IMG/VR virus record: IMGVR_UViG_3300015371_000029
Location: 2,438 to 66,437 of that record
DNA: 64,000 nucleotides
Source: a virus
Reading direction: 5' to 3' (one strand)
Program-made: the position numbers and the translations under genes
Shown here: positions 1 to 64,000 of the stretch, piece by piece
Layout: every line of letters begins with the position of its first letter
How positions within the stretch are numbered: position 1 is the first letter of the stretch
The notes under the pieces: model-generated
Told to the model about the DNA's origin: nothing
Databases searched by the model: none
Seen by the model: only the letters and a program-made list of their open reading frames with translations

Positions 1-231
1 CGTACCAGTGTCCCTTGAATCCGGCGATGTCGTTGATGTCGTGTTGCATCCACGCACACTCGCCAACGGGATCCCACGATTCCGCCAACGTGTCATGAAC
101 TCTGACCACTCGTATGCGGTCGGGCGTCTCAGCATTGATCTCCATTCGTCGGATGACGAGGACATCGCCCGGATTCGGCTTAGGCAGATCGTCGCCGGGC
201 ATGAACGGGTTGCGAGTGTCGTCTTCGAACA

Positions 232-621
232 TCACTCGCCTCTGGGAACAGGCCGAAGAGAGATCTCGCCAACGTCATATGCCTGCTCGATGACGAATGT
301 CTCGTTGGTGCGGATCTCTCGCGCGTCGTAGGGAGCCTCGTCACCGTTGTCATGCACCACGATCACCCTCATCGTTGGTTCTGATTGGGGTTTCGTGAAC
401 GGCTGGACGAAGTTCATGCCGACGAGCGTGATCTGGAGCAGGCTTGGCGTGCCATCCTCGTTCCAGATGACTTCCAAGTATCCCTTGCGCGCGAGGCTTC
501 GCGCCGCCGAGATGACGGTCTGGTTCTCTCGATCAATTCCCTTGCTGTGTCGCAAGTCATCGAGAAGCTTCTTCTCGTATGAATTGACGTTCGGAAGCCG
601 ATACTCAGTCGGAAATTCCAT
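232..621 (-). CDS. hypothetical protein, possible winged-helix N-terminus
   Basis: ATG at 621 follows AAAAGGAGGGTGCCAT; start trimmed from the ORF track. Confidence 0.65.
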   Translation of the reverse strand: MEFPTEYRLPNVNSYEKKLLDDLRHSKGIDRENQTVISAARSLARKGYLEVIWNEDGTPSLLQITLVGMNFVQPFTKPQSEPTMRVIVVHDNGDEAPYDAREIRTNETFVIEQAYDVGEISLRPVPRGE

Positions 622-704
622 ATGGCACCCTCCTTTTGGTATGATAGCTGGATAGCTACCGGGAAGGGGCGCATCTCTGCGCCCCAACCGCTAGCTGTCG
701 AGCA

Positions 705-1130
705 TCAGACTCCTGTAGCAGACTCCTGCACCGGATCGCAGAACTCCTGAGCGATCTGGCGAAGATCCGTCAACTTGGCATAGGCCCCGTCGCCGCAAGG
801 AGCGCTGTACCTGATGTCGTAGCTCTCATCCGTGTCGCTGCGCTCCACGGTGAAGTCGCCGCGACCGTTGGCCGGCACTTCGTCCTTGGGCTCGTCGCCG
901 CCCTCCATCTTGGACAGCCGCTCGACGATGCGCTGGAACCGATTGACGCCGCAGTGCCACTCGTCGCTGCCGCTGACGGTGTCGTAGATCTGGTAGACGT
1001 CATCGTCCATGACATCTGTGCGGAAGTACAGAACGTTGTCCTTGCGGACAACGACGCAGTTCTGCACATAGTGGTCGCGAACGACATCGAACAAGCCGTA
1101 GCGGAGCACTAGCTCCTTGACCTTGATCAT
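705..1130 (-). CDS. hypothetical protein
   Basis: ATG at 1130 after AAGGAGGGTGCC RBS. Confidence 0.7.
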   Translation of the reverse strand: MIKVKELVLRYGLFDVVRDHYVQNCVVVRKDNVLYFRTDVMDDDVYQIYDTVSGSDEWHCGVNRFQRIVERLSKMEGGDEPKDEVPANGRGDFTVERSDTDESYDIRYSAPCGDGAYAKLTDLRQIAQEFCDPVQESATGV

Positions 1131-1206
1131 GGCACCCTCCTTGATAGGGCTTATATGGAGTTCGGAATTGAACTCCCCAGGGCGCTTACTCAGCGCCCCA
1201 GGCAGG

Positions 1207-1560
1207 TCACTCACGCCATTCCTCTTTCCAGAGTGGATCCACGAAGTCATCGACCATCAGAAGATCTGGCCAACAACTTTCTTGACCGGTGGTTCTCGCG
1301 GGTCCGTGACAATTGTCGCAGATCTGTTGCTCTTTCGGCGTCGTAGCCTTCATGAGCCAGAAGCCGTTGCACCAGTGGCAATCGTGCCCACGAACACGAA
1401 TGCCACTCTTCTTGAACTCCACGTAGCCACGGGCATACCGACAGGCATTTCCGTGACCAGGAATCCAAATCGAAGAGTGATCGACTCCGCATTCGACCTC
1501 GACATATGCCAGGGTCTGCATCCGCTCCGTCAACGTTTGTACGCCGACGACTCTCATCAC
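1207..1560 (-). CDS. hypothetical Cys-rich (CxxC x2) protein
   Basis: Overlaps stop of the upstream gene; CHWC and CDNC motifs. Confidence 0.6.
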   Translation of the reverse strand: MMRVVGVQTLTERMQTLAYVEVECGVDHSSIWIPGHGNACRYARGYVEFKKSGIRVRGHDCHWCNGFWLMKATTPKEQQICDNCHGPARTTGQESCWPDLLMVDDFVDPLWKEEWRE

Positions 1561-2108
1561 TTGTCCCGGCAGACCGGGCCGATGCCGAGCTGCCTAGACA
1601 GTTCGTCCGTCAACGTGCGGCCGCAAACGTAGCAGCGACCGATCTCGCGACCGAAGCGGGGGCCGGCATCGGGATCGTTCTTGATCGCTGTCAGGATGCG
1701 AGCCTTCTCGGGCTTCGCCTTGATCGGCCAACGAGCATCCGACGCCCAGACATCCACGAAGGTCGTGTACGTGCCCTTCTTGACGCTGTAGAACATCAGC
1801 GTCCCATCGGGCTTCGGAATTGCGTAACGACCGTCAGCCACTTCAGGCAGCTTACCTTCACTGTCGCTGTCCCTTGCTGCCCAGGGAAGAGGCTTGAGCG
1901 TGTCGATCACGTCACCGGCTCGCTTCTTGGGGATCTTGGCGAAGTCCACATCCGCGAGCCAGGCTCGTTGTTCCGGACTGAGCTTCGACAGATCCTTGCC
2001 GTCGCGCAGGCTGTTGAGGTAGGTCACCTGAGGTTCTGTCGCGAGCGGCCCGGTCAGTAGATGCTCCGGCACTGGCGAGCGTTCCTCCGAACGTTCTCTT
2101 GTAGTCAT
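1557..2108 (-). CDS. DUF6011-like zinc-ribbon protein
   Basis: C-terminal CYVCGRTLTDELSRQLGIGPVC; strong RBS. Confidence 0.75.
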   Translation of the reverse strand: MTTRERSEERSPVPEHLLTGPLATEPQVTYLNSLRDGKDLSKLSPEQRAWLADVDFAKIPKKRAGDVIDTLKPLPWAARDSDSEGKLPEVADGRYAIPKPDGTLMFYSVKKGTYTTFVDVWASDARWPIKAKPEKARILTAIKNDPDAGPRFGREIGRCYVCGRTLTDELSRQLGIGPVCRDK

Positions 2109-2255
2109 TGGTACCCTCCTATTGGTTGTTCGGACATAATGTCCAGACCGGGCAGCCGAAGCTGCCCGACCTGCGCATTACGCGCCGATGAAGGATGAAC
2201 TAGGAAGCTTGAGCCGTAGCCTGTACACTTCTTCGTTGGGCCTTCATCCCATGTT

Positions 2256-2535
2256 AAGCCCTGCCTAGCCGGACCGAGCCGAACCCGACCGAGGCCGGTC
2301 GTGCCGCGCCAAACATGCCGCGCCAAGCCGCGCCTAGTCAATGCAAGTCCAGCCTTGCCTTACCCCGCCGCGCCAGGACACGTTCGGCCGCACCTGGCAC
2401 GGCTTTGCCCCACCACGTCCCGCGCCGCCTTGCCATTCCTTGACAATGCCACGTCTGGACGCGCCTTGCCGTGGCCGGTCACGTCAAGCCCAGCACAGGC
2501 AATCCGCGCCTGGCCTGGACGTGCCCCGCCCCACC
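2256..2535 (-). repeat. array of 55 GGY-NN pentamers, candidate guide-like ncRNA
   Basis: Minus strand parses as GGTGG GGCGG GGCAC GTCCA GGCCA GGCGC ... GGTCG GGTTC GGCTC GGTCC GGCTA GGCAG GGCTT; 33/55 units start with exact GGY and 20 more differ by one base; two register shifts. Confidence 0.85.
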
Positions 2536-2539
2536 CAGG

Positions 2540-3262
2540 TTAGCCCTGAGCAGTTTCTTCATGCTTGATGCTCCGACGGTGATTGTCATGAGCATCTTCC
2601 TCAGTGCGGTTTCGACCCTTCTTGGCATCTCCTTCCGCAGGAGGCTTGTGATTCCTGCTGTTCGTGAGCTGCGCGAGGAATGAGCCGAATTCAGGGCGGT
2701 AGTCGCCCAGGCCATACTTCTGCGACCGCTCAACCACGAGATCGAGGAAGTCTCCATCGAGATCCTCAGGGTCATATGCGATCTCGGCTTCGAGGTTCCA
2801 TTGCTCAAACTTCGGCCGGGTGCGAGGCACTCGTCCCGATCCTGCTCCGGCGTTGGAGACCATCGCTGTGTAGCGATAGCCTTCATCCCAGAGCGACTTC
2901 TGATCGCGAGGGCCGTCATAGAGCAACGGGATCCTGTACTCGCAGACGACGAGTGATCGCTTGATCTCCTCGCCCTTGCGCCACTTCGTCGCCGCCGAAC
3001 GCAGCAACTCTTTGACGTTCTTGCTCGGAATGTACGGGCCGATCCCAGGATCGAGATAGATCCGCAGTTGCCATTCCAGTTCACGCAGACGAGCTTCGTC
3101 ATCGAGCGACTTTCTGCGCTTCTGCCCGAGCAAGTAGTACGCCCGGTACAACTCTGAGTCGCGATCAACCTCGCCGTTGCTCATGAGAAGCGGTGAAGTG
3201 CCCTTCAGGTGCAGGGTCGCTGTGGCGTAGCCCACTGGCACGATCCTTCTTAACCAAGACAT
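2540..3262 (-). CDS. stand-alone Cas7/RAMP-like RNA-binding protein (240 aa)
   Basis: N-terminal LHLKGTSPLLM strand, PYIPSKNVKELLRSAA (cf. RAMP YIPGSSxKGxLR), RPKFEQWNLEAEI, C-terminal G-rich loop GLGDYRPEFGSF; ATG at 3262 after AGGAGGGTGCCAT. Confidence 0.75.
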   Translation of the reverse strand: MSWLRRIVPVGYATATLHLKGTSPLLMSNGEVDRDSELYRAYYLLGQKRRKSLDDEARLRELEWQLRIYLDPGIGPYIPSKNVKELLRSAATKWRKGEEIKRSLVVCEYRIPLLYDGPRDQKSLWDEGYRYTAMVSNAGAGSGRVPRTRPKFEQWNLEAEIAYDPEDLDGDFLDLVVERSQKYGLGDYRPEFGSFLAQLTNSRNHKPPAEGDAKKGRNRTEEDAHDNHRRSIKHEETAQG

Positions 3263-3339
3263 ATGGCACCCTCCTATGGGTCTGATAGAACGCTGGATAG
3301 CGTCCGGCGGGGGAGCCATTTCTGGCCCCCAACCGCACG

Positions 3340-3525
3340 CTACATTGAGACCTTCTTCACCGAGATGACGAAGGCCCCTTCAGGGAAGAACGCGGTGACG
3401 CACGGTCGCAGTTCTCCATTCACGAGTTCTTGATCGAGACTCGTGAGGTCGGCTGTCGCAGTAGCCTTCTCGTTGCCGAGCAGCCTCTGCTCCAACCACA
3501 TGGCGAACTCCTCTGCCGTCATCAT
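3340..3525 (-). CDS. hypothetical protein
   Basis: Overlaps stop of the upstream gene; stop abuts a leader element. Confidence 0.6.
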   Translation of the reverse strand: MMTAEEFAMWLEQRLLGNEKATATADLTSLDQELVNGELRPCVTAFFPEGAFVISVKKVSM

Positions 3526-3980
3526 CCCCAGCGTCTCCGGAATGCCCGGAACTGGAACTCGCGACGCATCAGCGTCGCAGCATCTTCATCGACCTTTTCG
3601 TACAGGTCTCCGACGAGCGCCATGACTTCGAGTTCCTGCCCGACATTCGCCTCGGCGATGGCCCGTCTCTGGACTGACGTTGGACGACTGCGAACGAACT
3701 CGCGACCGAACTCCGTCAACTCCCAGAAGCCGGTCTTGCCGGCGATCTTGTCGATCACGCCCATCCGTCGCATGTACGCGAAGCGGATGGCTACGCAGTG
3801 ACGAGCATGCCAGGCCGTGTCTTCATCGCTCGCCGCCTTCGGCCAGATCGTCTCAGCGACTCTCTGGATGTCAACTTCTCCGTCGCGATTCTGAAGATCG
3901 TTGACGATGGCGAGTAGCTCGCGGTCACTGAAGTCCGTGATCCGTAGGCTGATGCTGCCGTTGTTACTTCCACGGGGCAT
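3522..3980 (-). CDS. probable winged-helix DNA-binding protein
   Basis: RFAYMRRMGVIDK...GFWELTEFGREF wing-like motif. Confidence 0.55.
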   Translation of the reverse strand: MPRGSNNGSISLRITDFSDRELLAIVNDLQNRDGEVDIQRVAETIWPKAASDEDTAWHARHCVAIRFAYMRRMGVIDKIAGKTGFWELTEFGREFVRSRPTSVQRRAIAEANVGQELEVMALVGDLYEKVDEDAATLMRREFQFRAFRRRWG

Positions 3981-4386
3981 AGGCGTGTCCGCCTCCTTGT
4001 ACGCCTCGGGTCGGACGGATCATCTCTTCCTCCCGCAAGTAGCGAAGGGAGGCATTGACCGTTCCATTGGCCAACCCGAGTTCGTTGATGAGTTCGCGGG
4101 CCGTCCAGTCAGGCTTTTTCGGACGGTCCTTCATGAGACCTAAGATGGTCTCAGCATGACGCTTGATCGCCGGTGTGACGACCAACGGCTGCTTGGCCCG
4201 GCTGGTCTGCTTCGACTTCGGGCCAGGCCTCGTGCCGTTCGCAGCCTTCAGGATCCGGTCGATGATCGCTTGCTCTTCCCGAAGGGAAGCGACATGCATC
4301 ATCATTTGGTCGATCTCTTCCTGAAGCTGATTGCGCTTCTCACGCAACGGTGCGATGATCTCGCTAACCGTCTTGTCTACTTTCAC
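3964..4386 (-). CDS. coiled-coil plus winged-helix DNA-binding protein
   Basis: N-terminal coiled coil; WTARELINELGLANGTVNASLRYLREEEMI HTH; RBS upstream. Confidence 0.65.
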   Translation of the reverse strand: MKVDKTVSEIIAPLREKRNQLQEEIDQMMMHVASLREEQAIIDRILKAANGTRPGPKSKQTSRAKQPLVVTPAIKRHAETILGLMKDRPKKPDWTARELINELGLANGTVNASLRYLREEEMIRPTRGVQGGGHAYAPWK

Positions 4387-4726
4387 TTGGCACCCTCCTT
4401 TTGTAGGCTATGCTAGTAGTGCATCTCTGCACCGGGAAGCGTTTCGTCTCCGAAACGCAACCGCTACAGAATTGTGTGGACGAGCAGGCAGAGAAACGAG
4501 GTAGGAGGATGCCATATTCTCAGGGCCTCGCTGTTGCTTCTACCTTAACCCTCTAGGACAATGTCCTTGGTGTGACTGGCAAAGAGCTTTGACTCATCCA
4601 CAGCTATCGTGCAACCTCCTAGTTTAGCTTAGGGCATCACCCGGCTTTCACCGTATGATACCCTCCGTCCTGCGGGCCTTATTGCCCCGTCTGGAGCGGG
4701 TTAGGCTCCAGTCGGCGCAGCAATGC

Positions 4727-5014
4727 CTAGATGCCTGCGCTTCTCTTGTTGGTGATCATCTCGCGAACCTCGACGGGATCGAGACCTGTGAACTCCCATT
4801 GGTCGTTGAGCCAGACGTAGGCTGCCTGGAAGGATTCGCCCATGTCGATCAGGCCGATGGTGTAGTCCCTGGTTTTCTCCCAGAGCCTTAGCCTCAGCCT
4901 CTCGATGTACAGATCGTACATGGTGCTCATGTGCGGGAAATCACCCTTGATGTCCCGAGCAGCCGCATCTGCTATCGCTCGTAGCAGTTGATCCTGATTC
5001 GTTGAAACGCTCAT
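4727..5014 (-). CDS. hypothetical protein
   Basis: ATGA coupling with the upstream gene. Confidence 0.6.
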   Translation of the reverse strand: MSVSTNQDQLLRAIADAAARDIKGDFPHMSTMYDLYIERLRLRLWEKTRDYTIGLIDMGESFQAAYVWLNDQWEFTGLDPVEVREMITNKRSAGI

Positions 5015-5229
5015 GAATCGAGGATCGACTTCGCATCGTTCTCCAGCCTGACGTACATGTCACGGATCTCTGACCAGTGTTCATGGTAGTGCCTGGCTGT
5101 TGCGCGTTCGTGCATCGTTGTCGCTGCGTCGATCTTCTGCCGATAGTCCTCGGCCTGTTGCGTTGCCTCCCGGCGTCGGTCGCCGATCAACCTCGCAATT
5201 CGGAGAGCCTTTTCCTCCGCAGTTTGCAA
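5011..5229 (-). CDS. hypothetical helical protein
   Basis: TTG start after AAAGGAGGGGTAC. Confidence 0.6.
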   Translation of the reverse strand: MQTAEEKALRIARLIGDRRREATQQAEDYRQKIDAATTMHERATARHYHEHWSEIRDMYVRLENDAKSILDS

Positions 5230-5345
5230 TCTGTACCCCTCCTTTGGTCGGTTGGAGCCGGTAGCTCCGGGCCAATGCCCCGAAGGGCAGAGACCCGCAG
5301 CACCCAGCCGGAGGGTATTTGGCGGGATGCGCTATGGAGGATGAC

Positions 5346-5960
5346 TTACTCCTCCACTCCTGCAATTGCCCTCAGCTGCTTCGTGATGCTGTCGTTCGAC
5401 GCGAGGTTGAACGCCTCTTCGTACTTGGCGAACGCCTCTTCCTCCAGGAAGTGCATCCTGACGTCCATGACCGGCTGTCCTTCCCTGGTCACGAGACCTT
5501 CCTGCTCAAGGATGTCCTCCCAGGTCGAATCGTCTGCCATCTCGCCGGAGATGCGCGGGTAGGGCATCCGATCCATGACCTCAGGGTCGCCGTCGTCGAT
5601 CTTCTGGAGCAGCTCCTTGGCTCGCTCGGCCTCGACGTCATTCGGCAGCCACCAGCTAGCAGCCGCCTCGCCGTCGTCCTTGCCGCGCTCGGCGGCAACG
5701 TGCTCGGCCCAGGTCTCGCTAACGAGCTGACGGATCGCTTCGACAATCGCGCCGAGATGACGCGATCCCTCGACCTTTCCGCCCTTCTTGTCGAACTGCT
5801 CGTTACAGACCCACATCGCCTTGGACGAGTTGAGCCAGTCGTACTTGACGTCGTGCGCTTCAAGGCCGTGGATGAACTCGTCGGCCATCTCTTTGATGAG
5901 CGGATCCTGCTTCAGCCTATCGACAACTTCTTGATAGTGCTCAGCTCTCATGCTGAACAA
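5346..5960 (-). CDS. hypothetical acidic protein
   Basis: 204-aa ORF with AAGGAGGGATAC RBS. Confidence 0.7.
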   Translation of the reverse strand: MFSMRAEHYQEVVDRLKQDPLIKEMADEFIHGLEAHDVKYDWLNSSKAMWVCNEQFDKKGGKVEGSRHLGAIVEAIRQLVSETWAEHVAAERGKDDGEAAASWWLPNDVEAERAKELLQKIDDGDPEVMDRMPYPRISGEMADDSTWEDILEQEGLVTREGQPVMDVRMHFLEEEAFAKYEEAFNLASNDSITKQLRAIAGVEE

Positions 5961-6044
5961 TGTATCCCTCCTTATTTTCTGGCTAAGTAGCGGGATGCTA
6001 CCGAACCGGACAGCGCATGTCTGCCCGATCCGCTAGACGCCTGC

Positions 6045-6317
6045 TTACGAAATGATCTTGATGATGTGGTACGGAAGATGGTCGCCCTGATGTCCACCGG
6101 GCTGAAGATGCTGCCAGATCTCAGCGCCGTCGTCCCGTAGCAACTCGGCGACACGGTTCAGGATCTTCGCGATCATCGCCGTCAGCTCTTCCATCGGATC
6201 ACCGCCGCCGACCGAAATCAGGCTGGCCATGTTCTGTGCGATGAACTCGACCGGCCGACCCTGCTCTGCTTCCTGCAGGATCAGCCAGGCTCCGAGCCTA
6301 TCAGCTTCTGTATACAT
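6045..6317 (-). CDS. hypothetical protein
   Basis: RBS AAGGAGGGTACCA. Confidence 0.65.
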   Translation of the reverse strand: MYTEADRLGAWLILQEAEQGRPVEFIAQNMASLISVGGGDPMEELTAMIAKILNRVAELLRDDGAEIWQHLQPGGHQGDHLPYHIIKIIS

Positions 6318-6381
6318 TGGTACCCTCCTTTTATTGGACGTGATGTCCGGCCCGCTCCGCTTCTACGGAGCGGTCCGCACC

Positions 6382-6585
6382 TCACGGTTCCAGGTGCTTC
6401 ATCCTGCCTTCCGGCCTCAGTTGCTCCTCGATCAGCATTGTCGTGAGCTTATTGCTCACCCGCTCGCTGAGTGGCGTTACCTTGAACGGGATCGTCCTGA
6501 TGAGAATGTCCATCAGGTTATCGACATCTGGCTGAGTCGCCGGAATCTCCGGTGATCCGAGAGCGATGACGAGGTAGCGGATCAT
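6382..6585 (-). CDS. hypothetical protein
   Basis: ATGA overlap with the upstream gene. Confidence 0.55.
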   Translation of the reverse strand: MIRYLVIALGSPEIPATQPDVDNLMDILIRTIPFKVTPLSERVSNKLTTMLIEEQLRPEGRMKHLEP

Positions 6586-7586
6586 GACGGCAGCTGGCCT
6601 TTCTTGTCTCCCCGAACCTGCTCGCCCTGGGGCACAATCCGGGCATCTGCTCCGGCCTTGCCGCCTTGAACGCGAGCCGACCAGTCGATGCTCCGGCCGT
6701 AGCGGTAGCTCGTTGCACGACGCTTCGCCTTGACCGGCTTACGAGCTGCCGAGCAACGCTCGCACTGGCAGTCGTCCGGATGAGGACGCAGCTCCGGGAA
6801 GTCATCGAACAACGCTTCCCGAGCCTGCTCGCGGATGTCACGAACGGCCAGGGCCATCGAGTTGCTAGACGACTCCTGCCGCTGACCTTGCATCTCATCG
6901 AACCGACGCTTGATCGTGGCGACGTAGCCGTCCATGAACGACAGCGCCCAGGTCGTTGGATGCATCCGGATCCGTTCCTCGTCCGGGTGATGCGCGGCGA
7001 GATGCCTGTCGTAGGCACGCTTCATCGCTCCCTTGTCGTTCGTCTTGACGCCGCCGGTGCCGTTCGGGATCACCCATTCGGGCCGACCGGCCCAGATGGC
7101 GATGTCCGTGTACTTCATGCCGGCGTTCTTGGCGTTGTAGACGTTGTGTCCAAGGGACAGTGACGGATCGAACTTCGGCTTCAGACGCAGTGACATCTGA
7201 AGGAAGAGGTCGGTGAAGAGCAGTTCCAGATAGCTCAAGTCCGACGGCATGCCGTACACCGCCTGCTTCAGCTCCTTGTGATTCCAGACGGAGCTGGATG
7301 TGTAGCAGCGGCAGAACGTGACGCAGTACGTCCAGAGCCAGTGGATCCTCTGCCGGACATCGTAGTCGATGCCCTTCAGCTCCGTGTACCAGGACACATC
7401 CATGTCACGGCGTTCTACGATCTTCGCCTTCTTGTCGTCATGGAGCAGAAGCAGGGCCTGGTCGATGGCATACTTCTCCATCAACTGGTCGGCCTTGGCG
7501 AGGAATGACTCGCGCTCCGCTTCGAACTCCGTGGCGTTCGCCTTGGCGATCAACCCTCGGACTCGTCTTAGGATGTCTTCAGACAT
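6582..7586 (-). CDS. DUF2786 domain-containing protein
   Basis: N-terminal ILRRVRGLIAKANATEFEAERESFLAKADQLMEKYAID. Confidence 0.8.
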   Translation of the reverse strand: MSEDILRRVRGLIAKANATEFEAERESFLAKADQLMEKYAIDQALLLLHDDKKAKIVERRDMDVSWYTELKGIDYDVRQRIHWLWTYCVTFCRCYTSSSVWNHKELKQAVYGMPSDLSYLELLFTDLFLQMSLRLKPKFDPSLSLGHNVYNAKNAGMKYTDIAIWAGRPEWVIPNGTGGVKTNDKGAMKRAYDRHLAAHHPDEERIRMHPTTWALSFMDGYVATIKRRFDEMQGQRQESSSNSMALAVRDIREQAREALFDDFPELRPHPDDCQCERCSAARKPVKAKRRATSYRYGRSIDWSARVQGGKAGADARIVPQGEQVRGDKKGQLPS

Positions 7587-7654
7587 GCGGTACCCTCCTT
7601 TAGTTGCTAGTGGACATGAAGTCCGAACCGGGCTTTCTCAGCCCGATTCGCACG

Positions 7655-7948
7655 TCATCTCTTCTTGGGTTCTTTCGGCTCGCTGCGTCGCCTCTCCATC
7701 TCCCGGTCGAACTCGGGCTGACTGCGGATGAAGTTGGCGCAAGGAGCCAGGCCGGGGCCGACACTCGCGATGACGTAATCGACGTTGCTGACCGTCGTCA
7801 TGCTGAGATAGAGCTTGCGACCCTCGATGACGATGCTGTCGTCGCCTGCCTCAAAAGCCGCGAGGATCGCGATGCGGTGATCGAACAGCTCGAACAGCTC
7901 GAATGTCTTCGGCTTCTTGTCATCCACTGGCGCTATGCGCTTTCGCAC
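7655..7948 (-). CDS. hypothetical protein
   Basis: RBS plus leader element. Confidence 0.6.
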   Translation of the reverse strand: MRKRIAPVDDKKPKTFELFELFDHRIAILAAFEAGDDSIVIEGRKLYLSMTTVSNVDYVIASVGPGLAPCANFIRSQPEFDREMERRRSEPKEPKKR

Positions 7949-8019
7949 TACGTTACACCCTCCTTCGCTATGGGCAGTATGCCCCGGAGAGGAGCTTAGT
8001 TGAAGCTCCTCAACGGCGC

Positions 8020-8220
8020 TTACCGTTTCTTGCGCGTCCAGCCTTCGCGCTTCTTCATGAAGTCGAGCGCAGCATCTCCCATGAGTATGTAGTGGTCGAT
8101 GACTTCGCCGTCCTTGATGATCTCGACGCTGTACTGCTTGTGATCGACGCGATCCTGGAAGGGTGTCGCGACGACCTGGTTGCCGGTTTTCGTATACAGG
8201 ATGACTGTCGTATCGCTCAT
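8020..8220 (-). CDS. hypothetical protein
   Basis: Overlaps stop of the KTSC gene. Confidence 0.6.
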   Translation of the reverse strand: MSDTTVILYTKTGNQVVATPFQDRVDHKQYSVEIIKDGEVIDHYILMGDAALDFMKKREGWTRKKR

Positions 8221-8513
8221 CTATACGGCCCCAGTTTCAGGCCTTCGTACTGGTTCCTGATCCTTGTGTTGATGTAGCGGCCCGTACTCGTGGAGTAGGC
8301 GGCAGCGACTGCTCGTTGCCGGCTTACTCCGTAGTACACATAGATCGCGTCGGACTTGTACTGTACGTACATGTTGCCGGCGTTATCCCAGCCGATCCTC
8401 TTCACATTGGAGCTGTCGATTTCTCGCCAGTTGACGAAGACATCCTGTGCCGGCCACATGCCGCCGCCGGGGATCCGGAGCGGCATCGAGTCGAGCTTCC
8501 TTGTGACAGGCAT
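8217..8513 (-). CDS. KTSC domain protein
   Basis: IDSSNVKRIGWD...YVQYKSDAIYVYYGV...STSTGRYINTRIRNQY. Confidence 0.8.
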   Translation of the reverse strand: MPVTRKLDSMPLRIPGGGMWPAQDVFVNWREIDSSNVKRIGWDNAGNMYVQYKSDAIYVYYGVSRQRAVAAAYSTSTGRYINTRIRNQYEGLKLGPYR

Positions 8514-8719
8514 TACTTCATCTCCCTGAACTCGATGACGAAGTGACGAACGGGGAGACCGGAGATGCCGTGCTTCGGCTTCGCCGTGAGCATCCATTCG
8601 TCAGCACCGTGGCTTTGGTCTATGTTGAACACATAGCCCTCGGCCGTACTGGCGTTAGTGATCTGCCTGAGGCTTCGATCAAGCCGTTCGACGACCCATT
8701 CTATCAGGTCTTCTGGCAT
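8513..8719 (-). CDS. hypothetical protein
   Basis: RBS plus leader element. Confidence 0.6.
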   Translation of the reverse strand: MPEDLIEWVVERLDRSLRQITNASTAEGYVFNIDQSHGADEWMLTAKPKHGISGLPVRHFVIEFREMK

Positions 8720-8844
8720 TCTTGGTACCCTCCTTGGTTAGGTGCGAGCGCACCGGGTGCCCACATTTTGTGTGGGACACCGCTACGTTCATTCGCGCAA
8801 CCCCCGAGGCTCCGGGGTTAGACAACTAGCCTGAACGGACGAAG

Positions 8845-9234
8845 CTAGGACGGGCGTGGTGGCCAGGAAAGCGGGGCAGGGTCGATCCAGGCCCCTGGTG
8901 TGCACGGCTTCTCGGACGGCTTCACCGCGTGGGTCTTGTTGCAGTAGGTGCAGTACACGAGAACGCTTCGCTCGTGCTTGTAGTCATGCTCGCACGAGGG
9001 ATCGTAGTCTTGCATGAGATCCCAAGTGGTGAACTCGCCCGCGATGTAGGCTTCGTACACCCGCGTCGCAGTTGCTCGGTCGGTGTAGAAGCGGTTGATC
9101 TCGCCGTACTGGTCGTCGAACTTGAGGCGAACTGAGAGACCTTCATCGCCCGTGGTGTTCTGGTACCAGCGTACTCGGCGGGTCGTCCGCTTCATCGGCC
9201 GATCCGACTGCCAGCTCTTATGTAAGGCCCTCAT
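8845..9234 (-). CDS. hypothetical protein with CxH/CxxC motifs
   Basis: ATGA coupling; CEHDY...CTYC. Confidence 0.6.
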   Translation of the reverse strand: MRALHKSWQSDRPMKRTTRRVRWYQNTTGDEGLSVRLKFDDQYGEINRFYTDRATATRVYEAYIAGEFTTWDLMQDYDPSCEHDYKHERSVLVYCTYCNKTHAVKPSEKPCTPGAWIDPAPLSWPPRPS

Positions 9235-9446
9235 GTGCCGTACTTGGCCTCGTAGTACCTGTCGTAGTCGCCTGTATCAGGCGGCCAAGGCAGGCCGTGC
9301 TTCTCGGCGTGACGCTTCCCGCCGGCAACGGCTTCTGCGTCCCAGTCCGACTCCTTCCAAGGGCCGATGTGTGGCGGCCCGTCGTTCATCTCGTCGGCGA
9401 GTGAGGCGTAATCCTCCTCATCCATCTCTTCGCTGAGCTTACTCAT
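9231..9446 (-). CDS. small acidic hypothetical protein
   Basis: ATG at 9446 after ATAGGAGGGTACCA. Confidence 0.6.
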   Translation of the reverse strand: MSKLSEEMDEEDYASLADEMNDGPPHIGPWKESDWDAEAVAGGKRHAEKHGLPWPPDTGDYDRYYEAKYGT

Positions 9447-9518
9447 TGGTACCCTCCTATTTGGTTCGTTCATGGAGCCTGTGCTCCTGCCCCGAAGCTC
9501 GTCGGGGCAGCAGAACAT

Positions 9519-9902
9519 TCACCAGTCGAGATCGTGCGACCCATCGGGCCAGACGATGTAGAGCGGCTTGGCTGCTCTGCGGGTCTCGCGGATCACCATC
9601 CAGGTGCCGCTGCCGCGCCGCATCTCGTTCCGACCGAACGGTGTCGTGACCACGATGTCGGAGACCTTGACGATCTCGCGGTTGCGCTTACGGTTCTGCT
9701 CTGCGTCACCGCCCGGATGTGGGACGGTCTCGTAGCCGAGCTGCTTAGAGATCCGCAGCATCTGCTTATCCGCGCCATCCTCGCACATGCCGTTGTGCAG
9801 ATAGGACTTACCCTTGCGCAATGTCCGCAAGAGCATCTTGACCGTCGTGATCTGCTGTTCGGTCATTCCTCGGCGGGTGCCCGAGAAGCCAACGTGAATC
9901 AC
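9519..9902 (-). CDS. SLOG/DprA-like Rossmannoid nucleotide-binding protein
   Basis: VGFSGTRRG, HNGMCEDGADKQ, RNREIV, GSGTWMVIRE..AAKP motifs. Confidence 0.7.
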   Translation of the reverse strand: MIHVGFSGTRRGMTEQQITTVKMLLRTLRKGKSYLHNGMCEDGADKQMLRISKQLGYETVPHPGGDAEQNRKRNREIVKVSDIVVTTPFGRNEMRRGSGTWMVIRETRRAAKPLYIVWPDGSHDLDW

Positions 9903-9977
9903 AGCTGATACCCTCCTTTGCTATGGTGCGAGCGCACCGGGTGCTGCCCCACCGCAGAGGGGCAGACACCGCTGTGC

Positions 9978-10454
9978 TCAGTTGTTCTTTCGGAGCCAGT
10001 GCTCCTCGTGCTTCTTGTTGTCCGCGATGCTGACGACCTCGATGTTGTTGTAGTCGCCGTAGTCTTCCTCGGTCATCTGCTTCGCCAGCTCGGGCGACGT
10101 GGCCGAGACGACATCCCAGAAGCGGATGTAGCCGTCCTTGTCCGCGCCATCTTCGTTCGGGCCGTAAAACGAGCCGCGCACCAGGTAGCGGTGCTCGGTT
10201 GTGCCGACCTTGTTGAAGCTGTAGCGGGCGTCGGCGATGTAGCAGTTGTTCGTCCGCACCTTCGCGCTGATCTCGGCCATCATCTTCTCGGCCTCTTCCA
10301 GCGTACGGAACTGCATCGCCTTGTCCGCGTCGTCGCGAGCGCCGCTGGCGCTGAAGCGCGGCTTGTCCTCATCGAAGTCCCATTCGCGAAACGTGCCTCG
10401 CGTCGGGCTTTCGATGATGAAATACTCGCCGAAGTTGTGCATGCTAAGAGGCAC
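9978..10454 (-). CDS. hypothetical protein
   Basis: 158-aa ORF overlapping the upstream stop. Confidence 0.6.
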   Translation of the reverse strand: MPLSMHNFGEYFIIESPTRGTFREWDFDEDKPRFSASGARDDADKAMQFRTLEEAEKMMAEISAKVRTNNCYIADARYSFNKVGTTEHRYLVRGSFYGPNEDGADKDGYIRFWDVVSATSPELAKQMTEEDYGDYNNIEVVSIADNKKHEEHWLRKNN

Positions 10455-10707
10455 TGACGATCACCTCGACGGTCGAGGATGCGACCAGCATCTGTCCGAG
10501 TCCGGTGCCGAGGTTCGGGCTGGCACGGAACTCCTTGTAGTGCTCCTCGCAACCATTTCCCCAAGACCCGAAGACCGTGGGGAAGTCGTACTCAGCCGTC
10601 TTGTCGCACTGGAAGTTGCACCGAGGCAACGTACTGACCTCGATGATCTGGTGCGGAACCAGCGTGACCGACTCGCCGTTGAGACGCTTACCTACCTTGC
10701 GTTTCAT
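10444..10707 (-). CDS. small Cys-containing hypothetical protein
   Basis: ATG at 10707 after RBS; CNFQC...CEEH. Confidence 0.6.
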   Translation of the reverse strand: MKRKVGKRLNGESVTLVPHQIIEVSTLPRCNFQCDKTAEYDFPTVFGSWGNGCEEHYKEFRASPNLGTGLGQMLVASSTVEVIVSAS

Positions 10708-10790
10708 GGGTACCCTCCTATTTTGTTCTGGAGCGGGTGCTCCGAGCGCCGCCCGGTGTAACTTAGTTGGGCGGCGTTGCGCAGGATCCG

Positions 10791-10988
10791 CTATTCGACG
10801 GGCTTGTAGAGGTTCAGGCCCAGCTTCAGCTCGGTGTCCGGGACATCGATGTTGCCGGCGGTCGTCGCGAACATCTCGCTGCTGCCGGACTTGGACTTCC
10901 CGAACGACTTGCTGATGTCGCACACGATGGTCAGCTTCTTGTTCTTGCCCGTTCCGCTGACCGTCATCTCGACGTTCTTTGCTGGCAT
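10791..10988 (-). CDS. small beta-rich hypothetical protein
   Basis: ATG at 10988 after RBS. Confidence 0.7.
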   Translation of the reverse strand: MPAKNVEMTVSGTGKNKKLTIVCDISKSFGKSKSGSSEMFATTAGNIDVPDTELKLGLNLYKPVE

Positions 10989-11076
10989 TTCGGTACCCTC
11001 CTTTTGGTAGTTAATGGCCGGTGCAAGTAGCTTATGCACCGGGTGCCATCCCTTTCGAGATGGACACCGCTACATA

Positions 11077-11331
11077 CTACTCGGCGAGTTGCTTGTTCAG
11101 CTCTCTGATGCGAACCTTCGCCTCCAGTTCGCGAACCTCTTGCTCGGCGGGACTGAGCGAGGCGACCTGATTGACGGGACTGCGCAGCGCGCAGATGAGT
11201 ACGCCGATCCAGCCCAGAAGAACTCCCCAGACCCAGCCGTTCGACCGGCCCTTGCCCGTGGCGATGTGCTGTGAGAGCCAGATCGCTGCGACCCATGAGC
11301 CGAACCAGAAGAGAACGATGATTGCTGCCAT
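11077..11331 (-). CDS. small membrane protein
   Basis: Two hydrophobic segments plus coiled-coil tail; RBS. Confidence 0.7.
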   Translation of the reverse strand: MAAIIVLFWFGSWVAAIWLSQHIATGKGRSNGWVWGVLLGWIGVLICALRSPVNQVASLSPAEQEVRELEAKVRIRELNKQLAE

Positions 11332-11410
11332 TTTGGCACCCTCCTATTTGGGTTTTGTGTGGGCGAAATTGCCCGGTCGGGGCTTACGCAGCCCCGCCCG
11401 CGCGATTGCG

Positions 11411-11890
11411 CTACATGTGTTCGACGAACTTTACCGACTGGCTCTCTCGACCATCGAGAGACATCGTTCCGACTCGCCAGATGCACTCTCCTTGCTCTAC
11501 GAACTCGACGGTGACGTACAGCGCAGGTTCACCGTCCCAGTTGACGTGGAAGCCCTGCTTACGCGGCGAGCTGTCCGAGACATCCAGTTCGACCGATGGG
11601 AGTCGGAGCATCCCGCCGACCACAACCGGCTGCGGCTGCTTGACTAGCTTACCGTGGAAGTGTTCCATGACTTCCTTCGGCGGCTCGCCCTGATCGGCCG
11701 GCAGGTCTGACCAGGTCATCCATTCGTCGCCCGGATCCTTGAGGTCGATGACGTCGCCGCGCAGCCGGAACTCCAACCGTTCGGGGCCTTCGGCCTCGGT
11801 CATCGTGACGGTGTAGCGGAACTCGTAGATCGCTCCATCCGGACTTATCCAAAGGCAAGTCGGACTGGTGGGATCGTTGACGATCTCCAT
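11411..11890 (-). CDS. hypothetical protein
   Basis: RBS plus leader element. Confidence 0.65.
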   Translation of the reverse strand: MEIVNDPTSPTCLWISPDGAIYEFRYTVTMTEAEGPERLEFRLRGDVIDLKDPGDEWMTWSDLPADQGEPPKEVMEHFHGKLVKQPQPVVVGGMLRLPSVELDVSDSSPRKQGFHVNWDGEPALYVTVEFVEQGECIWRVGTMSLDGRESQSVKFVEHM

Positions 11891-11968
11891 GTTGGTACCC
11901 TCCTTCGTAGCTTAGCATGGGCAGATGCCCGGATGCCCCATCGTTAGATGGGGACACCGCGCTACTGC

Positions 11969-12175
11969 TTACCTGACGCTGACGAGCTTGCCGTTCTCCA
12001 TCTTGCCTGTTGCGTACCAGACGTGGGGTTGCGGGTAATGCGGGCCTTCGATGGAGACTTCTCCGTCTTGCGGGATCGTCTCCAGGCCGTTGGCGGTAAC
12101 GGTGACGTGATCGCCGTTCTTGACGGCCTCCTTCAGGGCCTTCTTGGTCTTGAAGTTCGGATGTGCGTATGCCAT
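11969..12175 (-). CDS. small hypothetical protein
   Basis: ATG at 12175 after GGAGGGTACCA. Confidence 0.7.
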   Translation of the reverse strand: MAYAHPNFKTKKALKEAVKNGDHVTVTANGLETIPQDGEVSIEGPHYPQPHVWYATGKMENGKLVSVR

Positions 12176-12253
12176 TGGTACCCTCCGTTGTAGCTTAGTT
12201 TGGGCCAGTTGCCCGGAACCCATCCTACGTTGTCTTGCAGGATGGGAGCCGCG

Positions 12254-12538
12254 CTACCGTCCGCCGCAACCGGCATGTCCGCAGCCGCCGCAGAATCCGC
12301 CATTACAACAAGCGCATCCGCATGGGCCGGGCCTGTGCGCTCTGGGCGCCAGTGCCGGAATCTCGATGACGTGAACGGCCTCGACGTGCTCGCCCAGAAT
12401 GCCTTTCATCTCAGCGATCTCGGCCTCGATCTCGGCGTCGGTCTTGCCGGCGACGTAGCTTCCGGCAACCTTCTTGCCGAAGAAGCCATACTCGCCGTTG
12501 ACGCCGTGATCGATGTACTCGATCTTTATGGTCGTCAT
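12254..12538 (-). CDS. hypothetical protein with Cys/Gly-rich metal-binding tail
   Basis: C-terminus CGCACCNGGFCGGCGHAGCGGR. Confidence 0.65.
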   Translation of the reverse strand: MTTIKIEYIDHGVNGEYGFFGKKVAGSYVAGKTDAEIEAEIAEMKGILGEHVEAVHVIEIPALAPRAHRPGPCGCACCNGGFCGGCGHAGCGGR

Positions 12539-12606
12539 GAGTACCCTCCTTTGGTAATTGGTGCGATGACACCGGCAAGGCTCTCCGCGAGGAGAGCCAA
12601 CCGCTG

Positions 12607-12792
12607 TCATGCCGGCAGCCCGTCCTTAACGTACCTGGACAGGAAAAGCGCCAGCATGAACTCGGTGAAGCTTGCCTCGTTGGGAACGAGGCTCAAGATC
12701 CACCGAGACACATCAGCCGCCTCTTCGTCGGTGAGCGTTCCACCGTCGTAGACGCGCTGATGAAGCTCGTGAGCTTCATCTACAGTCAACAT
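12607..12792 (-). CDS. hypothetical protein
   Basis: ATG at 12792 after RBS. Confidence 0.6.
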   Translation of the reverse strand: MLTVDEAHELHQRVYDGGTLTDEEAADVSRWILSLVPNEASFTEFMLALFLSRYVKDGLPA

Positions 12793-12891
12793 CGATACCC
12801 TCCTTTTGTACTTTGGCGTGGGAACACACCGGGTGCCATCCTTATGTAGGATGGACACCGCTGCGTTCTTACCACTTCCAGCCGAAGCGGA

Positions 12892-13266
12892 TCATGCGGC
12901 TTTGGTGTTGATGATGGAGCTGATCTCGACCTTCAAGCGGTTGCGCGCCTCGACCACCTGACGGTTGTATGAGATCTTCTGGTCGATGTCGCCGTAGATG
13001 ATGTTGGCAGGCTTCTTCGGGGTGAGCTGAATGTCGATCCACTTCCCGTCGTCGCCGCCGAACATCTTCGCGTAGTCGTTGTACGCCTTCTCGATGCTGG
13101 TGATCTCCCAGCCGTCCGGGACGCTGTCCTGGGCGAAGTCCTCGACCTCCATGAAGGTGTGAGCATCGACCAAGAGGCTTATGACGGCCTCCTCGCCCTT
13201 CTTGGGCAGACCATGTCTTGAGTAGTTGATGGTGTAGACCGCCTCCGGCCACTTATGCCATTTCAT
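12892..13266 (-). CDS. hypothetical protein
   Basis: RBS plus leader element. Confidence 0.65.
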   Translation of the reverse strand: MKWHKWPEAVYTINYSRHGLPKKGEEAVISLLVDAHTFMEVEDFAQDSVPDGWEITSIEKAYNDYAKMFGGDDGKWIDIQLTPKKPANIIYGDIDQKISYNRQVVEARNRLKVEISSIINTKAA

Positions 13267-13334
13267 GAGTACCCTCCTGTTGGTAAATGGGGCTGATCCC
13301 CCGAAGCTGCCCTGTTACGGGCAGCAACGGTGGT

Positions 13335-13601
13335 TCAGTCGTTGATGGCGTGCTCGCGCTTGCTCTCGACGACAGGCCAGCCGAATGAGCGCCAGCGCCC
13401 TTCGGTCGGCTCGGAGTATGAGCAGAGCGTGACCTGGCGCTTCTCCTTGAGCCGCTCGCTGCGGTGGTGCGGCGCGAGGTTGATGACGTTGTCGCCGCCT
13501 GCGTTGCTGGCGGGCCAACAGGCGTCCGAGCGAAGCATGTCGAACGGGAACTCGCCGTCGCCCTCGACAACGAAGCGATGGAGATAGACTTTCCTTGCCA
13601 T
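13335..13601 (-). CDS. hypothetical protein
   Basis: ATG at 13601 after RBS; FPFDMLRSDACWP. Confidence 0.65.
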   Translation of the reverse strand: MARKVYLHRFVVEGDGEFPFDMLRSDACWPASNAGGDNVINLAPHHRSERLKEKRQVTLCSYSEPTEGRWRSFGWPVVESKREHAIND

Positions 13602-13678
13602 GATGTACCCTCCTTGTGGTATGCGGACTAGATGTCCGGAAGGCTCCCTGTTGTAGTTAAGGGGAGCCAACCGCGCAG

Positions 13679-13819
13679 CTAGCGCGAATGGATGATGTCG
13701 ATGAGCCGGTTGAACCAGGCGCGGGTCTGCGGCTCGATGACCGTCTCGACCGTGACCTGCGGGGCGGGCCTGTTGTGCCGGCGGGCCTTCTCGTTCCGGC
13801 GGCGCTGCTTCTTGCTCAT
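13679..13819 (-). CDS. small basic protein
   Basis: ATG at 13819 after RBS. Confidence 0.55.
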   Translation of the reverse strand: MSKKQRRRNEKARRHNRPAPQVTVETVIEPQTRAWFNRLIDIIHSR

Positions 13820-13907
13820 GAGTACCCTCCTTGTGGTGTGTGTTTGGAGCGATGCTCCGGGTGCCGTTCGCTGTAACTTAGTTGAGCGAACGGACACCGC
13901 AGCTTCG

Positions 13908-14123
13908 CTATGCGGGAAGTATGACGGCGATGCTGTCCGGGATGACGTGGTAGATGTCGTCGCCGTTATCCCACTTCACCGGGATCGCGTCGCCAACTTC
14001 GCTGCCGTCCGGTGCCATGACCGTTCCGTACTTCGAATCCGGGATGGATGCGACACGCGAACCGACCTCGATGTCGTTGAGATCGTAGTCCAGCGAGAAG
14101 CATTCGTCGGAATGCATAGGCAT
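13908..14123 (-). CDS. small SH3-like beta protein
   Basis: IEVGSRV...YGTV...IPVKWDNG; RBS (start may be 14117). Confidence 0.55.
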   Translation of the reverse strand: MPMHSDECFSLDYDLNDIEVGSRVASIPDSKYGTVMAPDGSEVGDAIPVKWDNGDDIYHVIPDSIAVILPA

Positions 14124-14284
14124 GTACCCTCCTTTTTCGTTGTTTTGTTGCGGCTACAAGACCGGGCGATGTTATTCGCCCGATCTTCTAGTCGTCATGC
14201 TAGAGCTGGGAAAGGTTGGGCTGCTTCCCCGTCAGCTTCCAGATCTTGAGCGCGAGATCGACTTTGTCCTTTAGCGACATGACA

Positions 14285-14467
14285 TCACGTCGCGATCTGG
14301 ACTGCGAGCATGGCCGGACAACCGTTCTTGACGAGCTTCCGGAACAAGCTTAGATCGACCTCGTTGGCTGAGGTGACTGCGACGAGCGGGTTGATCCCGC
14401 CGCGCTGGAGAGACTCGACTTTCCAATCGAATGTCTCCTCTTCCTTGTCATCATACCAAGGTCGCAT
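14285..14467 (-). CDS. hypothetical protein
   Basis: ATG at 14467 after RBS. Confidence 0.6.
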   Translation of the reverse strand: MRPWYDDKEEETFDWKVESLQRGGINPLVAVTSANEVDLSLFRKLVKNGCPAMLAVQIAT

Positions 14468-14556
14468 GTTGTACCCTCCTGTTGAAGATGGCTCGGTGCG
14501 GGATGCACCGGGGAGCCTTCCCGTTGTACTTAGCTGCGGGAAGGCAACCGCTGCAT

Positions 14557-14676
14557 CTAGGCGTTGAAGCCGAGCGCGAGCAAGACTCGCTTGATGAACG
14601 ATGTCCTGGGCTTCGGCGCGTCGAGCATCATCATCTCGGCGTGCGTCATTCGGGACGAATCGTACCAACTCGCCAT
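14557..14676 (-). CDS. 39-aa hypothetical protein (not in ORF track)
   Basis: MASWYDSSRMTHAEMMMLDAPKPRTSFIKRVLLALGFNA between two leader elements, with RBS. Confidence 0.5.
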   Translation of the reverse strand: MASWYDSSRMTHAEMMMLDAPKPRTSFIKRVLLALGFNA

Positions 14677-14743
14677 GAGTACCCTCCTTGTGTTCGGCAA
14701 TCGGATGATTACCGGGAGCATCCCCCTTTCGGGGGATGACCCG

Positions 14744-15136
14744 CTACTCGTCCGAGAACTTGTGTTTCGGGCAACGATGAACCCGTAGGCCGTCGATGCT
14801 CTTCGTCATGATCGCCTTTTCGTTGCACTTGGGGGAAGTGATGATCCGGAGCTGGTAGAACGATCCGGCGGGGCCGGATGCGGTGGTCTTGCCTCGGCGC
14901 TTCTTGAGGTAGACGATCTCCAACTCGCCGGTCTCCGGATCCGGGATGTGCGCTCCGCATGTCGGATTGTCGGGGACGTTGTTGCGGTCGGTCTGTTGAA
15001 TCCGCCTCGGCGGGCCGAATTGGAGTTGTTCCTTGTGCGGGACGGCGAAGCGCGCGGCGGCGGTTGCGCGTCCGTTGTGGACGAGCTTCTTGCCTCCGCG
15101 AGCTTTCCGCGCCTTGCGGCGTTGAGATCCGCTCAT
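14744..15136 (-). CDS. basic hypothetical protein, first gene of the leftward array
   Basis: RBS AAGGAGGGTACAAAATG. Confidence 0.65.
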   Translation of the reverse strand: MSGSQRRKARKARGGKKLVHNGRATAAARFAVPHKEQLQFGPPRRIQQTDRNNVPDNPTCGAHIPDPETGELEIVYLKKRRGKTTASGPAGSFYQLRIITSPKCNEKAIMTKSIDGLRVHRCPKHKFSDE

Positions 15137-16054
15137 TTTGTACCCTCCTTGTAGAAACGGCTTTGGGGCGACTCGCGCTCCGATAGGGGTCGCGCGGCTA
15201 CGTTGATCAGACGCTTATTGGCGGCGCGGCCCCTACCGGAGCGCCCGACGGCCATTTCTAGCTCGCATCGGGCGTCCGGTAGCCATTAGGAGGGGGTACC
15301 ATTTTAACGAAGACTTCGTGATGAAAAGCTTTACAACGTTCGCCGTAATCCTCTCGATTGACTTTTTCGTTCCCTACTTGCCGGAATCCCCGGATTGGAG
15401 TAAGTCTCTCCGGTTGAGGCGTTCGGTTGCGGTAAGGCGTTCCGCTCTACTAACGGTCGGCCCCGGTCGCCCGATGATTTTCGGTCGCGTTACGGACTAT
15501 GCTCGTAACTTGGTCTCCGTCCCGATTCGGTCGTCGGGAAGGGCTATTGCGGCCCCTAGTTATAGCCCGAGATCGTTGCCGAATTACTCTTGATCCCGTC
15601 GGTATCGCCGCCCGGCCTCCTTTCAAGCTACCGATCCCGGCGCGAACTTGCGGAGATGTCCCCGTAGTTTCGCGTCTATCCGGTCGGCTCTTGATCGGCC
15701 TAAAGGCTAGCGTCCCGCTCCGTTCCAACCGCCTCGGGGGTTCCGGTAGTCGCGTTCCCGATTGTTAAGTTGCTTCGGGTCGGCGCTCCGGCCTTCCGGA
15801 CGGGTTGCCCTCGACTCGCGAGGGAGGCCCGTTGAGGCCCGCTTCCCTCGGCTCCGTCCGTTTCCGGCGTTGCTCCGAGGGGCGCTCCCTCCCGCTAGCT
15901 CGCGAATCGGAGGGAGCTAGCGGCGAAGCCGTCCGCGCCTTCGACAACCGCGCTTCTAGCTCCGCTAGAAGCGTAACGTCTCACAACTGTTGATAGTTGA
16001 TAAAAGTACGGAAATAGCGGGTTTTTTCTTTTCCCGCTATTAGCGAACTTTTTT

Positions 16055-16918
16055 TTACGATGCAAAGAGGGAAAACGGGTAGTTGGAAGATGTGCAAGGC
16101 GTTCTAAGGCGGTTTCGGGGGTTCGGGGTAGCTAGGGCGGTTTAAGGGGATTCTAGGCGATGTACGGGCCTTACACAAAGCCGGAGAGGTATTATCAAGT
16201 AGGGGGTTCGGGGGTTCGGGGGTAGGGACGATAGGGGCCGTGTCGAGTTGATTCAGGATTTCGGGTAGTTGGAGGGGATTTTCGGGTCGATTGAGGGGGT
16301 TCGTAGCTTACGCTGGGGTGGGTTGTGCAGACCGGGGATTGAAAACCCCTGGTAATCGGCACTGGGTTGTGGGAAGTGGAATTGAGCGTGTCGAATTGTG
16401 TGTAGGTTTGATGGCGAAATGGGGGCATAAATGGGGGCATAAACCCGTGTTTCTGCGTTGCTTTGCGATGAAATGCCCCGTGCACAAAGTTTTTCGTGGA
16501 AAAGTTGAGTTGCAGGGGGCCGTTTTTTGTAACTTAGCTTGACCTGTTTTGCCGCCAGAAAGTTGGCCAAAGACCAGCGTAATCCGATGGTTTTTCGGCC
16601 TGAAAGTTGAAATGAGTTGATCCAGCGTAATCCGATTCTTTTTATGGGTTGAGTTGCCCGATTTTCGTGCTTACGATGCGTTGAGATGAGTTGGCTGCCC
16701 TAGTGGGCGCGGAGGGCGTGAAAATTGGGTTGCGATGGGCTTACGATGGCCTGAGATGAGATGAGTTGCCGGGGGCCGGGGTGCCGGCGAGGCCGGCATC
16801 GCAACGCAACCCATCGCGCACGCGCGCCCTGACGGGGCCAACGCATCGCATCGCGGGGGCCGCCGAGTGTAGCTTACTGCTCAACCCAATTACCCATCGT
16901 AAATCGCCCCCATCGCAA
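16055..16918. repeat. TTRCGATG motif set in mirror arrangement
   Basis: Forward at 16055, 16463, 16671, 16730, 16741; inverted (CATCGYAA) at 16797, 16895, 16911. Confidence 0.65.
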
Positions 16919-17078
16919 GTCGTCCCAACTCTATTCGAAACAGGTAAGGCCACTATTTGTAAAGATCCCCCTTTCGGGGGGTAGCGGTCGGCCCGGATCG
17001 TCGATACGCTCTAGCTAGCGCGGCGAGCGAAAAGCCGCGCGACGGACGGGGCCGAACCCCGGAGTAGGAGGTAGGAAA

Positions 17079-17447
17079 ATGTCGAAGGATCCCGGAAGCT
17101 ACGCGGCGGTTCGCGCGGCGGTAAAGCGCGGCGAGACGCTAGTCGGGTACGAAAGGGCGAACGGTCTCCGCTCGCTCGCTCCGAAGTACTACGCGGCCGA
17201 AGTAGAGCTAGGTATCGCGGCCGAAATCGCTCCGTCCCTCTTCGCGAAGGACGGGACGCCGAAGACGACGCGTCTCGGCGCGGCGATTCGCTCGGCGCGG
17301 AAGGCGAACGTCCGTTGGTCCCGAATCGCGATCTACCTCGGGATCCCGGAGACTCGCGCTCGGGACCTCGCCGCGAAGGCGGGCTACGAACCGACCTACG
17401 TTGGTCTCGGCCGCCGTTACGGTCTCGAAAACGGGCCGAACGACTAG
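17079..17447 (+). CDS. hypothetical protein with possible C-terminal HTH
   Basis: GGAGGT RBS; VRWSRIAIYLGIPETRARDL; followed by a terminator. Confidence 0.7.
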   Translation: MSKDPGSYAAVRAAVKRGETLVGYERANGLRSLAPKYYAAEVELGIAAEIAPSLFAKDGTPKTTRLGAAIRSARKANVRWSRIAIYLGIPETRARDLAAKAGYEPTYVGLGRRYGLENGPND

Positions 17448-17463
17448 CCCGCGACGAACCGAA

Positions 17464-17494
17464 GGAAAGGCCCGCTACGCGGGCCTTTTCTTTG
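17464..17494 (+). terminator. rho-independent terminator
   Basis: AAAGGCCCGC-TAC-GCGGGCCTTT then TCTTT. Confidence 0.75.
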
Positions 17495-17956
17495 GTCCCG
17501 TACGGATGCGCTGCGTTGCGTTGCGGGACTCCTAAGTTGCGGTGCGGCCCCCGTGCAAGGAAAACCAGTCACAAACCCCGAGCACAACTCCACACGACAC
17601 CCCGAAAAAATTTTCAACTCATCCCAGAATCTGCCGCACAACTTTTACCCCGAAACCCACACGCCCCGAACCGCCGAAAAACGAAAAGCAACTCCACTAA
17701 AACTCTGCTCAACTGCCCACTTCCCCTCTACCCTACGCGCCCGCGCTCCCGGCCGGACGTAGAACAGACTGACTCATGCACATTTTCCTCGTGATCGCGC
17801 GTACGCTACTAATCTCCATAGAGTCAGGGGTCGTATCCGCGCGTGTACGCGTCATCGCGACACACACAGCGCACGCTGCAGCAGCTCCGCCCGCGCGGGA
17901 GGGCGAGACCAGCTATACTAACCCACTTAACAACCTAACACGCCACAGGAGGGAAA

Positions 17957-18247
17957 ATGGGCACCATCACCGTCGTCCACACAAAGGTTCTCACCCTCAC
18001 CTGCACAACTGAGGAGTTCTTCGAGCGGTTCCCCCTAACAAGGGACTACGACAAAGCAACGCTGGAGAAGTTCGCCCTGGGGATCTGGCGCAACGGCGAC
18101 AAGGCCGGCAGGCACAAGGGGCTGTTCGGGAATCTGGTCAAGTCGAACGACTACCGCGCCACAGTAGATCTACCCAACCCCACACCCCGCCGCACCCCTA
18201 AGAAATCCAACACCACACCGAAGCGCAGCGCGCGAAAGCCCCGCTAA
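17957..18247 (+). CDS. hypothetical basic protein
   Basis: AGGAGGG RBS. Confidence 0.6.
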   Translation: MGTITVVHTKVLTLTCTTEEFFERFPLTRDYDKATLEKFALGIWRNGDKAGRHKGLFGNLVKSNDYRATVDLPNPTPRRTPKKSNTTPKRSARKPR

Positions 18248-18345
18248 CGGTTCACTTTTCGCGCCAACTCCGAACACGTTAGAATACCCCTAGCTCGAAA
18301 ACCATTTGAACACCGCCACACACCACACACCCACGGGAGCTAAAC

Positions 18346-18525
18346 ATGAGTACAATCCTAGCAATAGAGACGAGTACATCGCGGCAGGAGATACCCGGCC
18401 GCTACCAGGTTGTAGAAGACGACAACCTAGTCGAGGAGACGATGAAGCTCCTCACGGCGCTCAAAGTCCTTCAGGAACGGGTCGAGAAGAAGATCGCATT
18501 TGAGGAGCGGGGGCTGAACTTTTGA
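18346..18525 (+). CDS. 59-aa hypothetical protein
   Basis: MSTILAIETS...; stop overlaps the next TTG. Confidence 0.5.
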   Translation: MSTILAIETSTSRQEIPGRYQVVEDDNLVEETMKLLTALKVLQERVEKKIAFEERGLNF

Positions 18526-18728
18526 TCCTCACCCGATTACTACCCTACAAGACACGCAAGAAGCTCTACTTCAAGCACTACGGCCCGCTCATAGCCCAGG
18601 TACGAGAGCACGACTGCGGGGACAAGTACGAATGCGAGTTCTGCCTCACGCGGATCTACATGATCGGGCAGGCCTCAATCGACTACGGTATCGACCCCGA
18701 CGTAGAAGCAGAGGAGATGTACCAGTGA
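18522..18728 (+). CDS. hypothetical protein
   Basis: Coupled ORF; HDCG..CEFC. Confidence 0.5.
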   Translation: MILTRLLPYKTRKKLYFKHYGPLIAQVREHDCGDKYECEFCLTRIYMIGQASIDYGIDPDVEAEEMYQ

Positions 18729-18967
18729 AGATTCCTAACATCCCTAACATCATTTGCCTAGTCCGAGGGCACCGCTGGCACAACGAACAGGGCGGATCCC
18801 AGATCGCCACGTCCGACGGCGCTAGCATTTGCTACCGTTGCGGGCACCGGGAGCAGCGCGGAGCCGATCCTGCGTCCTGGTTCGACTATCCGACCGACGC
18901 GACCGACAGCTGGGGCACGATCAACCCCGACAAGATCCCGGACGACGCCTCGCTGAGGTACAAATGA
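18725..18967 (+). CDS. small zinc-finger-like protein
   Basis: GTGA overlap; ICLVRGHRW...ICYRCG. Confidence 0.55.
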   Translation: MKIPNIPNIICLVRGHRWHNEQGGSQIATSDGASICYRCGHREQRGADPASWFDYPTDATDSWGTINPDKIPDDASLRYK

Positions 18968-19200
18968 ACATCCTCACGCTAAAATCTATCAAAGACCTCC
19001 GGCCCGGAGATCAAGTAGTCGCACTCGACAACGAGGAGGAAGGTGAACTTCTCATAGTTGTCGATGCAACCCGGCTGCTACTCGGGAACATCCAGGTTCG
19101 CTACCACGCCGGGATCTTTGAGTACGACGCGATCTACAGCCAGGACGACTCAGCCAGGCAGGTCGTCGTTCTCGACAAGCCGCTAGAGGTAGCCGGATGA
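18964..19200 (+). CDS. hypothetical protein
   Basis: ATGA overlap. Confidence 0.55.
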   Translation: MNILTLKSIKDLRPGDQVVALDNEEEGELLIVVDATRLLLGNIQVRYHAGIFEYDAIYSQDDSARQVVVLDKPLEVAG

Positions 19201-19391
19201 TCGTCATAGAGTTGTCACACCCGAGCGACCCGCGCTACCTCTTGATCTTTGGTGAGCCGCCCGAGCGCATATCGCCCGAAGAGGTCGGCTCCTGGCAGTA
19301 CGGCAAGCCGCTACTGTTCCCGCCTGGCCCCGTCACCCACGCCTACGCACAGCCGGACGGTGCCGGCACAGACTGGATTCGTCCGAATTGA
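19197..19391 (+). CDS. hypothetical protein
   Basis: ATGA overlap. Confidence 0.5.
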   Translation: MIVIELSHPSDPRYLLIFGEPPERISPEEVGSWQYGKPLLFPPGPVTHAYAQPDGAGTDWIRPN

Positions 19392-19476
19392 GGATCGACG
19401 TTCTCTTCCTCTGGGCGATTGTTGCGTTGCTGGCCGGTCTCCTGTTCGGTCTCGCAATCGGGGCCTGGTTGCTCTC

Positions 19477-20001
19477 TTGATCGCCGTCTTCGCGATTGAC
19501 CCCGGAAAGGCCACCGGCCTCGCTTCGGGGATCTTTGACGAGACGCAAAAAAGCATGTACCAGGTGCTCAAGAAGGCGAAGCGCCTCCAGACCACGACGA
19601 TCAGCGGCACCCCCGTCAGCCAGGCTCGGCAGCTCTCGGCGCGCTGGCGCTCCTTCCGCTCGCTAACCTACGCTCTGGACGGCGTGCCGCTTGAGAACAT
19701 CTACATGTTGATCGAAGACTTTCAAATCTCGCCGACGACACCGCCTGGTGAGCAGATCCTCTGGGCAATGAAGGTCACTTGGTGCCTAGTCGGCTACCGT
19801 CACGGCGGGGCAGATGAGTGGGATCGGCAGGTAGCCCCCCCGCTGGCGCCGGTCGAGATCGAGTGGCAGTCACCGTCCCAGGCAAAGTCCTACGCCACCG
19901 ACGAGCGGCTACGGCGCTGGGGCCTCTGGGTCAAAGGGAAAGATCACGAGCGCGACGCACTTCGACACGTCGCTGCCTTTCTCAACAACCACATCAAGTA
20001 G
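19477..20001 (+). CDS. RuvC-like (RNase H fold) resolvase/nuclease
   Basis: IAVFAIDPGKATGLA, LIEDF, HERDALRH. Confidence 0.7.
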   Translation: MIAVFAIDPGKATGLASGIFDETQKSMYQVLKKAKRLQTTTISGTPVSQARQLSARWRSFRSLTYALDGVPLENIYMLIEDFQISPTTPPGEQILWAMKVTWCLVGYRHGGADEWDRQVAPPLAPVEIEWQSPSQAKSYATDERLRRWGLWVKGKDHERDALRHVAAFLNNHIK

Positions 20002-20009
20002 AGGAGAAA

Positions 20010-20264
20010 ATGTTCTTGGCCAGCCTCCGCAAAACTTCCGATCTGCGCAACGACCCGCGTTACGACTTCATGGTCGGACACCTACTCGGTGTCGCTGAAC
20101 ACTTGATCTACCATCTGGCGCTTTACGGCGACGAGAAGGAGCAGGAAATGGCCCGCCGCTCCAACAACAACCTCGCCTTCTTCTACACAGGCTCACGCGA
20201 GCCGCTGCCGGAATGGCCGCCCGAAGCCGCCACGCCGCCCGAGAAGCTCATCCGAAAACCATGA
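20010..20264 (+). CDS. hypothetical protein
   Basis: GAGGAG RBS; ATG at 20010. Confidence 0.55.
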   Translation: MFLASLRKTSDLRNDPRYDFMVGHLLGVAEHLIYHLALYGDEKEQEMARRSNNNLAFFYTGSREPLPEWPPEAATPPEKLIRKP

Positions 20265-20479
20265 GTGACGAAGAGCACTACATGAGCATTCCGGTCTCCG
20301 AGTTCGAAGCATTGCACGAAAAACTGGATAGGGCGCGACTGATCGCTCGAACTCTCTTTGCGATGGTGCCTCGACAAGCATGGCTCGATTCGGGTGGCGA
20401 CGATGGTCAAGGGCATTACGAGGGTGACTATCGGGCCGCAACACTGCAGAAAGAGATCGCCACCTGGGATCAGGAATGA
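20261..20479 (+). CDS. hypothetical protein
   Basis: ATGA overlap. Confidence 0.55.
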   Translation: MSDEEHYMSIPVSEFEALHEKLDRARLIARTLFAMVPRQAWLDSGGDDGQGHYEGDYRAATLQKEIATWDQE

Positions 20480-20802
20480 AGTTCTATGACGACACGACTG
20501 GGTGGGATCTCTGGACTCTGCACCCCAACACGACTTACAGCACTAACTACTACATCAACACGGTGACCAACGCATTCCGGGAGTTCGGCGAGAAGCTCAA
20601 GAAGATCAACATCGCATTCCGCCCCAAATGGGGCAGCCGCGAGTGGCACCGCGCAAACCATCTCGCGGTCACCTCGCGGGAGTTCCCGAGACCCCTGCCG
20701 GCCCGTCTCATGGTCTACATGCCTGAGCCGACCTTCCGCAAGTGTCCTTCTCGGCGCGGGCACACCGGCTGGGTGCGACGCGGCACGCGGAGGCCGCTTT
20801 GA
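20476..20802 (+). CDS. hypothetical protein
   Basis: ATGA overlap. Confidence 0.5.
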   Translation: MKFYDDTTGWDLWTLHPNTTYSTNYYINTVTNAFREFGEKLKKINIAFRPKWGSREWHRANHLAVTSREFPRPLPARLMVYMPEPTFRKCPSRRGHTGWVRRGTRRPL

Positions 20803-21553
20803 CGCACAACCGGATCGTCTTCAAGCTCATCTTCGTGAATGAGGAGACGGAGGAAGAGTTGTGGATCGAAGAGAAGGAGTTGTACGTTGAGCACAACGAC
20901 TCGGTTGTCTGGAAGATCCCAAGCCGCTTCACAGAGGAAGGCATCTTTGTATCGGTGAAGGTCGTCCAGGGTTGACGAAGCCGTACTTGACGAAGGTCTG
21001 GATCGGTCGCCATTGGTGGTATCTCGACACCCGCAAGAGATGGAGAAGCCGTAACGTGTTCATTTTTCGGCGCTGGGTCGGATCCGTCAGCTATCGTAAG
21101 ACGAACGATGTCTAATCTTCCCGTCAATTTCTGGGTTTTGTGCATTCCGGCTAAGGAGTTGAACATACTCCACCACGCAATGAGCTTGCTCGTTAGCCGA
21201 CCTGACCTGTCTGAGAGTGAATCTCAAATAGCAGAACAGGTCGCCGCAGACCTCCGCGCCGAGCACGCCCGCCGCAGTCACTAGCCTCTCTGCCTCGCGC
21301 GTACGTCCCTACCCTATGGGGAGGGGTAGACAGCTGGCGTAGCATCCAGTAAGATCCCCGCTGCGTGCAGATTCGTGGCCTAATCCCAGTTCCGCCGAGA
21401 GTCCCGCCGCCGCCGCCGGTCTGGCACTCAATCCAGCCCGGCCCAGGGCAAATTCCAATCGACCAGTACGAGTGGGATGAGCGCAGCAACAAGGTCAGGC
21501 GGGTTACGGAACATGTCGTCGTGTACAAGTACCCGGAGCGGCCACTTTGAGAT

Positions 21554-21757
21554 ATGACAGTCGCGTTCTTCAATCAACCCATGTCGCTCACGATTGAAGA
21601 GTGTGACAGCGAGATCGCAAAGATCTGGAAAATGATCAAATCAGCCCCACTCTCACAGGAAAACCCCGCTCGCAGGCATCGTATTGATGTCTACCTTGAT
21701 GCGCGGCTTCAGATCCAGAAGGAGGCCGAAATGGAACTTGTGGGAGATCCGCAGTAG
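21554..21757 (+). CDS. hypothetical protein
   Basis: ORF immediately before the terminase genes. Confidence 0.5.
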   Translation: MTVAFFNQPMSLTIEECDSEIAKIWKMIKSAPLSQENPARRHRIDVYLDARLQIQKEAEMELVGDPQ

Positions 21758-21776
21758 GGCGAATGGGAGGGCGCGG

Positions 21777-22607
21777 ATGCCTATCAACGTGAGCCCAAAC
21801 GCCCCGAAGAGGGGCGATCCTCGCAAGCTTCGCAAGCTGGAGCACCACGAGCCGGGGGAGTCGGCCTACGGCCGCGCCATGTACAAGAAGCGCCAGGAGG
21901 CGAGTCGCAAGAAGCGTAAGCACAACGGCGCTCAGTCTGTCGCTCGCAAGGCACGCCTGGCCTCGGAGCCAGCGCCGAAGACCGAAGCGGAGCGCAAAGA
22001 GCGAATGAAGAGTGCGAAGCCTCTCTATTGCGGCGCGAAGACGAAGCAGGGCAAGAAGTGCCGCATGGCTGCCGGCCTCGGCACGAACCATCTCGGGATC
22101 GGGGCCTGCAAGTTTCACGGCGGCAACACTGCCGCCCACATCGTCTCGGCCGCAAAGAAGAAGGCGCAGGCGAACGCCATCCTGCTCGGAGCGCCGAAGG
22201 AGATCAACCCGCTCGACGCGATCATCTGGTGCATCCAGATCAAGGCGGGCGAAGTTCAGTGGCTGAGCGAGAAGATCGCCGACATCGAGCAGAAGGATTG
22301 GATCGAAGAGTCGATGGTTGGGAAGCGGTTTCACCTCTTTGTACGGCAGCGCGACGACGCAACGAAGTCGCTCGTGGACTTCTCCAAGACGGCGATCACC
22401 CTCGGTCTCGCAGAGCGCGCAGTCAAGCTCGCGGAGCAGTACGGCGAGATGCTAGCGCAGCTGATCAAGGGGATCCTCGGCGATCTCAACCTCGACGCGA
22501 ATCAGCGAGCGGCTGCGCCGGCAATCATCCGGCGACACCTGATCCTCGTCCAGGGCGGTACTTCAGCAGGAGAGCTGCCGCCGGGAACTGAGGAACTCGC
22601 TCAATGA
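21777..22607 (+). CDS. probable terminase small subunit (HGGxSTG-like domain)
   Basis: YCGAKTKQGKKC...ACKFHGG; directly upstream of the large terminase. Confidence 0.65.
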   Translation: MPINVSPNAPKRGDPRKLRKLEHHEPGESAYGRAMYKKRQEASRKKRKHNGAQSVARKARLASEPAPKTEAERKERMKSAKPLYCGAKTKQGKKCRMAAGLGTNHLGIGACKFHGGNTAAHIVSAAKKKAQANAILLGAPKEINPLDAIIWCIQIKAGEVQWLSEKIADIEQKDWIEESMVGKRFHLFVRQRDDATKSLVDFSKTAITLGLAERAVKLAEQYGEMLAQLIKGILGDLNLDANQRAAAPAIIRRHLILVQGGTSAGELPPGTEELAQ

Positions 22608-24076
22608 TCGATGCGGTCTTTCCGAAGGGAGCCATAGATGTTGCCTTGGAACGGCTCTTTCCGAGTCCAGATCCGCACACGAACGATCCCGTCGGTTGGG
22701 TCAACGATAAGCTTCATGAGTTCATTTGGAGCAAGCAGCGTGAGATCCTGGAGTCGGTTCGGGACAACCGCTACACAGCCGTCAAGTCCTGCCACGGGCC
22801 GGGCAAATCTTATACTGCCGCCCGAGCTGTCTGCTGGTGGCTAGACATCCACGAGTTGGGGTCGGCCTTCGCCGTCACCACGGCTCCCAGCTGGCCTCAG
22901 GTGGAGGCGATTCTTTGGCGCGAGATCAACCGCGCACACCGGAAGGGCGAGCTGAACGGACGCATCACCCGCGAGTGTCATTGGTACATGGGGGAGGGCC
23001 GCTCCAACGAGGAGCTGATCGCCATGGGCCGGAAGCCTGCAGACTACGACGAAGAGGCATTCCAAGGCATCCATGCGCGCTACGTTCTGATCGTGATTGA
23101 CGAGGCCTGTGCAGTACCGCCTGCACTCGTCAATGCGGCGAAGACGCTGATGACGAACCCCTATGCACGCATCCTCGCTATCGGCAACCCGGACGATCCG
23201 GCCAGCTGGTTCGCGGATGCGTGCAAACCGGGCAGCGGCTGGAACACCATCAAGATCTCGGCCTGGGACACTCCGCACTTCACCGGCGAGAAGGTCCCGG
23301 ACGAGTTGCTGCTGGATCTCGTGTCGCCGGAGTGGGTAGACGAGCGCCGCGACGACTGGGGAGAGGGATCCAACATCTGGCAGTCCAAGGTCGAGGCAGA
23401 GTTCCCGGATGTCTCGGATGAGTACCTGATCTCGCCCGCGTTCCTTCAAAAGGCGTATGATACCAATATTCCGGGTTTCGAGTTCGGGCGCTACGGCATA
23501 GACATCGCGCGGATGGGCGAAGATAAAACAGCCATCTACCGGAATCGCGGCGGACACATCCGTTTCGTGGATTCTTGGGGGCAAACCGACACGATGCGCA
23601 CGGCCGGTAAGATCGGATTGATCCTGCAGGGTCATTATCCGCGCCGGGTACCCGCTACGGTCGATGCAATCGGCGTCGGGGCCGGTGTAGCCGACCGTTT
23701 GCGCGAGCGCGGCTTCGAAATCAGCGCCTTTGAGGGCAGTGCACGCGCTTTTCGATACAACAAGTTCAAGAATCGGCGTGCCGAGATTTTCTGGGGCTTC
23801 CGTCAGCAGATGGAAGCGGGCCTGATCGACCTCGATCCAGAGGACACGAAGCTTGCAGCGGAGTTGCAGAACATCAAATACTGGATCGACTCATCGCAAC
23901 GCATCGTAATCGAGTCGAAAGAGGAGATGCGCAAGCGCGGATTCCCCTCTCCAGACCGCGCTGACGCTGCAGTCTACTCGACTGCCTCCCTCAACCTCAC
24001 GGCAGAGCAGATTATCGCCAATGAAATGACTGGCGAAGGCCCGCTCGCCGACGATTTGATGGAAAAGGTGATGTAA
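22604..24076 (+). CDS. terL: terminase large subunit
   Basis: Walker A SCHGPGKS, Walker B VIDEA, IGNP, nuclease GIDIARMGED and SPDRADA. Confidence 0.92.
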   Translation: MIDAVFPKGAIDVALERLFPSPDPHTNDPVGWVNDKLHEFIWSKQREILESVRDNRYTAVKSCHGPGKSYTAARAVCWWLDIHELGSAFAVTTAPSWPQVEAILWREINRAHRKGELNGRITRECHWYMGEGRSNEELIAMGRKPADYDEEAFQGIHARYVLIVIDEACAVPPALVNAAKTLMTNPYARILAIGNPDDPASWFADACKPGSGWNTIKISAWDTPHFTGEKVPDELLLDLVSPEWVDERRDDWGEGSNIWQSKVEAEFPDVSDEYLISPAFLQKAYDTNIPGFEFGRYGIDIARMGEDKTAIYRNRGGHIRFVDSWGQTDTMRTAGKIGLILQGHYPRRVPATVDAIGVGAGVADRLRERGFEISAFEGSARAFRYNKFKNRRAEIFWGFRQQMEAGLIDLDPEDTKLAAELQNIKYWIDSSQRIVIESKEEMRKRGFPSPDRADAAVYSTASLNLTAEQIIANEMTGEGPLADDLMEKVM

Positions 24077-24077
24077 A

Positions 24078-25607
24078 GTGGCGATCAAGATCAGCGAACT
24101 CTCATCTCGCCCGCCGACAAACGAGATCGGCACCGTTCTCCAAGGCGTTTTCTCTCCTGCATCGATGGAAGCGTTCGTAACGCCGTTGATGGACGTCACG
24201 GAGTGGGTTCCGGAGCTGACTTGGCCCACTTCCGTGAGCACTTACCACCGTATGCGGGCAGATACGCAGGTCGGCGCGCTCTATCGGGGCGCGACACTGC
24301 CAATTCGCCGCTACAAGTGGATGATCGACCCAAATGAGGCTCCTGACGACATGGTTCAGGCGCTTTCACAGGATTTGAACATCCCAATCGAGGGCGAAGA
24401 GGAAATTTCTCCACGTCGGAGGCGAAAGCACCGCTTCATCTTCGGCGAACACCTGCGAAAGGCGCTTTTGGGCCTGATCTACGGTCACATGTTCTTCGAA
24501 CAGGTCGTAGAGATCCAGGAAGACGGCAAATGGCACCTGCGGAAGCTTGCGGAGCGGATGCCGAACACGATTCAGCAGATGATCGTGGCTCCGGACGGCG
24601 GTTTGGTGGCAATTCAGCAGAACATCCAGTCGAACAACTACCTGCTGAACCCGGCGACAGACCCATTCCCTACAATTCCGGTGGATCGGCTGGTGGCCTA
24701 TGTCTGGGACTTGGAGGGCGGGAACTGGTTCGGCCGTTCTTTGTTCCGTGAGTGCTACAAGAACTGGTTGATCAAGGATCGTCTTCTGCGGATCGATGCC
24801 ATCAATCACGCGCGTGCCGGCGGCGTTCCGATTGCAACAGCCCCGCCAGAGGCGACGCAGGGTGAGATCTCCAAGATCAGCCAGATGGCACAGGAGTTCA
24901 GGGTCGGAGAAACCTCGGGCGGCGCTGTGCCGTACGGAACTAGTTTCGACATCATCAAGTCATCGAGCGTCAGCACCGTGGATTCGATGAAGTACCACGA
25001 CGAGGCGATGGCTCGCTTCTTCTTGATGATGTTCATGCAGCTGGGGCAGACTCGCACCGGCAGTCGCGCGCTCGGGGCAACCTTCATTGACTTCTTCAAG
25101 GAGTCGCAGGACACGATTGCTTGGTGGTTCGCCGACATCTTCGGGGAGCATGTGATCGAGGATTGGGTGGACTGGAACTACGGCGAGGATGTCGAGGTCG
25201 TGCCGATGCTCACATTTAAGCGCGACCCCGATATGGCTATCGCTGACATTGTGACCTTGATCGAGGCCGGTGCGATTGTCGTTGATAAGGATCTGGAAGC
25301 CGCTCTAAGAGATGAGCTGGGACTCCCGGATAAGGCGGCAGGCGCTAAGAATCCGCAGGCGTTGGAGAAGCCGGGTCCGCCACCGCAACCGCCGCCACCG
25401 CCGCCTCCGGAGAAGACAACTCCGGAGATACCGCCGCCGGGAGAAACAGTTCCGCCAACTCAGCAGAAGCCCGCAGACAAGCCGGTCACTGCTGCAGGCC
25501 GACTAGAGCGGACGGGTGACGGTGATGGGGGCTTGCTCCCTCCCTCTGCACGGTCCAGTGCTCGTCCGCTCGAAGCGGCAATCAGATTTTTCAGGAGAGA
25601 TGAATGA
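24078..25607 (+). CDS. portal protein (Mu gp29/DUF935-like)
   Basis: Follows terL; GNWFGRSLFRECY, GQTRTGSRALG; Pro-rich tail. Confidence 0.85.
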   Translation: MAIKISELSSRPPTNEIGTVLQGVFSPASMEAFVTPLMDVTEWVPELTWPTSVSTYHRMRADTQVGALYRGATLPIRRYKWMIDPNEAPDDMVQALSQDLNIPIEGEEEISPRRRRKHRFIFGEHLRKALLGLIYGHMFFEQVVEIQEDGKWHLRKLAERMPNTIQQMIVAPDGGLVAIQQNIQSNNYLLNPATDPFPTIPVDRLVAYVWDLEGGNWFGRSLFRECYKNWLIKDRLLRIDAINHARAGGVPIATAPPEATQGEISKISQMAQEFRVGETSGGAVPYGTSFDIIKSSSVSTVDSMKYHDEAMARFFLMMFMQLGQTRTGSRALGATFIDFFKESQDTIAWWFADIFGEHVIEDWVDWNYGEDVEVVPMLTFKRDPDMAIADIVTLIEAGAIVVDKDLEAALRDELGLPDKAAGAKNPQALEKPGPPPQPPPPPPPEKTTPEIPPPGETVPPTQQKPADKPVTAAGRLERTGDGDGGLLPPSARSSARPLEAAIRFFRRDE

Positions 25608-26076
25608 AGAAGATGATCGTGCTCTTCTATCATACCTGCCTTGAGGACGAAGACGAGGCGAAGTCTCTCTGCAAGGAAATGATCGACCAGATCCAGCGTA
25701 GACGAGATGCCCAGGGAGTCGCCAAAGAGGTTTTCACGATCCAAGGGGTGGTGATCGACGCATGAACAGAACTCTGACAGTCGGAGAGATCGCATGGGTC
25801 TCAATAGCGATCATTCTTCTTGTCTGGCTCGTCCATACCTGGTAGATGGAGAAGAAGAACCCATACAAAATGCGGCCGGGGCACCAACCACCGAAGAAGG
25901 ATGTCCCAAGATGGCCGCTGGTAGAGAAGCGAAAGGAGGTTGGGAATGCCGCAGAAAATCGGAAAGGGACCTAAGGGGCCGACGTTTCACACCAAGACCC
26001 CGAAGGGCACGAACCTGCCAGTTGGCCGCAAGAATCCGGGCGCTGGAAAGAACACCCTCAAGAGGGGAGGTAAGTA

Positions 26077-26271
26077 GTGGCAGGAAAGACCAACACATCA
26101 ATTCCAACGCCTGCCAAGAGCCTCGGCGGGCGCTTCGGTGCTGGCGACCCACAGGTTGCCTCTCCGGAGACGCAGCCCTTGGAGACGGCTATGCGTGACT
26201 TCCCACGCACGGCGACCTTCAAGAAGGCGTACGACAAGAGCCGGAAGACCGGCGGGACCGGCCTCAGTTAG
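26077..26271 (+). CDS. small hypothetical protein
   Basis: GGAGG RBS, GTG start. Confidence 0.45.
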   Translation: MAGKTNTSIPTPAKSLGGRFGAGDPQVASPETQPLETAMRDFPRTATFKKAYDKSRKTGGTGLS

Positions 26272-26341
26272 GGGAGGTGTAGTAAGTGTCCGCACCCAAA
26301 GGCATCATTAGGCCGAAGCCAGCCACGAAGCGGGGAAAGTA

Positions 26342-28081
26342 ATGCCGTACGAGCTGAAGAAGAGTGGCGGCCAGTACTGCGTCTACAAGAAGGGCGACAG
26401 CAGCCCTGTGCCCGGTGGCTGCCACGCAACCCGCAAGGAGGCGGTCGCTCACATGCGCGCTCTCTACGTCAATGTCGAGGGATCGCTGTCTGATCCTCCG
26501 GCGACCATGGAGGATGCGCAGGTGATTGCCGACAACAACGGCTGGGCGCTGGAGAAGATCGACGGCACAGCGTTTTGGCGGCTGAAGAATGTCCCGATTG
26601 CTTCAACCGGAATCGAGTACGCTCTCTCAACTGGTAAGCACACGTTTACGCCAGAGGATCTGGCCGATGCTGTAGCTGCGCAGGAGGATCCAGCAATTGT
26701 ACAGCCTCGCATCTGGCTCGGGCACACGGATCCTCGGTTCAACGGTGACGGGGAGCCAGCACTCGGCCGTGTTGAGGCGATGCGGCTCTCCGAGGATGGG
26801 AACACGATCCTCGGAGACTACGTGGGGTTGCCGGAATGGCTCGCGAAGATCATGCCGGTGGCCTATCCCAGCCGCTCCATCGAAGGGCAGGTCAATGCCA
26901 AGACGGTGACAGGGAAGCAGTACGGTCTCGTCATCACTGCAGTCAAGCAGCTCGGCATCGTCTGGCCCGGAATCAGCACGCTGGAAGACATCCCGGTGCT
27001 CCTCAGCTCTCAGGGGCCGAAGGATGTCAAGATCGAAGCCGCGAAAGGAGGTACGTTGGACATAGCGGCAGAGGTCAACGTCGAGGATGTTCGCCGGGCG
27101 TTCTACGATGAGCTGCAGGCCCAGGAGGATCCGAACAAGAAGTGGTGGTGGATCAGGGTTCAGCAGGTCGTCAGCGGCAAGGGGCAGTTGATCGTGGACG
27201 ATGACAATGGCCAGCTCTACCGGGTCGAATACTCGGTCTCGGGCGAAAAGATCAAATTCGCCGATCCGGTGCCAGTCAAGATCCAGTACCAGGATCAGCC
27301 AGCCGACTCGATGGCTGCTGCTGCCGCTGTCATCGCCGGCATCTGCGCGGTAGACGATGTCCCAAAGATCGTCTATGCGTCGCGGGAAGAGTCGTTGATC
27401 GCAGACGACAAGGAAGCAACATCAACATCAACGGAAGGGGTGGAGATGGACGAGGCGACTCGGAAGTTCCTTGCCGCCAAGTTCGGCCTGGCGGAGGATG
27501 CCAGCGAGCAGGAGATCGAAGGCATTCTCGCCGGAGTCGGCAACGGCAAGCCAAAGGACGTGAAGGCAGAGACGGAGACGCCGCCCGACGCCGACGACGG
27601 CGACGAGGACGACGGCAACAGCGCCGATGAGGACGAGGAGAGCGAGACAACGCCAGCCTCGACTCCGGCAACGCCGACGGCGGCGCAGGAAGGCGTCGTG
27701 TCGGTCGATGCGGCAACGTGGGAGGAGGTCCGGGCGAATGCGGCGCTTGCCGCGAAGATGAACGAAGACCGGATCGCCGCCGACGACGGACGCATGCTCG
27801 ACGACGCGATCAGGGCCGGCAAGTTCCCACCGTCCCGCAAGGAGCACTACGTCAAGCTCCTGAAGGCAGATCGCGACGGTACCAAGTCGATGATCGAGGG
27901 CCTGAGCCCAGGTCTGATCCCGGTCAGCGAGCGTGGCAACTCCGGAGGCAGCGAGGAGTTGAAGGCGGGCCAGGCAAGCAACGCTGCTGAGGGACTTCCG
28001 GGGGATTGGTTCCCCGAGGTCGCCTCGATCCGCGCAAGGGCCGCTCAGGAGCGGCACGTCTTCCAGGCCAAAGAAGGGTAG
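26342..28081 (+). CDS. capsid maturation protease fused to scaffold
   Basis: Between portal and capsid; IWLGH...AYPSRSIE; acidic scaffold-like C-terminus. Confidence 0.75.
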   Translation: MPYELKKSGGQYCVYKKGDSSPVPGGCHATRKEAVAHMRALYVNVEGSLSDPPATMEDAQVIADNNGWALEKIDGTAFWRLKNVPIASTGIEYALSTGKHTFTPEDLADAVAAQEDPAIVQPRIWLGHTDPRFNGDGEPALGRVEAMRLSEDGNTILGDYVGLPEWLAKIMPVAYPSRSIEGQVNAKTVTGKQYGLVITAVKQLGIVWPGISTLEDIPVLLSSQGPKDVKIEAAKGGTLDIAAEVNVEDVRRAFYDELQAQEDPNKKWWWIRVQQVVSGKGQLIVDDDNGQLYRVEYSVSGEKIKFADPVPVKIQYQDQPADSMAAAAAVIAGICAVDDVPKIVYASREESLIADDKEATSTSTEGVEMDEATRKFLAAKFGLAEDASEQEIEGILAGVGNGKPKDVKAETETPPDADDGDEDDGNSADEDEESETTPASTPATPTAAQEGVVSVDAATWEEVRANAALAAKMNEDRIAADDGRMLDDAIRAGKFPPSRKEHYVKLLKADRDGTKSMIEGLSPGLIPVSERGNSGGSEELKAGQASNAAEGLPGDWFPEVASIRARAAQERHVFQAKEG

Positions 28082-28090
28082 GTGAACTAG

Positions 28091-28519
28091 ATGGCCAACG
28101 ATTGCATTCCGTTCTTCGAGCCAGGGCAGCATCCGACCGGCAAGGCAACCGCTGCAATCACCGGGAAGCGGTTCTTGCAGGTCTCGGGCAATCGCACCGG
28201 TGGCCCGTTGCTCGGAACCAACACCGAGAACCTCTACCAGGTTGCGCAGGCAGGGGCAGCAGGCACTGCCGGCGCCAACCGTGAGGTGATCGGCGTCGCA
28301 GCGTACGACGTGCCCAACGGAGGCACGGTCAAGATCATTCGGGGCGGCATCGTTCCGGTGACTGCCGCCGCTTCGCTGTCGGCGGGCGCTCGCGTCTCGA
28401 CCGACGCCACCGGCCAGGTGATTGCCTACACGGCAACCGCCGGCAACGTCCAGGTCGGCATCCTCATGGCCGACGTCACTTCGGGCAACGACGCAGAAGT
28501 TGCCTTGACGGGATTCTAG
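28091..28519 (+). CDS. capsid decoration/cement protein (DUF2190-like)
   Basis: Gly/Ala-rich, VIGVAAYD, GIVPVTAAASLSAGARV; just upstream of the capsid gene. Confidence 0.75.
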   Translation: MANDCIPFFEPGQHPTGKATAAITGKRFLQVSGNRTGGPLLGTNTENLYQVAQAGAAGTAGANREVIGVAAYDVPNGGTVKIIRGGIVPVTAAASLSAGARVSTDATGQVIAYTATAGNVQVGILMADVTSGNDAEVALTGF

Positions 28520-28531
28520 GAAGGAGGGAAA

Positions 28532-29503
28532 GTGAACAGCAAAAGGATCTTTGTTCCGGAACAGCCGGGGATCATTGCTTCGGATGGGATGATCGCCGCG
28601 CAGACGACGTACCCGAATCCCGTCGCGCATCCTCTCGGCCCGCCCACGATCTCAAGCACGACCTACTCGGTTGACATCGCGCTTCAGCAGCCGACGCGGG
28701 TCACGCGAACGATCATGGACTTGACGATGCAGCGGTTCTTCGCGGATCGCGTCTTCACGAACGCAGGTGGCGTGACCGGCGGCGCGGTGATCTACGACAT
28801 CGCGCTCACGAACGACATCTACCTGGAGCGCGACATCGGCAAGGTCGCCCCCGGCCAGGAGTTCCCGATTGTCACCAGCCTGAGGCGCGCACCCTCGGTG
28901 GCGGCAGTCGAGAAGTGGGGCGGCAAGTTCTTCATCACGGACGAGGCCCGCGACCGCAACGACGTGTCCGTCTACACCCGCCACATCCGGCAGCTCGCCA
29001 ACACCATCGTCCGCAAGATCAATCAGCGGGCGGTCGAGGTTCTGGATGCGGCGGTCTCGACGTACACCCGCACGGTCACGGGCAACAGCTGGGGATCGGT
29101 CGTCACTGCCGGCTCCAGCGCGTCCAATGCGACCGCTTGGCCGGGTCGCGACTTCGCCAAGGCGCAGTACCAGGCCGAGGTCGAGGAGTTGGGGATCGTG
29201 TACGACCTCTGGATCATGAATCCGGCGGAATACCTCAACCTCGCGACGATCTACGGCCAGTACCTCAACGATCTGCTCAGCTCCATCGGCGTCGATGTGT
29301 TCGTCACCAACCGCGTGACGGCTGGTACGGCCTACGTCGTCGCCTCCGGCCAGGTCGGGCAGATGCGCGTCGAGCAGCCGCTGGCCACGGAGACATGGCG
29401 GGACAGCGACGGCCGGCAGCAGACCTGGACGCAGAGCAGCGTTCGCCCGGTCATGTTCGTGGACAACCCGCCCGCAGTCCTCAAGTTCACGGGCCTCACA
29501 TAG
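28532..29503 (+). CDS. major capsid protein
   Basis: 323 aa; VAPGQEFP, KWGGKFFITDEARDRN; position. Confidence 0.85.
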   Translation: MNSKRIFVPEQPGIIASDGMIAAQTTYPNPVAHPLGPPTISSTTYSVDIALQQPTRVTRTIMDLTMQRFFADRVFTNAGGVTGGAVIYDIALTNDIYLERDIGKVAPGQEFPIVTSLRRAPSVAAVEKWGGKFFITDEARDRNDVSVYTRHIRQLANTIVRKINQRAVEVLDAAVSTYTRTVTGNSWGSVVTAGSSASNATAWPGRDFAKAQYQAEVEELGIVYDLWIMNPAEYLNLATIYGQYLNDLLSSIGVDVFVTNRVTAGTAYVVASGQVGQMRVEQPLATETWRDSDGRQQTWTQSSVRPVMFVDNPPAVLKFTGLT

Positions 29504-29515
29504 GAGGGGGTGCAC

Positions 29516-30016
29516 ATGGCATACGAAGTTGCAGAGGAGTTCAAGGGCCAGGAAGGCAAGGGCCGGATCGTCAAGCACCTGATCTTCACCGCGCAGATCG
29601 AAACGGAGAACCCGATGTTCCCCGGCACGAAGATGCGTTCCGAGAGGCTTTACCGCCTCAACGAAGAGGTGCCGGTCGAGGTGCTGGACGACTACAACCT
29701 CTCCAGGGGCGAGTCCCTGGGATCGTTCTACACCGACGAGGAGTTGGAGCAGGGCGTTCCGCAGGCCGCAGCACTGGAGACCGGCGTTGCCCAGATCGCG
29801 GAGGCGGGCAGCGGCGGCGATTTCTCCGAGATGGGGGAGGCCGAGCTGGCCGACTACCTCATCAAGAACAAGCCGACCGTCGATGAGACGGTTCGGATGG
29901 CCGGCAACGACCCGGACACCGCTCAGCGCCTCCTGGAGGCAGAGCACATCGCGACGGAGGACGAGCCTCGGGCTGGAGTCGTCAAGGGACTCAATGCCAT
30001 CATCGAGTCCGAGTGA
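29516..30016 (+). CDS. acidic head-associated protein
   Basis: Follows the capsid gene; C-terminal LLEAE..EPRAGVVKGL. Confidence 0.6.
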   Translation: MAYEVAEEFKGQEGKGRIVKHLIFTAQIETENPMFPGTKMRSERLYRLNEEVPVEVLDDYNLSRGESLGSFYTDEELEQGVPQAAALETGVAQIAEAGSGGDFSEMGEAELADYLIKNKPTVDETVRMAGNDPDTAQRLLEAEHIATEDEPRAGVVKGLNAIIESE

Positions 30017-30101
30017 GCAACTGAAGCATGAGGGCGACGGCCGAATTTGCTAGCCGCATCCCGGTCGTCGCCCTCGCCTCTTGAGAAGGAAGGAGCATCG
30101 G

Positions 30102-30470
30102 ATGGAGAGATACCAAGGTAGGCTCGTCGCCGATGGAAATGGCAACCTTCTGGCTGACGAAGGGCCAAGGAGGGGCGAGCCAGTCGCCTTTGACGAAGGG
30201 CAGTTCATCTTCGTTGCACCAGGCGAGCCGTCGCACAACGAGCGGCACCATCAGCAGTTCGCACAAATGGCGGGAACGGTGGACGAGTCGATGACCGACG
30301 ACCCGGATCTCGTCAACGTGAAAGATGGCGAGAATCTGCACCATTTCGAGGTGCAGCCGGACGATCCGCACTACGATGAAGACGCACCGAACCTGACGAG
30401 GCCAGTTCAGTTGCCGGATTCGGTCTCGGCAACGATCACCGGACACACGGAGGCGTACAAGAATGCATGA
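30102..30470 (+). CDS. hypothetical acidic protein
   Basis: AAGGAG RBS. Confidence 0.55.
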   Translation: MERYQGRLVADGNGNLLADEGPRRGEPVAFDEGQFIFVAPGEPSHNERHHQQFAQMAGTVDESMTDDPDLVNVKDGENLHHFEVQPDDPHYDEDAPNLTRPVQLPDSVSATITGHTEAYKNA

Positions 30471-31095
30471 AATCTGGACGCCCCAACTAGCGGTACCCGA
30501 AGGCGCGGGTGCCAAGATCATCATGCCAAGCTCGCCGCTGGTTCCCACTCGCGACGGCGCGGAGCTTTGGTGGAGCGACCTCGACAAGGACATCCGTCAG
30601 TGGATCGACAAGTTCTTCAAGTCGAGGGACGACCTGAAGCAGCGGGCCGTGCTGATGGCCGGTTCTCTGGCCTTTTGGTCGAGCCAGAAGATCCAGGACC
30701 TGCTCTGGGGAGCGACGGCGTACACGGCCATCACGCCGATGATCTTTCATCTGTACGCATCGGCCATCGATGACACGTTCAACGGCGCGACTGCCGGCAA
30801 GTCTGCGTACACGAGCTACGCCGCTCTGTCGCTCACCAACAACACCACAATCTTCGCAACCGGATCGGGAACGACGACCTACACCAAGACGTTCCCTTCC
30901 GACGCAGCGAAGTCCTGGCCGACCTCGACGGGCACCGGGACGAACAACACCATCACGTATCTGGGGATCCTCGACGGGAACATCGGCACGTCGGCCGACC
31001 ATGGCATGGCCTGGTGCACGGTCACATCCACTACGATCAACTCCGGCGACACTCCGCAGCTGGCCCAGAACGCCATCACGGTGGTGCAAGACTGA
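30463..31095 (+). CDS. virion structural protein (fibre-base/minor structural family)
   Basis: DLLWGATAYT...TITYLGILDG...STTINSGDTPQL pattern; precedes the long fibre gene. Confidence 0.6.
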   Translation: MHEIWTPQLAVPEGAGAKIIMPSSPLVPTRDGAELWWSDLDKDIRQWIDKFFKSRDDLKQRAVLMAGSLAFWSSQKIQDLLWGATAYTAITPMIFHLYASAIDDTFNGATAGKSAYTSYAALSLTNNTTIFATGSGTTTYTKTFPSDAAKSWPTSTGTGTNNTITYLGILDGNIGTSADHGMAWCTVTSTTINSGDTPQLAQNAITVVQD

Positions 31096-31409
31096 TGCCT
31101 GGTAAGCGGACAGGCACCCTGACGCTGGAGACTCCTGCTAGCGAGATCTCGTACGGGAGCACAATCCGCATTTCCTTCACGACCGAGAACGTTGACCTGC
31201 CGGCGACCTATGTCCGTTGCTACCAAAACGGCAAGCTCGTCTACGCTTCGGGCGGTTGGCCGCCGCAGGCCGAATTCACTCTCTCGTCGCAGGGCTACAC
31301 CGGCGGCGAGGCAGAGGGACATGCATCACTCGAAGTTGCCGATCCTGACCGGCGTGGAAAGACCAAGGTTCTCGACGAGGTGAACTTCCAAGTCAACGCG
31401 GCGAGCTAA
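31095..31409 (+). CDS. Ig-like hypothetical protein
   Basis: Beta-rich; TGATG coupling. Confidence 0.5.
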   Translation: MPGKRTGTLTLETPASEISYGSTIRISFTTENVDLPATYVRCYQNGKLVYASGGWPPQAEFTLSSQGYTGGEAEGHASLEVADPDRRGKTKVLDEVNFQVNAAS

Positions 31410-31669
31410 TGGCTCACATGGAGCAGCCGCTCGTACGGTCACTGGACGAGGCCGCAATTCACATCTCGTCTTTGGCCGTACGAGTGGGTGCTCTTGAGAA
31501 GGATGTATCGGATATGCTGCAAAGGTTCGATACGCTGGAGACTCCCCTTATGAAATTGCTTTGGTTTCGAGTTCAGGGCTGGCCTGGGCATCCGAAGCTG
31601 TTCGGTAAGGTGAGGCTCAACGCCGACCGTCCGAAATTACGTCCCTGGAGGCGTAAGCATGGCGACTAA
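31409..31669 (+). CDS. hypothetical protein
   Basis: Coupled ORF. Confidence 0.5.
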   Translation: MAHMEQPLVRSLDEAAIHISSLAVRVGALEKDVSDMLQRFDTLETPLMKLLWFRVQGWPGHPKLFGKVRLNADRPKLRPWRRKHGD

Positions 31670-34600
31670 GCTTTACACGCATACTCGCTTGTCGAACATT
31701 CCACCCGGCTCGACAATGGGCCGTGGTCGCAACGATGCCAGGGCAGACGGTACGGCGGTTGGCTGGAGCGTTATCCCGATGACCACTGTCATCAACGATG
31801 GCGCGAACGGCACCTTTCAAGCTCTGGGAAACGTCAACACCGTCACTGGCCCGACGAATGGCCTCGAAATTCTTCAGAGTGGCATTACGCAAATTGAATT
31901 TCTCTCGCCGCCGCTCGCCGCTGATGTGACAATCAGCGGAACAATTACATTTAACCTCTGGGGCCACGAGTTCAGTATGAACGACAATGCTGGCCCGCAG
32001 TGTATCATTGAGCGCGTCGATTCGACAGGCGCAATCGTGAGCACAGTTGCCAACAGCGAGAAGGGCACCGAGCTTCCGGTCACGACTGACGCTGTTCAGA
32101 ACTGGACTGCCACGCCGACGAGCACTACCTTCAATCGCGGCGACCGGATTCGTCTTCGCATCCTGATCAATGACGTTGGGGTAATGGCATCCGGCGGTAG
32201 CGGATCGTTCACGAACGATGCAACAACAACAGGTACTCAGGGCGATACTTGGATTCAGTTCACCGAGAACTTGACATTCGAGACGACTGCTCCTGCCGGG
32301 TCAACGCTGTATCTCACGGATACGAACTCTGATGTAACTGGTGCCAACCTGGAGAAAAAAGCGTTGACAACTCGCGGCTCTGGTTCAGTAGACGCTCCTA
32401 CCTCTAGCGTCGCTGGATGGACTGCGCCTGTAATTGCGACGGCCTCGGCGGGAGGAACACAGCTTGAGTGGTACACAGACCCGGTGACTGCATTCACCTT
32501 GGGAGGCATGGCGAAATTCAACATTCGTGCCAAATACGATGCCGGCCCGAATGCTCTCATTTGGTGTGAAATCGCCGTGGTCAACGGCGACGGTTCCGGG
32601 GCGGTTGTTTGGGGAACAGGGCTCCAGTATTCGGGCACTCTCGGGACAACGGACAGCGCGCAGATCGGCTACGTGGCAGGCGACGACATCGCGGTGACGA
32701 CTGGGCAGCGCATCCGCATCAGGATCGGCATAGACGACATCACCCAAGCGATGATCAGCGGCAAGACCATTACGTTTTCGTACAACGGCGGAACAGCCGC
32801 TGCCGCTGGTGACTCGTGGATTACACTTCCGCAGACAATTACGATAAGCGGGCCTGGGCCGAAGGCAATTACGCCGGCACAGGTTTCGGCCTTCTCGACT
32901 CTTGTCGGGGCGATTCGTCGTCTCGCCGCAATTATCACAGGGCAGATTGCGGCAACTTCGACCGTCTCGGGCGGCGGTTATCGCGTACTCACACCAATCA
33001 CCCCCACTACCAATATTCTGGCGACATCTTCGGTCGCAGGATCAATTGTCCGGCTTCGTGTCGTTACGCTCGCTCCTGCGTCAATCTCTGCAACTTCAAC
33101 AATGTCAGGTAGTGTCCGTGTTTCCCGCGCCATCAAACCAGCACAAGTTTCTGCGACCAGCACGATGTCGGGCTCGACTCGGGCCACTCGCGCCGTAGTC
33201 CCGGCCCAAATCGGAGCTACTTCTGCTGTCAGCGGTTCCGTTCGCGCAACGCGGCGGATAACCCCAGCGTCGATTACCGCTGCCACAACGGTGACTGGCG
33301 TTGTAACCCCTATTCGCCGCGTTGCGCCGACGACAATTTCTGCAGCATCGACGGTCAGCGGAGCCGTCACCAAGGGCGGGGGAGTAAAACAGCTTCTTCC
33401 TGGGGCGATCTCCGCTAGCTCAACTGTTTCTGGGTCTGTGGGCGTCCGCAGGATCCTCGTTCCGGCGTCAGTCGCGGCCACGGCATCTGTCTCTGGAACC
33501 GTAAGGATCCTGCGGGCCATCTTGCCTGGGCAGGTCAGCGCGACAAGTACGGTCGCGGGAAGTCTCCGTGTTACCCGTCGCATCATACCTGCCCAGGTAG
33601 CGGCTACATCAACGGTCTCAGGCGTCGTGACGAGGATTGGCGCAACACGCCTGATCTCCGGCACACTCAGCGCAACATCGACAGTTTCCGGACAAGTATC
33701 CACGATCCGCAAGGTTGCTGGCGTAGTCGCGGCCACAGCTACGGTTAGTGGTTCGCTCACGAGAATTGTTCGTCCATCCGCAGGGACGATAAATGCGACG
33801 ACCATACTGAGCGGCTCAATTAGAGTCACACGGGCTGTTCTGCCGGCGCAAATTCTCGCGACCACATCCGTTACTGGCGCAGTCCGCATACTGCGCAAGA
33901 TTGCGCCAGCAACAATTTCCGCCACATCCGTCGTCTCCGGAAATCTCTTCAAGCTCGGGCAGAAGCCGATCATAGGCGCGAATGTTCAGGCGATCAGCAC
34001 GGTCGCAGGAAACATCCGCGTCACGCGCCGTATCAGCGGACAGATCAACGCTACTTCATCTGTCGTCGGAACGGTAACGAAGCGGGCAAGAGTTGCTGGG
34101 GTAATTCAGGCCACGGCTACGGTCTCGGGATCTGTCCGCATCCTTCGCGGCGTCCTGCCAGCTCTGATCCAGGCAGCCTCGACCGTTACTGGATCCACAA
34201 GGGTCACCCGGAAGATTTCCGGAGCTGTAGTGGCGACCTCGGCGGTATCCGGCTCAATCATTCGTTCGGGAAAGATCACCGGAACAATTACTGCGACTTC
34301 GACGGTTGCGGGGACGATTCGGCCGTTGCGCGGAATCTTCCCGGCGACCATCCTGGCCTCTTCGACGGTCAGCGGCAAGGTCGTTCGTCGCATCTCTATT
34401 GCTCCCTCTCTCATCAACTCTACTTCTACCTTGAGCGGAAGAGTTGTAGTTGTCAGGAGGATTGTTCCGGGACTGATTAACTCTACAACGACTCTAAGCG
34501 GAAGGATTGTAGTCGTTCGGAGAGTTGTTGCGAGTCTGATCAGCTCCACGACGATCATCTTCGGAGCGGTCGGGGTGCGTCGGGGCATCGCCGGGAATAT

Positions 34601-34895
34601 CCTCGCCACCTCAACTGTCACAGGGTTGGTGCAGCTAACAGGAATCGCTCGGATCGTGCCCTCGCCAGTCTTCGCGACCAGTGTAGTGTCCGGGTCAGTT
34701 TTCCGATATACTCCGACCGTCACCTACAGCCATGCCGGCACGGGAACGATCTTCGACCGTGTTGCGACGGGAGCGGCGTTGGTCGGATCCGGCAACATTA
34801 TGGTTGGCACTTCGGGGACAACCTCTGGTGATGGGAACAACGGTGTGACTGATCCAGGCGAAGTCATGTCCGGAAAGACAGGAGTGATCTCTTGA
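31659..34895 (+). CDS. 1078-aa fibre-like structural protein with long ~20-22 aa repeats
   Basis: Two related N-terminal beta domains, then tandem repeats like IxPAxIxATSTVSGxVRxxR. Confidence 0.75.
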   Translation: MATKLYTHTRLSNIPPGSTMGRGRNDARADGTAVGWSVIPMTTVINDGANGTFQALGNVNTVTGPTNGLEILQSGITQIEFLSPPLAADVTISGTITFNLWGHEFSMNDNAGPQCIIERVDSTGAIVSTVANSEKGTELPVTTDAVQNWTATPTSTTFNRGDRIRLRILINDVGVMASGGSGSFTNDATTTGTQGDTWIQFTENLTFETTAPAGSTLYLTDTNSDVTGANLEKKALTTRGSGSVDAPTSSVAGWTAPVIATASAGGTQLEWYTDPVTAFTLGGMAKFNIRAKYDAGPNALIWCEIAVVNGDGSGAVVWGTGLQYSGTLGTTDSAQIGYVAGDDIAVTTGQRIRIRIGIDDITQAMISGKTITFSYNGGTAAAAGDSWITLPQTITISGPGPKAITPAQVSAFSTLVGAIRRLAAIITGQIAATSTVSGGGYRVLTPITPTTNILATSSVAGSIVRLRVVTLAPASISATSTMSGSVRVSRAIKPAQVSATSTMSGSTRATRAVVPAQIGATSAVSGSVRATRRITPASITAATTVTGVVTPIRRVAPTTISAASTVSGAVTKGGGVKQLLPGAISASSTVSGSVGVRRILVPASVAATASVSGTVRILRAILPGQVSATSTVAGSLRVTRRIIPAQVAATSTVSGVVTRIGATRLISGTLSATSTVSGQVSTIRKVAGVVAATATVSGSLTRIVRPSAGTINATTILSGSIRVTRAVLPAQILATTSVTGAVRILRKIAPATISATSVVSGNLFKLGQKPIIGANVQAISTVAGNIRVTRRISGQINATSSVVGTVTKRARVAGVIQATATVSGSVRILRGVLPALIQAASTVTGSTRVTRKISGAVVATSAVSGSIIRSGKITGTITATSTVAGTIRPLRGIFPATILASSTVSGKVVRRISIAPSLINSTSTLSGRVVVVRRIVPGLINSTTTLSGRIVVVRRVVASLISSTTIIFGAVGVRRGIAGNILATSTVTGLVQLTGIARIVPSPVFATSVVSGSVFRYTPTVTYSHAGTGTIFDRVATGAALVGSGNIMVGTSGTTSGDGNNGVTDPGEVMSGKTGVIS

Positions 34896-35629
34896 CATAC
34901 GTCGTTACCTTTTCAGACTACGAGCCAACACCTCGCTTTGACGATGTTCCCTGGACAACCCTTCGGATCGAGGAGTCAGCCCTTTTCGACGGACCTTGGA
35001 CGGAGATCGACACCGTTATCCTTCAGCCGACTGATCCGGATCCTGAGCATCCGATGTCAAGATCATTCACGACCGATGCCGCCACTCTCCAGAATGGCTG
35101 GTATCGAGTCTCCTTCATCGATGACTTGGGGAATGTTCTATACACAGATCCGATCTTCAACCGTGCCGGCGGCAGGGATCAGAACTACTTTCCGACGGTT
35201 CGAAACGTGGGCTCGAAGCTCATGTCACGGACGAAAGATCAATTCGGGAATCTCTGCGGAACCTTCACTACCGAAACAACGCCGACGAATGATCAAGTCG
35301 AGTCTGTGATCGAGGGCATCATCACGGAAATAGCCGACGTGATTGGAGATAAGGTGCCCGAGGAGCTAATCGATGATGCGCAGAACGTGACTGCGCTCCG
35401 GGCAGCGATGCAGATAGAGCTGGACTTCTTCTCTGATCAGGTCAACACCGGACGTTCGATCTATCCGCAGTTGAAGGATCAGTACGATCTTGCCCTGAAG
35501 AATCTCTCGGTCGCCGTCAATGAGTACGGGACAGGCGACGGCGATGTTCAGGCAGCCGGGACAGGTGGCAATCCCGAGTTTTCCTTCCCGCCGATCTACT
35601 ACCCGCCCTGGTACGAAGTCACCGAATGA
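34892..35629 (+). CDS. head-tail adaptor-like protein
   Basis: Position; TTPTNDQVESVI. Confidence 0.6.
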   Translation: MTYVVTFSDYEPTPRFDDVPWTTLRIEESALFDGPWTEIDTVILQPTDPDPEHPMSRSFTTDAATLQNGWYRVSFIDDLGNVLYTDPIFNRAGGRDQNYFPTVRNVGSKLMSRTKDQFGNLCGTFTTETTPTNDQVESVIEGIITEIADVIGDKVPEELIDDAQNVTALRAAMQIELDFFSDQVNTGRSIYPQLKDQYDLALKNLSVAVNEYGTGDGDVQAAGTGGNPEFSFPPIYYPPWYEVTE

Positions 35630-36081
35630 GAATCATCATCAATTCGAAGGGATTCGGCCGCGTTGATCTGAAGTTCACGCGCCTGAGCGAGGCTGCGATT
35701 GATGCGCGGCCAGCGATGATAGAGGTCGCAAAGCTGATGTTGGAGATCATCCGAAAGAATTTCGAGAGCGGTGGTCGGCGCGGCGGCGGATCCTGGGCCC
35801 AGGATTCAGCTGCTTGGACGGAACGCAAAATCGAGGAGGGAATGGATCCTCGTGTCGGTTTCTACACCGGCAGGCTCTACGGATCATTTGCGAGGCCGCG
35901 TGCTAAGAACCAAATCTGGGATGTCGGACCACACCACATCGTTCTCGGATCGCGCCTGCCCTATGCCCGTACAGCAGACAAGCATAGGCCGTACATGAAG
36001 TTCACGCAGACGGATCGCCTCGCGATGCGCGGAATCATCAAGGAATACTTCAAGTTGGCCTGGAGGGAGGGAGGCCTGTGA
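35626..36081 (+). CDS. virion morphogenesis (neck) protein
   Basis: RKNFESGGR...W, TGRLYGSF, GSRLPYA, RPYM. Confidence 0.7.
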   Translation: MRIIINSKGFGRVDLKFTRLSEAAIDARPAMIEVAKLMLEIIRKNFESGGRRGGGSWAQDSAAWTERKIEEGMDPRVGFYTGRLYGSFARPRAKNQIWDVGPHHIVLGSRLPYARTADKHRPYMKFTQTDRLAMRGIIKEYFKLAWREGGL

Positions 36082-36731
36082 GCGTGATCGAGACTCAGCC
36101 GTCTATCTTTGGCGCCATCGAAATCGCCGACCAGCTTGAGCAAGCAGTGGTCGATACCCTCAGCCTCTGGTTCAAGACGTACTTGACGGAGTACGAGCTT
36201 CAGGCCGGTCTGATCACTGACAAGTACGAAGATCTGAAGCACCCGACGCCGCGCTCCTATCTGAAGGCAAATCAGGTAGATCAAAGTTCGTATGAAGCGA
36301 TGCCTAGCATCGTAGTGGTGAGCCCTGGTCTTAGCCCTCGAAATGCGCCGAAGGCGGAAGGAGATGGAACCTATCGCGTCTTCTGGAACATTGGGGTCGG
36401 GGCCTTCGCGAGCGCAAACACACGGAAGGACACGCTGAAGCTCATCCGTGTCTACGCGGCCATCATTCGTACAATCATGCTTCAAAAACAAGGTCTAGGA
36501 GGGTATGCCGATGGCACAACGTGGCTAGATGAAAGCTACGACAATGACTTCGGGTTCGCTGATGATCAGACGATCAGCGCATGCCAGGTGGCATTCGACA
36601 TCGAAGTGGCTGGCGTTGTGTCTCGGTACGGCGGGCCTGCTGCTGTGCTGCCAGATCCAGATATGCCGGGGAGTCACTGGCCGCAAGTTCTCACCCACGA
36701 AGAGATCGTGGAGATCGAGGAGGAGCAATGA
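36078..36731 (+). CDS. tail terminator-like protein
   Basis: Position before the sheath; MPSIVVVSPG. Confidence 0.55.
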   Translation: MSVIETQPSIFGAIEIADQLEQAVVDTLSLWFKTYLTEYELQAGLITDKYEDLKHPTPRSYLKANQVDQSSYEAMPSIVVVSPGLSPRNAPKAEGDGTYRVFWNIGVGAFASANTRKDTLKLIRVYAAIIRTIMLQKQGLGGYADGTTWLDESYDNDFGFADDQTISACQVAFDIEVAGVVSRYGGPAAVLPDPDMPGSHWPQVLTHEEIVEIEEEQ

Positions 36732-36952
36732 CGAAAGGTGCAGGGAAGTACAAGTACGTCGGGAATCATGTGGGCGATCTCGACAGCGGCCAGATGCTGG
36801 AGGTTGGCGAAGAGGTCGAGCTGACCCCGGAACAGGCCCAGGCTCCGCTTGCCCAAGCAATGCTGGACGAGGGCCTTTTGATCGAGGCTGAGACGCCAGC
36901 GCCCGCAGAATCAAGCAAGTCAAAGTCGAAGAGCACGAGAGAGGAGGGGTAG
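36728..36952 (+). CDS. small hypothetical protein
   Basis: ATGA overlap; typical pre-sheath gene. Confidence 0.55.
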   Translation: MTKGAGKYKYVGNHVGDLDSGQMLEVGEEVELTPEQAQAPLAQAMLDEGLLIEAETPAPAESSKSKSKSTREEG

Positions 36953-36956
36953 ATAA

Positions 36957-38396
36957 ATGGCGCGTCCAGGAGTAACTGTCTCTGTCCAGACTGCGCCGCA
37001 GCCTGCGTCGTCGCCAACCGATGCCGGCGTTGCGTTCATGGCGGGTTTGTGCGACGCAGGCCCGGCGACGATCCCTCAGGAGGTCTTCAGCCTGACGGAT
37101 TTCGTGAGCAAGTGCGGCGACCGCGTGTCATACAGCAGTCTCTACGACTGCGTTGATGCGTATTTCCGTGAAGGCGGGAACAGCGCCTTCATCGCAAGGG
37201 TGGTCGGGCCAGCCCCCGTGATCGCCACCAAGAACCTGAACACGGCCACGGCGACGGTTTCTTTGATCGTCAGCGCGCTCGGGCCGGGAACGTACGGGAA
37301 CAACATTCAAGTCGCTGTGCTTGCAGGCCTTAGCTCCGGCTACCGCCTTCAGGTCACCTACAACAGCGTCATTGTCGAGACCTCGCCGGACTTGACGACG
37401 CAGCAGGACGCCGTAGCATGGGCGAACGGGAACAGCGACTACATCACAGTCGCAATCGGCGCTGGTACCGGGCCTCCGCAGGTCGCTGCCGCCGCTGCTC
37501 TTGCGAATGGCGCCGACGACCGAACCAACATCACCGATGCTCAGTGGCTGACCGCCCTCAACCTTTTCACGAAGGATCTCGGGCCGGGGCAGGTCTTGGC
37601 TCCGGGCCGGACAAGCGATCCGGGGCACTTGCAGCTTACTGCGCACGCGCAGGCGAACGGTCGCGTGGCGTTGCTGGATCTGCCCGACTCGGCCACGAAG
37701 GCAACGTTGCTCGCATCGACTTCTCCGGCGACGGGCGGCAACGGGCAGTACGGCGCTGCGTTCGCTCCCTGGGTTGTGATCCCCGGCGTCGTCGCCAATA
37801 CGACCAGGATCGTGCCGCCTTCGGCTGTCATGGCCGGGGTGATCGCTCGGAACGACGCGGCGACCAATCCGAACACTCCGGCAGCTGGTGATCGCGGTCA
37901 GCTTCAGTTCGCGGTCGGTCTCAGCCAGGTGCCCTGGGACGACACCACCCGTCAAGATCTGAACACCGGCGGCGTGAACGTCATCCGGAGCATGTTCGAC
38001 GGATTCCGGAACTACGGCTATCGTTCGCTGGCCAATCCGGTCAGCAACGCGGCCTGGCTCGACTTCAGCAACGTCCGCTACCTGATGTGGCTCGCTGCTC
38101 GCTGTTACAACGTGGGCGAGAGCTTCGTCTTCGATGTGATCGATGGGCAGGGCCAGACAATCTCCGCGTACGCTGGTTCGCTCGCTGCCCTCTGCCTCGC
38201 GGACTACAACGCCGGCATCATCTACGGCGCGACCTCGGGCGAAGCGTTCAACGTCGATGTCGGGCCTGCCGTAAACACACCCGCGACGATTGCCGACAAT
38301 CAGCTCCGGGCAGTCGTGGCTGTCAAGCCGTCACCGTTCGCGGAGCTGGTCTCCATTCTGATCGTGAACGTTCCGATCACAGGGAAAGTCTCCTGA
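36957..38396 (+). CDS. tail sheath protein
   Basis: MARPGVTV, AYFREGG, RVALLDLP, VPPSAVMAGVIARND, GVNVIR, AVKPSPFAE. Confidence 0.92.
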   Translation: MARPGVTVSVQTAPQPASSPTDAGVAFMAGLCDAGPATIPQEVFSLTDFVSKCGDRVSYSSLYDCVDAYFREGGNSAFIARVVGPAPVIATKNLNTATATVSLIVSALGPGTYGNNIQVAVLAGLSSGYRLQVTYNSVIVETSPDLTTQQDAVAWANGNSDYITVAIGAGTGPPQVAAAAALANGADDRTNITDAQWLTALNLFTKDLGPGQVLAPGRTSDPGHLQLTAHAQANGRVALLDLPDSATKATLLASTSPATGGNGQYGAAFAPWVVIPGVVANTTRIVPPSAVMAGVIARNDAATNPNTPAAGDRGQLQFAVGLSQVPWDDTTRQDLNTGGVNVIRSMFDGFRNYGYRSLANPVSNAAWLDFSNVRYLMWLAARCYNVGESFVFDVIDGQGQTISAYAGSLAALCLADYNAGIIYGATSGEAFNVDVGPAVNTPATIADNQLRAVVAVKPSPFAELVSILIVNVPITGKVS

Positions 38397-38752
38397 TGCA
38401 TGACGGCAGCTGGCTTCGGGAAAAGCGACGCAAGATCGTCGGCCCTGGCCCTCATGCCTGTTTCTTCTGCAAGAAGATGATCGCAGGAAGGTATGTGGTT
38501 CATCATGTGGACGGGGATCATTTGAATGATTCCCCTGGGAACCTGGCTGCCGCTCACAGTCGGTGCCACAACTCGCACCACATGAAGGGGAACAAGCGTC
38601 GGGCGGGGAAAGTCCTCACCGCCGAACATAGGGCTGCCATCAGCAGGGCCAACATCGGAAACAAGCACACAACCGGAAGGACGCTGACAATGGAGCACCG
38701 TCGAAAGATCAGCGCCGCGTTCCAACGTCGGCGCGAAGGAAAGGTGAGCTGA
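38396..38752 (+). CDS. HNH homing endonuclease with NUMOD3-like repeats
   Basis: VHHVDGDHLNDSPGNL...CHNSHH; TAEHRAAIS/TMEHRRKIS. Confidence 0.8.
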   Translation: MHDGSWLREKRRKIVGPGPHACFFCKKMIAGRYVVHHVDGDHLNDSPGNLAAAHSRCHNSHHMKGNKRRAGKVLTAEHRAAISRANIGNKHTTGRTLTMEHRRKISAAFQRRREGKVS

Positions 38753-38753
38753 C

Positions 38754-39209
38754 ATGGCTGGAGGGCCAACCAGGCAGGACACACACCGGATTCACGTCAA
38801 GATCGCAGATCCGGCGAAGCCAGACGCGATGATCGACTACGGTGTCTGGGACAAGTTCTCGGGCGGCGAAGTCGATTCCGACGAGACCAAGTACAACCCC
38901 GGCGGGATGGCTCCTCCTGTCTCGCTCGGAGGGCGCAGGACGGTGGGCAATGTGACGATCTCGCGGCTGTACCGGCTGTATCGAGATCATGCGAAGTTGA
39001 ACACGTTGCTCGCCTCGGCCGGCAAGTCCAAGGCTGTGATTCAGCGTCAGCCCCTGGACATCCAGGGGAACGTCTTCGGCAACCCGCTCGTCTACAACGG
39101 GACGCTGAAGAGGGTCGCCCCGCCCGATCTGGACTCGGAGCAGTCAGGGGCAGCCCTACTGGAGCTGGAGTTCACGGTCGATGGATTCCCGCACGTGCAG
39201 AACGCCTAA
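38754..39209 (+). CDS. tail tube protein
   Basis: After the sheath; WDKFSGGEVDS..YNPGG..GNVTISRLY. Confidence 0.8.
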   Translation: MAGGPTRQDTHRIHVKIADPAKPDAMIDYGVWDKFSGGEVDSDETKYNPGGMAPPVSLGGRRTVGNVTISRLYRLYRDHAKLNTLLASAGKSKAVIQRQPLDIQGNVFGNPLVYNGTLKRVAPPDLDSEQSGAALLELEFTVDGFPHVQNA

Positions 39210-39230
39210 CGATAGGTGAAGGGAGCAGAA

Positions 39231-39824
39231 ATGACTGAAGTTGACGAAGGATTGGAGCAAGACGGCCAGGTGTCGTTCGGAGAGCTGATCGATGAGAGGT
39301 CTCCCGTCGAGGAAGACGACACAAGCCTGCTCGATGCTCTTGCCGACCAGCGGAACGTACTCTCGGAGACCCGAGAGACGTTCATCCCGATCCAGGGCTA
39401 CGAGGGATCTGGGATGACGTTGTACGCACAATACCGCCTGGTGGACGGCGACGAGCTATCGAAGATCGGACGCAGGATCACCCAACAGTTCGGTCGCAAG
39501 CAGGTCTACGAGCGGAACCTGTACGCCTCGCTCGATACCATGATCGCTGCCTGCACAGGCATCTTCATAGATCGTGGCGACGGCGAGAAGATTCAGCTCA
39601 AGCACAACGGCATGCCGATCACCGGCTTTACCCAGGAGCTAGCAGAGGCTCTGCGGTTCGCCGACGAGATCGACCCTCGTCAACCGGCCCGTTCGGTTCT
39701 TCTGGGCTTGTTCGGAAACAACATCGTTGCCATCCAGCAGCACAGCGTCTGGCTCGGTCGCTGGATGGGGGACACTTCTGCCGACATCAACGTCGAGTTC
39801 ATGGAAGCGGAGGGAAATCTCTAA
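39231..39824 (+). CDS. tail assembly chaperone
   Basis: Between tube and tape measure; ends with slippery G GGA AAT. Confidence 0.75.
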   Translation: MTEVDEGLEQDGQVSFGELIDERSPVEEDDTSLLDALADQRNVLSETRETFIPIQGYEGSGMTLYAQYRLVDGDELSKIGRRITQQFGRKQVYERNLYASLDTMIAACTGIFIDRGDGEKIQLKHNGMPITGFTQELAEALRFADEIDPRQPARSVLLGLFGNNIVAIQQHSVWLGRWMGDTSADINVEFMEAEGNL

Positions 39825-40036
39825 CGACCGATGCGCTCATGGCCGCCGCACACGTAGCCCTCTACGGAATGGATCCAATGGAGTTTCTGGATATCAAGGA
39901 CCCGTTTCGTAGAGGGCTAATGCAACTGATTGCCAACAAGGCGCATGAGCTGGACAGAAGGAGAGATCAGGAGCGGGCCAATCTCATAGCCTATGAGGTC
40001 GGCAAAATGCTCAATACTGCCTTCGGAAGGAAGTAA
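39812..40036 (+). other. programmed -1 frameshift site GGGAAAT (39812-39818) and chaperone extension
   Basis: The -1 frame is open from 39812 through ORF 39839-40036. Confidence 0.8.
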
Positions 40037-40039
40037 GCG

Positions 40040-42094
40040 GTGGCCGCTGACGAGCCGGTAATCGTCAACACGATCCTCGCAGGCTGGCGTGAATTCGTCG
40101 TAGCCGCGAATGCCGAGAAGGAGGCTATGCGTGAACTGGGCCTCCAAGTCGGCTGGACGGGCAAGGAAGGCGTCCTGCTCGGGAAGCGGTTCAACGTCGC
40201 CAACCAGGCGATGTTCACGGCTCGCCGCCTCGCTTACGGCACAACGCTCGCGGTCGTCGGTGCCGGCGTGGCTGCCCTTCACATGGGGTGGTCGTATCGG
40301 AGTGCAATGCAGGAAGCAAGTGTCGCGCTCCAGCCGGTGTTCCGAGGAACACAGGGCCTGAAGGAGGAATTGGGATCACTCTTCCGGGTCGCCGCCTTCA
40401 CGCCTTTCCAGTTCAAGGACATCACCGTTGCCTTCCGGCAGATGTACGGAGCGTTCCACCCGTTAGGGATCTCAGTAGAGACGACGAACGAGACAATTCG
40501 GTCGATGACCGACGCGCTCGCCTTCGTCGGCCGATCTTCACCAGGGGCGCTGAATCGAGTTGCAGTTGCGCTCCAGCACATGGCGTTCCAGGGACGCCTA
40601 ACAGGGCAGACGGTGCTCCAGCTCGCTCGCGACGGCCTGCCGATCTACGCCGCGCTGACGACGGAGCTAGGCTTGACGGCGGATCAGATGCACCACGTCG
40701 GTGCGCTCGGAATCCCGGCCCTGGACGCTCTGAATGCTATCAACAAGTACATATCTACGACGCCAGGGTACATGCAGGCAGCCTTGCACCAATCCACGCA
40801 GACTCTCTCGGGCGCGTTCGCCACCTTCAAGGATCTGCTTTCTCAGGCAGTTGGCGGGGCGCAGGGCGGATTCTTTGGTGGCTTGCAGAGTTTCTTCCAG
40901 CGCGTCGATCTCGCGCTCGCCCCATTCTACAGCGCCGATAAGCCGATCACGCTCACTGCCTTCGTGAAGGCTGTTGATCAGGTTTTGTCGCCGAAGACGC
41001 ACGTGATCCTGAACCTCTTCCAGCTCTTGAACGGGATCATTCTCGGGTTTACGCAGACACTGAAGGGGTTCGGCCTGGCACTCACATTCGTCACCAGCAA
41101 GCTCGGCATCATGACGGGCAACGGGAATCGAATGGGTTTTGTGTTCAAGTGGCTAGGAAGGATCATGGGCACCTTGCTCGGGATCTGGCTGCTGTATCGC
41201 ACCTACCTGATCGCGGCCCGTCTCGCGGAGCTAGCCTACACATCGGCCCTGGTGATCAAGAACTCAGTGGTCCTCATCAGTATTCTGTTGACGAACGCCG
41301 AGGCCCGTGCTCAGGCAGCCGAATACTTCATGACGAGGTTCAAGCTGATCCCGGCGATCATTCGTGCGACACTCGCCGTGAGGATGTATGCCTTGGCTCT
41401 GATCTTCGGAGGCCGGCAGAGTCGGATGTGGATCAATATGGGCAAGATGGAGAAGCTCATGGTGGCGCTCCGATTCAGACTGATCGCGCTGGCCACCGGA
41501 TTCTCGGCAATGGCGGAGTCGGTCGGGCTGAGTACGCTCGCCTTCGGCGGCATTATTGGCCTGGCGATTGCCCTGATCGCCCTGATCGTGATTCTCTACT
41601 TCAAGTGGAACTGGTTCCACAACCTTGTTAACAACACGTTTAGCTGGTTCATCCATCAGAGTCCGCTCGTGAAGTTTGCGATCCTGTCTGCCTTCGGGCC
41701 TCTCGGCTACGCTGTCGGCATGATCTACCTAATGATCAAAGCGATTCAGTCTTTGATCAAGTGGATCCACGCGATTCACTGGCCGCATCCTCCTGGCTGG
41801 CTGAAGTGGGCAGCCCTTGCTTCCAATCCTGTAGCTCTCGGCATCTACGGGATTACAAAGGCGTTCGCAGGCGGCGGTCAGATGACGCAGGCCGGTCTTG
41901 CTCTTGTCGGTGAGCGCGGGCCAGAGGTCCTGGCGCTCCCAGGCGGCGCATCCGTTACGCCGATGGAGAAAGTGTCGTTCCAGGCTCCTTCTCTCCCCAA
42001 GTACATCGAACTTCACAGCCACATCTACCTCAATCGTGAAAAGATCGCGAAGGCGGTCACGAAGCACAAGCTGGATGCGGAGGCACGCGAATGA
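40040..42094 (+). CDS. tape measure protein
   Basis: AAFTPFQFKDI tape-measure domain, hydrophobic helices, C-terminal LVGERGPE. Confidence 0.85.
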   Translation: MAADEPVIVNTILAGWREFVVAANAEKEAMRELGLQVGWTGKEGVLLGKRFNVANQAMFTARRLAYGTTLAVVGAGVAALHMGWSYRSAMQEASVALQPVFRGTQGLKEELGSLFRVAAFTPFQFKDITVAFRQMYGAFHPLGISVETTNETIRSMTDALAFVGRSSPGALNRVAVALQHMAFQGRLTGQTVLQLARDGLPIYAALTTELGLTADQMHHVGALGIPALDALNAINKYISTTPGYMQAALHQSTQTLSGAFATFKDLLSQAVGGAQGGFFGGLQSFFQRVDLALAPFYSADKPITLTAFVKAVDQVLSPKTHVILNLFQLLNGIILGFTQTLKGFGLALTFVTSKLGIMTGNGNRMGFVFKWLGRIMGTLLGIWLLYRTYLIAARLAELAYTSALVIKNSVVLISILLTNAEARAQAAEYFMTRFKLIPAIIRATLAVRMYALALIFGGRQSRMWINMGKMEKLMVALRFRLIALATGFSAMAESVGLSTLAFGGIIGLAIALIALIVILYFKWNWFHNLVNNTFSWFIHQSPLVKFAILSAFGPLGYAVGMIYLMIKAIQSLIKWIHAIHWPHPPGWLKWAALASNPVALGIYGITKAFAGGGQMTQAGLALVGERGPEVLALPGGASVTPMEKVSFQAPSLPKYIELHSHIYLNREKIAKAVTKHKLDAEARE

Positions 42095-42723
42095 CAATCA
42101 TGCCGCGCCATTTCTACGACATCAATGCCGACACCGGCGTAACGATCCGTGTCCTGCGCGACTCGACCCCACCAAGCCTGTCGGCAGGCGGCGCTCGTTG
42201 GTCGGTTGTCGAAGTCCCGCGCCGCGTCTCCTTCACGCAATGGCAGGGCCGCGATCCTTTTCAACTCGATGTTCCGATCCTCTTCAATGGCTATCCGGAC
42301 AAGAGCATCGAGAACGACTGTCGCAAGCTGACGACGATGTTCCTTAGTCCCGAATTTGAAGAGCCGCCGAAGATCACGATTGATGGCGCTCTGCCGATCT
42401 CAGATCGTCGCTGGGTCATACAGGGGATCACCTGGGGATCGAACGTCTATTGGGCGAAGACCGAAGAGGGTCAGCCCTACCGCCTGCGACAGGATGCGGT
42501 CGTTCACTTCCTGGAGTATCGGCCCGAGCGGAAGGTACACATCCTCGCAACGAACACGCTACCGAACTTCTACCAAGTACCGAAGGGTCAGACCGTTACG
42601 ATGAGGCAGATTGCGAAGGCAATCTGGGGTAGTGCCCGTCGCTGGCGCGACATTAAGAAGGCGAACCCAAACATTCGTGATCCCAATCACATCAAAGGCC
42701 CGAAGAGGGTGAGGGTGCCCTAG
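42091..42723 (+). CDS. LysM-like tube initiator/baseplate protein
   Basis: C-terminal YQVPKG..IAKAIWGSARRWRDIKKANPNIRDPNHI. Confidence 0.75.
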   Translation: MTIMPRHFYDINADTGVTIRVLRDSTPPSLSAGGARWSVVEVPRRVSFTQWQGRDPFQLDVPILFNGYPDKSIENDCRKLTTMFLSPEFEEPPKITIDGALPISDRRWVIQGITWGSNVYWAKTEEGQPYRLRQDAVVHFLEYRPERKVHILATNTLPNFYQVPKGQTVTMRQIAKAIWGSARRWRDIKKANPNIRDPNHIKGPKRVRVP

Positions 42724-44844
42724 ATGGCTCCTAAGCACAGCGCGAAGACAGCCGTTCATGTAATCGAACGGTCGCAGTTGAGCCGTCGCAAGATTCAGCG
42801 GGAGCTGATGGGCGATGACATCGACCTGGAGCAGCTCGTCGTCTACTTGAGGAGCAGGTTCCAGTTCGATGCTGCGGAGCGTGTGGTAGATCTTACCGTC
42901 AGCCGTGATATCGAGCAGGCCTCGACCATCAAGCTTACCGTGGATGACTATGATCGCTCGCTGCTCCACTCACATCGCCTACACAACAGTCTCGACATTC
43001 AGATCGATGGGATGTGGTTCAGGCTCGTGAAAGTGGAACGAACACCCGGCTCTGATCAGATGGATCTAACATTTGAGCAGAGAGAGATTGCGATTCTGCG
43101 AACCTACCCGAAGCCGCACACCCCACACAACGGTGTGATCTTCGCTGATCGCTCACAGGTCACTCGCGCTGAGTTCATCTTGCGCCTGATCCGCGAAGCG
43201 AAGGAGTTCGGCAGAGCCATTCCGGTCGTGATCCCGGAGCTGGCATTCACGCAAGAGATCGAGAAGGCTGCCGATGCTCCGACCTGGGGCAAGGCTTCTG
43301 ACGGAGCAGCGGCTGCCGGCGGGGGCATCCCGACTGATTACAACGTCTTGTCCAAGAGCGATGCGAACACTTCTCCGCAACGGGTAGCTTCGCACCAGCT
43401 TACCGTCAAGGGTACGGCGGCGACAGCGGATCAGATTCGTAACTGTAACACAATTGTCGCCACGGGGATTTCGATGGGCGTGAAGCGGAAGCTGCTCGTT
43501 GCCGCAATCATGGTTGCCACAGTCGAATCGACTCTCCACAATCTGCCCGGCGGCGACCGGGACAGCGTTGGTTTGTTCCAGCAGCGAGCAAGCTGGGGCA
43601 GCTATCAAGCTCGTCATGATCCAGCTACTTCGGCAAGGGCATTCTACAAAGCGGCAGTAGCAAAAGAACGTTTCGAGCCGACGATGCCGCTTCACAAGTT
43701 GTGCAGCGACATTCAGCGCGACTACACCTGGAACACTTCGCAGATGGGATCCAACTATGCGAAGTACGAAGACGAGGCGAAGCGTTGGGTGACTGCCTAC
43801 GGCGTTCCAGGCCTGATGCACGAGGGATCTGCAGCATCCGCTAACCTAATGGGGGACACCAGCGGCGGTGGTTCGGATTACGTCTACTACAGGGGCACGC
43901 CGAAGGAAAATGACAAAGTCTGGAAACGAGAGGATTCTTGGACTTGCATCCGTAGACTCGCGGATGAAGTTCAATGGCGCGCATTCTTCATCAGCGGAGT
44001 CTTCTACTTCATGAGCGACGACGACCTCTACAAGACTCAGCCCATCATGATCTTTGACGAGTCCACGCCGGGAGTCGAGGGTGTCGGATTCGACATCGAC
44101 ATCGGCAAGAAGACCTCCGAGCTTACGATCAATGCCCGTGTCGGATCCTGGCTCGCACCACCTGGCGCTGTCGTACTTGCCAAGAATCTCGGCCCTGCGA
44201 ACGGACGTTGGTTGGTCACCAGCTATGAACGTTCGCTCTTCAGAGAGGATCCGGCGACAATCACCGTCATCAAGCCCCAGGCCGAGCTGCCTGAGCCGCT
44301 CGATGATCAGGTTCAGACTCTGCCCAGCTGGGCGAACGTCGATCCGAAGACTGGCGACGTGCCATCCAGTGTTCCGCAGCAAGCAGGCTGGGCAGGCATT
44401 GTGACCGACGGATCCGCGAACGCAGTCGTACAAGTCGCGGAGTTCGCCTACCAAGAGGAGCAGAAGCATCACTACGCCTACCTCCAGAAGCGCCCATTCC
44501 CGGACACCCTGTTCTCGGCCGAGGCGCACGCTGGAATTGACTGCTCTGCCTTCGCGACACTTTGCTTCAAGGAGGCAGGAGCGCCCGATCCGAATGATTC
44601 CGACCCGCCCTACAACGGACAGGGTAATACCGGAACGCTCGTTCGCCACGGCAAGGCGGTGTTCTCGCCGCAGCCGGGGGATCTCATCTTCTACGGCGGC
44701 TCACCAGTGTATCCAGGACATGTCGCGGTGTACGTCGGCGGCGGCAAGGTCATCGAAATCGGATCCCAGCAGGGGATCTTGAAGATCGCCTGGAACTACC
44801 GGCCCGTGATCGCGGTTCGGCGCTATGTAGGGGCAGCCCTGTGA
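42724..44844 (+). CDS. baseplate hub with lysozyme-like and NlpC/P60 domains
   Basis: VES..NLPGGDRDSVGLFQQR; GIDCSAF...PGDLIFY...GHVAVY. Confidence 0.8.
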   Translation: MAPKHSAKTAVHVIERSQLSRRKIQRELMGDDIDLEQLVVYLRSRFQFDAAERVVDLTVSRDIEQASTIKLTVDDYDRSLLHSHRLHNSLDIQIDGMWFRLVKVERTPGSDQMDLTFEQREIAILRTYPKPHTPHNGVIFADRSQVTRAEFILRLIREAKEFGRAIPVVIPELAFTQEIEKAADAPTWGKASDGAAAAGGGIPTDYNVLSKSDANTSPQRVASHQLTVKGTAATADQIRNCNTIVATGISMGVKRKLLVAAIMVATVESTLHNLPGGDRDSVGLFQQRASWGSYQARHDPATSARAFYKAAVAKERFEPTMPLHKLCSDIQRDYTWNTSQMGSNYAKYEDEAKRWVTAYGVPGLMHEGSAASANLMGDTSGGGSDYVYYRGTPKENDKVWKREDSWTCIRRLADEVQWRAFFISGVFYFMSDDDLYKTQPIMIFDESTPGVEGVGFDIDIGKKTSELTINARVGSWLAPPGAVVLAKNLGPANGRWLVTSYERSLFREDPATITVIKPQAELPEPLDDQVQTLPSWANVDPKTGDVPSSVPQQAGWAGIVTDGSANAVVQVAEFAYQEEQKHHYAYLQKRPFPDTLFSAEAHAGIDCSAFATLCFKEAGAPDPNDSDPPYNGQGNTGTLVRHGKAVFSPQPGDLIFYGGSPVYPGHVAVYVGGGKVIEIGSQQGILKIAWNYRPVIAVRRYVGAAL

Positions 44845-46679
44845 CGCTGCATCAGGATCGTGAGGTTCGCCGCAACTCTCTGCCACGTATCTGGTCAGGG
44901 ATGGTAGCGCGAGCGCCGTCGAGCTACAATGATTTGCTCGATGTTTCGATCCCGGACATGCACCCGGATCTTGTCTTCAGCGATCTTCGCTGGACTTCTA
45001 ATGGCACGCTGCCCGAGGTAGGGGATCAGTGCCTGATCGCTTTCGACAACAATCGCGAACCTTGGGTGCTTTCGGTCTGGTCGGCCACGATGTCGGGCGG
45101 CGCATCTGGCCCCGCTGGCGGCGACCTCTCTGGTACATACCCTAATCCGACCGTTTGGCGAGCGAGTGGGACGCTCACCTTCGGAACTTCGAACGACGTT
45201 CATCTGTTCCGCACGCGTGCGCTTGGTCTACAAACCGACAGCGACATAGCGGCGCTTTCTCTTTATGCGTTTGGAGGGCCGAGTCAAGGGGGCATCTGGA
45301 GTCAGCGTCAGCTCGCTGGCGAAGTAAGCTACGCGAGTTGGGTCGGCACCGTGGGCGGCGCGGCGGACGGTTATGACCGTTTCGAAATACTCGCTGATGG
45401 CAAGACGCAATGGGGATCGGGCAGTGCTGCTCCTGACACGAACTTGTATCGTGGAGGGTCGAATTTCCTGAAGACTGATGGACAGTTCGGCATTGCTGGC
45501 CCTGTCTACGTCGATATGGCTGGTGCCGGGAACAAGCTCTACTTCGGCAGTGCACAGGATGTGAACCTTTACCGCTCGGCAGCAAGCGTACTCAAGACAG
45601 ACGGCGACCTCATCATCAACAACAATGGTACGCCTCTCGTAATCGGCAGTGCTGTAGCGAACCTTCTACGCCTCGCTCCTGTCGATGGAAACATCCTTGC
45701 ACTGCTGAACAGCGGCAACGGCTACGGTACATTTCGGGCCGAACAGATCCAACTCGATACTGACACAAATCTTTACCGTACAGGAGCCAACGTCATTACG
45801 ACCGACGGTGCGCTTCGTGCCGGGAATGATCTTCGTGCGAACTCCGGCACCGCGAACCAGGTTTGGGTCGGACATACAGGAGGTGCACTCGCCTCTCAAA
45901 TCACTTTCGGTTCGGCGCTCGATGCGATTCTTTACCGCGCGGCTGCGAACTACCTCGCGACTGACGGGCTGTACATCGATAGATCGAGTGCTGGTTACAA
46001 GATCTACTTTGGCGGCGCGGGCGACACAAATCTTTACCGTGTAGCGGCGTCGAACTTGAAGACCGACACTACGTTCAAAGCGGGCCAGAGTCTAGTTGCT
46101 GCGGAGTCAGGGTCGGGCCACGTCTACATTCGCAACAATGTCGGTCGAGTCTACTTCGGCGTCAGCGATGACACAAGTCTCTATCGCTCAGCGGCGAATA
46201 CGCTCAAGACTGACGGATCATTCGAGGCGGGCGGCCATCTATACTCCGCTTTGTACACCCAGATCGGTGGAGATTGCTACGTCGGTGGCTGGGTCTATCT
46301 TGGCTACGGAAATATCGACGTTGCATTGCTTCGCTACGGAGCCGGGATCTGCGGTCTTGTTAACAACAGCGGCGCGTTTCAGACGCACTATGCAGCGGCG
46401 TTCTCGGTGCAGTCTGATCGCAAGGCCAAGAGCGAAATTGAGCCCGCCGAAGTTTCGACAGAGAAGCTACTCAACGCGGGCATCTACACTTATCGACAGG
46501 ACGGGCGCGAGGAAGGCGACGACCGCCATTTGGGGTTGCTAGCGGACGAGTTGCCTGACGAGGTTGTGACTCGCGGCGAGACAGATGTCGTTGATCTTTA
46601 CAAGCTTTCGACTGTGCTAGTCGCGACCATTCAGCAACTCGACAGACGACTACAGGCCATCGAGGGAAAGGAGGGCTAA
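44841..46679 (+). CDS. baseplate spike/fibre with C-terminal S74-type chaperone
   Basis: LPEVGDQCLIAF N-terminus; DTNLYR repeats; SDRKAKSEI...LGLLADEL. Confidence 0.75.
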   Translation: MTLHQDREVRRNSLPRIWSGMVARAPSSYNDLLDVSIPDMHPDLVFSDLRWTSNGTLPEVGDQCLIAFDNNREPWVLSVWSATMSGGASGPAGGDLSGTYPNPTVWRASGTLTFGTSNDVHLFRTRALGLQTDSDIAALSLYAFGGPSQGGIWSQRQLAGEVSYASWVGTVGGAADGYDRFEILADGKTQWGSGSAAPDTNLYRGGSNFLKTDGQFGIAGPVYVDMAGAGNKLYFGSAQDVNLYRSAASVLKTDGDLIINNNGTPLVIGSAVANLLRLAPVDGNILALLNSGNGYGTFRAEQIQLDTDTNLYRTGANVITTDGALRAGNDLRANSGTANQVWVGHTGGALASQITFGSALDAILYRAAANYLATDGLYIDRSSAGYKIYFGGAGDTNLYRVAASNLKTDTTFKAGQSLVAAESGSGHVYIRNNVGRVYFGVSDDTSLYRSAANTLKTDGSFEAGGHLYSALYTQIGGDCYVGGWVYLGYGNIDVALLRYGAGICGLVNNSGAFQTHYAAAFSVQSDRKAKSEIEPAEVSTEKLLNAGIYTYRQDGREEGDDRHLGLLADELPDEVVTRGETDVVDLYKLSTVLVATIQQLDRRLQAIEGKEG

Positions 46680-46948
46680 TGCCCGTTGAGCAAGCGAACA
46701 CTGTACAAATCACCTGTGACAATCCGGACTGTCCAGGTACCGATCTCGACCCGGCTGACCGGACGGGGTGGTTTTTTGTGACTAGCGAGATCTACGGACA
46801 GCCGACGAAGCAACACGTCTTCTGCTGTAAGGAGTGCGCCGCTGCTGGAGCAATCAACCCCGATGTCTCGCTCGGCGAGCCGGTAGTTGTTCCGGAACCA
46901 GTGCCGGGGCCAGGACCAGGGCCAATTTCGCCAGGGCCAAGAGCATGA
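46679..46948 (+). CDS. small Cys-rich protein
   Basis: ITCDNPDC...FCCKEC. Confidence 0.55.
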   Translation: MPVEQANTVQITCDNPDCPGTDLDPADRTGWFFVTSEIYGQPTKQHVFCCKECAAAGAINPDVSLGEPVVVPEPVPGPGPGPISPGPRA

Positions 46949-47124
46949 GTGCGAACGGAACAACCCCAACTCCGGAGCAGCGGATCGCCTGGCTCCAGAA
47001 CGAGCTGAATGATGCGCATCTCGTGATTGGCCGGCAACAAGTGCAACTGCTTCAGCTGCAGCAAGCTCTCTTTCAGGCCCAGGGGCAGAAGGAGAAGGAA
47101 CAGGAGGCGAAGGTTGCCGACTGA
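46945..47124 (+). CDS. small coiled-coil protein
   Basis: ATGA overlap. Confidence 0.5.
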   Translation: MSANGTTPTPEQRIAWLQNELNDAHLVIGRQQVQLLQLQQALFQAQGQKEKEQEAKVAD

Positions 47125-47440
47125 GACTCCGCACTTCAACCTTCCGTTCAAGCTCGCTTCGCTCGGCGCGAAGGTTGTTGAGCAGGGCGAGCTAGAGGAC
47201 ATCGCTAACTGCGTGCTCGTGATCGTCAGCACGCACGTTGGCGAGCGCGATCTTGCTCCGGATCTCGGCGTCCCGGATCCGACCTTCCGGCTCATCCCAA
47301 TTGGGGCAGATCGCATCGCCTCTGTGATCGGGGAGCAGGAGCCACGCGCCTCGCTTGTTGTGACCGAGAGCATCGATCAGCGCGACGCACTACTCGACAT
47401 CATCAACATCAAGATCTCGACTGTGAGGGGCAATAACTGA
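47114..47440 (+). CDS. baseplate wedge protein (gp25/W-like)
   Basis: THVGERDLAPDLGVPD...EQEPRA. Confidence 0.75.
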   Translation: MPTETPHFNLPFKLASLGAKVVEQGELEDIANCVLVIVSTHVGERDLAPDLGVPDPTFRLIPIGADRIASVIGEQEPRASLVVTESIDQRDALLDIINIKISTVRGNN

Positions 47441-48627
47441 TGCCTGGATACATCTCTTACCCAGTCGATGCGACACCCGAGGAGATCCTGGCCACCGCGT
47501 ACAGCTACATCAAGGGACTTTCCCCGCAATGGCTGGAGAACGACGGGAATCTCGATACCTGGATCCTTCAGGCTATGGCGAGCGAGATTTCGGATGTACG
47601 CGAACTGGCGAGAGATGTTCCGGACACGATCTTCCAATACTTCGGGCAGAGCGTGCTCGGTTTCCCGGCCATCGACGCTGTCTCAGCAACCGTGAACTCG
47701 ACCTGGACGGCTATCAACAATGCTGGCTACACGATTCCTGCCGGCACCCAGGTAGCGATCCAAGACGCGCTCGGAAACCTGCAAGCGTTCCAGACGGTCG
47801 TGGACGTCATCATTCCGGCCGGAAACACTACGACGGCGACTGGAGCTGTGCTCCTGGAAGCACTACAAGCAGGGGCTGCCGGATCTGGCCTCGGCGGGGT
47901 TGGAGTTCAAGCGAAGCTACTCGACACGCTCGTTTGGGTCGGCACTGTGACGCTCACCGGCGCTACCTCTGGTGGCCTCGATGCTGAGACCTCGACTCAG
48001 TACAACGACCGGCTCGCGACGCACTTGCTACTGCTCTCGACACGGCCGATCCTCGCGGCCGACTTCTCGATCAAGGCCCTGGAAGTACCGGGCGTCTACC
48101 GTGCCGTCACCATCGACGGATACAATCCGGCAGGAGGCGGAACGTACAACAATGAGCGGATGGTTACGGTCGCCGCCGTCGATGTAAACGGTAACAATGT
48201 CTCTTCCGGCGTCAAGACGCAGATTCAGACTCTGCTCGACGCGAATCGTGAGCTCAACTTCGTAGTCTGGATGATGGATCCTACTCGCTCCTCCGTCGAT
48301 GTCACCTTCGCAGCGAAGACGTTCGCTGGCTACGACGCTGCAACTGCTGCTGCAAACGCCGTCGCTTCGATTCAGCAATATCTCAATCCAGCCACTTGGG
48401 GGATCGACCCGGCCACTTCGGATACCGGCGGCATCCAGACATGGGTCGAGAAGAACATCGTCCGCTACAGCGAGGTCGCTCAGCAGATCTCCAATGCGGA
48501 CGGGATCGACTACTGGACTTCGCTCACCATGAGATTGAGCGGCGGAACATTCGCGGCCGCAGACGTAACTGTTCCCGGCCCAGCGTCTATCGTTAGCGCC
48601 GGAACGATCACTCCCACCGTGACGTAA
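47440..48627 (+). CDS. baseplate J-like protein
   Basis: TIPAGTQV, GGLDAETSTQYNDRL, ALEVPGVYRA. Confidence 0.85.
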   Translation: MPGYISYPVDATPEEILATAYSYIKGLSPQWLENDGNLDTWILQAMASEISDVRELARDVPDTIFQYFGQSVLGFPAIDAVSATVNSTWTAINNAGYTIPAGTQVAIQDALGNLQAFQTVVDVIIPAGNTTTATGAVLLEALQAGAAGSGLGGVGVQAKLLDTLVWVGTVTLTGATSGGLDAETSTQYNDRLATHLLLLSTRPILAADFSIKALEVPGVYRAVTIDGYNPAGGGTYNNERMVTVAAVDVNGNNVSSGVKTQIQTLLDANRELNFVVWMMDPTRSSVDVTFAAKTFAGYDAATAAANAVASIQQYLNPATWGIDPATSDTGGIQTWVEKNIVRYSEVAQQISNADGIDYWTSLTMRLSGGTFAAADVTVPGPASIVSAGTITPTVT

Positions 48628-49239
48628 ATGGCATCAATCTTCGACCGCATATACCCGCAGTTCAAGAACTTCCAGACGACAGACCTGGCGACTTACATCC
48701 AGGCCCTCTGCGGCATGGTTCAGCCACTCTCCGATCTCGCTTCGACCGGAGACAACGAGCAAGATGGCTGGTCGGCGCTGCTCGACCTGACGCGCGTGCC
48801 GAACGACGCCCTGCCCTGGCTTGGGCAGCTCGTCGGCGTACACTTCCTGAACCCGGCGCTCTCAGTCGCGGATCAGAAGAATCAAATAGCAGCCAGGATC
48901 GGCTGGCAACGTGGCACCCTCGCTTCGATGCAGGCAGCTATCTCTCCGCTCCTCAGCGGATCGAAGTATGTCGCGATTCAGGAGCGTGATACCAGTCCGT
49001 ATCATTTCTTGATCACAACGTTCAACTCGGAGACTCCCAAAGATTCTGGCGGCGTGAATGCCTCGCCTGCCATCATCGCTGCCATCGAAAGCCAGAAGCC
49101 TGCCGGACTACGGTACACTTATACCATGACGACGGGCGGTGACTACGCCTTCGTCAGGGGAGCGTACGCGACCTACACCGTCGTCCGTTCAACTTACGCG
49201 ACGTACAACGGCTTGAAAAACAGGACAATAGGAGGGTAG
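48628..49239 (+). CDS. baseplate/tail protein (P2 gpI-like)
   Basis: LPWLGQLVGV...RGT...QKPAG. Confidence 0.75.
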   Translation: MASIFDRIYPQFKNFQTTDLATYIQALCGMVQPLSDLASTGDNEQDGWSALLDLTRVPNDALPWLGQLVGVHFLNPALSVADQKNQIAARIGWQRGTLASMQAAISPLLSGSKYVAIQERDTSPYHFLITTFNSETPKDSGGVNASPAIIAAIESQKPAGLRYTYTMTTGGDYAFVRGAYATYTVVRSTYATYNGLKNRTIGG

Positions 49240-49244
49240 GTGAG

Positions 49245-50498
49245 ATGCTAACCAGTTCGCGCTTCGCGGTTCAATATCCGCAGCTGACCGATTCTCCGGA
49301 TGTCCCGCGTGATCTAACATCAATCGTGACGCAGGGGATCGAACGTGCCATCTTGCACGGCGGCTCGGGAACGCTCGCTGCAAGGCCAACCAGCTCGCCT
49401 GGAACTCCCGGCATCGTCGGGCGGCTCTACGCAGCAACGGATCAAACGCCGCCTCGTCTCTTCTACGATCACGGCACCGGCTGGTTCGATGTCGGAGCGT
49501 TGATCGCACTCTCGGTCACGACAGGAATCATCGCAGACGGCGCAGTAACGGCCGCCAAGATGGCTACCGATACGATCACGGCGACGCAAATTGCTCCCGA
49601 TGCAGTCGGAACCAGCGAGATCGCTGCCGGCGCTGTTGGGAATGCGGAGCTAGCAGCAAGTTCTGTTGCGGCCGGAAACATGCAAACGAACTCGGTGCCT
49701 ACTGCCGCGATCCAAGCAAACGCGGTGAACTTCTCCAAGATCGCCTCGGACGTTCCTGTCGTCCCGGTTGGAGCGGTGATGGACTGGCCTTGGCATCACA
49801 ACCAGCTCCCGACCTGGGCCCTGCTGCCGTACGGGCAGTTGCTGACACAGGCTGCCTACCCGGCTATGCAGATTCTGGCCGATGCAGCGAGCCGTCCCTA
49901 TGGCGGCGTGGCCGGAACGAGCTTCAATATGCCGGATATGCGCGGTCGCTCCGCTGCCGGCAGGGACGACATGGGAGGAACTGTCGCGGGTCGCGTCACC
50001 GTCGCGATCTCTGGAATCAATGGAACGACTCTCGGATCCGCCGGTGGCACCGAAGGCGTTACGCTGTCAACGGCTCAGATCCCCGCTCACAATCACACCC
50101 AGACGGCGCATGGCCATACCGTCAATGCTCACTCGCATACGGTAAATGCTCACTCGCACACGGTGAACGCTCACTCTCATGGCATCTCGCAAAACCAGCA
50201 CTACCACGGAACGTCCCATACCTACTGGACGGGCGATCCGGGCGGCGAGCTTGGAGCAGTGGGTGCCGTTCAGCCTGGTGGCTCGACGGTTTACGGGTCG
50301 CAGGCAATCACCGGAGCACTCGCAGACGTTTCGGTCAACAATGCATCGCCGGGAACCGATGCTCAATCACCGGGAACCACTACGACAGCTCCGGGCACCG
50401 ACTCTCAAGCTCCCACGATTCAGAACACGGGCGGGGATGGTGCGCACCCCAACGTTCAGCCGACCATCGTTGTCAACAAGCTGATGAGAGTTCTCTAA
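49245..50498 (+). CDS. tail fibre with collar domain and HxH motifs
   Basis: VPVGAVMDW, FNMPDMRGR, IPAHNH, HPNVQPTIVVN; 21-nt tandem repeat encoding TVNAHSH. Confidence 0.8.
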   Translation: MLTSSRFAVQYPQLTDSPDVPRDLTSIVTQGIERAILHGGSGTLAARPTSSPGTPGIVGRLYAATDQTPPRLFYDHGTGWFDVGALIALSVTTGIIADGAVTAAKMATDTITATQIAPDAVGTSEIAAGAVGNAELAASSVAAGNMQTNSVPTAAIQANAVNFSKIASDVPVVPVGAVMDWPWHHNQLPTWALLPYGQLLTQAAYPAMQILADAASRPYGGVAGTSFNMPDMRGRSAAGRDDMGGTVAGRVTVAISGINGTTLGSAGGTEGVTLSTAQIPAHNHTQTAHGHTVNAHSHTVNAHSHTVNAHSHGISQNQHYHGTSHTYWTGDPGGELGAVGAVQPGGSTVYGSQAITGALADVSVNNASPGTDAQSPGTTTTAPGTDSQAPTIQNTGGDGAHPNVQPTIVVNKLMRVL

Positions 50499-50758
50499 TG
50501 CACCCGGTCGAAACACTTCGCAGGATCTGGACTCCTGAACGCGAAGTAGAAGAGATCTTCACCAATCTGTCGCCACAGACGGAACTTGATTCGTTGATCC
50601 GCGATCTTCTCCATAGAACCGTTCAGCAGAAAGGGCCGGTCACCCTCAATCTGGATGTCCTCAACGTCGGGACTCTGCGCTGGGAGATCGTACATCACGA
50701 ACCGATGCCGGGGGTGGTAGGCGGGAGAGAAATATCCATCTGGGTAGAGCAAGGCTAG
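50498..50758 (+). CDS. hypothetical protein
   Basis: TAATG coupling. Confidence 0.5.
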   Translation: MHPVETLRRIWTPEREVEEIFTNLSPQTELDSLIRDLLHRTVQQKGPVTLNLDVLNVGTLRWEIVHHEPMPGVVGGREISIWVEQG

Positions 50759-50770
50759 GAAGGGAGCAAA

Positions 50771-51562
50771 ATGTTCATCGAAGCAGCAAACTTCACGGCA
50801 GTTCGGAAGCGGTCAATAGACCTGATCGTGATCCACGACATGGAGTACCCCGAGAAGCTCACCGCCGCCGAGGATGTGGCGCGGTACTTCCACAACCAGA
50901 GCAAGGGGCCGAGCGGATCGAGCGCGCACTACTGTTGCGACAACAACTCCACGGTTCAGTGCGTCGCCGACCACGACGTTGCCTGGGCAGCTCCGGGGGC
51001 GAACCATGATGGCCTTCAGTTCGAACATGCCGGCTATGCGAGGCAGACGACCGCCCAGTGGCTCGATGACTACAGCGCCAGGATGCTGTTTCAGGTCTCG
51101 GCTCCGCTCGTCGCGACCAAGTGCCACGTCCACAAGATCCCACCGAAGTTCCTGCGCGCTCCGGCCCTGGTCGCGCAGAGGCGCGGCATCACGACGCACT
51201 GGGAGGTCACGAAGGCGTTCAGCAACGGAATCGGGCATACCGATCCCGGCTCAAACTTCCCCATCGAGCGGTACATGAACGCAGTCCTGAAGGCGTACGG
51301 AGTCAAGAAGCGCCCGCGCGACGTGAAGAAGGCGATGAACACCTTGCGCAAGGGGAACACCGGCTACCAGGTGAAGATCATGCAGCGCCTGCTGAACTAC
51401 GAGGAGAAGCGGGCCTGGGACGACATCAAGGTGGATAGCGTCTTCGGAACGGACACGGAGCGCGAGTTGCGCGAGTTTCAGAAGCGTGCCGGCCTGACGC
51501 CGGATGGGATCTGCGGCCGTTACACTTGGCAGGCGCTCTGGGCCGCCAGGGGAGCCAAGTGA
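50771..51562 (+). CDS. endolysin: N-acetylmuramoyl-L-alanine amidase plus PG-binding domain
   Basis: IVIHDME, SAHY, AWAAPGAN, HTDPG; FQKRAGLTPDGICG. Confidence 0.9.
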   Translation: MFIEAANFTAVRKRSIDLIVIHDMEYPEKLTAAEDVARYFHNQSKGPSGSSAHYCCDNNSTVQCVADHDVAWAAPGANHDGLQFEHAGYARQTTAQWLDDYSARMLFQVSAPLVATKCHVHKIPPKFLRAPALVAQRRGITTHWEVTKAFSNGIGHTDPGSNFPIERYMNAVLKAYGVKKRPRDVKKAMNTLRKGNTGYQVKIMQRLLNYEEKRAWDDIKVDSVFGTDTERELREFQKRAGLTPDGICGRYTWQALWAARGAK

Positions 51563-51750
51563 CCAGCCTCCCTGCACGCAGACCGGCCGAGACAACAGCC
51601 GCTGCTTCGGCCATCGCCCTGCTTATCGTCAAGGCGCTCGGGGTCGATGATCCAGATACCCTCGTGGCACTCGCCGTCGTGATCGGATTCATCCCGACCA
51701 TCGTGACCTGGATCGTTCAAATGCGTCGCCATGCTCGCAGCAGTCCTTAA
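51559..51750 (+). CDS. holin-like membrane protein
   Basis: Two TM segments directly after the lysin. Confidence 0.6.
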   Translation: MTSLPARRPAETTAAASAIALLIVKALGVDDPDTLVALAVVIGFIPTIVTWIVQMRRHARSSP

Positions 51751-51952
51751 TGACCCAACTCTTCTCGGAATCGCTGCCTGTATCTCCGCCATCGGCGGGG
51801 TTACTACAACGATCCTTGGGAGCAGGAGGGCTCGACGTGAAGAGCGTGACAAGAGCGAGGAGGAATGCCGCGAGCGTTTGAAGGCCGCTCGGAAGGAAGC
51901 AGAAGAGGCAGCATTCGAGTTGCACAGGAGGAAGATGGAGTATGGCAACTAA
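51731..51952 (+). CDS. membrane protein with coiled coil
   Basis: TM plus charged tail. Confidence 0.55.
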
Positions 51953-52310
51953 AATCGTGATTGTACTCGGATCACTTTTGCTTGTGGCATCAGGCGCGCT
52001 CGCCGCCGCTGCTCTAACGGCGACGAGTCAAAACGAACCAACGAAAACCGTCACGATAGATGTCGGGACGGGTCCGGCAGGGCCGCCAGGCCCGAAGGGA
52101 GATCAAGGAGACCCTGGGCCGAAGGGCGACACAGGCCCGCAAGGGCCAGCAGGCCCACCCGGAGCGAAGGGCGATACAGGGCCAGCGGGTCCAGCTGGGC
52201 CGGCAGGCCCGCCAGGAGGCCTGGTTTGCCCAACCGGATTCTCGGCTGGAGACCTCGTGATCAACCATCCCGGCGGCCAGGTAACACTCTTCACCTGCTT
52301 GAAGAACTAG
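51942..52310 (+). CDS. membrane-anchored collagen-like protein
   Basis: Signal/TM segment then ~16 Gly-X-Y triplets. Confidence 0.75.
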
Positions 52311-52610
52311 GTGTCTTACATCTTGACCCTGGTGGCCACGCTGCTTGTTGGCATCCATGTCTCGGTCTACTGCTACGCACCGCTCGGGTACGACTGGAAG
52401 ACGTCAGATGCGTATACAATCCTCTACCCTCATGGGCCGAAGATCTACCTTCAGCATTGTCGAAGAGTTGTTGCTAAGGATCCCTACTGGGTGGTGGTTT
52501 TTGGCCATGAGATCTTGCATGCGAAGCACCCGTCCTGGTCGGAAAGGCGCGTGCTCCGGAATCAGCAGAGATACAGCCGCATCGTGCTAAGGGCGCTAAA
52601 CTCACTATGA
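52311..52610 (+). CDS. small exported protein with HExxH motif
   Basis: N-terminal hydrophobic segment; FGHEILHAKH. Confidence 0.5.
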   Translation: MSYILTLVATLLVGIHVSVYCYAPLGYDWKTSDAYTILYPHGPKIYLQHCRRVVAKDPYWVVVFGHEILHAKHPSWSERRVLRNQQRYSRIVLRALNSL

Positions 52611-52888
52611 GTACGCTGTTTGGGGCAGTCGCTCAGGGCATCGTCGGCGTCGGTGCACTACTGCTAGGCATAGCCGCCTGGATCTATTGGTCAGTCGTAA
52701 CGCCTCCGACCGTCGCAGCGGTCTTCCACATCTCAATGTTCTTCGGCTGTGTGGCCTGCTACGCGATCATCGCGACCGCTCTCGGCTACCGGGCGACTGA
52801 GCGTGTTGAAGAGAAGGTCGAGAACGTAGACATCGTACAGCATGCTGATGAGGTCGAGCATGCCGATGAGGTGAAGCGAGAGGGCTAG
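52607..52888 (+). CDS. membrane protein
   Basis: Two TM segments. Confidence 0.55.
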   Translation: MSTLFGAVAQGIVGVGALLLGIAAWIYWSVVTPPTVAAVFHISMFFGCVACYAIIATALGYRATERVEEKVENVDIVQHADEVEHADEVKREG

Positions 52889-53347
52889 TCAATCCCGAAG
52901 TGCATAATCGAGCTGCCGCAACTCGTTGTTGATCCTAACGAGTGCGCTCTTGCCCCAATCTTCCTTGTGCACCTTCAGCGCCCAGGCCGCGATGTAGGCC
53001 CGCCTCTTCTCCAGGTAGATCTTGTTCAAGTTGCGCCAGGTCTCCCAGTCGAGCGTTGCGGCCTCTTCCCGCGTCAGGTCTTGCTTGGGCAGCCTCTTGT
53101 CCGTTCCGCCCCAGGCCTTCAATGCCTGGAGGAGAACGTGGGCGATCCGGCGCGCACGCAACTTGTCGAGCGCCAGTTCCTCGTTCGTTGCGTCGCTGCC
53201 TAGTCGCCTCGGCCAGCTGCCAATATGGATCGCGAGAGCGAGCGCCCACCTCAGGCGGTCTCGCTCAATCTTCTCGATGTTCCGAATCGTCTCTTTCTCG
53301 GGAAGGATCGTTGCCGAGTCTGTGTACTCCAGTAGGTAGTGGCTCAC
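52889..53347 (-). CDS. hypothetical protein
   Basis: AGGAGG RBS; GTG start. Confidence 0.6.
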   Translation of the reverse strand: MSHYLLEYTDSATILPEKETIRNIEKIERDRLRWALALAIHIGSWPRRLGSDATNEELALDKLRARRIAHVLLQALKAWGGTDKRLPKQDLTREEAATLDWETWRNLNKIYLEKRRAYIAAWALKVHKEDWGKSALVRINNELRQLDYALRD

Positions 53348-53508
53348 CCTCGCCTCCTTAGCTCCTTAGCCCAGGCCTTGCTCGGAAAGACTGCGAGACA
53401 ACACGCCTCGTGGCCAGACAACTCGCTGCAAGCCGAAACCGGCCCGCGAGCCGCCTAACGGTTGTTCCGGTGCTCTCCGGCCATGCAGTGGCCTTGATAT
53501 AGAATTCA

Positions 53509-53928
53509 CTATTCAGAGCACCCACGCTCGCTCATGTATTCGTGCCAGCGTTCGGGACTCCAATTAGGGTTGGGTATTACGTGCAATTCAGTGAACTTGT
53601 CAGTTCGCTCAATTGCCTGTAACACCAAATCTGCCTGTGAGACGGGCACGCATGTGTACTCGCCGTTGATAAGACCGCTTACGCGACGGACATTGATCCT
53701 AGTCTTCGCCGCCAGCCAACTATGCGGGCCTTCGAAGTCTCCGCCAACTATGAGCGGCCTGTCCGCTAGCCAACTCACTACCCACTCGCGTAGGATAATT
53801 GACAGCTCGTACCCCGGTACAACCTCTGCCTCGCCTGCTCCGTTGTACTTTTGCTGCGGGATCGAGCGGGTCTGTTCCATTCGTTCGCGGTGTAGCTTGA
53901 CAGTATGCGCTTTGTATGATTTGTTCAT
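53509..53928 (-). CDS. hypothetical protein, possible HTH
   Basis: WLAAKTRINVRRVSGLING. Confidence 0.55.
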   Translation of the reverse strand: MNKSYKAHTVKLHRERMEQTRSIPQQKYNGAGEAEVVPGYELSIILREWVVSWLADRPLIVGGDFEGPHSWLAAKTRINVRRVSGLINGEYTCVPVSQADLVLQAIERTDKFTELHVIPNPNWSPERWHEYMSERGCSE

Positions 53929-53972
53929 GGAAAGGAGGGCGGCTCAGGAACCTCCGTAAGCTGAGCCGCCCA
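53929..53972 (-). terminator. stem-loop after the HU gene
   Basis: GGGCGGCTCAG...CTGAGCCGCCC then TCCTTTCC. Confidence 0.45.
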
Positions 53973-53983
53973 CGTCGATCCTC

Positions 53984-54331
53984 CTACATCATCGTCTGGA
54001 GTTTCTTCACCGCCGGCAACTTCGCGTCCTTCAGCGGCTTGACGATCTTCGCACGGATGACTGCGCTTGCCGGCTTGGCCGGAATCGGGATCTCCTCGCC
54101 GGTCTGCGGATTGCGACCCATCCGCTTCTTCTGGGCAGCCCGGACAGCAGGGCCGATAACGACGCCAGCCACCTTGACCCGGTAGCCCTCGGCGACGGTC
54201 TTCACGACGTACTCATCGAGCGCGTCGAGCATTTCCTTGACGTCGTTCTTGCTCCAGCCGCTGTCGCTGTTTCCCAGCTGCTCGACCAGTTCCTCGATCA
54301 TCTCCGACTTCGTTACGAGTGGCAGTGCCAT
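53984..54331 (-). CDS. HU/IHF family DNA-binding protein
   Basis: TKSEMIEEL; RMGRNPQTGEEIPIPAK. Confidence 0.88.
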   Translation of the reverse strand: MALPLVTKSEMIEELVEQLGNSDSGWSKNDVKEMLDALDEYVVKTVAEGYRVKVAGVVIGPAVRAAQKKRMGRNPQTGEEIPIPAKPASAVIRAKIVKPLKDAKLPAVKKLQTMM

Positions 54332-54434
54332 TTTGCTCCCTTCAAGTAGTTTTGGTGCGGAAGGGCCAGGGGGAAAGGGTGACCTGGCTTTTTCGAGCTG
54401 CATACTCTATCCGCACCAATCTAGTCATCTCTTC

Positions 54435-55025
54435 CTACAGAAGCCCGCAGGCCCGTGCCGTGTTAGGCCATGGAGTGAAGCCGCGTGATCTCCAGGCCCG
54501 TTCCGCCGCCCACATTTGTTCAAGCGGCGTCCAGTGATCGGCAGTCCCTTTGGAGCTGAGTAGGCCGTTCCCGTAGCTCGCCTGGAACGAGATGTCCATT
54601 TGCAAGCCTCCCCAATACGGTGATCCGGAATCGTTCCACGCACCTTCACGGCTGTGGATACAAAGCCAGGAGGAGTAGTGGGGTGGGAGCGGCGGGTGCA
54701 GCGAATCCCATCGAGCCTGATACCTCGCCAAGAGGCTTCGGTACCAACGGAGAGCCGCCTGGTGAAATCGCAGGCCTCGTCTGATGGCTTCTCTGACATC
54801 GCTGTACGCAGCCGGGGCGCGAAGACTCTGGCGCAGGTCATGTTGTGCGTTCCTGTACCAGATGACTGCGTGCTGGCTGTGAGTGATGCTCCGTTTGAAG
54901 TATGCAATTCGCTGTTCAAGACTGAGGTTCCTCTTGTGGTAGAGGAAGTGTGCTTGGGCTGGTTGTCCCGCGATCCCTCCCAGGATCGCTAGGAGGATCA
55001 CGGTTAGCGACAGCTTACGCCACAT
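54435..55025 (-). CDS. secreted Rpf-like lytic transglycosylase
   Basis: Signal peptide; WLCIHSREGAW...YWGGLQM...TPLEQMWAAERAW...PWP. Confidence 0.75.
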   Translation of the reverse strand: MWRKLSLTVILLAILGGIAGQPAQAHFLYHKRNLSLEQRIAYFKRSITHSQHAVIWYRNAQHDLRQSLRAPAAYSDVREAIRRGLRFHQAALRWYRSLLARYQARWDSLHPPLPPHYSSWLCIHSREGAWNDSGSPYWGGLQMDISFQASYGNGLLSSKGTADHWTPLEQMWAAERAWRSRGFTPWPNTARACGLL

Positions 55026-55067
55026 GCGAAGGGTTCTCCTTGTTTTGCTTACTGGACAGCGGGTGCA

Positions 55068-55508
55068 CTACGCTCCGCCACGAGTTGCACGTGGTCCCGC
55101 TGGAGCCGAGTTTTTGATCACTATCACCCCCTCTTTTTGTTCCTTACTCATGTGCTTGCATATCTTGCAATTACGTTTTCCACTTAGGAAAATGTACACA
55201 TTTTCAGGAACGGTTAGATCGTGTCCTCGTTGACACACCTTCTTTTTGGTGAGCGCCATGGCTCGTTTGACATTCTCTCGGTGTGTCACGGGTTCGGCAT
55301 GGTAAGGATTTACACACCATTTGTTTCGGCACAGATGATCCAGTTCTAGGCCGTCAGGAATTGGGCCGACGAGTAGCTCGTAAGCTACACGAATAGCAGG
55401 TACAGCTTTGTGTCCGGGCAAGTAGAATCGAGCATAGCCTGTGCTGTGACAGGCCGTCCAGCGCCAGCAGCCCCGAGTCTCTCTCACCTTTGACCAAAAC
55501 CTATCCAT
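55068..55508 (-). CDS. HNH endonuclease
   Basis: RFWSKV..CWRW; LDHLCRNKWCVNPYHAEPVTHREN. Confidence 0.85.
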   Translation of the reverse strand: MDRFWSKVRETRGCWRWTACHSTGYARFYLPGHKAVPAIRVAYELLVGPIPDGLELDHLCRNKWCVNPYHAEPVTHRENVKRAMALTKKKVCQRGHDLTVPENVYIFLSGKRNCKICKHMSKEQKEGVIVIKNSAPAGPRATRGGA

Positions 55509-58500
55509 CTGGATCTATGACCCACATCTGGGAGATGTTTATTTGTCTCGTGGCCCAACCGGGCTTTACGCCCTTGACTAGCAAGAGGTCATGTCCCAGC
55601 TCTAGCTCCCAGAGCCATTGCTTCATCTTGGGGTAGTGCCAGCGATCACAGCGGACGATTAACTGGTCATCCTCGTCGTCACAGACCATCACCAACCACT
55701 CACGAAGGTGGGGATCGCGTACCTTCTCGGGATCGAGAGGCACGCCTGTCCTGGCTAGGTTGATCTCGAACAAATCGCGGACGTTGCGGGTGTTCACGAC
55801 GCCGAGCCAGACGAGCGGGATGTCTTCGCTGCGGAAGTATGGCAGGCTTGCTGAGGTATGCGTCGGTACCGGCAGGTCGCCTAGAGCGCCTAGCTTGATC
55901 TTCCGCTTCACATCCGTCAGTGCCCGGTCGAGCCAGAGCGCGTTGAACGGATCCTCTCTGTCCGCGAACTTTTTGATGTCGGCCAACTTCTTCGGTCCGA
56001 CGCCCTTCACGTTGATCAGGCTGTCCCAGGTTATGTTGGCTCCGCGACGAGGCTGAACCTCGCGCCAGTCCACGATGCCCCTGGCGAGCGAAGGGCCAAT
56101 GCCCTTGATCTGCTTCAGGCCTGAGTAGACGCGGCCACGCTTCCGGCTCCAATCCTCAATGCTGTTACGAGGATTCGGCGGGCGTACTTCGATGTTGTGC
56201 CGATCAGCGTCCCGAACGAGCAGCGAGATGCGATCGTCGCGACCGTTCCGGATCCGTAGCTGCTCTGTGTAGAAGAGATCCGGGACGTGCTGTTTGAACC
56301 ACATCGAGTACCAACCGATCTTCGTGTACGCGACCGAGTGCGCCCAGTTGAAGGCGTAGGATCCGGCGGTGATACACTGGCCCCAGATCTCCTTGATCAG
56401 ATCTTCGGACATGTCGGGATGAAGGTATCTCGCCCCATCGTAGAACTGCTGCCAGCGACGGTTGAACTCTTGCTCGCCGATCTTCCGCGAGATGATCTTT
56501 CTAACCTCGGCCCTATGCGTCCAGTCGAAGTTGCCGATCTCGCCCAGGATGCGTAGGATCTGCTCCTGGTAGACAATTTGGTAATGCGTGGAACCGCAGA
56601 TCTTGTCGAGGGCCGGGTGCCGCTCGCGCGGTTGCTTTATCCCTTCCTTGATGTCGATGTACTCGCCAACCGACCCGTTATGCAAGGGTCCGGGACGGGC
56701 TAGTGCGTTCACATCGACGCATTCGCGGAAGGAATCTGGTTTCAAAGCGCCGCAAACGTAGCGCATCGCACGGCCCTCGAATTGAAAGATTCCGATTACG
56801 TCGTTGTTGTGGAATCCGTCTATGGTCTTTTTGTCTGTTTGGTCGATGTTGTACAGGTCGTCTAGCGACCACCCCATCTCCTTGCGGCAGCGGTTCAGCA
56901 TCGTCATGTTGGAGAGACCGAGGAAGTCCAGCTTCAGCAGCCCCTTGCTCTCAGCGTCGTACTTATCCATCGAAACGACCTGAATACGCTCTCCGTCCAT
57001 CTCGCGCTCGTAGACTGCCGCCACATCGGTGATCGGGCCGGTGGAGACGACCAGGCCGGCAGCGTGTACGCCGAAGCCCCGGTAGTTGCCTTCCAGATCC
57101 ATCGCGATCCCTAGCTCGGGGTGCTCTTCAAAGATCTTCTTAGCTGCGTCGAACTGAAGCACCGTGTCTTCAATGGTCGCAGAAGCACGCAGGTCTCCGG
57201 ACGACCGCTCGATCAGGACATCCTTCACCTTCTCAACCTTCCACTTCGGGATCCGGTAGACGCGAGCTACGTCATCGAGGCTGTTCTTGGCCTTGTAGCC
57301 GGTGAAGGTTCCGATGTTGTTGACGCACTCCTCGCCGTACTTACCCGCAAGGTAGCCACGAACTTCGGCGCGATGCTCGCTGTCGAAGTCCAGATCAATG
57401 TCCGGCAGATCCTGACGGGTCAGGTCGATGAATCGCTCGAAGACGAGATCGGGATAGTCCATCGGGTTGACCTCGGTGATTCGTAGCAGCCAACAAACGA
57501 GCGAAGCGGCTGCCGAACCACGGGCGGGGCCGACGGCAATTCCCTCATTCTTCGCCCAGCGGATCGCATCGCTGACGACCAGGAAGTAGTCGAGGAAGTC
57601 TTTGCTTTCGATGATCGACATCTCGTGCTTGAGACGTTCGCGGTACCGGCGCTGGAGCCTGGGGGAGAGGCTACTACAGCGCCGGTATCGCCATCCCTCT
57701 TCGATCCAGTCTCGCCAGCACTGAAGCCGACCATTCTCCATGTTCAGGTACTTCGGCTCCAGCGGATAGCGCACCATCGGGAGAGAGGGAAGATCCACTT
57801 GGCAACGCTCGTAGATCTCCTCCGAGTTGAGGATTGCCTGAAGTGCTGTTTCGCGAGAAAGGCCGGTCGCCACGAGCCTGCGCAGGAGCGCAGAGTCGTT
57901 CATCGGAGGACACAAATTCTCCTTGTATCCCCAAGACCGTGCTTGCTCCTCTAGCGTAAGGTTTCCTGATCGAACAGTATGGAGGATCTTCTGGATCTCT
58001 TTTTCGGTCGGGATTGTGTAGTGGCAATCAAGCGTAGCCACGACGGGAATGCCAAGATTACGTCCAAGTCTCTCGATGAGAGGATTGGCGCGCCGAGTCT
58101 CAGAGAGGTTCGGGAAGGCTTGGACTTCGAGGTAGTAAGCATCTCCGAAGGCTTCTTTGAACTGTCTTGCGACGGTTCGGCCTCTGCGGTAGCTCGCTTG
58201 TTCCGGCGGGACAAGCTTGCCTCCAACCAGGCTCGTGAAGAGGAGTGATCCCTGACAGCCTGAGAGGATGATATTACCTTCCCTGTGTTCATTGAGCATC
58301 TCCCAATCTGCTGTGGGGTGGTAGTGGAATCCTTTGCTATATGTTTTGCTAACAAGTTGTAGGAGATTTCGATAGCCCTCTTGCGTCGAGGAAAGAACGG
58401 TGAGGTGGTTCTTGCGCTGCTTAGCTTCATCCCCGATCTCGCCGCAGTACAACTCGACGCCGAAGATTGGCCGGACGCCCTGCTTGAGGGCAGCCTTCTC

Positions 58501-58806
58501 TAGCTGGACGTGGCTAGAGATGTTTCCATGCTCCGTCATCGCCAGTCCGCGCATTCCGATCTCGGTCGCTCGCCTGACGTGAGCCTCGGGTAGCTGGTAG
58601 GCGTCGAGATAGGAGAAGGTCGAGTGGTGGTGCAGGCTGACGAACGTCATCTCCCGCGACCTGCGAGGCAATCGGCGGGTCTTCTGAGATATGCGAATCC
58701 ACTTCGGCTGATCGTCGTGGTCGCACTCGTCCGAAGAGATGTGCTGCCGGAAGCTAGTTGCTTCGAATTGCTCTTCTTTGCCGATTGTCTTTCTAGGTGG
58801 CGCCAT
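55501..58806 (-). CDS. dnaE: DNA polymerase III alpha subunit (start 58806 or 58650)
   Basis: PHP motif SLHHHSTFS..TEHG; GPARGSAAAS; PDIDLDFD; HAAG; KLDFLGL; YAFNWAHS. Confidence 0.93.
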   Translation of the reverse strand: MAPPRKTIGKEEQFEATSFRQHISSDECDHDDQPKWIRISQKTRRLPRRSREMTFVSLHHHSTFSYLDAYQLPEAHVRRATEIGMRGLAMTEHGNISSHVQLEKAALKQGVRPIFGVELYCGEIGDEAKQRKNHLTVLSSTQEGYRNLLQLVSKTYSKGFHYHPTADWEMLNEHREGNIILSGCQGSLLFTSLVGGKLVPPEQASYRRGRTVARQFKEAFGDAYYLEVQAFPNLSETRRANPLIERLGRNLGIPVVATLDCHYTIPTEKEIQKILHTVRSGNLTLEEQARSWGYKENLCPPMNDSALLRRLVATGLSRETALQAILNSEEIYERCQVDLPSLPMVRYPLEPKYLNMENGRLQCWRDWIEEGWRYRRCSSLSPRLQRRYRERLKHEMSIIESKDFLDYFLVVSDAIRWAKNEGIAVGPARGSAAASLVCWLLRITEVNPMDYPDLVFERFIDLTRQDLPDIDLDFDSEHRAEVRGYLAGKYGEECVNNIGTFTGYKAKNSLDDVARVYRIPKWKVEKVKDVLIERSSGDLRASATIEDTVLQFDAAKKIFEEHPELGIAMDLEGNYRGFGVHAAGLVVSTGPITDVAAVYEREMDGERIQVVSMDKYDAESKGLLKLDFLGLSNMTMLNRCRKEMGWSLDDLYNIDQTDKKTIDGFHNNDVIGIFQFEGRAMRYVCGALKPDSFRECVDVNALARPGPLHNGSVGEYIDIKEGIKQPRERHPALDKICGSTHYQIVYQEQILRILGEIGNFDWTHRAEVRKIISRKIGEQEFNRRWQQFYDGARYLHPDMSEDLIKEIWGQCITAGSYAFNWAHSVAYTKIGWYSMWFKQHVPDLFYTEQLRIRNGRDDRISLLVRDADRHNIEVRPPNPRNSIEDWSRKRGRVYSGLKQIKGIGPSLARGIVDWREVQPRRGANITWDSLINVKGVGPKKLADIKKFADREDPFNALWLDRALTDVKRKIKLGALGDLPVPTHTSASLPYFRSEDIPLVWLGVVNTRNVRDLFEINLARTGVPLDPEKVRDPHLREWLVMVCDDEDDQLIVRCDRWHYPKMKQWLWELELGHDLLLVKGVKPGWATRQINISQMWVIDPDG

Positions 58807-59332
58807 TGTCGTACCCAACCTCCCCTGGTTCGGTGCCGTAGAACGGCATCCCCTGCATTCGCTTCTGGAAGACCATGCAGATTCTAGCCGTATGGTGCGG
58901 ACGCAGTACGACCACGATCCGCAGCGTGTGGTTGCAGCGTGGCGGACGGCCTGGCTCCTTATCGCCGTACACCACGAGCCAGCCACCTTCCCTCAGAACT
59001 CGCACCGCCTCAGTGGTGTACTGCCCTTTGTTGAGCTTTGGGGTGCCATAGAGCAGCTCGGATTGAGCGTCGCTGTAGGGAGGGTCGAGGATGACGCAGT
59101 CGTAGGAGTCGTCTTCGAATGGCAAGTCATGGGCGTCCGCAACGATGTCCGCCCCAACGTCTTCGCGCAGGTCCATAATCTTCCCATAGTCAGCCATGCC
59201 TCCAAATGGTTGTAGAACCTCTTGTGGATATCCCAAGAGCTTGATCAGGTTGTCTTCGAAGTGGAGCGGGAACGCCCCTTTGTACTTCGACTTTGCCACA
59301 CGAGGTAGCGTCCAGACAATTGTGCTAATCAT
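58793..59332 (-). CDS. small SAM-dependent amino-methyltransferase-like protein
   Basis: QPFGG, ADAHDLPF, VILDPPY motif. Confidence 0.65.
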   Translation of the reverse strand: MISTIVWTLPRVAKSKYKGAFPLHFEDNLIKLLGYPQEVLQPFGGMADYGKIMDLREDVGADIVADAHDLPFEDDSYDCVILDPPYSDAQSELLYGTPKLNKGQYTTEAVRVLREGGWLVVYGDKEPGRPPRCNHTLRIVVVLRPHHTARICMVFQKRMQGMPFYGTEPGEVGYDNGAT

Positions 59333-59843
59333 GGTATTGTTCAGCCCTTCGCTTGACCTCTGCATTTAGGTGGGCATTGTGGCAGAAGTGCATCAGGTCG
59401 TTGATGTCCTCGGTGATGAGATCGAACATCCCGTACATCAGCTCTGGCTGGAGTGGCTCCGTCACGTACAGGGCGACCGGCTTGCCATGCCCTACTGCCC
59501 ACCCTGCCTCTAGGTGCGCGTTCTTGCCGCAGGGCAGAAGCAGCACAACGGCGTCGGCTGCCTCCAGGTGCGACATGTCGCGAAGGAACCCTGCCTGCGC
59601 ACGCTTATGCCGGAGAGCATTCGCGAAGACCCAGCCCGGTATGGGGTCTGTCCAGTGACTGACCTTCAGGTCGGCTACAGACTTCTCCTCGCCGTTGATA
59701 AAGAAGGTCATCGTATTGAATACATCCGACCAGTGGAAGCCTTCTTCATCCCGCCAGTTGTAGTACGGCAACGCCCACTGCTCTAGGCAGTCGAGGATGC
59801 CTTCGTAGCGAGGGTTCCTCCAGCTGCTAGCGACGTAGATCAT
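59325..59843 (-). CDS. nucleoside 2-deoxyribosyltransferase-like protein
   Basis: IYVASSWRN...D..ADAVVLLLPCGKNAHLEAGWAVG. Confidence 0.75.
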   Translation of the reverse strand: MIYVASSWRNPRYEGILDCLEQWALPYYNWRDEEGFHWSDVFNTMTFFINGEEKSVADLKVSHWTDPIPGWVFANALRHKRAQAGFLRDMSHLEAADAVVLLLPCGKNAHLEAGWAVGHGKPVALYVTEPLQPELMYGMFDLITEDINDLMHFCHNAHLNAEVKRRAEQYHD

Positions 59844-60151
59844 GGTAGCTCACCTGCAACTTCGTACATGATCTCTAGACCGCACATCGCGGCGACGAGA
59901 TGTTCGCAACGAGCACCGGCGCTCCGCTCCCAGCCCTCTAGCATGTAGGCCGCGTCGCAGTCGAGCAGCATACCGATGTCTGCCTTCATGTACTCTTCGT
60001 AGGTCGGCTCTCCTGACTTCTTCAGGATCACGACCTCGCAGGGGTTGACCGGGGTGTAGCCGTTCCGAGCGAGTAGTTCGCAGGCTCGATCAAAGTGAAC
60101 CAGATACTCGGGATAGTCCTTGATGCGTCCGCTGACGTAGATCCGCTTCAT
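59840..60151 (-). CDS. DUF4406 (NDT-like) protein
   Basis: IYVSG..F..GYTPVNP..YMKADIGMLLDCD..GWERSAGARCE. Confidence 0.8.
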   Translation of the reverse strand: MKRIYVSGRIKDYPEYLVHFDRACELLARNGYTPVNPCEVVILKKSGEPTYEEYMKADIGMLLDCDAAYMLEGWERSAGARCEHLVAAMCGLEIMYEVAGELP

Positions 60152-61212
60152 GACGGCCGATCCTCGTCAGTCGTCGTGATGCCGGCCCAGGGGTTCGCGA
60201 GCCATTCCTGGGGCTGAATGCCGTCGAGCATTTCTCCGTCCGGCATGCAGAACGTGCCATCCTCCCAATCGTGGCCGTCCCACTTATCGGGAGGCACGCC
60301 CATTGCCGCGAGAGAATTGACGCGATGACGGATTGAACAACCCCGGTCGAGTTTCCCCATGAAGACGCACTTCCCGGCCTGGTAGCAGACCGGCGTAAAC
60401 GTTTGCGGCAGAGGCTGAGAAACTCTCGCCCACTGCCAAGCGCCGTCGCGCGGGTGGATGCCCAAGGAATCACTCGGGTGCCAATAGGTGCTAACGTGGC
60501 TACGGATCACCTTGACAATCCCGATAGCGACCGAGCGCCATTCGAACTGCGCCTGGGTGCAGAGCCGCTTCCCCATCTCGGTGACGAGGTTGCGAAAGTT
60601 CGTCTTGTAGTTCAGTCGCGTCGTCACGCAATGAGGCAGAAGTCCACGAGCATCCTCGGCAGGAACGCCCATACCGATCAGAGTCTCGTATGCCTGCTCG
60701 GCCTGCTCCAAGCCTTCCAAGAACTTCACGAGCGCATCAGCATCACTCGCGATTGTGGGCGGAATCGCTGCTTCCTGGGCGATGCCACGCTTGACAGCGA
60801 AGCGAAGCGACTCCTGCGCATAGACGGCAGTACGCTGCCTCACCATCTGGTGGGTGAAGGCGCGGGTGACGCCCTCGATGAAGAAGTGGAGATCGATGAA
60901 CTCCCAGGCTGCCTTCAGGTGCGTCCGGAGGGATTCCTCCCAATACTCCACGCGCTCTTCATCCGTGATGTGGCTGAGATCGTAGGTCGGCTTGCCGGCA
61001 TACATCCGGAAGGCCGAAGCGACGACGCCGAGCGGATCCGGTGTCGCACTGAGAAGGAAGACCTGTGGAGTCACGCGCGACTTAGCCTCATCCCTCTTCA
61101 TCGGCGTAGCCTCGAACATCGCTGCGTCGCCGTAATGGATGAGATCCTTGGATTGTTCGTGATCCTGGCGATCAAGGCGGTCGAATGTGTCCTGTTCGCG
61201 TTCGGCGCTCAT
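60148..61212 (-). CDS. thyX: FAD-dependent thymidylate synthase ThyX-like
   Basis: EGVTRAFTHQMVRQR...QESLR; EDARGLLP; RLCTQAQFEWR. Confidence 0.8.
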   Translation of the reverse strand: MSAEREQDTFDRLDRQDHEQSKDLIHYGDAAMFEATPMKRDEAKSRVTPQVFLLSATPDPLGVVASAFRMYAGKPTYDLSHITDEERVEYWEESLRTHLKAAWEFIDLHFFIEGVTRAFTHQMVRQRTAVYAQESLRFAVKRGIAQEAAIPPTIASDADALVKFLEGLEQAEQAYETLIGMGVPAEDARGLLPHCVTTRLNYKTNFRNLVTEMGKRLCTQAQFEWRSVAIGIVKVIRSHVSTYWHPSDSLGIHPRDGAWQWARVSQPLPQTFTPVCYQAGKCVFMGKLDRGCSIRHRVNSLAAMGVPPDKWDGHDWEDGTFCMPDGEMLDGIQPQEWLANPWAGITTTDEDRPS

Positions 61213-61529
61213 AGCTCCCCCTTCAGGATGCGCGCCGCGAAGATCGCGTAGTTGATGATGTCCGGGATCTCTTCCAGGATGTCAATTGCCGGCGGGTCGG
61301 TGCCCTCGCGCTCCGCGTACTCCAGTGCCTGGAAGACCCGCTCGACCTTGATCTTGGCCTGACGGATCTGATCCATGGCGGAGTATTGCTTCCAGAGACC
61401 GTGTCGGATCCGCTCGCGATCCATGTGCACATCGACGGCGTTCTGGACGATCCTTTGGTAGGCCGCTGCGTCTTGAAGGGTGATCGCGTCCTCATCGAAG
61501 TCGAGGACAAAATCTGGCTTTGTACTCAT
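61209..61529 (-). CDS. helical nucleotide-modification-associated / MazG-like protein
   Basis: C-terminal ILEEIPDIINYAIF. Confidence 0.5.
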   Translation of the reverse strand: MSTKPDFVLDFDEDAITLQDAAAYQRIVQNAVDVHMDRERIRHGLWKQYSAMDQIRQAKIKVERVFQALEYAEREGTDPPAIDILEEIPDIINYAIFAARILKGEL

Positions 61530-62299
61530 CGTAGCCTCCTAGCTGTTTCGATCAGGGTTTTGTCGTAGGCATCGTTCAGGAGTACGCCGTGTTTCCATTG
61601 CGCCCAACGACCGACTCGCACCACGTTCGGATGGCAGTCACAATCTGTACTGCCCGCCTTCGTACCCTGCTTTACGTTGAGATCGTCCTGCCAGTCAAGC
61701 GGCGGCTTCGTCGTCTCAATCGAACAGACGCCGCTGAGGATCGACCAGCGGTACCAGTGATCCGCCGGCATCCCGTTGTAGATCACGAGATCCTTGTTAC
61801 GATCAACGTAAGGAACCGGCAGGGTTTGGATCCAGTACGGAGATCCCTCGAAGTTGTGCTCTTCATTCTCGCAGATCTCCTGAGCAGGCAACGTCGTGAT
61901 CACAAGATCGAATAGCTGCTGGATCACGCGCAATTCGTCGGCGTTGATCCAGGTGCTCTCGATCCTGTGCTGATGCTTGTTCCAGGCGCTGTCGTAGGCC
62001 CGGATTACGTTCCAACTCGGATAGAGCGTGCTGTAGGCATCCCAGCCGGTGTTCCTCGTGGCGTCGTCATAGACCTTCTCTGCGTACCCCTCGGCCGTTC
62101 CCATCCTGACGTACTGTACAAGATTGTCGGGGTAGACAGGGCAGAGATCAGGGATCGGCTTGTGCAGATACTGCGAGCCAGGGATGGTTGACTTCACCTT
62201 GCGGCTGAAGATCACCGGCTGGTGTCCCAACGAAGCGACAGCTTCGGCCGCGAACAGGCCCGCAGGCCCGCATCCGAGTATCGCTACTGGCTGACCCAT
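61526..62299 (-). CDS. FAD/NAD-binding oxidoreductase-like protein
   Basis: VAILGCGPAGL Rossmann motif; VGRWAQWKH. Confidence 0.7.
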   Translation of the reverse strand: MGQPVAILGCGPAGLFAAEAVASLGHQPVIFSRKVKSTIPGSQYLHKPIPDLCPVYPDNLVQYVRMGTAEGYAEKVYDDATRNTGWDAYSTLYPSWNVIRAYDSAWNKHQHRIESTWINADELRVIQQLFDLVITTLPAQEICENEEHNFEGSPYWIQTLPVPYVDRNKDLVIYNGMPADHWYRWSILSGVCSIETTKPPLDWQDDLNVKQGTKAGSTDCDCHPNVVRVGRWAQWKHGVLLNDAYDKTLIETARRLR

Positions 62300-62410
62300 T
62301 CGATTTTCAGATCCAGAGCCTCAGTTGTCGGTTCGATCCCCAGAGGCCGCTGTCGAGCAGTTGCTGCGTGCTCATGAGAAGGTTCTCGATCTTCCACCAG
62401 ACGCAGATCT

Positions 62411-62799
62411 TCATTGAACGTCACCACCCTTTTCCGAGTCGAACCTACGATGACAAGGAATGCATAGCTCCCTGTAGTCGTTTGGTCGTCCAGGTACTTC
62501 CCTGAGATGTTTGCGAATTCTGTTCCCGGCTTGATTCTCCCATCCTTGTACCGAAACGATGACGGAGTTGCGCCGCATTCCTCACAAACTCCAGTCCGAA
62601 GCTTGCTCTTGTTTGCACGACGATGTCTAGCTGACTTCGTGGGACTTGGATTTCTGGCCATCAGGGATTTCCGGTGATTCTCAATATGTTGGGGCGTTTT
62701 TGTGATGCCCGAGAGACCCCTGGAAATATTCGCCCGGTGTTCAGCAGTCTTCGGCCTCCCTGTGTGCCCGTGCACCCATATCCCGTTGACTCTTATCAC
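62411..62799 (-). pseudogene. frameshifted NUMOD3/HNH endonuclease
   Basis: KTAEHRANIS, CEECG, EFANISGKYLDD, then DYRELCIPCHRRFD continues in another frame at ~62485. Confidence 0.7.
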
Positions 62800-63077
62800 T
62801 CAAAAACTCCTGTCGCATCAGCCCTTCCCGAAATCACTCCGACCAGGAAGAAATGGAAGAGGAGCGTGTTGATAGCAGGCTCGATCCTCGGATCCATTGC
62901 CTTCCATGCTCGGTCGTGGTGTTTCCTTAGCGTGTTGATTCGATGCTGCAAGAACACGTCGAAGGCATCTCCGTCGATCTCCAGGCTGCGCATCTGCCTC
63001 GGTGCGTCGTTCGCGGAGACGCCGTAGATCATCTGCAACACCCGTTCGGATCGTTCGATTTGCTCTGCACCAATCAC
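62796..63077 (-). CDS. hypothetical protein
   Basis: GTGA coupling. Confidence 0.55.
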   Translation of the reverse strand: MIGAEQIERSERVLQMIYGVSANDAPRQMRSLEIDGDAFDVFLQHRINTLRKHHDRAWKAMDPRIEPAINTLLFHFFLVGVISGRADATGVFE

Positions 63078-64000
63078 CAGCTTCTCTCCCGCAAAAGTTT
63101 GTGTAGCGTAGGCTCCACGCGGATCGTGCCCTGAGACATTCGGAGCATCCCCGCGCTGAACAGTTTGTTGATGATCCCGTTGGCCTCCTCTCTTGAGACA
63201 TTAAGGATACCTTCCAAGTCCTGCCGCACGAACCCGCCGTTGCTCTTGATGAAGCGGGCTAGCTCGCGGTTCGATTGAAGATAGGTTCGTATGTCGCCTT
63301 CGAAAGACTGCGCCCTGCTCCGGATTGATAGCAGCTCCTGAGAACGTTCCGCGTAGCCGAAGACTGCCATTCCGTACAGATGATCAAGCATCCGTACCGC
63401 ATCCCGAACGTGTTTGGCATTGATGATGACCTTCTCGTGGTTCGCATCGGTGCTGAATGTCCGGGCGGCGAGAGCTGCCGAGATCCGCGCAATCTTGAAG
63501 CGAACATCGGCTGCCTGAATCAACGGCGGATCCTCGATGTAGCGACCTCCCATTTCGACCGCCGACTTCAGGATCATCTGTTCCGCTCCTGGCGTCCAGA
63601 CAATCTGGTCGGTCTTCCGCGTCCAGGCCCACATCAGGAGCGTATGACAGGCCTCCGACGTGTAACGTAGCTGGCCGATGTCCTGGATCTTGTTGATCCT
63701 CGTGGACTCTACGTCATCAATCGCCATCGCCATCACGAGATCGAAGCGGGCAATATCCTCGTTGTTCCCGATTAGCGGCGGTAGTGCCTGAACGCCGTAG
63801 GTGAAGTCGTTCATCTTCGCGTTCCTCGGGTTGCTGAGCCAAAGCTGCCGAGTACGGGCAGGCGTAACTTCCTGCTGGATCTTGGTCAGGCGCGCCACGC
63901 CGCTCGTACGAACGTCTGACATCTTGGAGATGTCGTCGCAGCTAAGCCCGCTTACCTCATCGATCACGATCAGCCGCCGGTCGTTCAATGGAACGAGACC
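63074..64000 (-). CDS. MCM-like AAA+ helicase (5' end outside the window)
   Basis: Walker B LIVIDE, ARTRQLWLSNP, arginine-finger ARFDL, C-terminal winged helix. Confidence 0.7.
   Translation of the reverse strand, partial: GLVPLNDRRLIVIDEVSGLSCDDISKMSDVRTSGVARLTKIQQEVTPARTRQLWLSNPRNAKMNDFTYGVQALPPLIGNNEDIARFDLVMAMAIDDVESTRINKIQDIGQLRYTSEACHTLLMWAWTRKTDQIVWTPGAEQMILKSAVEMGGRYIEDPPLIQAADVRFKIARISAALAARTFSTDANHEKVIINAKHVRDAVRMLDHLYGMAVFGYAERSQELLSIRSRAQSFEGDIRTYLQSNRELARFIKSNGGFVRQDLEGILNVSREEANGIINKLFSAGMLRMSQGTIRVEPTLHKLLRERSW

What the first reader, a model, noticed from the sequence alone, without database searches (positions are those of the whole stretch)
622..15200. ~28 structure-conserved leaders divide the early region into gene cassettes
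On the minus strand most intergenic gaps read stop codon...GCGGT(T/G)-hairpin 1-CCGG-hairpin 2-A/C-rich spacer-AGGAGGGT(A/G)C-start. Examples: TAGCGGTGT CCCACA CAAAA TGTGGG CACCCGGTGCG CT CGCACC TAACC AAGGAGGGTACC (8785-8725) and TAGCGGTT GCGTTTCG GAGA CGAAACGC TT CCCGGTGCA GAGA TGCAC (4466-4419). Stem sequences differ but pairing is kept, so selection appears to act on structure. The upstream stop often overlaps TAGCG. Possible roles: RNA processing or stabilising sites, translational activators, or attC-like single-strand recombination sites for shuffling cassettes. It recalls the start-associated sequences of some mycobacteriophages but is larger and structured.
Basis: partly seen in the sequence, partly recalled or inferred. 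Interest (0 to 1): 0.85.

Follow-up and report, generated by a model that had tools for sequence, protein, structure and literature searches.

The report
Two-state RNA leaders before phage early genes
Almost every gap between the early genes of this uncultured soil phage holds the same folded RNA module, a long hairpin that can refold into two hairpins followed by a tagged ribosome-binding site, which probably controls how the long early message is cut, protected and translated.

Summary
In the minus-strand operon 15136..232, 25 of 26 intergenic gaps of 40 nt or more hold a parsed element, and the 26th holds a variant.

The element is more than "hairpin 1 + hairpin 2". The 6 nt before GCGG pair with the 6 nt after CCGG (5.00 of 6 against 2.42 cross-element, 0 of 20000 permutations). 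This gives a long hairpin of about 20 rungs with a G.G mismatch.

The same 3' strand also forms hairpin 2, so the two folds exclude each other. They are close in energy (mean difference -2.15 kcal/mol).

Covariation is strong: score 0.878 against 0.185 in shuffles.

The leaders have no promoter, no U-tract and no Rfam match.

Uncultured relatives carry the same architecture with other anchor sequences.

The extended ribosome site AGGAGGGTRCC has one complementary "anti" motif at the head of the operon (15300-15289). This pair co-varies between two phage groups.

Best reading: an RNA processing and stability module plus a translation module, unproven because no RNA data exist.

The attC-like idea is not supported, although one cassette-sized indel in relatives ends at element edges.

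This scan has noted analogous leader modules and anti-ribosome-site hairpins on other DNA.

The parts
15289..15300 (-). Single sense-strand anti-motif GGTACCCCCTCC, complementary (with a 2-C bulge) to the tagged ribosome site. It lies about 150 nt upstream of the first tagged gene.
   Evidence: It occurs once per record in 5 of 5 relatives' records. The reversed control pattern gives 0 matches.
15134..15152 (-). Tagged ribosome site and start of the first early gene. No hairpin element.
14674..14750 (-). Leader element, junction G 14744/14712.
   Evidence: R2 score 51.8 bits.
14465..14557 (-). Leader element, junction G 14551/14508. The 13-nt apical loop carries CTAAGTAC.
   Evidence: R2 score 47.3 bits.
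14121..14194 (-). Leader element of the continuous-helix type, junction G 14188/14157. No hairpin 2 of 4 bp or more.
   Evidence: R2 score 12.9 bits.
13817..13906 (-). Leader element, junction G 13900/13857.
   Evidence: R2 score 29.7 bits.
13599..13680 (-). Leader element, junction G 13674/13636.
   Evidence: R2 score 35.4 bits.
13264..13337 (-). Leader element with the anchor helix flipped (CCG/CGG) and an A.G junction, 13331/13300.
   Evidence: R2 score 43.6 bits.
12790..12867 (-). Leader element, junction G 12861/12829.
   Evidence: R2 score 33.4 bits.
12536..12610 (-). Leader element, junction G 12604/12572.
   Evidence: R2 score 50.6 bits.
12173..12258 (-). Leader element, junction G 12252/12213. 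TAAGCTAC lies in the spacer.
   Evidence: R2 score 32.7 bits.
11888..11966 (-). Leader element, junction G 11960/11929. TAAGCTAC lies in the spacer.
   Evidence: R2 score 28.8 bits.
11329..11407 (-). Leader element, junction G 11401/11373.
   Evidence: R2 score 19.5 bits.
10986..11076 (-). Leader element, junction G 11070/11039. The hairpin 2 loop carries TAAGCTAC.
   Evidence: R2 score 45.3 bits.
10705..10790 (-). Variant leader with two hairpins and no clear junction.
   Evidence: Not parsed. No R2 hit at E of 5 or less.
9900..9978 (-). Leader element, junction G 9972/9937.
   Evidence: R2 score 36.7 bits.
9444..9517 (-). Leader element with a short upper stem, junction G 9511/9486.
   Evidence: R2 score 12.3 bits.
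8717..8789 (-). Leader element, junction G 8783/8753.
   Evidence: R2 score 24.5 bits.
7946..8023 (-). Leader element with a flipped anchor helix (CCG/CGG), junction G 8017/7983.
   Evidence: R2 score 27.4 bits.
7584..7657 (-). Leader element of the continuous-helix type, junction G 7651/7623.
   Evidence: R2 score 20.9 bits.
6315..6384 (-). Leader element, junction G 6378/6347.
   Evidence: R2 score 35.3 bits.
5958..6039 (-). Leader element of the continuous-helix type, junction G 6033/6001.
   Evidence: No R2 hit at E of 5 or less.
5227..5304 (-). Leader element with a UUCG loop, junction G 5298/5267.
   Evidence: R2 score 11.8 bits.
4384..4470 (-). Leader element, junction G 4464/4432.
   Evidence: R2 score 56.1 bits.
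3260..3342 (-). Leader element, junction G 3336/3304.
   Evidence: R2 score 51.6 bits.
2106..2180 (-). Leader element of the continuous-helix type with a UUCG loop and a 2x2 junction loop, 2174/2143.
   Evidence: R2 score 19.5 bits.
1128..1209 (-). Leader element, junction G 1203/1175.
   Evidence: R2 score 14.8 bits.
619..697 (-). Leader element, junction G 691/659. It is the last one in the operon.
   Evidence: R2 score 55.2 bits.

Best explanation
These are RNA-level intercistronic leader modules of one long leftward early operon.

Anatomy of each module:
1. It starts at or just after the upstream stop codon with an irregular hairpin of about 20 rungs: a gene-specific lower stem of 5-7 bp, a G.G mismatch, a 3-bp anchor helix (usually CGG/CCG), a small internal loop, and a variable upper stem of 7-9 bp. 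The upper stem is capped by a GNRA or UUCG tetraloop in 7 of 25 elements.
2. The 3' strand of the lower stem is followed by a short loop and a second copy of the 5' flank. It can therefore fold instead into a small second hairpin that begins exactly at the junction. The two folds exclude each other.
3. A G-poor A/C-rich linker follows.
4. The module ends with an extended ribosome site, AAGGAGGGTRCC, 4-10 nt before the start.

Proposed mechanism (inferred):
- The long hairpin is the ground state and is cut near the G.G junction by a double-strand-specific endonuclease of the host (RNase III type), as at the intercistronic sites of T7 early mRNA.
- The upper hairpin then caps the 3' end of the upstream message.
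- The freed strand refolds with its spare partner into hairpin 2, which sits flush at the new 5' end and protects the downstream message.
- The unstructured linker and strong ribosome site give each cassette context-independent translation.
- The non-rRNA part of the ribosome site is conserved because it pairs with a single anti-motif RNA encoded at the head of the operon, which could throttle all tagged genes together.

Shown: the anatomy, covariation, mutual exclusion, strand bias, absence of promoters and terminators, and co-variation of tag and anti-tag. Not shown: cleavage, stabilisation, or pairing in vivo.
For: Lower stem:
- Native 5.00 of 6 in-register pairs against 2.42 cross-element, 0 of 20000 permutations.
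- With only the 17 literal GCGG..CCGG anchors, 5.12 against 2.51, 0 of 20000.

Junction: G.G in 24 of 25 elements, and one A.G with a flipped anchor helix.

Hairpin 2:
- A stem of 4 bp or more starts at the G before the junction G in 24 of 25.
- Best stem 5.16 against 3.46 in chimeras, 0 of 5000.

Fold energies: the long hairpin is more stable in 18 of 24, the two-hairpin fold in 4 of 24, and 9 of 24 differ by 2 kcal/mol or less.

Covariation on 17 rows: score 0.878 against 0.185 in shuffles (0 of 500), and 0.11-0.17 in slid controls.

Geometry: the arm from junction to loop is 11-15 nt in 23 of 25, while the loop varies from 3 to 13 nt.

Strand: G.U 17 against A.C 0 inside hairpins 1 and 2.

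No transcription signals:
- No terminator-like and no sigma-70-like site on the minus strand of 1-17600.
- A TANNNT hexamer in 7 of 26 leaders against 5.1 in shuffles.

Linker composition over 14 nt: A 154, C 119, T 56, G 35.

Relatives: the same architecture with other anchor sequences. 84 of 106 upstream regions fold into a main hairpin of 14 pairs or more, and the outermost 1x1 mismatch is G.G in 37 of 78.

Anti-motif:
- It occurs once per record, at the head of the tagged region, in 6 of 6 phages.
- A second phage group with the tag CCAGGGAGG has one sense-strand CCTCCCTGG at the tip of a conserved hairpin.
- Duplex energy is -19.1 for 27 early sites against -12.8 for 31 late sites.
Against: - There is no RNA evidence of any kind.
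- The phage has no RNase III domain and the host is unknown.
- The lower stem shows no strand bias: 5 G.U against 8 A.C.
- In 5 of 25 elements the stop codon lies 30-365 nt away.
- Hairpin 2 chimeras still reach 4 bp in 46% of cases, because GG and CC are conserved.
- My automatic junction finder on 71 relatives' sites gave only 2.06-2.27 against 1.69-1.78.
- The regex set of 84 candidates, which includes false positives, gave 3.40 against 2.48.
- The covariance alignment is fitted to the model, and 11 of its 17 rows trained the model.
- If transcription starts about 7 nt after the TATAAT-like box next to the anti-motif, its GGUAC part would not be in the RNA.
Confidence: 0.42

Rival explanations
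1. Translation-only insulator or switch, with no cleavage. The hairpins wall the ribosome site off from upstream coding RNA and keep the A/C linker open as a standby site. A ribosome terminating on the stop codon inside the lower stem flips the element from the long hairpin to hairpin 1 plus hairpin 2, so each downstream start senses upstream translation.
For: - The stop codon lies -1 to 13 nt from the junction in 20 of 25 elements.
- The two folds differ by a mean of only 2.15 kcal/mol.
- The ribosome site is never paired with the element, and the linker is G-poor.
Against: - Neither fold touches the ribosome site, so the switch has no obvious output.
- 5 of 25 elements keep both pairings although the stop is 30-365 nt away.
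Confidence: 0.23
2. Binding sites for a trans-acting protein, of phage or host, that reads the G.G junction in a helix of fixed length. Examples would be an antiterminator like the nut/N system, or a translational repressor of early messages like T4 RegA (both recalled).
For: - The G.G mismatch is the one feature kept across all anchor types.
- The junction-to-loop distance is constant.
Against: - No RNA-binding family was found among the 15 early proteins I scanned in Pfam. Most early proteins were not scanned.
- The 240-aa protein flagged elsewhere as RAMP-like is absent from 5 of 5 relatives' records, 2 of them complete.
Confidence: 0.14
3. Terminators or attenuators without a U-tract that grade transcription along the operon.
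For: GC-rich hairpins lie right after stop codons. The abstract of PMC3993855 (search listing) says that canonical U-tract terminators are under-represented in mycobacteria, which led to proposals of noncanonical terminators.
Against: - No T-run follows any hairpin.
- 26 serial terminators without promoters between them would silence the distal genes.
- The title of PMC3993855 states that mycobacterial RNA polymerase needs a U-tract (search listing only).
Confidence: 0.07
4. DNA-level recombination sites whose main role is to shuffle gene cassettes, like attC sites or the PeSL repeats of T4-type phages.
For: - One 354-nt indel between L054 and L048 equals exactly one element plus one gene, with CTGA microhomology at both edges.
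- A synteny switch between L054 and L049 falls in the ribosome-site motif.
- PeSLs are a precedent (abstracts of PMC2839356 and PMC4122927).
Against: - No tyrosine recombinase.
- Fixed orientation and fixed distance to starts.
- G.U without A.C inside the hairpins.
- Stems differ between copies, so they are poor substrates for homologous exchange.
Confidence: 0.04

Closest known systems
[quoted passage not shown]
   Same: An unusually conserved, asymmetric motif lies over the ribosome site of many non-structural genes, and its conservation extends beyond what 16S rRNA could pair with. A second feature sits just upstream in the intergenic gap. The function is stated as unknown in all four papers.
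   Different: - The motif sequence differs.
- ESAS is a 17-bp inverted repeat conserved in sequence and is now read as holding a SigA-like promoter (PMC11373665).
- Here the stems vary and co-vary, no promoter hexamers are enriched, and there are two exclusive folds.
- The passages I read do not mention an anti-motif. I did not read the papers in full, and their supplements were closed.
RNase III processing sites between T7 early genes (recalled; the review PMC3867540 was seen only in a search listing)
   Same: An irregular hairpin of about two helical turns with an internal mismatch, placed between a stop codon and the next ribosome site in a long early transcript without internal terminators.
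   Different: Cleavage is untested here. T7 sites have no second hairpin that reuses the lower-stem strand. There are 26 sites here, against about 5 in the T7 early region (recalled).
PeSL promoter/stem-loop cassettes of T4-type phages (PMC2839356, PMC4122927; abstracts read)
   Same: Small repeated regulatory units flank small genes of unknown function in a plastic region, and indels between close relatives end at the repeats.
   Different: PeSLs combine a sigma-70-like promoter with a terminator. These leaders have neither.
c4 antisense RNA of phage P1, encoded in the same operon as its targets icd and ant (PMC8198154, passages read; Citron and Schuster 1990 seen only in its reference list)
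   Same: An RNA element upstream in an operon is complementary to sites at downstream genes of that operon.
   Different: Here one anti-motif matches about 27 ribosome sites. Its expression, its processing and any effect are untested.

Membership tests
SAS (start-associated sequence) | Conserved asymmetric motif of about 11-13 nt over the ribosome site, a few nt before the start of many genes, in one orientation | tested here: met
   24 exact AGGAGGGT on the minus strand plus 3 near variants, with 4-10 nt between the GGAGG core and the start.
SAS (start-associated sequence) | Consensus GGGATAGGAGCCC (Cluster K) or GGGAAAGGACCCC (Cluster EF) | tested here: not met
   The motif here is AAGGAGGGTRCC.
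SAS (start-associated sequence) | Conserved positions that cannot pair with the 16S rRNA 3' end | not testable with these tools
   The host, and so its rRNA, is unknown. Against the usual bacterial 3' tail (recalled), GTRCC would not pair.
ESAS | Imperfect 17-bp inverted repeat conserved in sequence | tested here: not met
   Stem sequences differ between copies. All 8 upper-stem pairs show changes on both sides.
ESAS | Contains SigA-like -35 and -10 hexamers (PMC11373665) | tested here: not met
   No sigma-70-like site on the minus strand. TANNNT is at chance level, 7 of 26 against 5.1.
T7-type RNase III site | Intercistronic irregular hairpin of about two turns with an internal loop or mismatch | tested here: met
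   9-16 pairs above the junction plus a lower stem (mean 5.0 of 6 in-register pairs) and a G.G mismatch.
T7-type RNase III site | Cut by RNase III, leaving a 3' hairpin on the upstream RNA | not testable with these tools
   No RNA run holds this phage.
PeSL | Early promoter plus a terminating stem-loop | tested here: not met
PeSL | Indels between close relatives end at the repeats | tested here: met
   One indel, the only one in the one close pair available (L054/L048).
attC site of integrons | Partner tyrosine recombinase (integron integrase) | tested here: not met
   PF00589 is absent from the 66,437-bp record rated 100% complete. The control rings in 14 of 14 genomes.
Intrinsic terminator | Hairpin followed by a U-tract | tested here: not met
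   0 sites on the minus strand of 1-17600.
Any Rfam family | Match to a curated covariance model | tested here: not met
   0 matches at gathering score on the window and 0 at E of 1 or less on 500-15400.

The most novel reading that the evidence does not exclude
A whole lineage of uncultured soil phages runs its early genes on a two-part RNA operating system.
- Every cistron is preceded by a bistable hairpin that is cut at a G.G junction and then refolds, so that both products end in a protective hairpin.
- Every cistron also carries a ribosome-site tag that is read by one phage-encoded anti-tag RNA made from the head of the same operon. A single RNA would thus time the translation of about 27 genes.
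- Tag and anti-tag have co-evolved in separate phage groups.
Probability: 0.25. Interest if true: 0.85.

Novelty: new variant of a known kind. Interest (0 to 1): 0.66.

Why it matters
Repeated motifs at the starts of actinophage genes (SAS and ESAS) have been catalogued since 2011 without a mechanism. The 2024 and 2025 papers I read in passages still call their role unknown.

This phage and its relatives give a cleaner case:
- a structure with strong covariation;
- two defined alternative folds;
- an invariant mismatch that can be mutated;
- a matching anti-motif that changes together with the tag between lineages.

Each of these features makes a direct prediction that a two-reporter construct can test.

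If the processing model holds, the element is also a compact natural insulator for building operons in high-GC bacteria.

Tried and rejected
- Megablast of 600-15300 against the phage collection gave no match. The best protein matches to isolated phages are 27-45% identical, so no named relative exists in that collection.
- Rfam gave nothing.
- Sequencing runs: no RNA holder is listed. Seven rows hold parts of the stretch.
- Laying 4 runs gave only short, low-depth contigs identical to the window. There were no joints and no variants, so this says nothing on breakpoints or expression.
- MAFFT alone misaligned the elements. I then used five equal-length seeds.
- My first regex parse crashed, and so did one gene-map script. 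Both were my bugs and I fixed them.
- The automatic junction finder keyed on hairpin 2 worked poorly on the relatives: 2.06-2.27 against 1.69-1.78. I replaced it by MFE parsing and a regex set.
- The alignment mixed both strands, so I did not count pairs on it.
- The scan of genome contigs for a 17-mer gave 52 stretches with one match each, in unrelated taxa. That is about what chance gives by my own rough estimate, so it yields no host or prophage clue. Two loci with two ribosome-site motifs were not examined.
- The 240-aa protein at 2540-3262, noted elsewhere as RAMP-like, has no Pfam hit and matches only phrog_4652 of unknown function.
- The idea that loops of hairpin 2 (often AUCC) or the GTACC tail pair with 16S rRNA was considered by eye and dropped as unconvincing.
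- Leader promoters were rejected.
- No structure prediction, complex prediction, protein-database search or Atlas search was run.
- Supplementary files of the SAS/ESAS papers were closed and might hold alignments that bear on likeness.

Full report
**What the DNA is.** The window is bases 2438-66437 of a single 66,437-bp virus record, rated 100% complete, with GC near 0.59.
- It encodes a Mu-like portal, a tape measure protein, a capsid protein and a DnaE-type polymerase.
- The best matches among isolated phages infect Gordonia, Microbacterium, Streptomyces and Mycobacterium, at only 27-45% protein identity. An actinobacterial host is likely but unproven.
- Public runs that hold parts of the stretch are labelled rhizosphere metagenome.

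**The observation.** Both quoted examples read as written.
- AGGAGGGT occurs 24 times on the minus strand between 627 and 15149, against 1.59 expected in the whole window.
- I mapped 38 minus-strand genes from 15136 down to 235. There are 26 gaps of 40 nt or more. 25 hold an element I could parse, and the gap before 10707 holds a two-hairpin variant. The other 11 gene junctions are overlaps or gaps of 4 nt or less.
- There is no terminator-like and no sigma-70-like site on this strand in 1-17600.

**The structure is larger than described.** RNAfold often joined the sequence before GCGG to the sequence after CCGG.
- I fixed a junction for 25 elements: the G before the anchor helix and the G after it. 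I then counted in-register pairs for the 6 nt outside each. The native mean is 5.00 of 6, the cross-element mean is 2.42, and 0 of 20000 permutations reach the native value.
- Restricting to the 17 elements with literal GCGG and CCGG gives 5.12 against 2.51, again 0 of 20000.
- The two junction bases are G and G in 24 of 25. The exception, 13266, has A.G and a flipped anchor helix, CCG/CGG.
- From junction to apical loop the arm is 11-15 nt in 23 of 25, while loops run from 3 to 13 nt. 7 of 25 loops are GAAA, GAGA or UUCG.
- The full hairpin thus has about 20 rungs and begins at the end of the upstream gene. The stop codon lies -1 to 13 nt before the junction in 20 of 25, and 30-365 nt away in the other 5.

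**Two exclusive folds.** Hairpin 2 is also real.
- A stem of 4 bp or more starts at the G just before the junction G in 24 of 25.
- In a fair control, each 5' arm may search the downstream region of another element. Native stems then average 5.16 bp against 3.46, with 0 of 5000 permutations reaching the native value. Chimeras still reach 4 bp in 46% of cases because GG and CC are shared.
- Hairpin 2 uses the same strand as the lower stem, so the 3' arm of hairpin 2 resembles the 5' flank: 2.17 of 3 identities against 0.90.
- I folded each of the 24 elements that have hairpin 2 under constraints. The long hairpin is favoured in 18, the two-hairpin fold in 4, and the mean difference is -2.15 kcal/mol.

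**Covariation and specificity.**
- A covariance model from five equal-length seeds recovered further elements. Rebuilt from 11 sequences, it finds 20 sense-strand elements at E<0.06, all between 653 and 14750. Nothing else under E 0.5 appears in 64 kb except the mirror strand of one element. 24 of the 25 parsed elements appear at E of 5 or less.
- On the 17-row alignment, 94.7% of cells pair against 57.2% in shuffles. 15 of 17 pairs change on both sides. The covariation score is 0.878 against 0.185 (0 of 500 shuffles), and slid controls give 0.11-0.17.
- The alignment is fitted to the model, and 11 of its rows trained the model. The permutation tests above do not depend on it.
- Inside hairpins 1 and 2 there are 17 G.U and 0 A.C oppositions, so the sense strand folds. 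The lower stem has 5 G.U and 8 A.C, which gives no bias there.

**What the leaders are not.**
- Promoters: a TANNNT hexamer occurs in the last 35 nt of 7 of 26 leaders, against 5.1 in shuffles.
- Canonical terminators: no T-run follows the hairpins.
- Any Rfam family.
- An attC-like system: there is no tyrosine recombinase.

The 14 nt before the ribosome site are A 154, C 119, T 56, G 35, which is an unstructured linker.

**Relatives.** A scan of viral contigs for the ribosome-site motif, and a search with the DUF2786 protein of the operon, brought two groups of uncultured phages.
- Group 1 (L003, L013, L016, L017, L031 and others) shares the tag GGAGGGTACC. Many of its leaders have other anchor sequences, such as GAGCA-G-GAAGTC...GGCCTC-G-TGTTC. 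The layout is the same: lower stem, G.G, short helix, internal loop, variable stem, then a second hairpin that reuses the strand.
- Group 2 (L047-L054) keeps GCGG...CCGG and hairpin 2 but has a different tag, AACCAGGGAGG.
- Over 106 upstream regions from 14 loci, 84 have a main hairpin of 14 pairs or more. The outermost 1x1 mismatch is G.G in 37 of 78.
- Leaders of the orthologous DUF2786 gene in L047, L049 and L052 show stem changes on both sides (sequences printed).
- Orthologous genes can carry different anchor types in different phages.

**Cassette boundaries.** L054 and L048 are 91-94% identical over 16 kb. They differ by one 354-nt indel that equals one element plus one small gene. Both ends lie at the stop-codon edge of an element and share CTGA. 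Between L054 and L049 a synteny switch falls on the tag motif. This fits recombination between dispersed repeats, as shown for PeSLs in T4-type phages (abstracts). It is one clean case, and gene boundaries are common breakpoints in phages anyway.

**The tag has a partner.** I followed a lead from earlier notes of this scan on other phages and searched the sense strand for the complement of the tag.
- The window has one: GGTACCCCCTCC at 15300-15289, about 150 nt before the first tagged gene.
- The same 12-mer occurs once in each of five relatives' whole records, two of them complete. The reversed control pattern gives 0 matches.
- In the 3-kb loci around it, every tagged site lies downstream of it. 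It is the most conserved stretch of that region.
- The opposite strand offers no consistent reading frame behind it.
- Three group 1 phages also have a hairpin whose tip shows the exact complement GGTACCCTCC on stems of different sequence.
- Group 2 phages, with their different tag, have one sense-strand CCTCCCTGG at the tip of a conserved hairpin of 29 predicted pairs. It is present in 6 of 8 loci, and the other two have no copy on the opposite strand.
- Predicted duplexes of the window's anti-motif average -19.1 kcal/mol with the 27 early sites, -12.8 with 31 late ribosome sites, and -10.8 with 7 other minus-strand sites.
- Tag and anti-tag thus change together between lineages. This explains why positions beyond the core GGAGG are conserved. 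Whether the anti-motif is transcribed in full is open, because a TATAAT-like box directly precedes it in four of five relatives.

**Mechanism.** The features to explain are these:
- a two-turn helix with one invariant mismatch at a fixed distance from the loop;
- placement between a stop codon and a ribosome site in a 15-kb transcript without terminators;
- a spare strand that lets the 3' half refold into a hairpin starting exactly at the junction;
- an open linker and a strong tagged ribosome site.

The reading that uses all of them is a processing site of the T7 early-mRNA kind (recalled). A cut at the junction would leave hairpin 1 on the upstream RNA and let hairpin 2 form at the new 5' end.
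- The phage has no RNase III domain, so a host enzyme would act.
- I put this at about 0.4.
- A translation-only insulator or ribosome-sensing switch, a protein-binding site, U-less terminators and a recombination role are the rivals.
- No RNA data exist for this phage, so none of these is excluded.

**Comparison with the known.**
- The ribosome-site half meets the general definition of a start-associated sequence but not its sequence.
- The upstream half fails both defining features of ESAS, a sequence-conserved repeat and an embedded SigA-like promoter (passages).
- It works most like T7 RNase III sites, and its population behaviour is most like PeSLs.
- The anti-motif recalls the c4 RNA of P1, which is encoded in one operon with its targets (passages).
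- I class the whole as a new variant of a known kind.
- My six literature searches found no description of these elements. They searched for the known analogues rather than for this architecture, and they cover only the held library.

Noticed in passing
window 10758-16876, minus strand: TAAGYTAC occurs 10 times in the window against 0.57 expected. 8 are on the minus strand here: 5 in loops or spacers of leaders (10758, 11027, 11907, 12190, 13873) and 3 in the gene-poor region at 16303, 16529 and 16869. TAAGYT fits a TANNNT -10 hexamer, so these may be internal and upstream early promoters or a regulator's site. Another first-reader note also reported this motif.
   Followed up: partly
window 29494-29518, plus strand: The ribosome site of the 166-aa gene right after the capsid gene reads TAGGAGGGGGTGC. 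It is almost fully complementary to the anti-motif at 15300-15289 (duplex -30.3 kcal/mol, by far the strongest of 31 late sites). No second site of this kind exists in five relatives' records.
   Followed up: partly
window 4467-4735, minus strand: A 269-nt stretch without a gene lies between a stop codon and the 4386 leader. It folds at -99.9 kcal/mol (z -2.1), starting with a long irregular hairpin. No tRNA and no Rfam match.
   Followed up: partly
window 2143-2540, minus strand: A 431-nt gap after the 240-aa gene is G-rich with a short-period GGY pattern and has no gene. The 240-aa protein matches only phrog_4652 (unknown function) and is absent from five relatives' records.
   Followed up: partly
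window 8795-8825, minus strand: An extra GC-rich hairpin (CCCCGGAGCCTCGGGGG) lies between the stop at 8845 and the 8719 element, making this gap 125 nt.
   Followed up: no
L016:2590-2665, L017:497-572, L001:2661-2736 (minus strands); L054:14990-15085 and orthologues: Stand-alone hairpins inside the early regions of relatives show the exact complement of their own ribosome-site tag at the tip. Their stems differ in sequence between phages. The window itself has no such hairpin, only the leader copy.
   Followed up: partly
window 8217-8513, 1557-2108, 6582-7586, minus strand: The early proteins most widely shared among element-bearing phages are a KTSC-domain protein, a DUF6011 protein and a DUF2786 protein, all of unknown function.
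   Followed up: no
L134-L137 and L133, about 20 nt before the anti-motif: A TTGAAA-like box, 4-5 nt, then TATAAT directly abut the anti-motif in four of five relatives. The spacing is too short for a standard -35/-10 pair.
   Followed up: no

Follow-up and report, generated by a model that had tools for sequence, protein, structure and literature searches.

A probable VIPR locus with a long continuous GGY-NN array in an uncultured soil phage

VIPR systems and the carrier genome

VIPR (Viral Interference Programmable Repeat) was first described in preprints of 2026 and has been in print since April 2026. According to the accessible parts of one of these reports (10.64898/2026.04.26.720920), Vipr is a single-domain RAMP protein borne mostly by phages and prophages, and the vrRNAs consist of 9 to 16 YNNGG repeats. 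The NN dinucleotides of the vrRNA pair with dsDNA under a one-nucleotide skip, leading to the transcriptional silencing of competing phages and satellites. The same parts of the report distinguish seven types, six vap genes and several array architectures, including staggered or overlapping arrays and ribozyme-interspersed arrays, of which sRNA-seq confirmed only the ribozyme-interspersed and the single-vrRNA architectures. They also state that an accessory vap gene is "typically" found beside vipr and that some Viprs stand alone, hence the accessory gene is not defining for all types. In the type II system of Escherichia phage SUSP1, which comprises Vipr, vap1 and vrRNAs (PDB 36pp), the structure contains one Vipr protomer per repeat, residues H17 and E71/M72 contact G1 and Y3, and the substitutions R138A and D177A abolish silencing, as given in the accessible parts of the companion report (10.64898/2026.04.26.720927).

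The locus considered here belongs to an uncultured, myovirus-like, high-GC phage from soil. The window, i.e., the whole 64-kb stretch of DNA that was analysed, corresponds to bases 2438-66437 of a 66,437-bp IMG/VR virus record with a completeness rating of 100%. This genome encodes a terminase, portal, protease, scaffold, sheath, tube, tape measure, tail fibre and endolysin, together with a DnaE-like polymerase and nucleotide-metabolism genes on the replication side. The cultured phages closest to it by polymerase and portal (42-45% identity) infect Streptomyces, Mycobacterium and Gordonia, hence the host is likely to be actinobacterial. The first 8000 bases of the window had no megablast match in the phage collection. 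Contigs from four public DNA runs, possibly not independent of the source sample, match parts of the gene and of the array with 0 differences from the window sequence, and therefore yield no array variants.

The original prediction, made from the sequence of the window, had described a stand-alone RAMP-like gene followed by GGY-NN pentamers, had noted the absence of CRISPR repeats and of recognisable cas genes, and had pointed to a resemblance to VIPR. The absence was borne out in several ways. No CRISPR-like repeat array was found in the genome, in which the only direct repeats are a 21-nt family in three copies and a 22-nt family in two copies, both located elsewhere. None of the 63 ORFs matched a PADLOC defence or Cas family (0/63), and no Cas10, Cas11, Cas14 or other cas gene was found in the genome. 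At gathering thresholds, Rfam gave nothing in the window, and hence no hammerhead or other known RNA beside the array. The comparison with VIPR was equally sound, since the system is described in print (10.64898/2026.04.26.720920, 10.64898/2026.04.26.720927) and the protein matches the SUSP1 Vipr at the profile level. Because VIPR was already published in 2026, the locus is a further example and not a new system. Family membership of Vipr, its predicted fold, the array and its statistics, the co-occurrence of gene and array, the turnover of the NN positions, the viral context and the lack of a self-target were all obtained directly in the present analysis. The elements of the locus, in the order in which they would be read on the minus strand, are as follows.

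3263..3345, minus strand: leader upstream of vipr, with a strong stem-loop and then, ahead of the ATG at 3262, a GGAGG ribosome-binding motif
2540..3262, minus strand: vipr, encoding a 240-aa single-domain Cas7-like RAMP with a core at about residues 10-205
2446..2535, minus strand: vrRNA array block 1, 18 GGYNN units in a single register
2315..2444, minus strand: vrRNA array block 2, 26 units in register +1 (extra T at 2445)
2256..2315, minus strand: vrRNA array block 3, 12 units (or 11 from 2310) in register -1, with a 1-base overlap with block 2
2187..2248, minus strand: stem-loop directly 3′ of the array, a candidate vrRNA 3′ tail or part of a terminator
2132..2186, minus strand: GC-rich UUCG hairpin lacking a U-tract, which resembles a terminator at the end of the vipr-array unit

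The Vipr protein and its relatives

The vipr ORF starts with the ATG at 3262, ends with a stop codon at 2542-2540 on the minus strand and is preceded by the GGAGG motif just 5′ of its start. The 240-aa product had been predicted to carry the motifs GTSPLLM, PYIPSKNVKELLRSAA and GLGDYRPEFGSF, and all three were located in the translation; its G-loop, GLGDYRPEFG, spans residues 184-193. Pfam has no family for this protein, the Cas7 families included, and in PHROGs it falls into phrog_4652, of unknown function (E 2.8e-37). A word-indexed search returned 371 relatives at E <= 0.001. When 1.84 billion cluster representatives were searched exhaustively with a profile, 2567 relatives were obtained at E <= 0.001, 1584 of them at E <= 1e-10. 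When profile A1, built from Vipr and 29 relatives (30 sequences), was compared with the PDB, the sole match at E <= 1 was 36pp_D, the "SUSP1 Vipr protein" (E 1e-23), with residues 21-207 of the query aligned to residues 5-192 of the 202-residue chain. The AF2 model (pLDDT 84.7, pTM 0.77) predicts a single-RRM Cas7-like fold with a G-loop. This agrees with the RAMP fold that had been proposed and does not bear out the objection that the protein might lack one. Identity to the Cas7 chains of CRISPR type III and type VII systems is 9-16%.

With tblastn, 130 phage records match Vipr, including those of Felixounavirus, Gordonia and Mycobacterium phages. The homologue of phage wV8 is 26% identical in BLASTP (E 6e-19), and the closest relatives in cultured phages are gp41 of Gordonia phage Trine, gp34 of Mycobacterium phage LittleE and gp43 of prophiBWHA-1, at 35-40% identity. 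These three actinophage proteins are annotated as hypothetical proteins only.

Residues of SUSP1 Vipr were mapped onto the present protein by hand from the printed HMMER alignment. R138 and D177 align with R149 and D187, while W178 and R179 align with Y188 and R189, so that an aromatic residue is retained at Y188. Within A1, R149, D187 and R189 are invariant and Y188 is conserved in at least 90% of the sequences. In contrast, other contact residues of SUSP1 Vipr are not kept, H17 being replaced by S28 and E71/M72 by K81/N82. The protein also has a C-terminal extension of about 40 aa, which contains a conserved K...AH motif and for which AF2 predicts, with low confidence, a helix at 219-237. 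This extension is limited to the closest clade; the match runs through profile positions 238-239 in only 5 of the 150 best cluster representatives.

The array, its flanks and its candidate targets

The array begins 4 nt past the vipr stop and occupies positions 2535-2256 of the minus strand (280 nt). It was parsed by dynamic programming, in which GGY at unit positions 1-3 was rewarded and register shifts were charged. The parse gives 56 units, of which 33 are exact GGY (59%), 21 differ from it at one position and two are worse. The original prediction of 55 pentamers (33 exact and 20 one-off), located four nt past the stop on the same strand, essentially agrees with this result: its start, strand and number of exact units stand, and its totals are each one lower than those of the parse. 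It had missed two register shifts, an additional base at 2445 after unit 18 (+1) and a 1-base overlap at 2315 after unit 44. In one fixed frame, only the first 18 and the last 11 units are in phase. VIPR arrays are recognised as at least four tandem YNNGG or GGYNN units on the same strand next to vipr; here, three runs of at least four exact units are found. The longest exact in-phase run (7 units) lies within block 3, which is the best-defined candidate guide.

The description of the first three bases as near GGY and of the last two as free is reflected in the base counts. Position 1 is G in 51/56 units, position 2 is G in 39/56 and position 3 is C or T in 53/56, while position 4 (G17/A13/C11/T15) and position 5 (G16/C14/A12/T14) are near uniform. 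The 5-nt periodicity of G in the array region is the strongest on either strand of the 64-kb window, with a power of 3.66 vs a window median of 0.14 and a 99.9th percentile of 1.98. Similarly, the array scores 26, compared with a mean of 2.3 and a maximum of 6.0 in 1000 dinucleotide-preserving shuffles of the intergenic stretch. No second array of this kind was found, as nowhere else on either strand of the 66,437-bp genome is a score of 5 reached. TRF detects just a 19-nt fragment of the array, to which it is nearly blind because the units share only three of their five positions, and this weak signal argues against a recent slippage repeat. For the array RNA, self-folding beyond that of shuffled sequences is predicted (z -3.4), with internal hairpins that span degenerate units, and such folding could compete with the loading of Vipr.

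Stable structures are also predicted on both sides of the gene and array. The leader stem-loop, which immediately follows the stop codon of the preceding ORF (3340-3525), has a folding energy of -42 kcal/mol (z -3.9, 0/200 shuffles as stable), and the region 2262-2125, which contains both post-array stem-loops, reaches -57.8 kcal/mol (z -4.4, 0/200 shuffles as stable). The second of these, the hairpin at 2132..2186, just precedes the RBS and ATG (2108) of the next gene. A promoter and terminator scan of the minus strand near the locus found no sigma-70-type promoter and no terminator, the terminator pattern being one that requires a T-run. In the related loci L012, L018 and L003/L019, the array ends with a hairpin followed by a T-rich tract, and a repeated internal tail-like element occurs only in L017. 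No conserved 3′ tail sequence shared with relatives was found. With regard to the vrRNAs of 9-16 repeats with a structured 3′ tail, the blocks here have 18, 26 and 12 units and a stable stem-loop follows the array; the conserved tail may be a feature that defines type II only. Likewise, no vap gene was recognised, since the ORFs in the 9 kb around vipr have no relatives beside vipr in 20 comparison loci. A vap-like cluster is confined to the distant loci L004, L005, L024, L027 and L028, in which the proteins have about 190-200 aa.

The association of the gene with an array was found in every related locus examined, so the outcome that would have spoken against the original prediction, i.e., homologues lacking arrays, did not occur. 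Three of three IMG/VR loci with proteins 53-70% identical carry a same-strand GGYNN array, with arrays of 48 and 131 units that start 28-54 nt past the end of the protein match. The same holds for all four phage records examined out of the 130 that match (Gordonia phage Trine, Mycobacterium phage LittleE, Pseudomonas phage LESphi2 and Escherichia phage wV8), and in wV8 a two-gene unit is flanked by arrays both upstream and downstream, the layout published for SUSP1. Among the loci added by a profile-seeded scan, 21/21 (about 16 distinct sequences) have at least one same-strand array of score >=6. These comprise 16 viral loci and five genome loci, the latter from four Solirubrobacterales-type MAGs and one MAG labelled Elusimicrobia; an opposite-strand signal of score >=6 is present in 3/21 (L012, L013 and L028). 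The arrays of the relatives have 15-131 units in blocks of 2 to 69 units with many +/-1 shifts, and that of L012 has 69 units and zero register shifts.

The sequence carried by these arrays is not conserved. Compared with the present gene, vipr of six relatives has a nucleotide identity of 61-70%, and the identity of the NN positions at the best offset is 0.36-0.47, against a mean of 0.40-0.44 for shuffled units. Hence, since NN similarity is no higher than in shuffled units despite 61-70% identical genes, the scaffold is kept while the NN positions are fully turned over. Among the loci compared, none was a very close relative with a different array; three of them (L009-L011) are near-identical to one another.

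Targets were sought as NN dinucleotides joined by one wildcard, on both strands, with the preprint cut-off of an 80% NN match. No self-target was found in the phage genome, where the best whole-block matches cover 52-77% of NN, below the cut-off, and where sub-guides of 9 units are distributed as in the shuffled control. The absence of self-targets is likewise reported for the systems of the preprint itself, as far as its accessible parts go (10.64898/2026.04.26.720920). The 28 fetched loci, 207,906 bases in all, gave no target above control. In IMG/VR viral contigs, neither the exact block-3 pattern nor the exact 12-unit pattern from block 2 had a match (0 each). The order to which the Solirubrobacterales MAG G001 belongs holds the closest prophage-like copies; among 401 of its genomes, none contained the 12-unit pattern, even with up to 3 mismatches allowed.

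A single exact match (22/22) of the 11-unit block-3 NNx pattern occurs in a metagenome contig, L030. The chance expectation of such a match is about 0.06-0.08 per 1e12 positions, uniform or GC-adjusted, and scales with the size of the collection. The site is located upstream of an ORF of 68 codons without Pfam family or homologue, at a distance of 45 nt from the end of the contig, and no other block of the array matches this contig. The match is close to chance expectation and is treated as a weak lead, not as a target.

Functional interpretation and comparison with known systems

Taken with the published work on the family, these results make it very probable that the Vipr gene and the GGY-NN array form a genuine VIPR locus, which functions as the family does. 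One vipr gene and a 280-nt array, on the same transcript or directly behind it, would encode one or several vrRNAs. By analogy with SUSP1, Vipr protomers would polymerise along this RNA, one per pentamer, with GGY flipped out and held by R149 of the thumb and by D187, Y188 and R189 of the G-loop. The displayed NN would then pair with dsDNA matching NN-x-NN-x, one base being skipped per unit, and the bound complex could block the transcription of a competing phage, satellite or prophage. The binding of GGY and the display of NN by each subunit are proposed from homology to the cryo-EM work on SUSP1. Transcription and the processing to single guides, perhaps at the two shifts, are steps that we infer, as are filament formation, DNA binding and target identity.

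Several observations count against this explanation. The longest exact run, 7 units, is shorter than the 9-16 repeats reported per vrRNA. The exact units amount to 59%, the array RNA is predicted to fold on itself, and H17 and E71/M72 are not kept. Furthermore, no conserved 3′ tail, no vap gene and no convincing natural target were found.

A more specific proposal is that the vap-less clade represents an undescribed mode of VIPR, in which a transcript with no conserved tail element is split into guide filaments by the +/-1 shifts and the C-terminal extension takes over the role of vap. In this mode, one long transcript would remain uncut at tails or ribozymes and would carry several independent guides per RNA, like beads on a string. 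The shifts would divide the filaments since steps of 4 or 6 nt would halt a Vipr filament that advances strictly by 5 nt. We regard this proposal as unlikely.

The main rival to a functional VIPR locus, which we judge improbable, is an intact gene with an array that is decaying or serves as a decoy. According to it, the locus is a decayed or repurposed VIPR, in which a degenerate array has no working guides or acts as a decoy or sponge for the Vipr of another phage, a role described for solo vrRNAs. Such an explanation is compatible with the share of exact units, which is at the low end of the 58-93% seen in ten relatives, with a longest exact run of only 7 units and with the hairpins predicted across degenerate units. 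Satellite decoy vrRNAs and orphan vrRNAs are moreover described in the accessible parts of a later report (10.64898/2026.10.15.759431). However, the vipr ORF is not truncated and encodes every invariant residue, unit positions 1 and 3 are still 91% and 95% conserved, the array retains its three runs of at least four exact units, and the arrays of L016 and L017 are as degenerate as this one.

It is far less probable that Vipr acts like the Cas7 proteins of CRISPR type III or VII systems, binding the pentamer RNA in order to recognise or cut RNA instead of silencing DNA. Identity to the type III and VII chains is only 9-16%, vs a profile E of 1e-23 with SUSP1 Vipr, and neither Cas10, Cas11 and Cas14 nor any other cas gene is encoded in the genome. 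The published assays of the family, in the accessible parts of the preprint, show dsDNA binding and transcriptional repression (10.64898/2026.04.26.720920). Finally, the notion that the tract is no guide but a G-rich structured 3′ UTR, a G-quadruplex region or a spurious coding repeat beside a RAMP-like gene can practically be set aside: GG every 5 nt may form G-quadruplexes, ORFs can be drawn across the tract and it folds stably, but it accompanies the gene in every relative examined, down to 26% identity and with unrelated NN, its two register shifts break any reading frame, and positions 4 and 5 are uniform, as expected for information-bearing guide positions.

As a probable VIPR locus, this region enlarges a family of RNA-guided DNA binders by one example from the complete genome of an uncultured, high-GC soil phage, and leaves the existing view of how VIPR works unchanged. 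The sub-clade to which it belongs is marked by a Vipr extended at its C-terminus, by the lack of an accessory gene and by arrays of 15-131 units that directly follow the stop. How long vap-less arrays with no conserved tail element are converted to guides is a question that the preprints have not settled, and these compact loci (about 1.1 kb) would be convenient both for addressing guide processing and as minimal programmable repressors in actinobacteria.

The locus resembles the type II VIPR of SUSP1 in several respects. Both have a homologous Vipr with a Cas7-like fold and a G-loop, in which the thumb Arg and the Asp, aromatic residue and Arg of the G-loop are conserved, and both are encoded by phages, with GGY-NN pentamers on the same strand by the gene and without a CRISPR array. 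They differ in that the present protein is only about 26% identical to the Felixounavirus-type protein, has 240 aa with its C-terminal extension compared with the 202 residues of the SUSP1 chain, carries S28 and K81/N82 in place of H17 and E71/M72, and is encoded without a vap gene, in a high-GC phage with a probably actinobacterial host. In addition, SUSP1 has separate vrRNAs of about 100 nt with conserved pseudoknotted tails, located upstream and downstream of its genes as far as the accessible description goes, whereas one continuous array of 280 nt is found here.

The arrays called "staggered" in the legend of fig. S18 of the preprint (10.64898/2026.04.26.720920) are closer in layout, being long and continuous with blocks that overlap by one base, as at position 2315. 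Judged by that legend, the present array departs from them at one of its two junctions, which is a +1 insertion without overlap, and so does its relative L012, which has no shift in 69 units. The actinophage homologues of Trine, LittleE and prophiBWHA-1 also carry same-strand GGYNN arrays next to the gene, but their proteins are shorter (about 190-200 aa) with no C-terminal extension and are followed by a conserved vap-like second gene. The comparison with the Cas7 proteins of CRISPR-Cas systems (Csm3, Cmr4, type VII Cas7 and the Cas7-11 domains) is more distant, since the present locus has no Pfam Cas7 match, cas genes or CRISPR repeats. It extends to the RNA itself: in the accessible parts of the preprint (10.64898/2026.04.26.720920), VIPR advances by steps of 5 nt with 2 informative bases, whereas the Cas7 of CRISPR-Cas advances by steps of 6 nt with 5 informative bases.

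The gene downstream of the array

The gene that follows the GGYNN pentamer array, on the same strand as the Cas7-like vipr gene, carries a recognizable domain motif.

1557-2108, minus strand: gene directly 3′ of the array, with a DUF6011 motif at its end (Pfam E 5e-14) and a match to phrog_636

A comparison of neighbouring ORFs across the loci of relatives revealed no conservation of this gene next to vipr, which makes it unlikely to be an accessory gene.

Repeats and nucleotide-metabolism genes elsewhere in the window

Two groups of direct repeats were identified by a repeat search, and three adjoining genes with PHROG matches lie towards the far end of the window.

16574-16643: 22-nt direct repeat, two copies, 48 nt apart
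50115-50177: 21-nt tandem repeat, three copies, 76-100% identical
59325-61212, minus strand: three adjoining genes with PHROG matches

The 22-nt pair is located between a leftward gene block, whose last ORF ends at 16570, and a rightward block, whose first ORF starts at 16766, and could represent operator or promoter elements of a divergent early region. The 21-nt triplicate falls within an ORF (49245-50498) matching tail and tail-fibre PHROGs and is a 7-aa repeat of a tail protein. The PHROG matches of the gene trio are to a nucleoside deoxyribosyltransferase, a nucleoside 2-deoxyribosyltransferase/MazG-like protein and a thymidylate-synthase-like protein. The trio adjoins DnaE-like polymerase and HNH endonuclease genes, and may constitute a DNA base-modification or nucleotide-salvage module.

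Arrays and cassette position in relatives

The locus from a Solirubrobacteraceae MAG (L013) has, besides a 15-unit array on the strand of vipr, another one just past it on the opposite strand, with 30 units of which 26 are exact (4882-5031 of that locus); the two are convergent. In Gordonia phage Trine, the annotated CDS “gene 40” (3079-3882 of locus L004) overlaps GGYNN runs at 3122-3290; the start given for this CDS in the annotation is likely placed too far upstream, reading through guide-RNA DNA. In another relative (L017), at ~4800-5000 of the locus, the array contains a tail-like element of ~55 nt that is repeated twice, after runs of GGCAT units. The array of the window does not have this element.

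The position of the vipr-array cassette also differs between genomes. In a related viral contig (L019, the same locus as L003; 1300-6021), the cassette is flanked by terminase-large-subunit-like and portal-like ORFs, called by eye from the ORF translations. It lies between these ORFs in this relative and among early genes in the window, and appears to move between genomic contexts.

Follow-up and report, generated by a model that had tools for sequence, protein, structure and literature searches.

The duplex word CAS/STG (CAG, CTG, CAC and GTG) is excluded from two neighbouring islands of the window, the 64,000-nt stretch of viral DNA analysed here. The source is a 66-kb contractile-tailed soil phage, with both islands lying in its putative early control hub. 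Island 1 (15319–15981) is a non-coding stretch with little A on the + strand; TTG, CG and TA abound in it. Island 2 (16952–17510, + strand) is CA/TG-poor and CpG-rich, and its limits coincide with those of a small putative transcription unit.

A direct count gave zero CAG, CTG, CAC or GTG in 15321–15981, as an earlier note on this DNA had claimed from a manual scan. The exact word-free interval is bounded by a GTG at 15318 and a CAC at 15982, which lie 664 nt apart. The note had expected about 40 occurrences, which is close to the approximately 42 obtained from window frequencies (1237 + 1159 + 875 + 798 for the four trinucleotides in 64,000 nt) and the 47 obtained from local base composition, for which the Poisson probability of zero is about 3e-21. 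The residual steps were also described correctly: TG occurs 20 times (TTG 16, ATG 4) and CA four times, always as CAA, with no CAT. The strand symmetry proposed in the note holds for CAS/STG and fails for CAW/WTG, given the 4 CA and 20 TG on the + strand. The observed/expected ratios in island 1 were 0.14 for CA, 0.42 for TG, 1.44 for CG and 1.26 for TA, and CA+TG together reached 25 against 77 expected by local composition.

When the whole 66,437-nt genome was shuffled 200 times with its dinucleotides preserved, the longest gap between words had a mean of 119 nt and a maximum of 183 nt, so the depletion is significant. Nor is it common genome-wide: only one further gap above 131 nt exists, that of island 2 (16951–17511, 560 nt), about 1 kb from island 1. 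Among the ten dinucleotide steps, CA/TG is the sole outlier, with a free run of 236 nt, or 28.6 times its mean spacing, while the second-ranked step reaches only 13.6 times its own. The trinucleotide pairs with the largest gaps all contain CA/TG and all lie in the hub. For the genome as a whole, the observed/expected ratios were 1.03 (CA), 0.97 (TG), 1.15 (CG) and 0.59 (TA). The CAS/STG-poor zone is wider than had been reported. It extends over 15077–16174, beginning 60 nt inside the first leftward gene and reaching as far as the hub core, with successive gaps of 131, 110, 664, (5), 105 and 82 nt and five internal words against about 70 expected at the window mean spacing of 15.7 nt.

Island 1, untranslated and rich in hairpins, separates the hub core from the first leftward gene. 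Neither GC periodicity by codon position nor a convincing ORF was seen in it, and its three ORFs had no PHROG match. The island folds more stably than shuffled sequences on both strands (z −2.9 and −2.5). A perfect 11-bp hairpin (15950–15974, + strand) closes the island, and the first CAC follows 8 nt later; the fold of 15940–15990 reaches −19.8 kcal/mol (z −5.1), and none of 200 shuffles was as stable. Within island 1, TTG showed no periodicity, and no other locus was found to resemble the island.

The two islands flank a repeat-rich core between divergent gene arms, and the hub adjoins the cumulative GC-skew minimum, where these arms diverge. The hub core (16175–16950) has the usual CAS/STG density, is G-/T-rich on the + strand (GC skew +0.26) and contains many short direct repeats (families D1–D17), including GAGTTG, GCTTACGATG, CCAGCGTAATCCGAT and CGCAA runs. 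GAGTTG was found at 16245, 16507, 16614, 16651, 16688 and 16763, with spacings of 37, 37 and 75 nt. A G-quadruplex-type run, G5-TTC-G5-TTC-G5-TA-G3 (16202–16227, + strand; families D2/D17), repeats 16111–16128. The one sigma-70-like match in the hub core, TTGAGT-17-TACGAT at 16649 on the + strand, is weak. An imperfect 27-nt inverted repeat (I3/I8) with a GCAACGCAAC core brackets island 2; its left arm (16789–16815) and right arm (17505–17531) are 81–89% complementary. Further to the right, a C-/A-rich array (17540–17740) mirrors the hub core with CAACTC (17585, 17615 and 17689) and CCCCGAA words, and its inverted repeats I6, I9, I14 and I19 pair with 16113–16515.

The first gene of the leftward arm in the ORF list (14744–15136, − strand, 130 aa) is preceded by AAGGAGGG and had no Pfam or PHROG match. 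The leftward genes behind island 1 have an ordinary CAS/STG density. Rfam gave nothing at gathering score in 14500–18500. A consensus promoter scan returned no sites, and relaxed rules gave one or two weak candidates. No terminal repeat was found in the contig. Contigs from four public runs, all short and of low depth, showed no molecule ends and no joints in the hub, and they broke at the G5TTC repeat.

Based on its parts, island 2 is best explained as an autonomous cassette for a small helix-turn-helix (HTH) regulator, with a promoter-like element at one end and a terminator at the other. Its 559 nt include no CA, 6 TG, 99 CG and 24 TA, with observed/expected ratios of 0.03 for CA, 0.20 for TG and 1.65 for CG. 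Near its left limit lies TTTGTAAAGAT (16956–16966, + strand), followed by a C5-TTTC-G5 hairpin; relatives have kept this element ahead of their island gene, and it may serve as an extended −10-type promoter. In an alignment of five upstream regions (A2), the window, L004 and L005 have TTTGTAAAGATCCCCC..GGGGG in common, and the region of L003 holds two copies of TTGTAAAGA. The string 'tttgtaa' is one of the few remaining TGs in the islands that share this promoter-like element. An AGGAGG ribosome-binding site (17066–17071, + strand) stands 7 nt upstream of the ATG, and the starts of the homologues are likewise preceded by GGAGG/AGGAG elements.

The ORF of island 2 (17079–17447, + strand) encodes a basic, all-helical protein of 122 aa with a predicted C-terminal HTH. 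The protein contains no Gln, His or Cys, its gene has no CTG or GTG codon, and 12 homologues besides itself share 44–74% identity. The gene has three CA+TG, against 30.5 expected for the same protein under phage codon usage and a minimum of 17 in 2000 resamplings. The AlphaFold model (pLDDT 84) has seven helices. In a structure comparison by VIA-align, residues 56–110 resembled HTH domains of the mycobacteriophage A2 repressor, ParB, KorB and sigma region 4, at Z values of 4–5.5 that are generic for this fold. Atlas gave a feature score of 0.87 to HTH_58 clusters, which is under the trust level. Foldseek against PDB returned nothing at E ≤ 0.001, and there was no Pfam match at E ≤ 0.1 or PHROG match at E ≤ 1e-5. 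Judging by the model, the product looks like a DNA-binding regulator and unlike any known anti-defence protein. The cassette ends in a terminator (17458–17496, + strand), a hairpin of 18 bp with TTTTCTTT directly continuing its 3′ arm, and the first CTG follows at 17511. The stem GGCCCGC/GCGGGCC, lengthened to 18 bp (I7), has a folding energy of −39 kcal/mol (z −5.6). As in intrinsic terminators, the hairpin is GC-rich and is directly followed by a T run; it was absent from the list of a simple terminator consensus scan.

The exclusion was also found among relatives, in 6 of 80 related viral loci and in four soil contigs. The other 74 viral loci, as well as all eight bacterial-genome loci with related portals, had no gap of 400 nt or more. 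The closest bacterial portal relatives (36–48% identical) belong to Actinomycetota and one Chloroflexi bin. Across whole related records, islands are confined to the hub, and two of five complete relatives (G004 and G005) have no island. The islands enclose three gene families without detected mutual similarity: family A in the window and L002–L005; family B in L008 and L009, whose members are 38% identical to each other and have no detectable similarity to A; and family C in L023 and L105. Three islands are non-coding, namely island 1, L008 1–434 and G002 62083–62628; the last is a divergent intergenic region, TA-rich and only moderate in CG. Thus the absence of CA/TG, and not CpG richness, is what the islands have in common. 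The repeats CCTAAG and GTAAACG inside the G002 island contain no CA or TG, and a search for an over-represented motif common to the islands gave nothing convincing.

A strong hairpin (z −3.5 to −5.6) marks the 3′ end of each of the six gene-type islands tested. In five it lies inside the strict free interval, and in L023 just outside, across one CAG. The island limits are sharp, within about 15 nt of the hairpins, and the A-family islands start within a few tens of nucleotides of the conserved promoter-like element. Dense, oppositely oriented arrays, TG-rich on the left and CA-rich on the right, adjoin the islands in the window, L003, L005, L008 and L009. The phage collection contained no DNA match for the hub and none for the island ORF, and portal identity there was at most 43%. 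A search with family A found no relative in viral contigs or bacterial genomes, and scans of viral contigs with families B and C recovered only their own contigs.

Two forms of the rule can be distinguished. In the seven gene-type islands pooled (4,553 nt), observed/expected values were 0.012 for CAG/CTG, 0.042 for CAC/GTG, 0.185 for CAA/TTG and 0.175 for CAT/ATG, so that CAW/WTG is also depleted about 5-fold; CG and TA are enriched. In the three non-coding 'r1-type' islands (1,753 nt) the values were 0.03, 0.016, 1.35 and 0.69, respectively. Island 1 has CAW/WTG at or above expectation and hence follows a different rule from island 2. On the sense strand of both coding and non-coding islands, CAS and STG are both essentially absent. 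What survives of CA/TG on the sense strand consists almost solely of forced codons for Met, Trp and His. TA reaches 1.26–1.47 of expectation in the islands, against the much lower genome-wide value given above. Island GC (0.58–0.70) equals or exceeds that of the genome.

The effect reaches coding choice. The five homologous genes carry 3–6 CA+TG against 30–34 expected for the same proteins under phage codon usage (2000 draws, minimum 17–21). Among these genes pS was 0.19–0.51 and dN/dS, across 10 pairs, 0.27–0.48, and therefore synonymous sites have turned over without creating the word. The five homologous proteins contain no Gln or Cys and 0–1 His. In the 184-codon ORF of one relative, ATG, GTG, TTG and CTG are all absent, and an ATC behind GGAAAGG aligns with the ATG of its homologue; here, an ATC start apparently replaces ATG. 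The absence of both CAS and STG, their avoidance at synonymous sites and the recurrence in diverged relatives agree with the suggestion of the earlier note that selection acts on a word in double-stranded DNA. Restriction escape in the classical sense, which the note gave as an example, is not supported: the word has only 2–3 bp, and palindromes without CA/TG, both 4-bp and 6-bp, are at or above expectation in the islands (22 against 9.4 expected for 6-bp).

Based on the above results, we tentatively suggest, at somewhat less than even confidence, that selected target avoidance keeps the earliest cassette free of sites for a factor with 2–3-nt specificity. Purifying selection on the duplex sequence would keep both islands free of CAS/STG; around genes, it would also largely remove CAW/WTG, with CG and TA as substitutes. 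The factor would target nucleic acids, and may cut, modify or block DNA or the transcription bubble at CA:TG steps, with a preference for CAS. Host defence, as in the earlier note, would be the leading candidate for the reader of the word. A first-transcribed cassette without sites could still be expressed while other DNA is hit, and its product may relieve or outrun the attack. The gene-type islands end at terminator-like hairpins and the A family begins near a promoter-like element; for this reason, the sequences point to DNA that is expressed first at least as much as to DNA that enters first. Several considerations weigh against this reading. For protection of a mere 0.6 kb to be useful, the attack would have to be reversible, or the remaining genome absent or protected later. 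The island product resembles a regulator more than any known anti-defence protein, the two islands follow different rules for CAW/WTG, and G004 and G005 do without an island. Moreover, freeing only the leader of the leftward genes would not protect their transcription, because those genes have a normal CAS/STG density.

A more specific version, which we regard as possible but doubtful, is that soil bacteria or phages make a reader of the single CA:TG step, strongest at CAS, that acts on transcribed DNA. The answer of one phage lineage would be 'stealth cassettes', whole promoter-to-terminator units that hold no target, re-coded down to amino-acid content and start codon. A co-transcriptional deaminase, an ADP-ribosyltransferase, a nickase or a step-specific DNA ligand could be such a reader. 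Anthracyclines and other intercalators were considered here, as step-specific ligands of soil Streptomyces that block early infection; older footprinting work reportedly indicated a CA preference. The idea was set aside, since a paper on daunorubicin gives CpG as the preferred step, and the islands are CpG-rich.

Some features of the islands resemble known cases of target avoidance. In phage T5, attack by EcoRI and CRISPR-Cas is described as limited to the first-step-transfer (pre-early) region. The likeness is that target sites matter only in a short early-acting part and that repeat-rich untranslated DNA adjoins it; in that account, however, the T5 region is the mapped end entering first, with ordinary 6-bp or guide-defined targets. 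In the present case a 2–3-bp word is totally excluded over 0.55–1.1 kb, and the exclusion extends to codon and amino-acid choice. Murciaviruses (Autographiviridae) are described as escaping the Type I system Mme2I when their leading region is without the motif, and early regions of this kind are said there to hold counter-defence genes often. What counts there is whether a defence motif is missing locally, not throughout the genome; the description concerns a bipartite Type I site with an identified host system, whereas restriction-type palindromes are not avoided in our islands. Local, strand-symmetric loss of a word without genome-wide loss, as expected for avoidance of a defence motif, is what the hub presents, with gaps of this size nowhere else in the genome. 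With regard to a possible role of DNA modification, a Pfam scan of 71 distinct window ORFs revealed no methyltransferase, glycosyltransferase or deazaguanine gene; many ORFs had no assignment, and a modification gene may be among these.

Palindrome avoidance in phages is likewise a strand-symmetric loss of short duplex words through selection, but it is genome-wide and concerns 4–6-bp sites, whereas the loss here is limited to two islands in a genome with normal CA and TG. The depletion of TC by APOBEC3 and of CpG by ZAP exemplifies selection against a 2-nt context by a host reader of minimal specificity; these systems are eukaryotic, and the depletion is partial and genome- or gene-wide. To our knowledge, no bacterial reader of CA:TG has been described. 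The islands resemble vertebrate CpG islands in being CpG-rich and TpG/CpA-poor, but the bulk genome is not CpG-depleted and its TG/CA content is normal. Fungal RIP similarly removes CpA/TpG and adds TpA; unlike in RIP or deaminase hypermutation, GC is not lowered and coding capacity is kept.

Among the other explanations, autogenous insulation is rather unlikely. A hub regulator, either the putative HTH protein of the island or another phage protein, would read a short TG/CA half-site packed in the flanking arrays, and islands without even partial sites would keep the protein, its filament or a roadblock off its own gene and the leader next to it. GAGTTG/CAACTC, TTGNN and CGCAA pentamers are candidate array words. 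The opposed arrays next to the islands are consistent with this view, as are the shared limits of island and transcription unit and the best resemblance of the ORF's HTH to a phage immunity repressor and to ParB/KorB-type spreading or sliding proteins (Z about 5, generic). The top structural neighbour of the C-terminal domain is the immunity repressor of mycobacteriophage cluster A (Z 5.5, generic for HTH). That repressor binds many oriented 13-bp 'stoperators', which block elongation. However, no sequence-family membership links the two proteins, and 13-bp stoperators give no reason for a trinucleotide exclusion. More generally, site-specific HTH proteins read at least 10 bp, which leaves the purging of every CAS/STG over 0.6–1.1 kb unexplained. 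Island 1 is full of TTG, the very word common to the arrays; the islands surround three gene families without detected similarity or, in G002, no gene at all; and the in-island repeats of G002 lack CA/TG.

A constraint at the RNA level is quite unlikely. Here, island transcripts without CA and UG (or CAS/SUG) would resist an endoribonuclease or other RNA reader, possibly a host toxin or a phage shut-off RNase, and the symmetry would arise from transcription of both strands or from the reading of two RNA words. The notion that an mRNA can evade sequence-specific mRNA interferases by lacking their motif is a familiar one. The hairpins that end the gene-type islands and the promoter-like start of the A family would suit it. 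On the + strand, both window islands retain fewer CA (4 and 0) than TG (20 and 6), and both flanking arrays point to island 2, so that convergent transcription is conceivable. On the other hand, one duplex word covers CAS and STG, while an RNA reader needs two unrelated words or antisense transcription, and a bidirectional terminator stands between island 2 and the right array. Depletion is not restricted to the sense strand, with CAS and STG both gone, and it includes non-coding islands such as the divergent intergenic region of G002.

We consider a link to replication slightly more improbable again. Primases are among the few enzymes known to read 3-nt words, and the word could be the initiation trinucleotide 5′-STG-3′ on either template strand, with the hub core as an origin between priming-free flanks. 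Such a specificity has a fitting information content and acts on both strands. The gene arms diverge at the hub, beside the GC-skew minimum, and the hub core, like origins, has many paired repeats. A DnaE-type polymerase is present and no primase was recognised in the ORFs scanned, so a host primase may serve. Nevertheless, we know of no benefit of an unprimable zone of 0.6–1.1 kb, the CAS/STG density of the core is normal and not raised, and neither the loss of CAW/WTG in gene-type islands nor the limits that track terminators are explained.

Mutation bias is very unlikely. In this scheme a context-specific local mutator, for example transcription-coupled deamination at CA:TG on exposed single strands, would erode CA/TG to CG or TA in the hub of every lineage without selection. 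In its favour, the enriched steps CG and TA are exactly the two that a single transition makes from CA/TG, the depletion stays within the hub, from which both gene arms set out (strong early transcription at this place being an assumption), and deaminase dinucleotide footprints occur in animal viruses. Yet near-total absence at pS up to 0.5 requires a rate that swamps ordinary mutation everywhere. The proteins are under purifying selection, GC is up rather than down, unlike in C-to-T hypermutation, the limits are sharp, and the obligatory Met, Trp and His codons are retained. Chance, local base composition or an assembly artefact has next to no probability: the A content of island 1 (13.6%) does lower the CA expectation, but the shuffles, the composition-based expectations (47 CAS/STG against 0 observed, with a like deficit for CA+TG) and the recurrence in relatives and other assemblies refute it, and the island 1 stretch recurs without any difference in a metagenome contig obtained independently and in those of the four public runs.

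A literature search at title and abstract level found no description of such islands. Local motif avoidance in early phage DNA is already known for restriction or CRISPR targets of 5–8 bp. Here, a 2–3-bp word is wholly excluded from 0.55–1.1 kb in diverged phages, around gene families without detected similarity, strongly enough to strip Gln, Cys and most His from proteins and, apparently, to turn ATG into ATC once. A constraint of this strength implies a reader of very low specificity, described nowhere so far. It may belong to a defence, help the phage take over the cell, or reflect a principle of regulation. The islands provide a handle for finding it, and their signature can be searched by computer in any virome.

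It should be noted that the related record G001 has a 127-bp end overlap far from its hub. Several other contigs break less than 1 kb from their islands, and repeats could equally cause such breaks.

The DNA between 15321 and 15981 contains no CAG, CTG, CAC or GTG (hereafter CAS/STG), as the earlier note had claimed, and the free interval lies between a GTG at 15318 and a CAC at 15982, which are 664 nt apart. CAS/STG words total 4,069 in the window, i.e., one per 15.7 nt, which predicts ~42 for 15321–15981; the base composition of this stretch (A 90, C 216, G 191, T 164) predicts 47. The residual TG and CA were likewise as described: 20 TG (16 in TTG, 4 in ATG) and 4 CA, all in CAA. When the whole genome was shuffled 200 times with dinucleotides preserved, the longest CAS/STG gap had a mean of 119 nt and reached at most 183 nt. 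As a guard against cherry-picking, the free-run test was extended to all 10 dinucleotide steps and all 32 complementary trinucleotide pairs. CA/TG was the sole step with an outlying free run (28.6 times the mean spacing versus at most 13.6 times for the others), and the top trinucleotide pairs were all CA/TG words, all within the hub region between the divergent gene arms. Such a gap is not common genome-wide, since exactly one other long gap was found (16951–17511, 560 nt).

The window comes from a single contig of 66,437 nt, of which it covers bases 2438–66437. The contig encodes a large terminase, portal, head protease, scaffold, tail sheath, tape measure, baseplate and fibre proteins, and therefore belongs to a contractile-tailed phage; an amidase endolysin, a DnaE-type polymerase, ThyX, an HU-like protein and an HNH endonuclease were also found. 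A search of a phage collection by DNA and by portal gave no close relative, and the phage is present in rhizosphere metagenome runs. Beside thyX (60148–61212), a 257-aa ORF (61526–62299, − strand) has an N-terminal GxGxxG Rossmann motif, weak Pyr_redox_2/HI0933 matches (E ~0.01–0.02) and a PHROG without assigned function; DUF4406 and a weak deoxyribosyltransferase-like ORF belong to the same nucleotide-metabolism cluster. A 304-aa ORF at 63074–63988 (− strand) and at the contig junction carries a Walker-B-like IVIDEVS motif, and its match to a 1,028-position PHROG profile without assigned function is confined to the C-terminal third of the profile. The ORFs scanned included no recognisable primase or replicative helicase.

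Genes lie on the − strand left of ~15.1 kb, where the first leftward gene starts at 15136, and on the + strand right of ~17.8 kb, which places island 1 (15319–15981) within a 2.6-kb hub between the two arms. The hub comprises a CAS/STG-poor zone (15077–16174) whose core is island 1, a hub core rich in repeats and in G/T but of ordinary CAS/STG density (16175–16950), island 2 (16952–17510) and a C/A-rich array mirroring the hub core (~17540–17740). G-quadruplex-type runs G5-TTC-G5-TTC-G5-TA-G3 were noted on the + strand at 16202–16227 in the hub core and at 16111–16128, with C-rich mirror words at 17646–17679; contigs from public runs break at the G5-TTC repeat. GAGTTG arrays left of the gene island and CAACTC arrays right of it (16245–16768 and 17585–17694 in the window) are kept in relatives with portal identity of only 57–59% (L003 209–826, L008 765–1041, L009 2834–3190), the last as tandem TTGNN pentamers. 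Immediately on either side of island 2 stand CGCAA/TTGCG runs that form an inverted repeat.

Island 2 is compactly built: a TTTGTAAAGAT element, conserved in relatives, is followed by a small hairpin, a ribosome-binding site AGGAGG 7 nt 5′ of ATG, an ORF of 122 codons (17079–17447, + strand) and an 18-bp hairpin that leads into TTTTCTTT. The first CTG lies 15 nt 3′ of this last hairpin. The AlphaFold model of the 122-aa protein (pLDDT 84) has seven helices, and residues 56–110 superpose on many HTH domains, including mycobacteriophage A2 repressor, VirB/ParB/KorB, sigma region 4 and LuxR, at Z 4–5.5, the generic range for small helical domains. Foldseek, Pfam and PHROGs gave no match, and protein-atlas leads (HTH_58, ECF-sigma-like) were under the atlas trust level. 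Judging by the model, it is reasonable to regard the protein as a putative small DNA-binding regulator. In island 1, neither codon periodicity nor a credible ORF was seen. Its structure exceeds that of shuffles on both strands, and a perfect 11-bp hairpin closes it, with the first CAC 8 nt further on. Promoter predictions being weak, island 1 may serve the leftward operon as its leader or be a non-coding unit read rightward.

Both islands have lost CA/TG and gained CG and TA. The observed/expected ratios for CA, TG, CG and TA were 0.14, 0.42, 1.44 and 1.26 in island 1, 0.03, 0.20, 1.65 and 1.47 in island 2, and 1.03, 0.97, 1.15 and 0.59 in the whole window. When islands of this phage and related phages were pooled, the gene-type islands (n = 7, 4,553 nt) gave 0.012 for CAG/CTG, 0.042 for CAC/GTG, 0.185 for CAA/TTG and 0.175 for CAT/ATG; the corresponding values for non-coding islands of the island 1 type (n = 3, 1,753 nt) were 0.03, 0.016, 1.35 and 0.69. 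Based on these two grades, the strict word is CAS/STG, exactly the set named at first reading, and CAA, TTG, CAT and ATG form a weaker second tier. Separately, a 3-kb stretch without TAA/TTA (26646–29650), with long ATA/TAT and AAA/TTT gaps, lies in the GC-rich head-gene region and resembles a product of normal composition and codon bias more than an island of another kind.

The 122-aa ORF has 12 homologues beyond itself (44–74% identity), and the depleted zone around the homologue gene was also found in four soil contigs (L002–L005), two of which, L004 and L005, are close to each other. For these family A genes, the protein was kept and codons were redrawn 2000 times according to the usage in 15 confident genes of the window phage. 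The redrawn genes held 30–34 CA+TG on expectation (minimum 17–21) and the real genes 3–6, almost all in forced Met, Trp or His codons. Synonymous divergence (pS) in family A was 0.19–0.51, with dN/dS of 0.27–0.48. A CAS/STG-free gap of at least 400 nt occurred in 6 of 80 portal-relative loci of viral contigs (four contigs and one near-duplicate) and in none of the eight bacterial-genome loci with related portals. Two of these islands (L008 and L009) carry family B genes, 38% identical to each other and without detectable similarity to family A; a family C gene lies on the opposite strand in L023 and has a 68% homologue in L105. Across five whole related records, islands were confined to the hub, being present in two, partial in one and absent from two.

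A strong 3′ hairpin was found in all six gene-type islands tested (z −3.5 to −5.6) but in only one of three non-coding islands; in L023 a single CAG occurs between the stop codon and this hairpin. The G002 island (62083–62628; L020 972–1524 reversed) has no gene and is TA-rich (70 TA in 553 nt). This CA/TG-free island is composed of CCTAAG, GTAAACG and TAGCCTAACTAG repeats; words of the CTAAGG type recur in the window hub (16100, 17528) and in that of L009. The L009 island ORF (3352–3906; ~26,617–27,171 in G001) stays open over 184 codons, and none of ATG, GTG, TTG and CTG occurs in frame. An ATC at codon 20, 5 nt 3′ of GGAAAGG, aligns with the ATG of the L008 homologue, which suggests a non-canonical AUC start forced by TG exclusion.

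Thus, a duplex-level word is excluded from the islands by selection or something equivalent. The exclusion covers self-contained cassettes of the putative early hub and holds in several lineages, whichever gene sits inside. We tentatively favour avoidance of a target read by a putative reader of the word. With an information content of only 2–3 nt, the word fits enzymes acting on exposed single strands or base-pair steps; candidates would include deaminases, ADP-ribosyltransferases, low-specificity nickases and step-specific ligands. Restriction escape, offered as an example in the earlier note, fares poorly, as so short a word does not fit classical restriction enzymes and restriction-type palindromes lacking CA/TG show no avoidance (for 6-bp ones, 22 observed versus 9.4 expected); CTAG is ~five-fold enriched in islands versus the genome. 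The agreement of island limits with transcription-unit limits would also make sense on this view, as what would matter is the passage of RNA polymerase through this single unit when the remaining DNA is blocked. Weak points of target avoidance are that island 1 obeys a looser rule than gene-type islands and that genes downstream of it are without protection.

Insulation from the phage's own array-binding protein is unlikely, though the least unlikely of the rivals. A reader acting on the word in RNA is rather improbable, and primase-site-free zones around an origin are slightly more doubtful still. Local mutation bias can be given even less credence, and chance is negligible.

Literature searches at the level of listings and abstracts turned up no account of phage-genome islands free of a trinucleotide or dinucleotide, and the nearest entries concern longer motifs in leading regions. 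The finding is therefore classed with known local target avoidance in early phage DNA, the T5 first-step-transfer region and the Murciavirus leading region being the nearest precedents. The putative reader of CAS/STG has a real chance of being something new.

It should also be mentioned that one viral contig of 129,757 nt (L029, L023/L104/L105) consists of two ~83% identical genomes joined head-to-tail. Both its ends lie inside islands, the internal junction is also at an island, and the island stretch is better conserved (93% over 264 nt) than the remainder.
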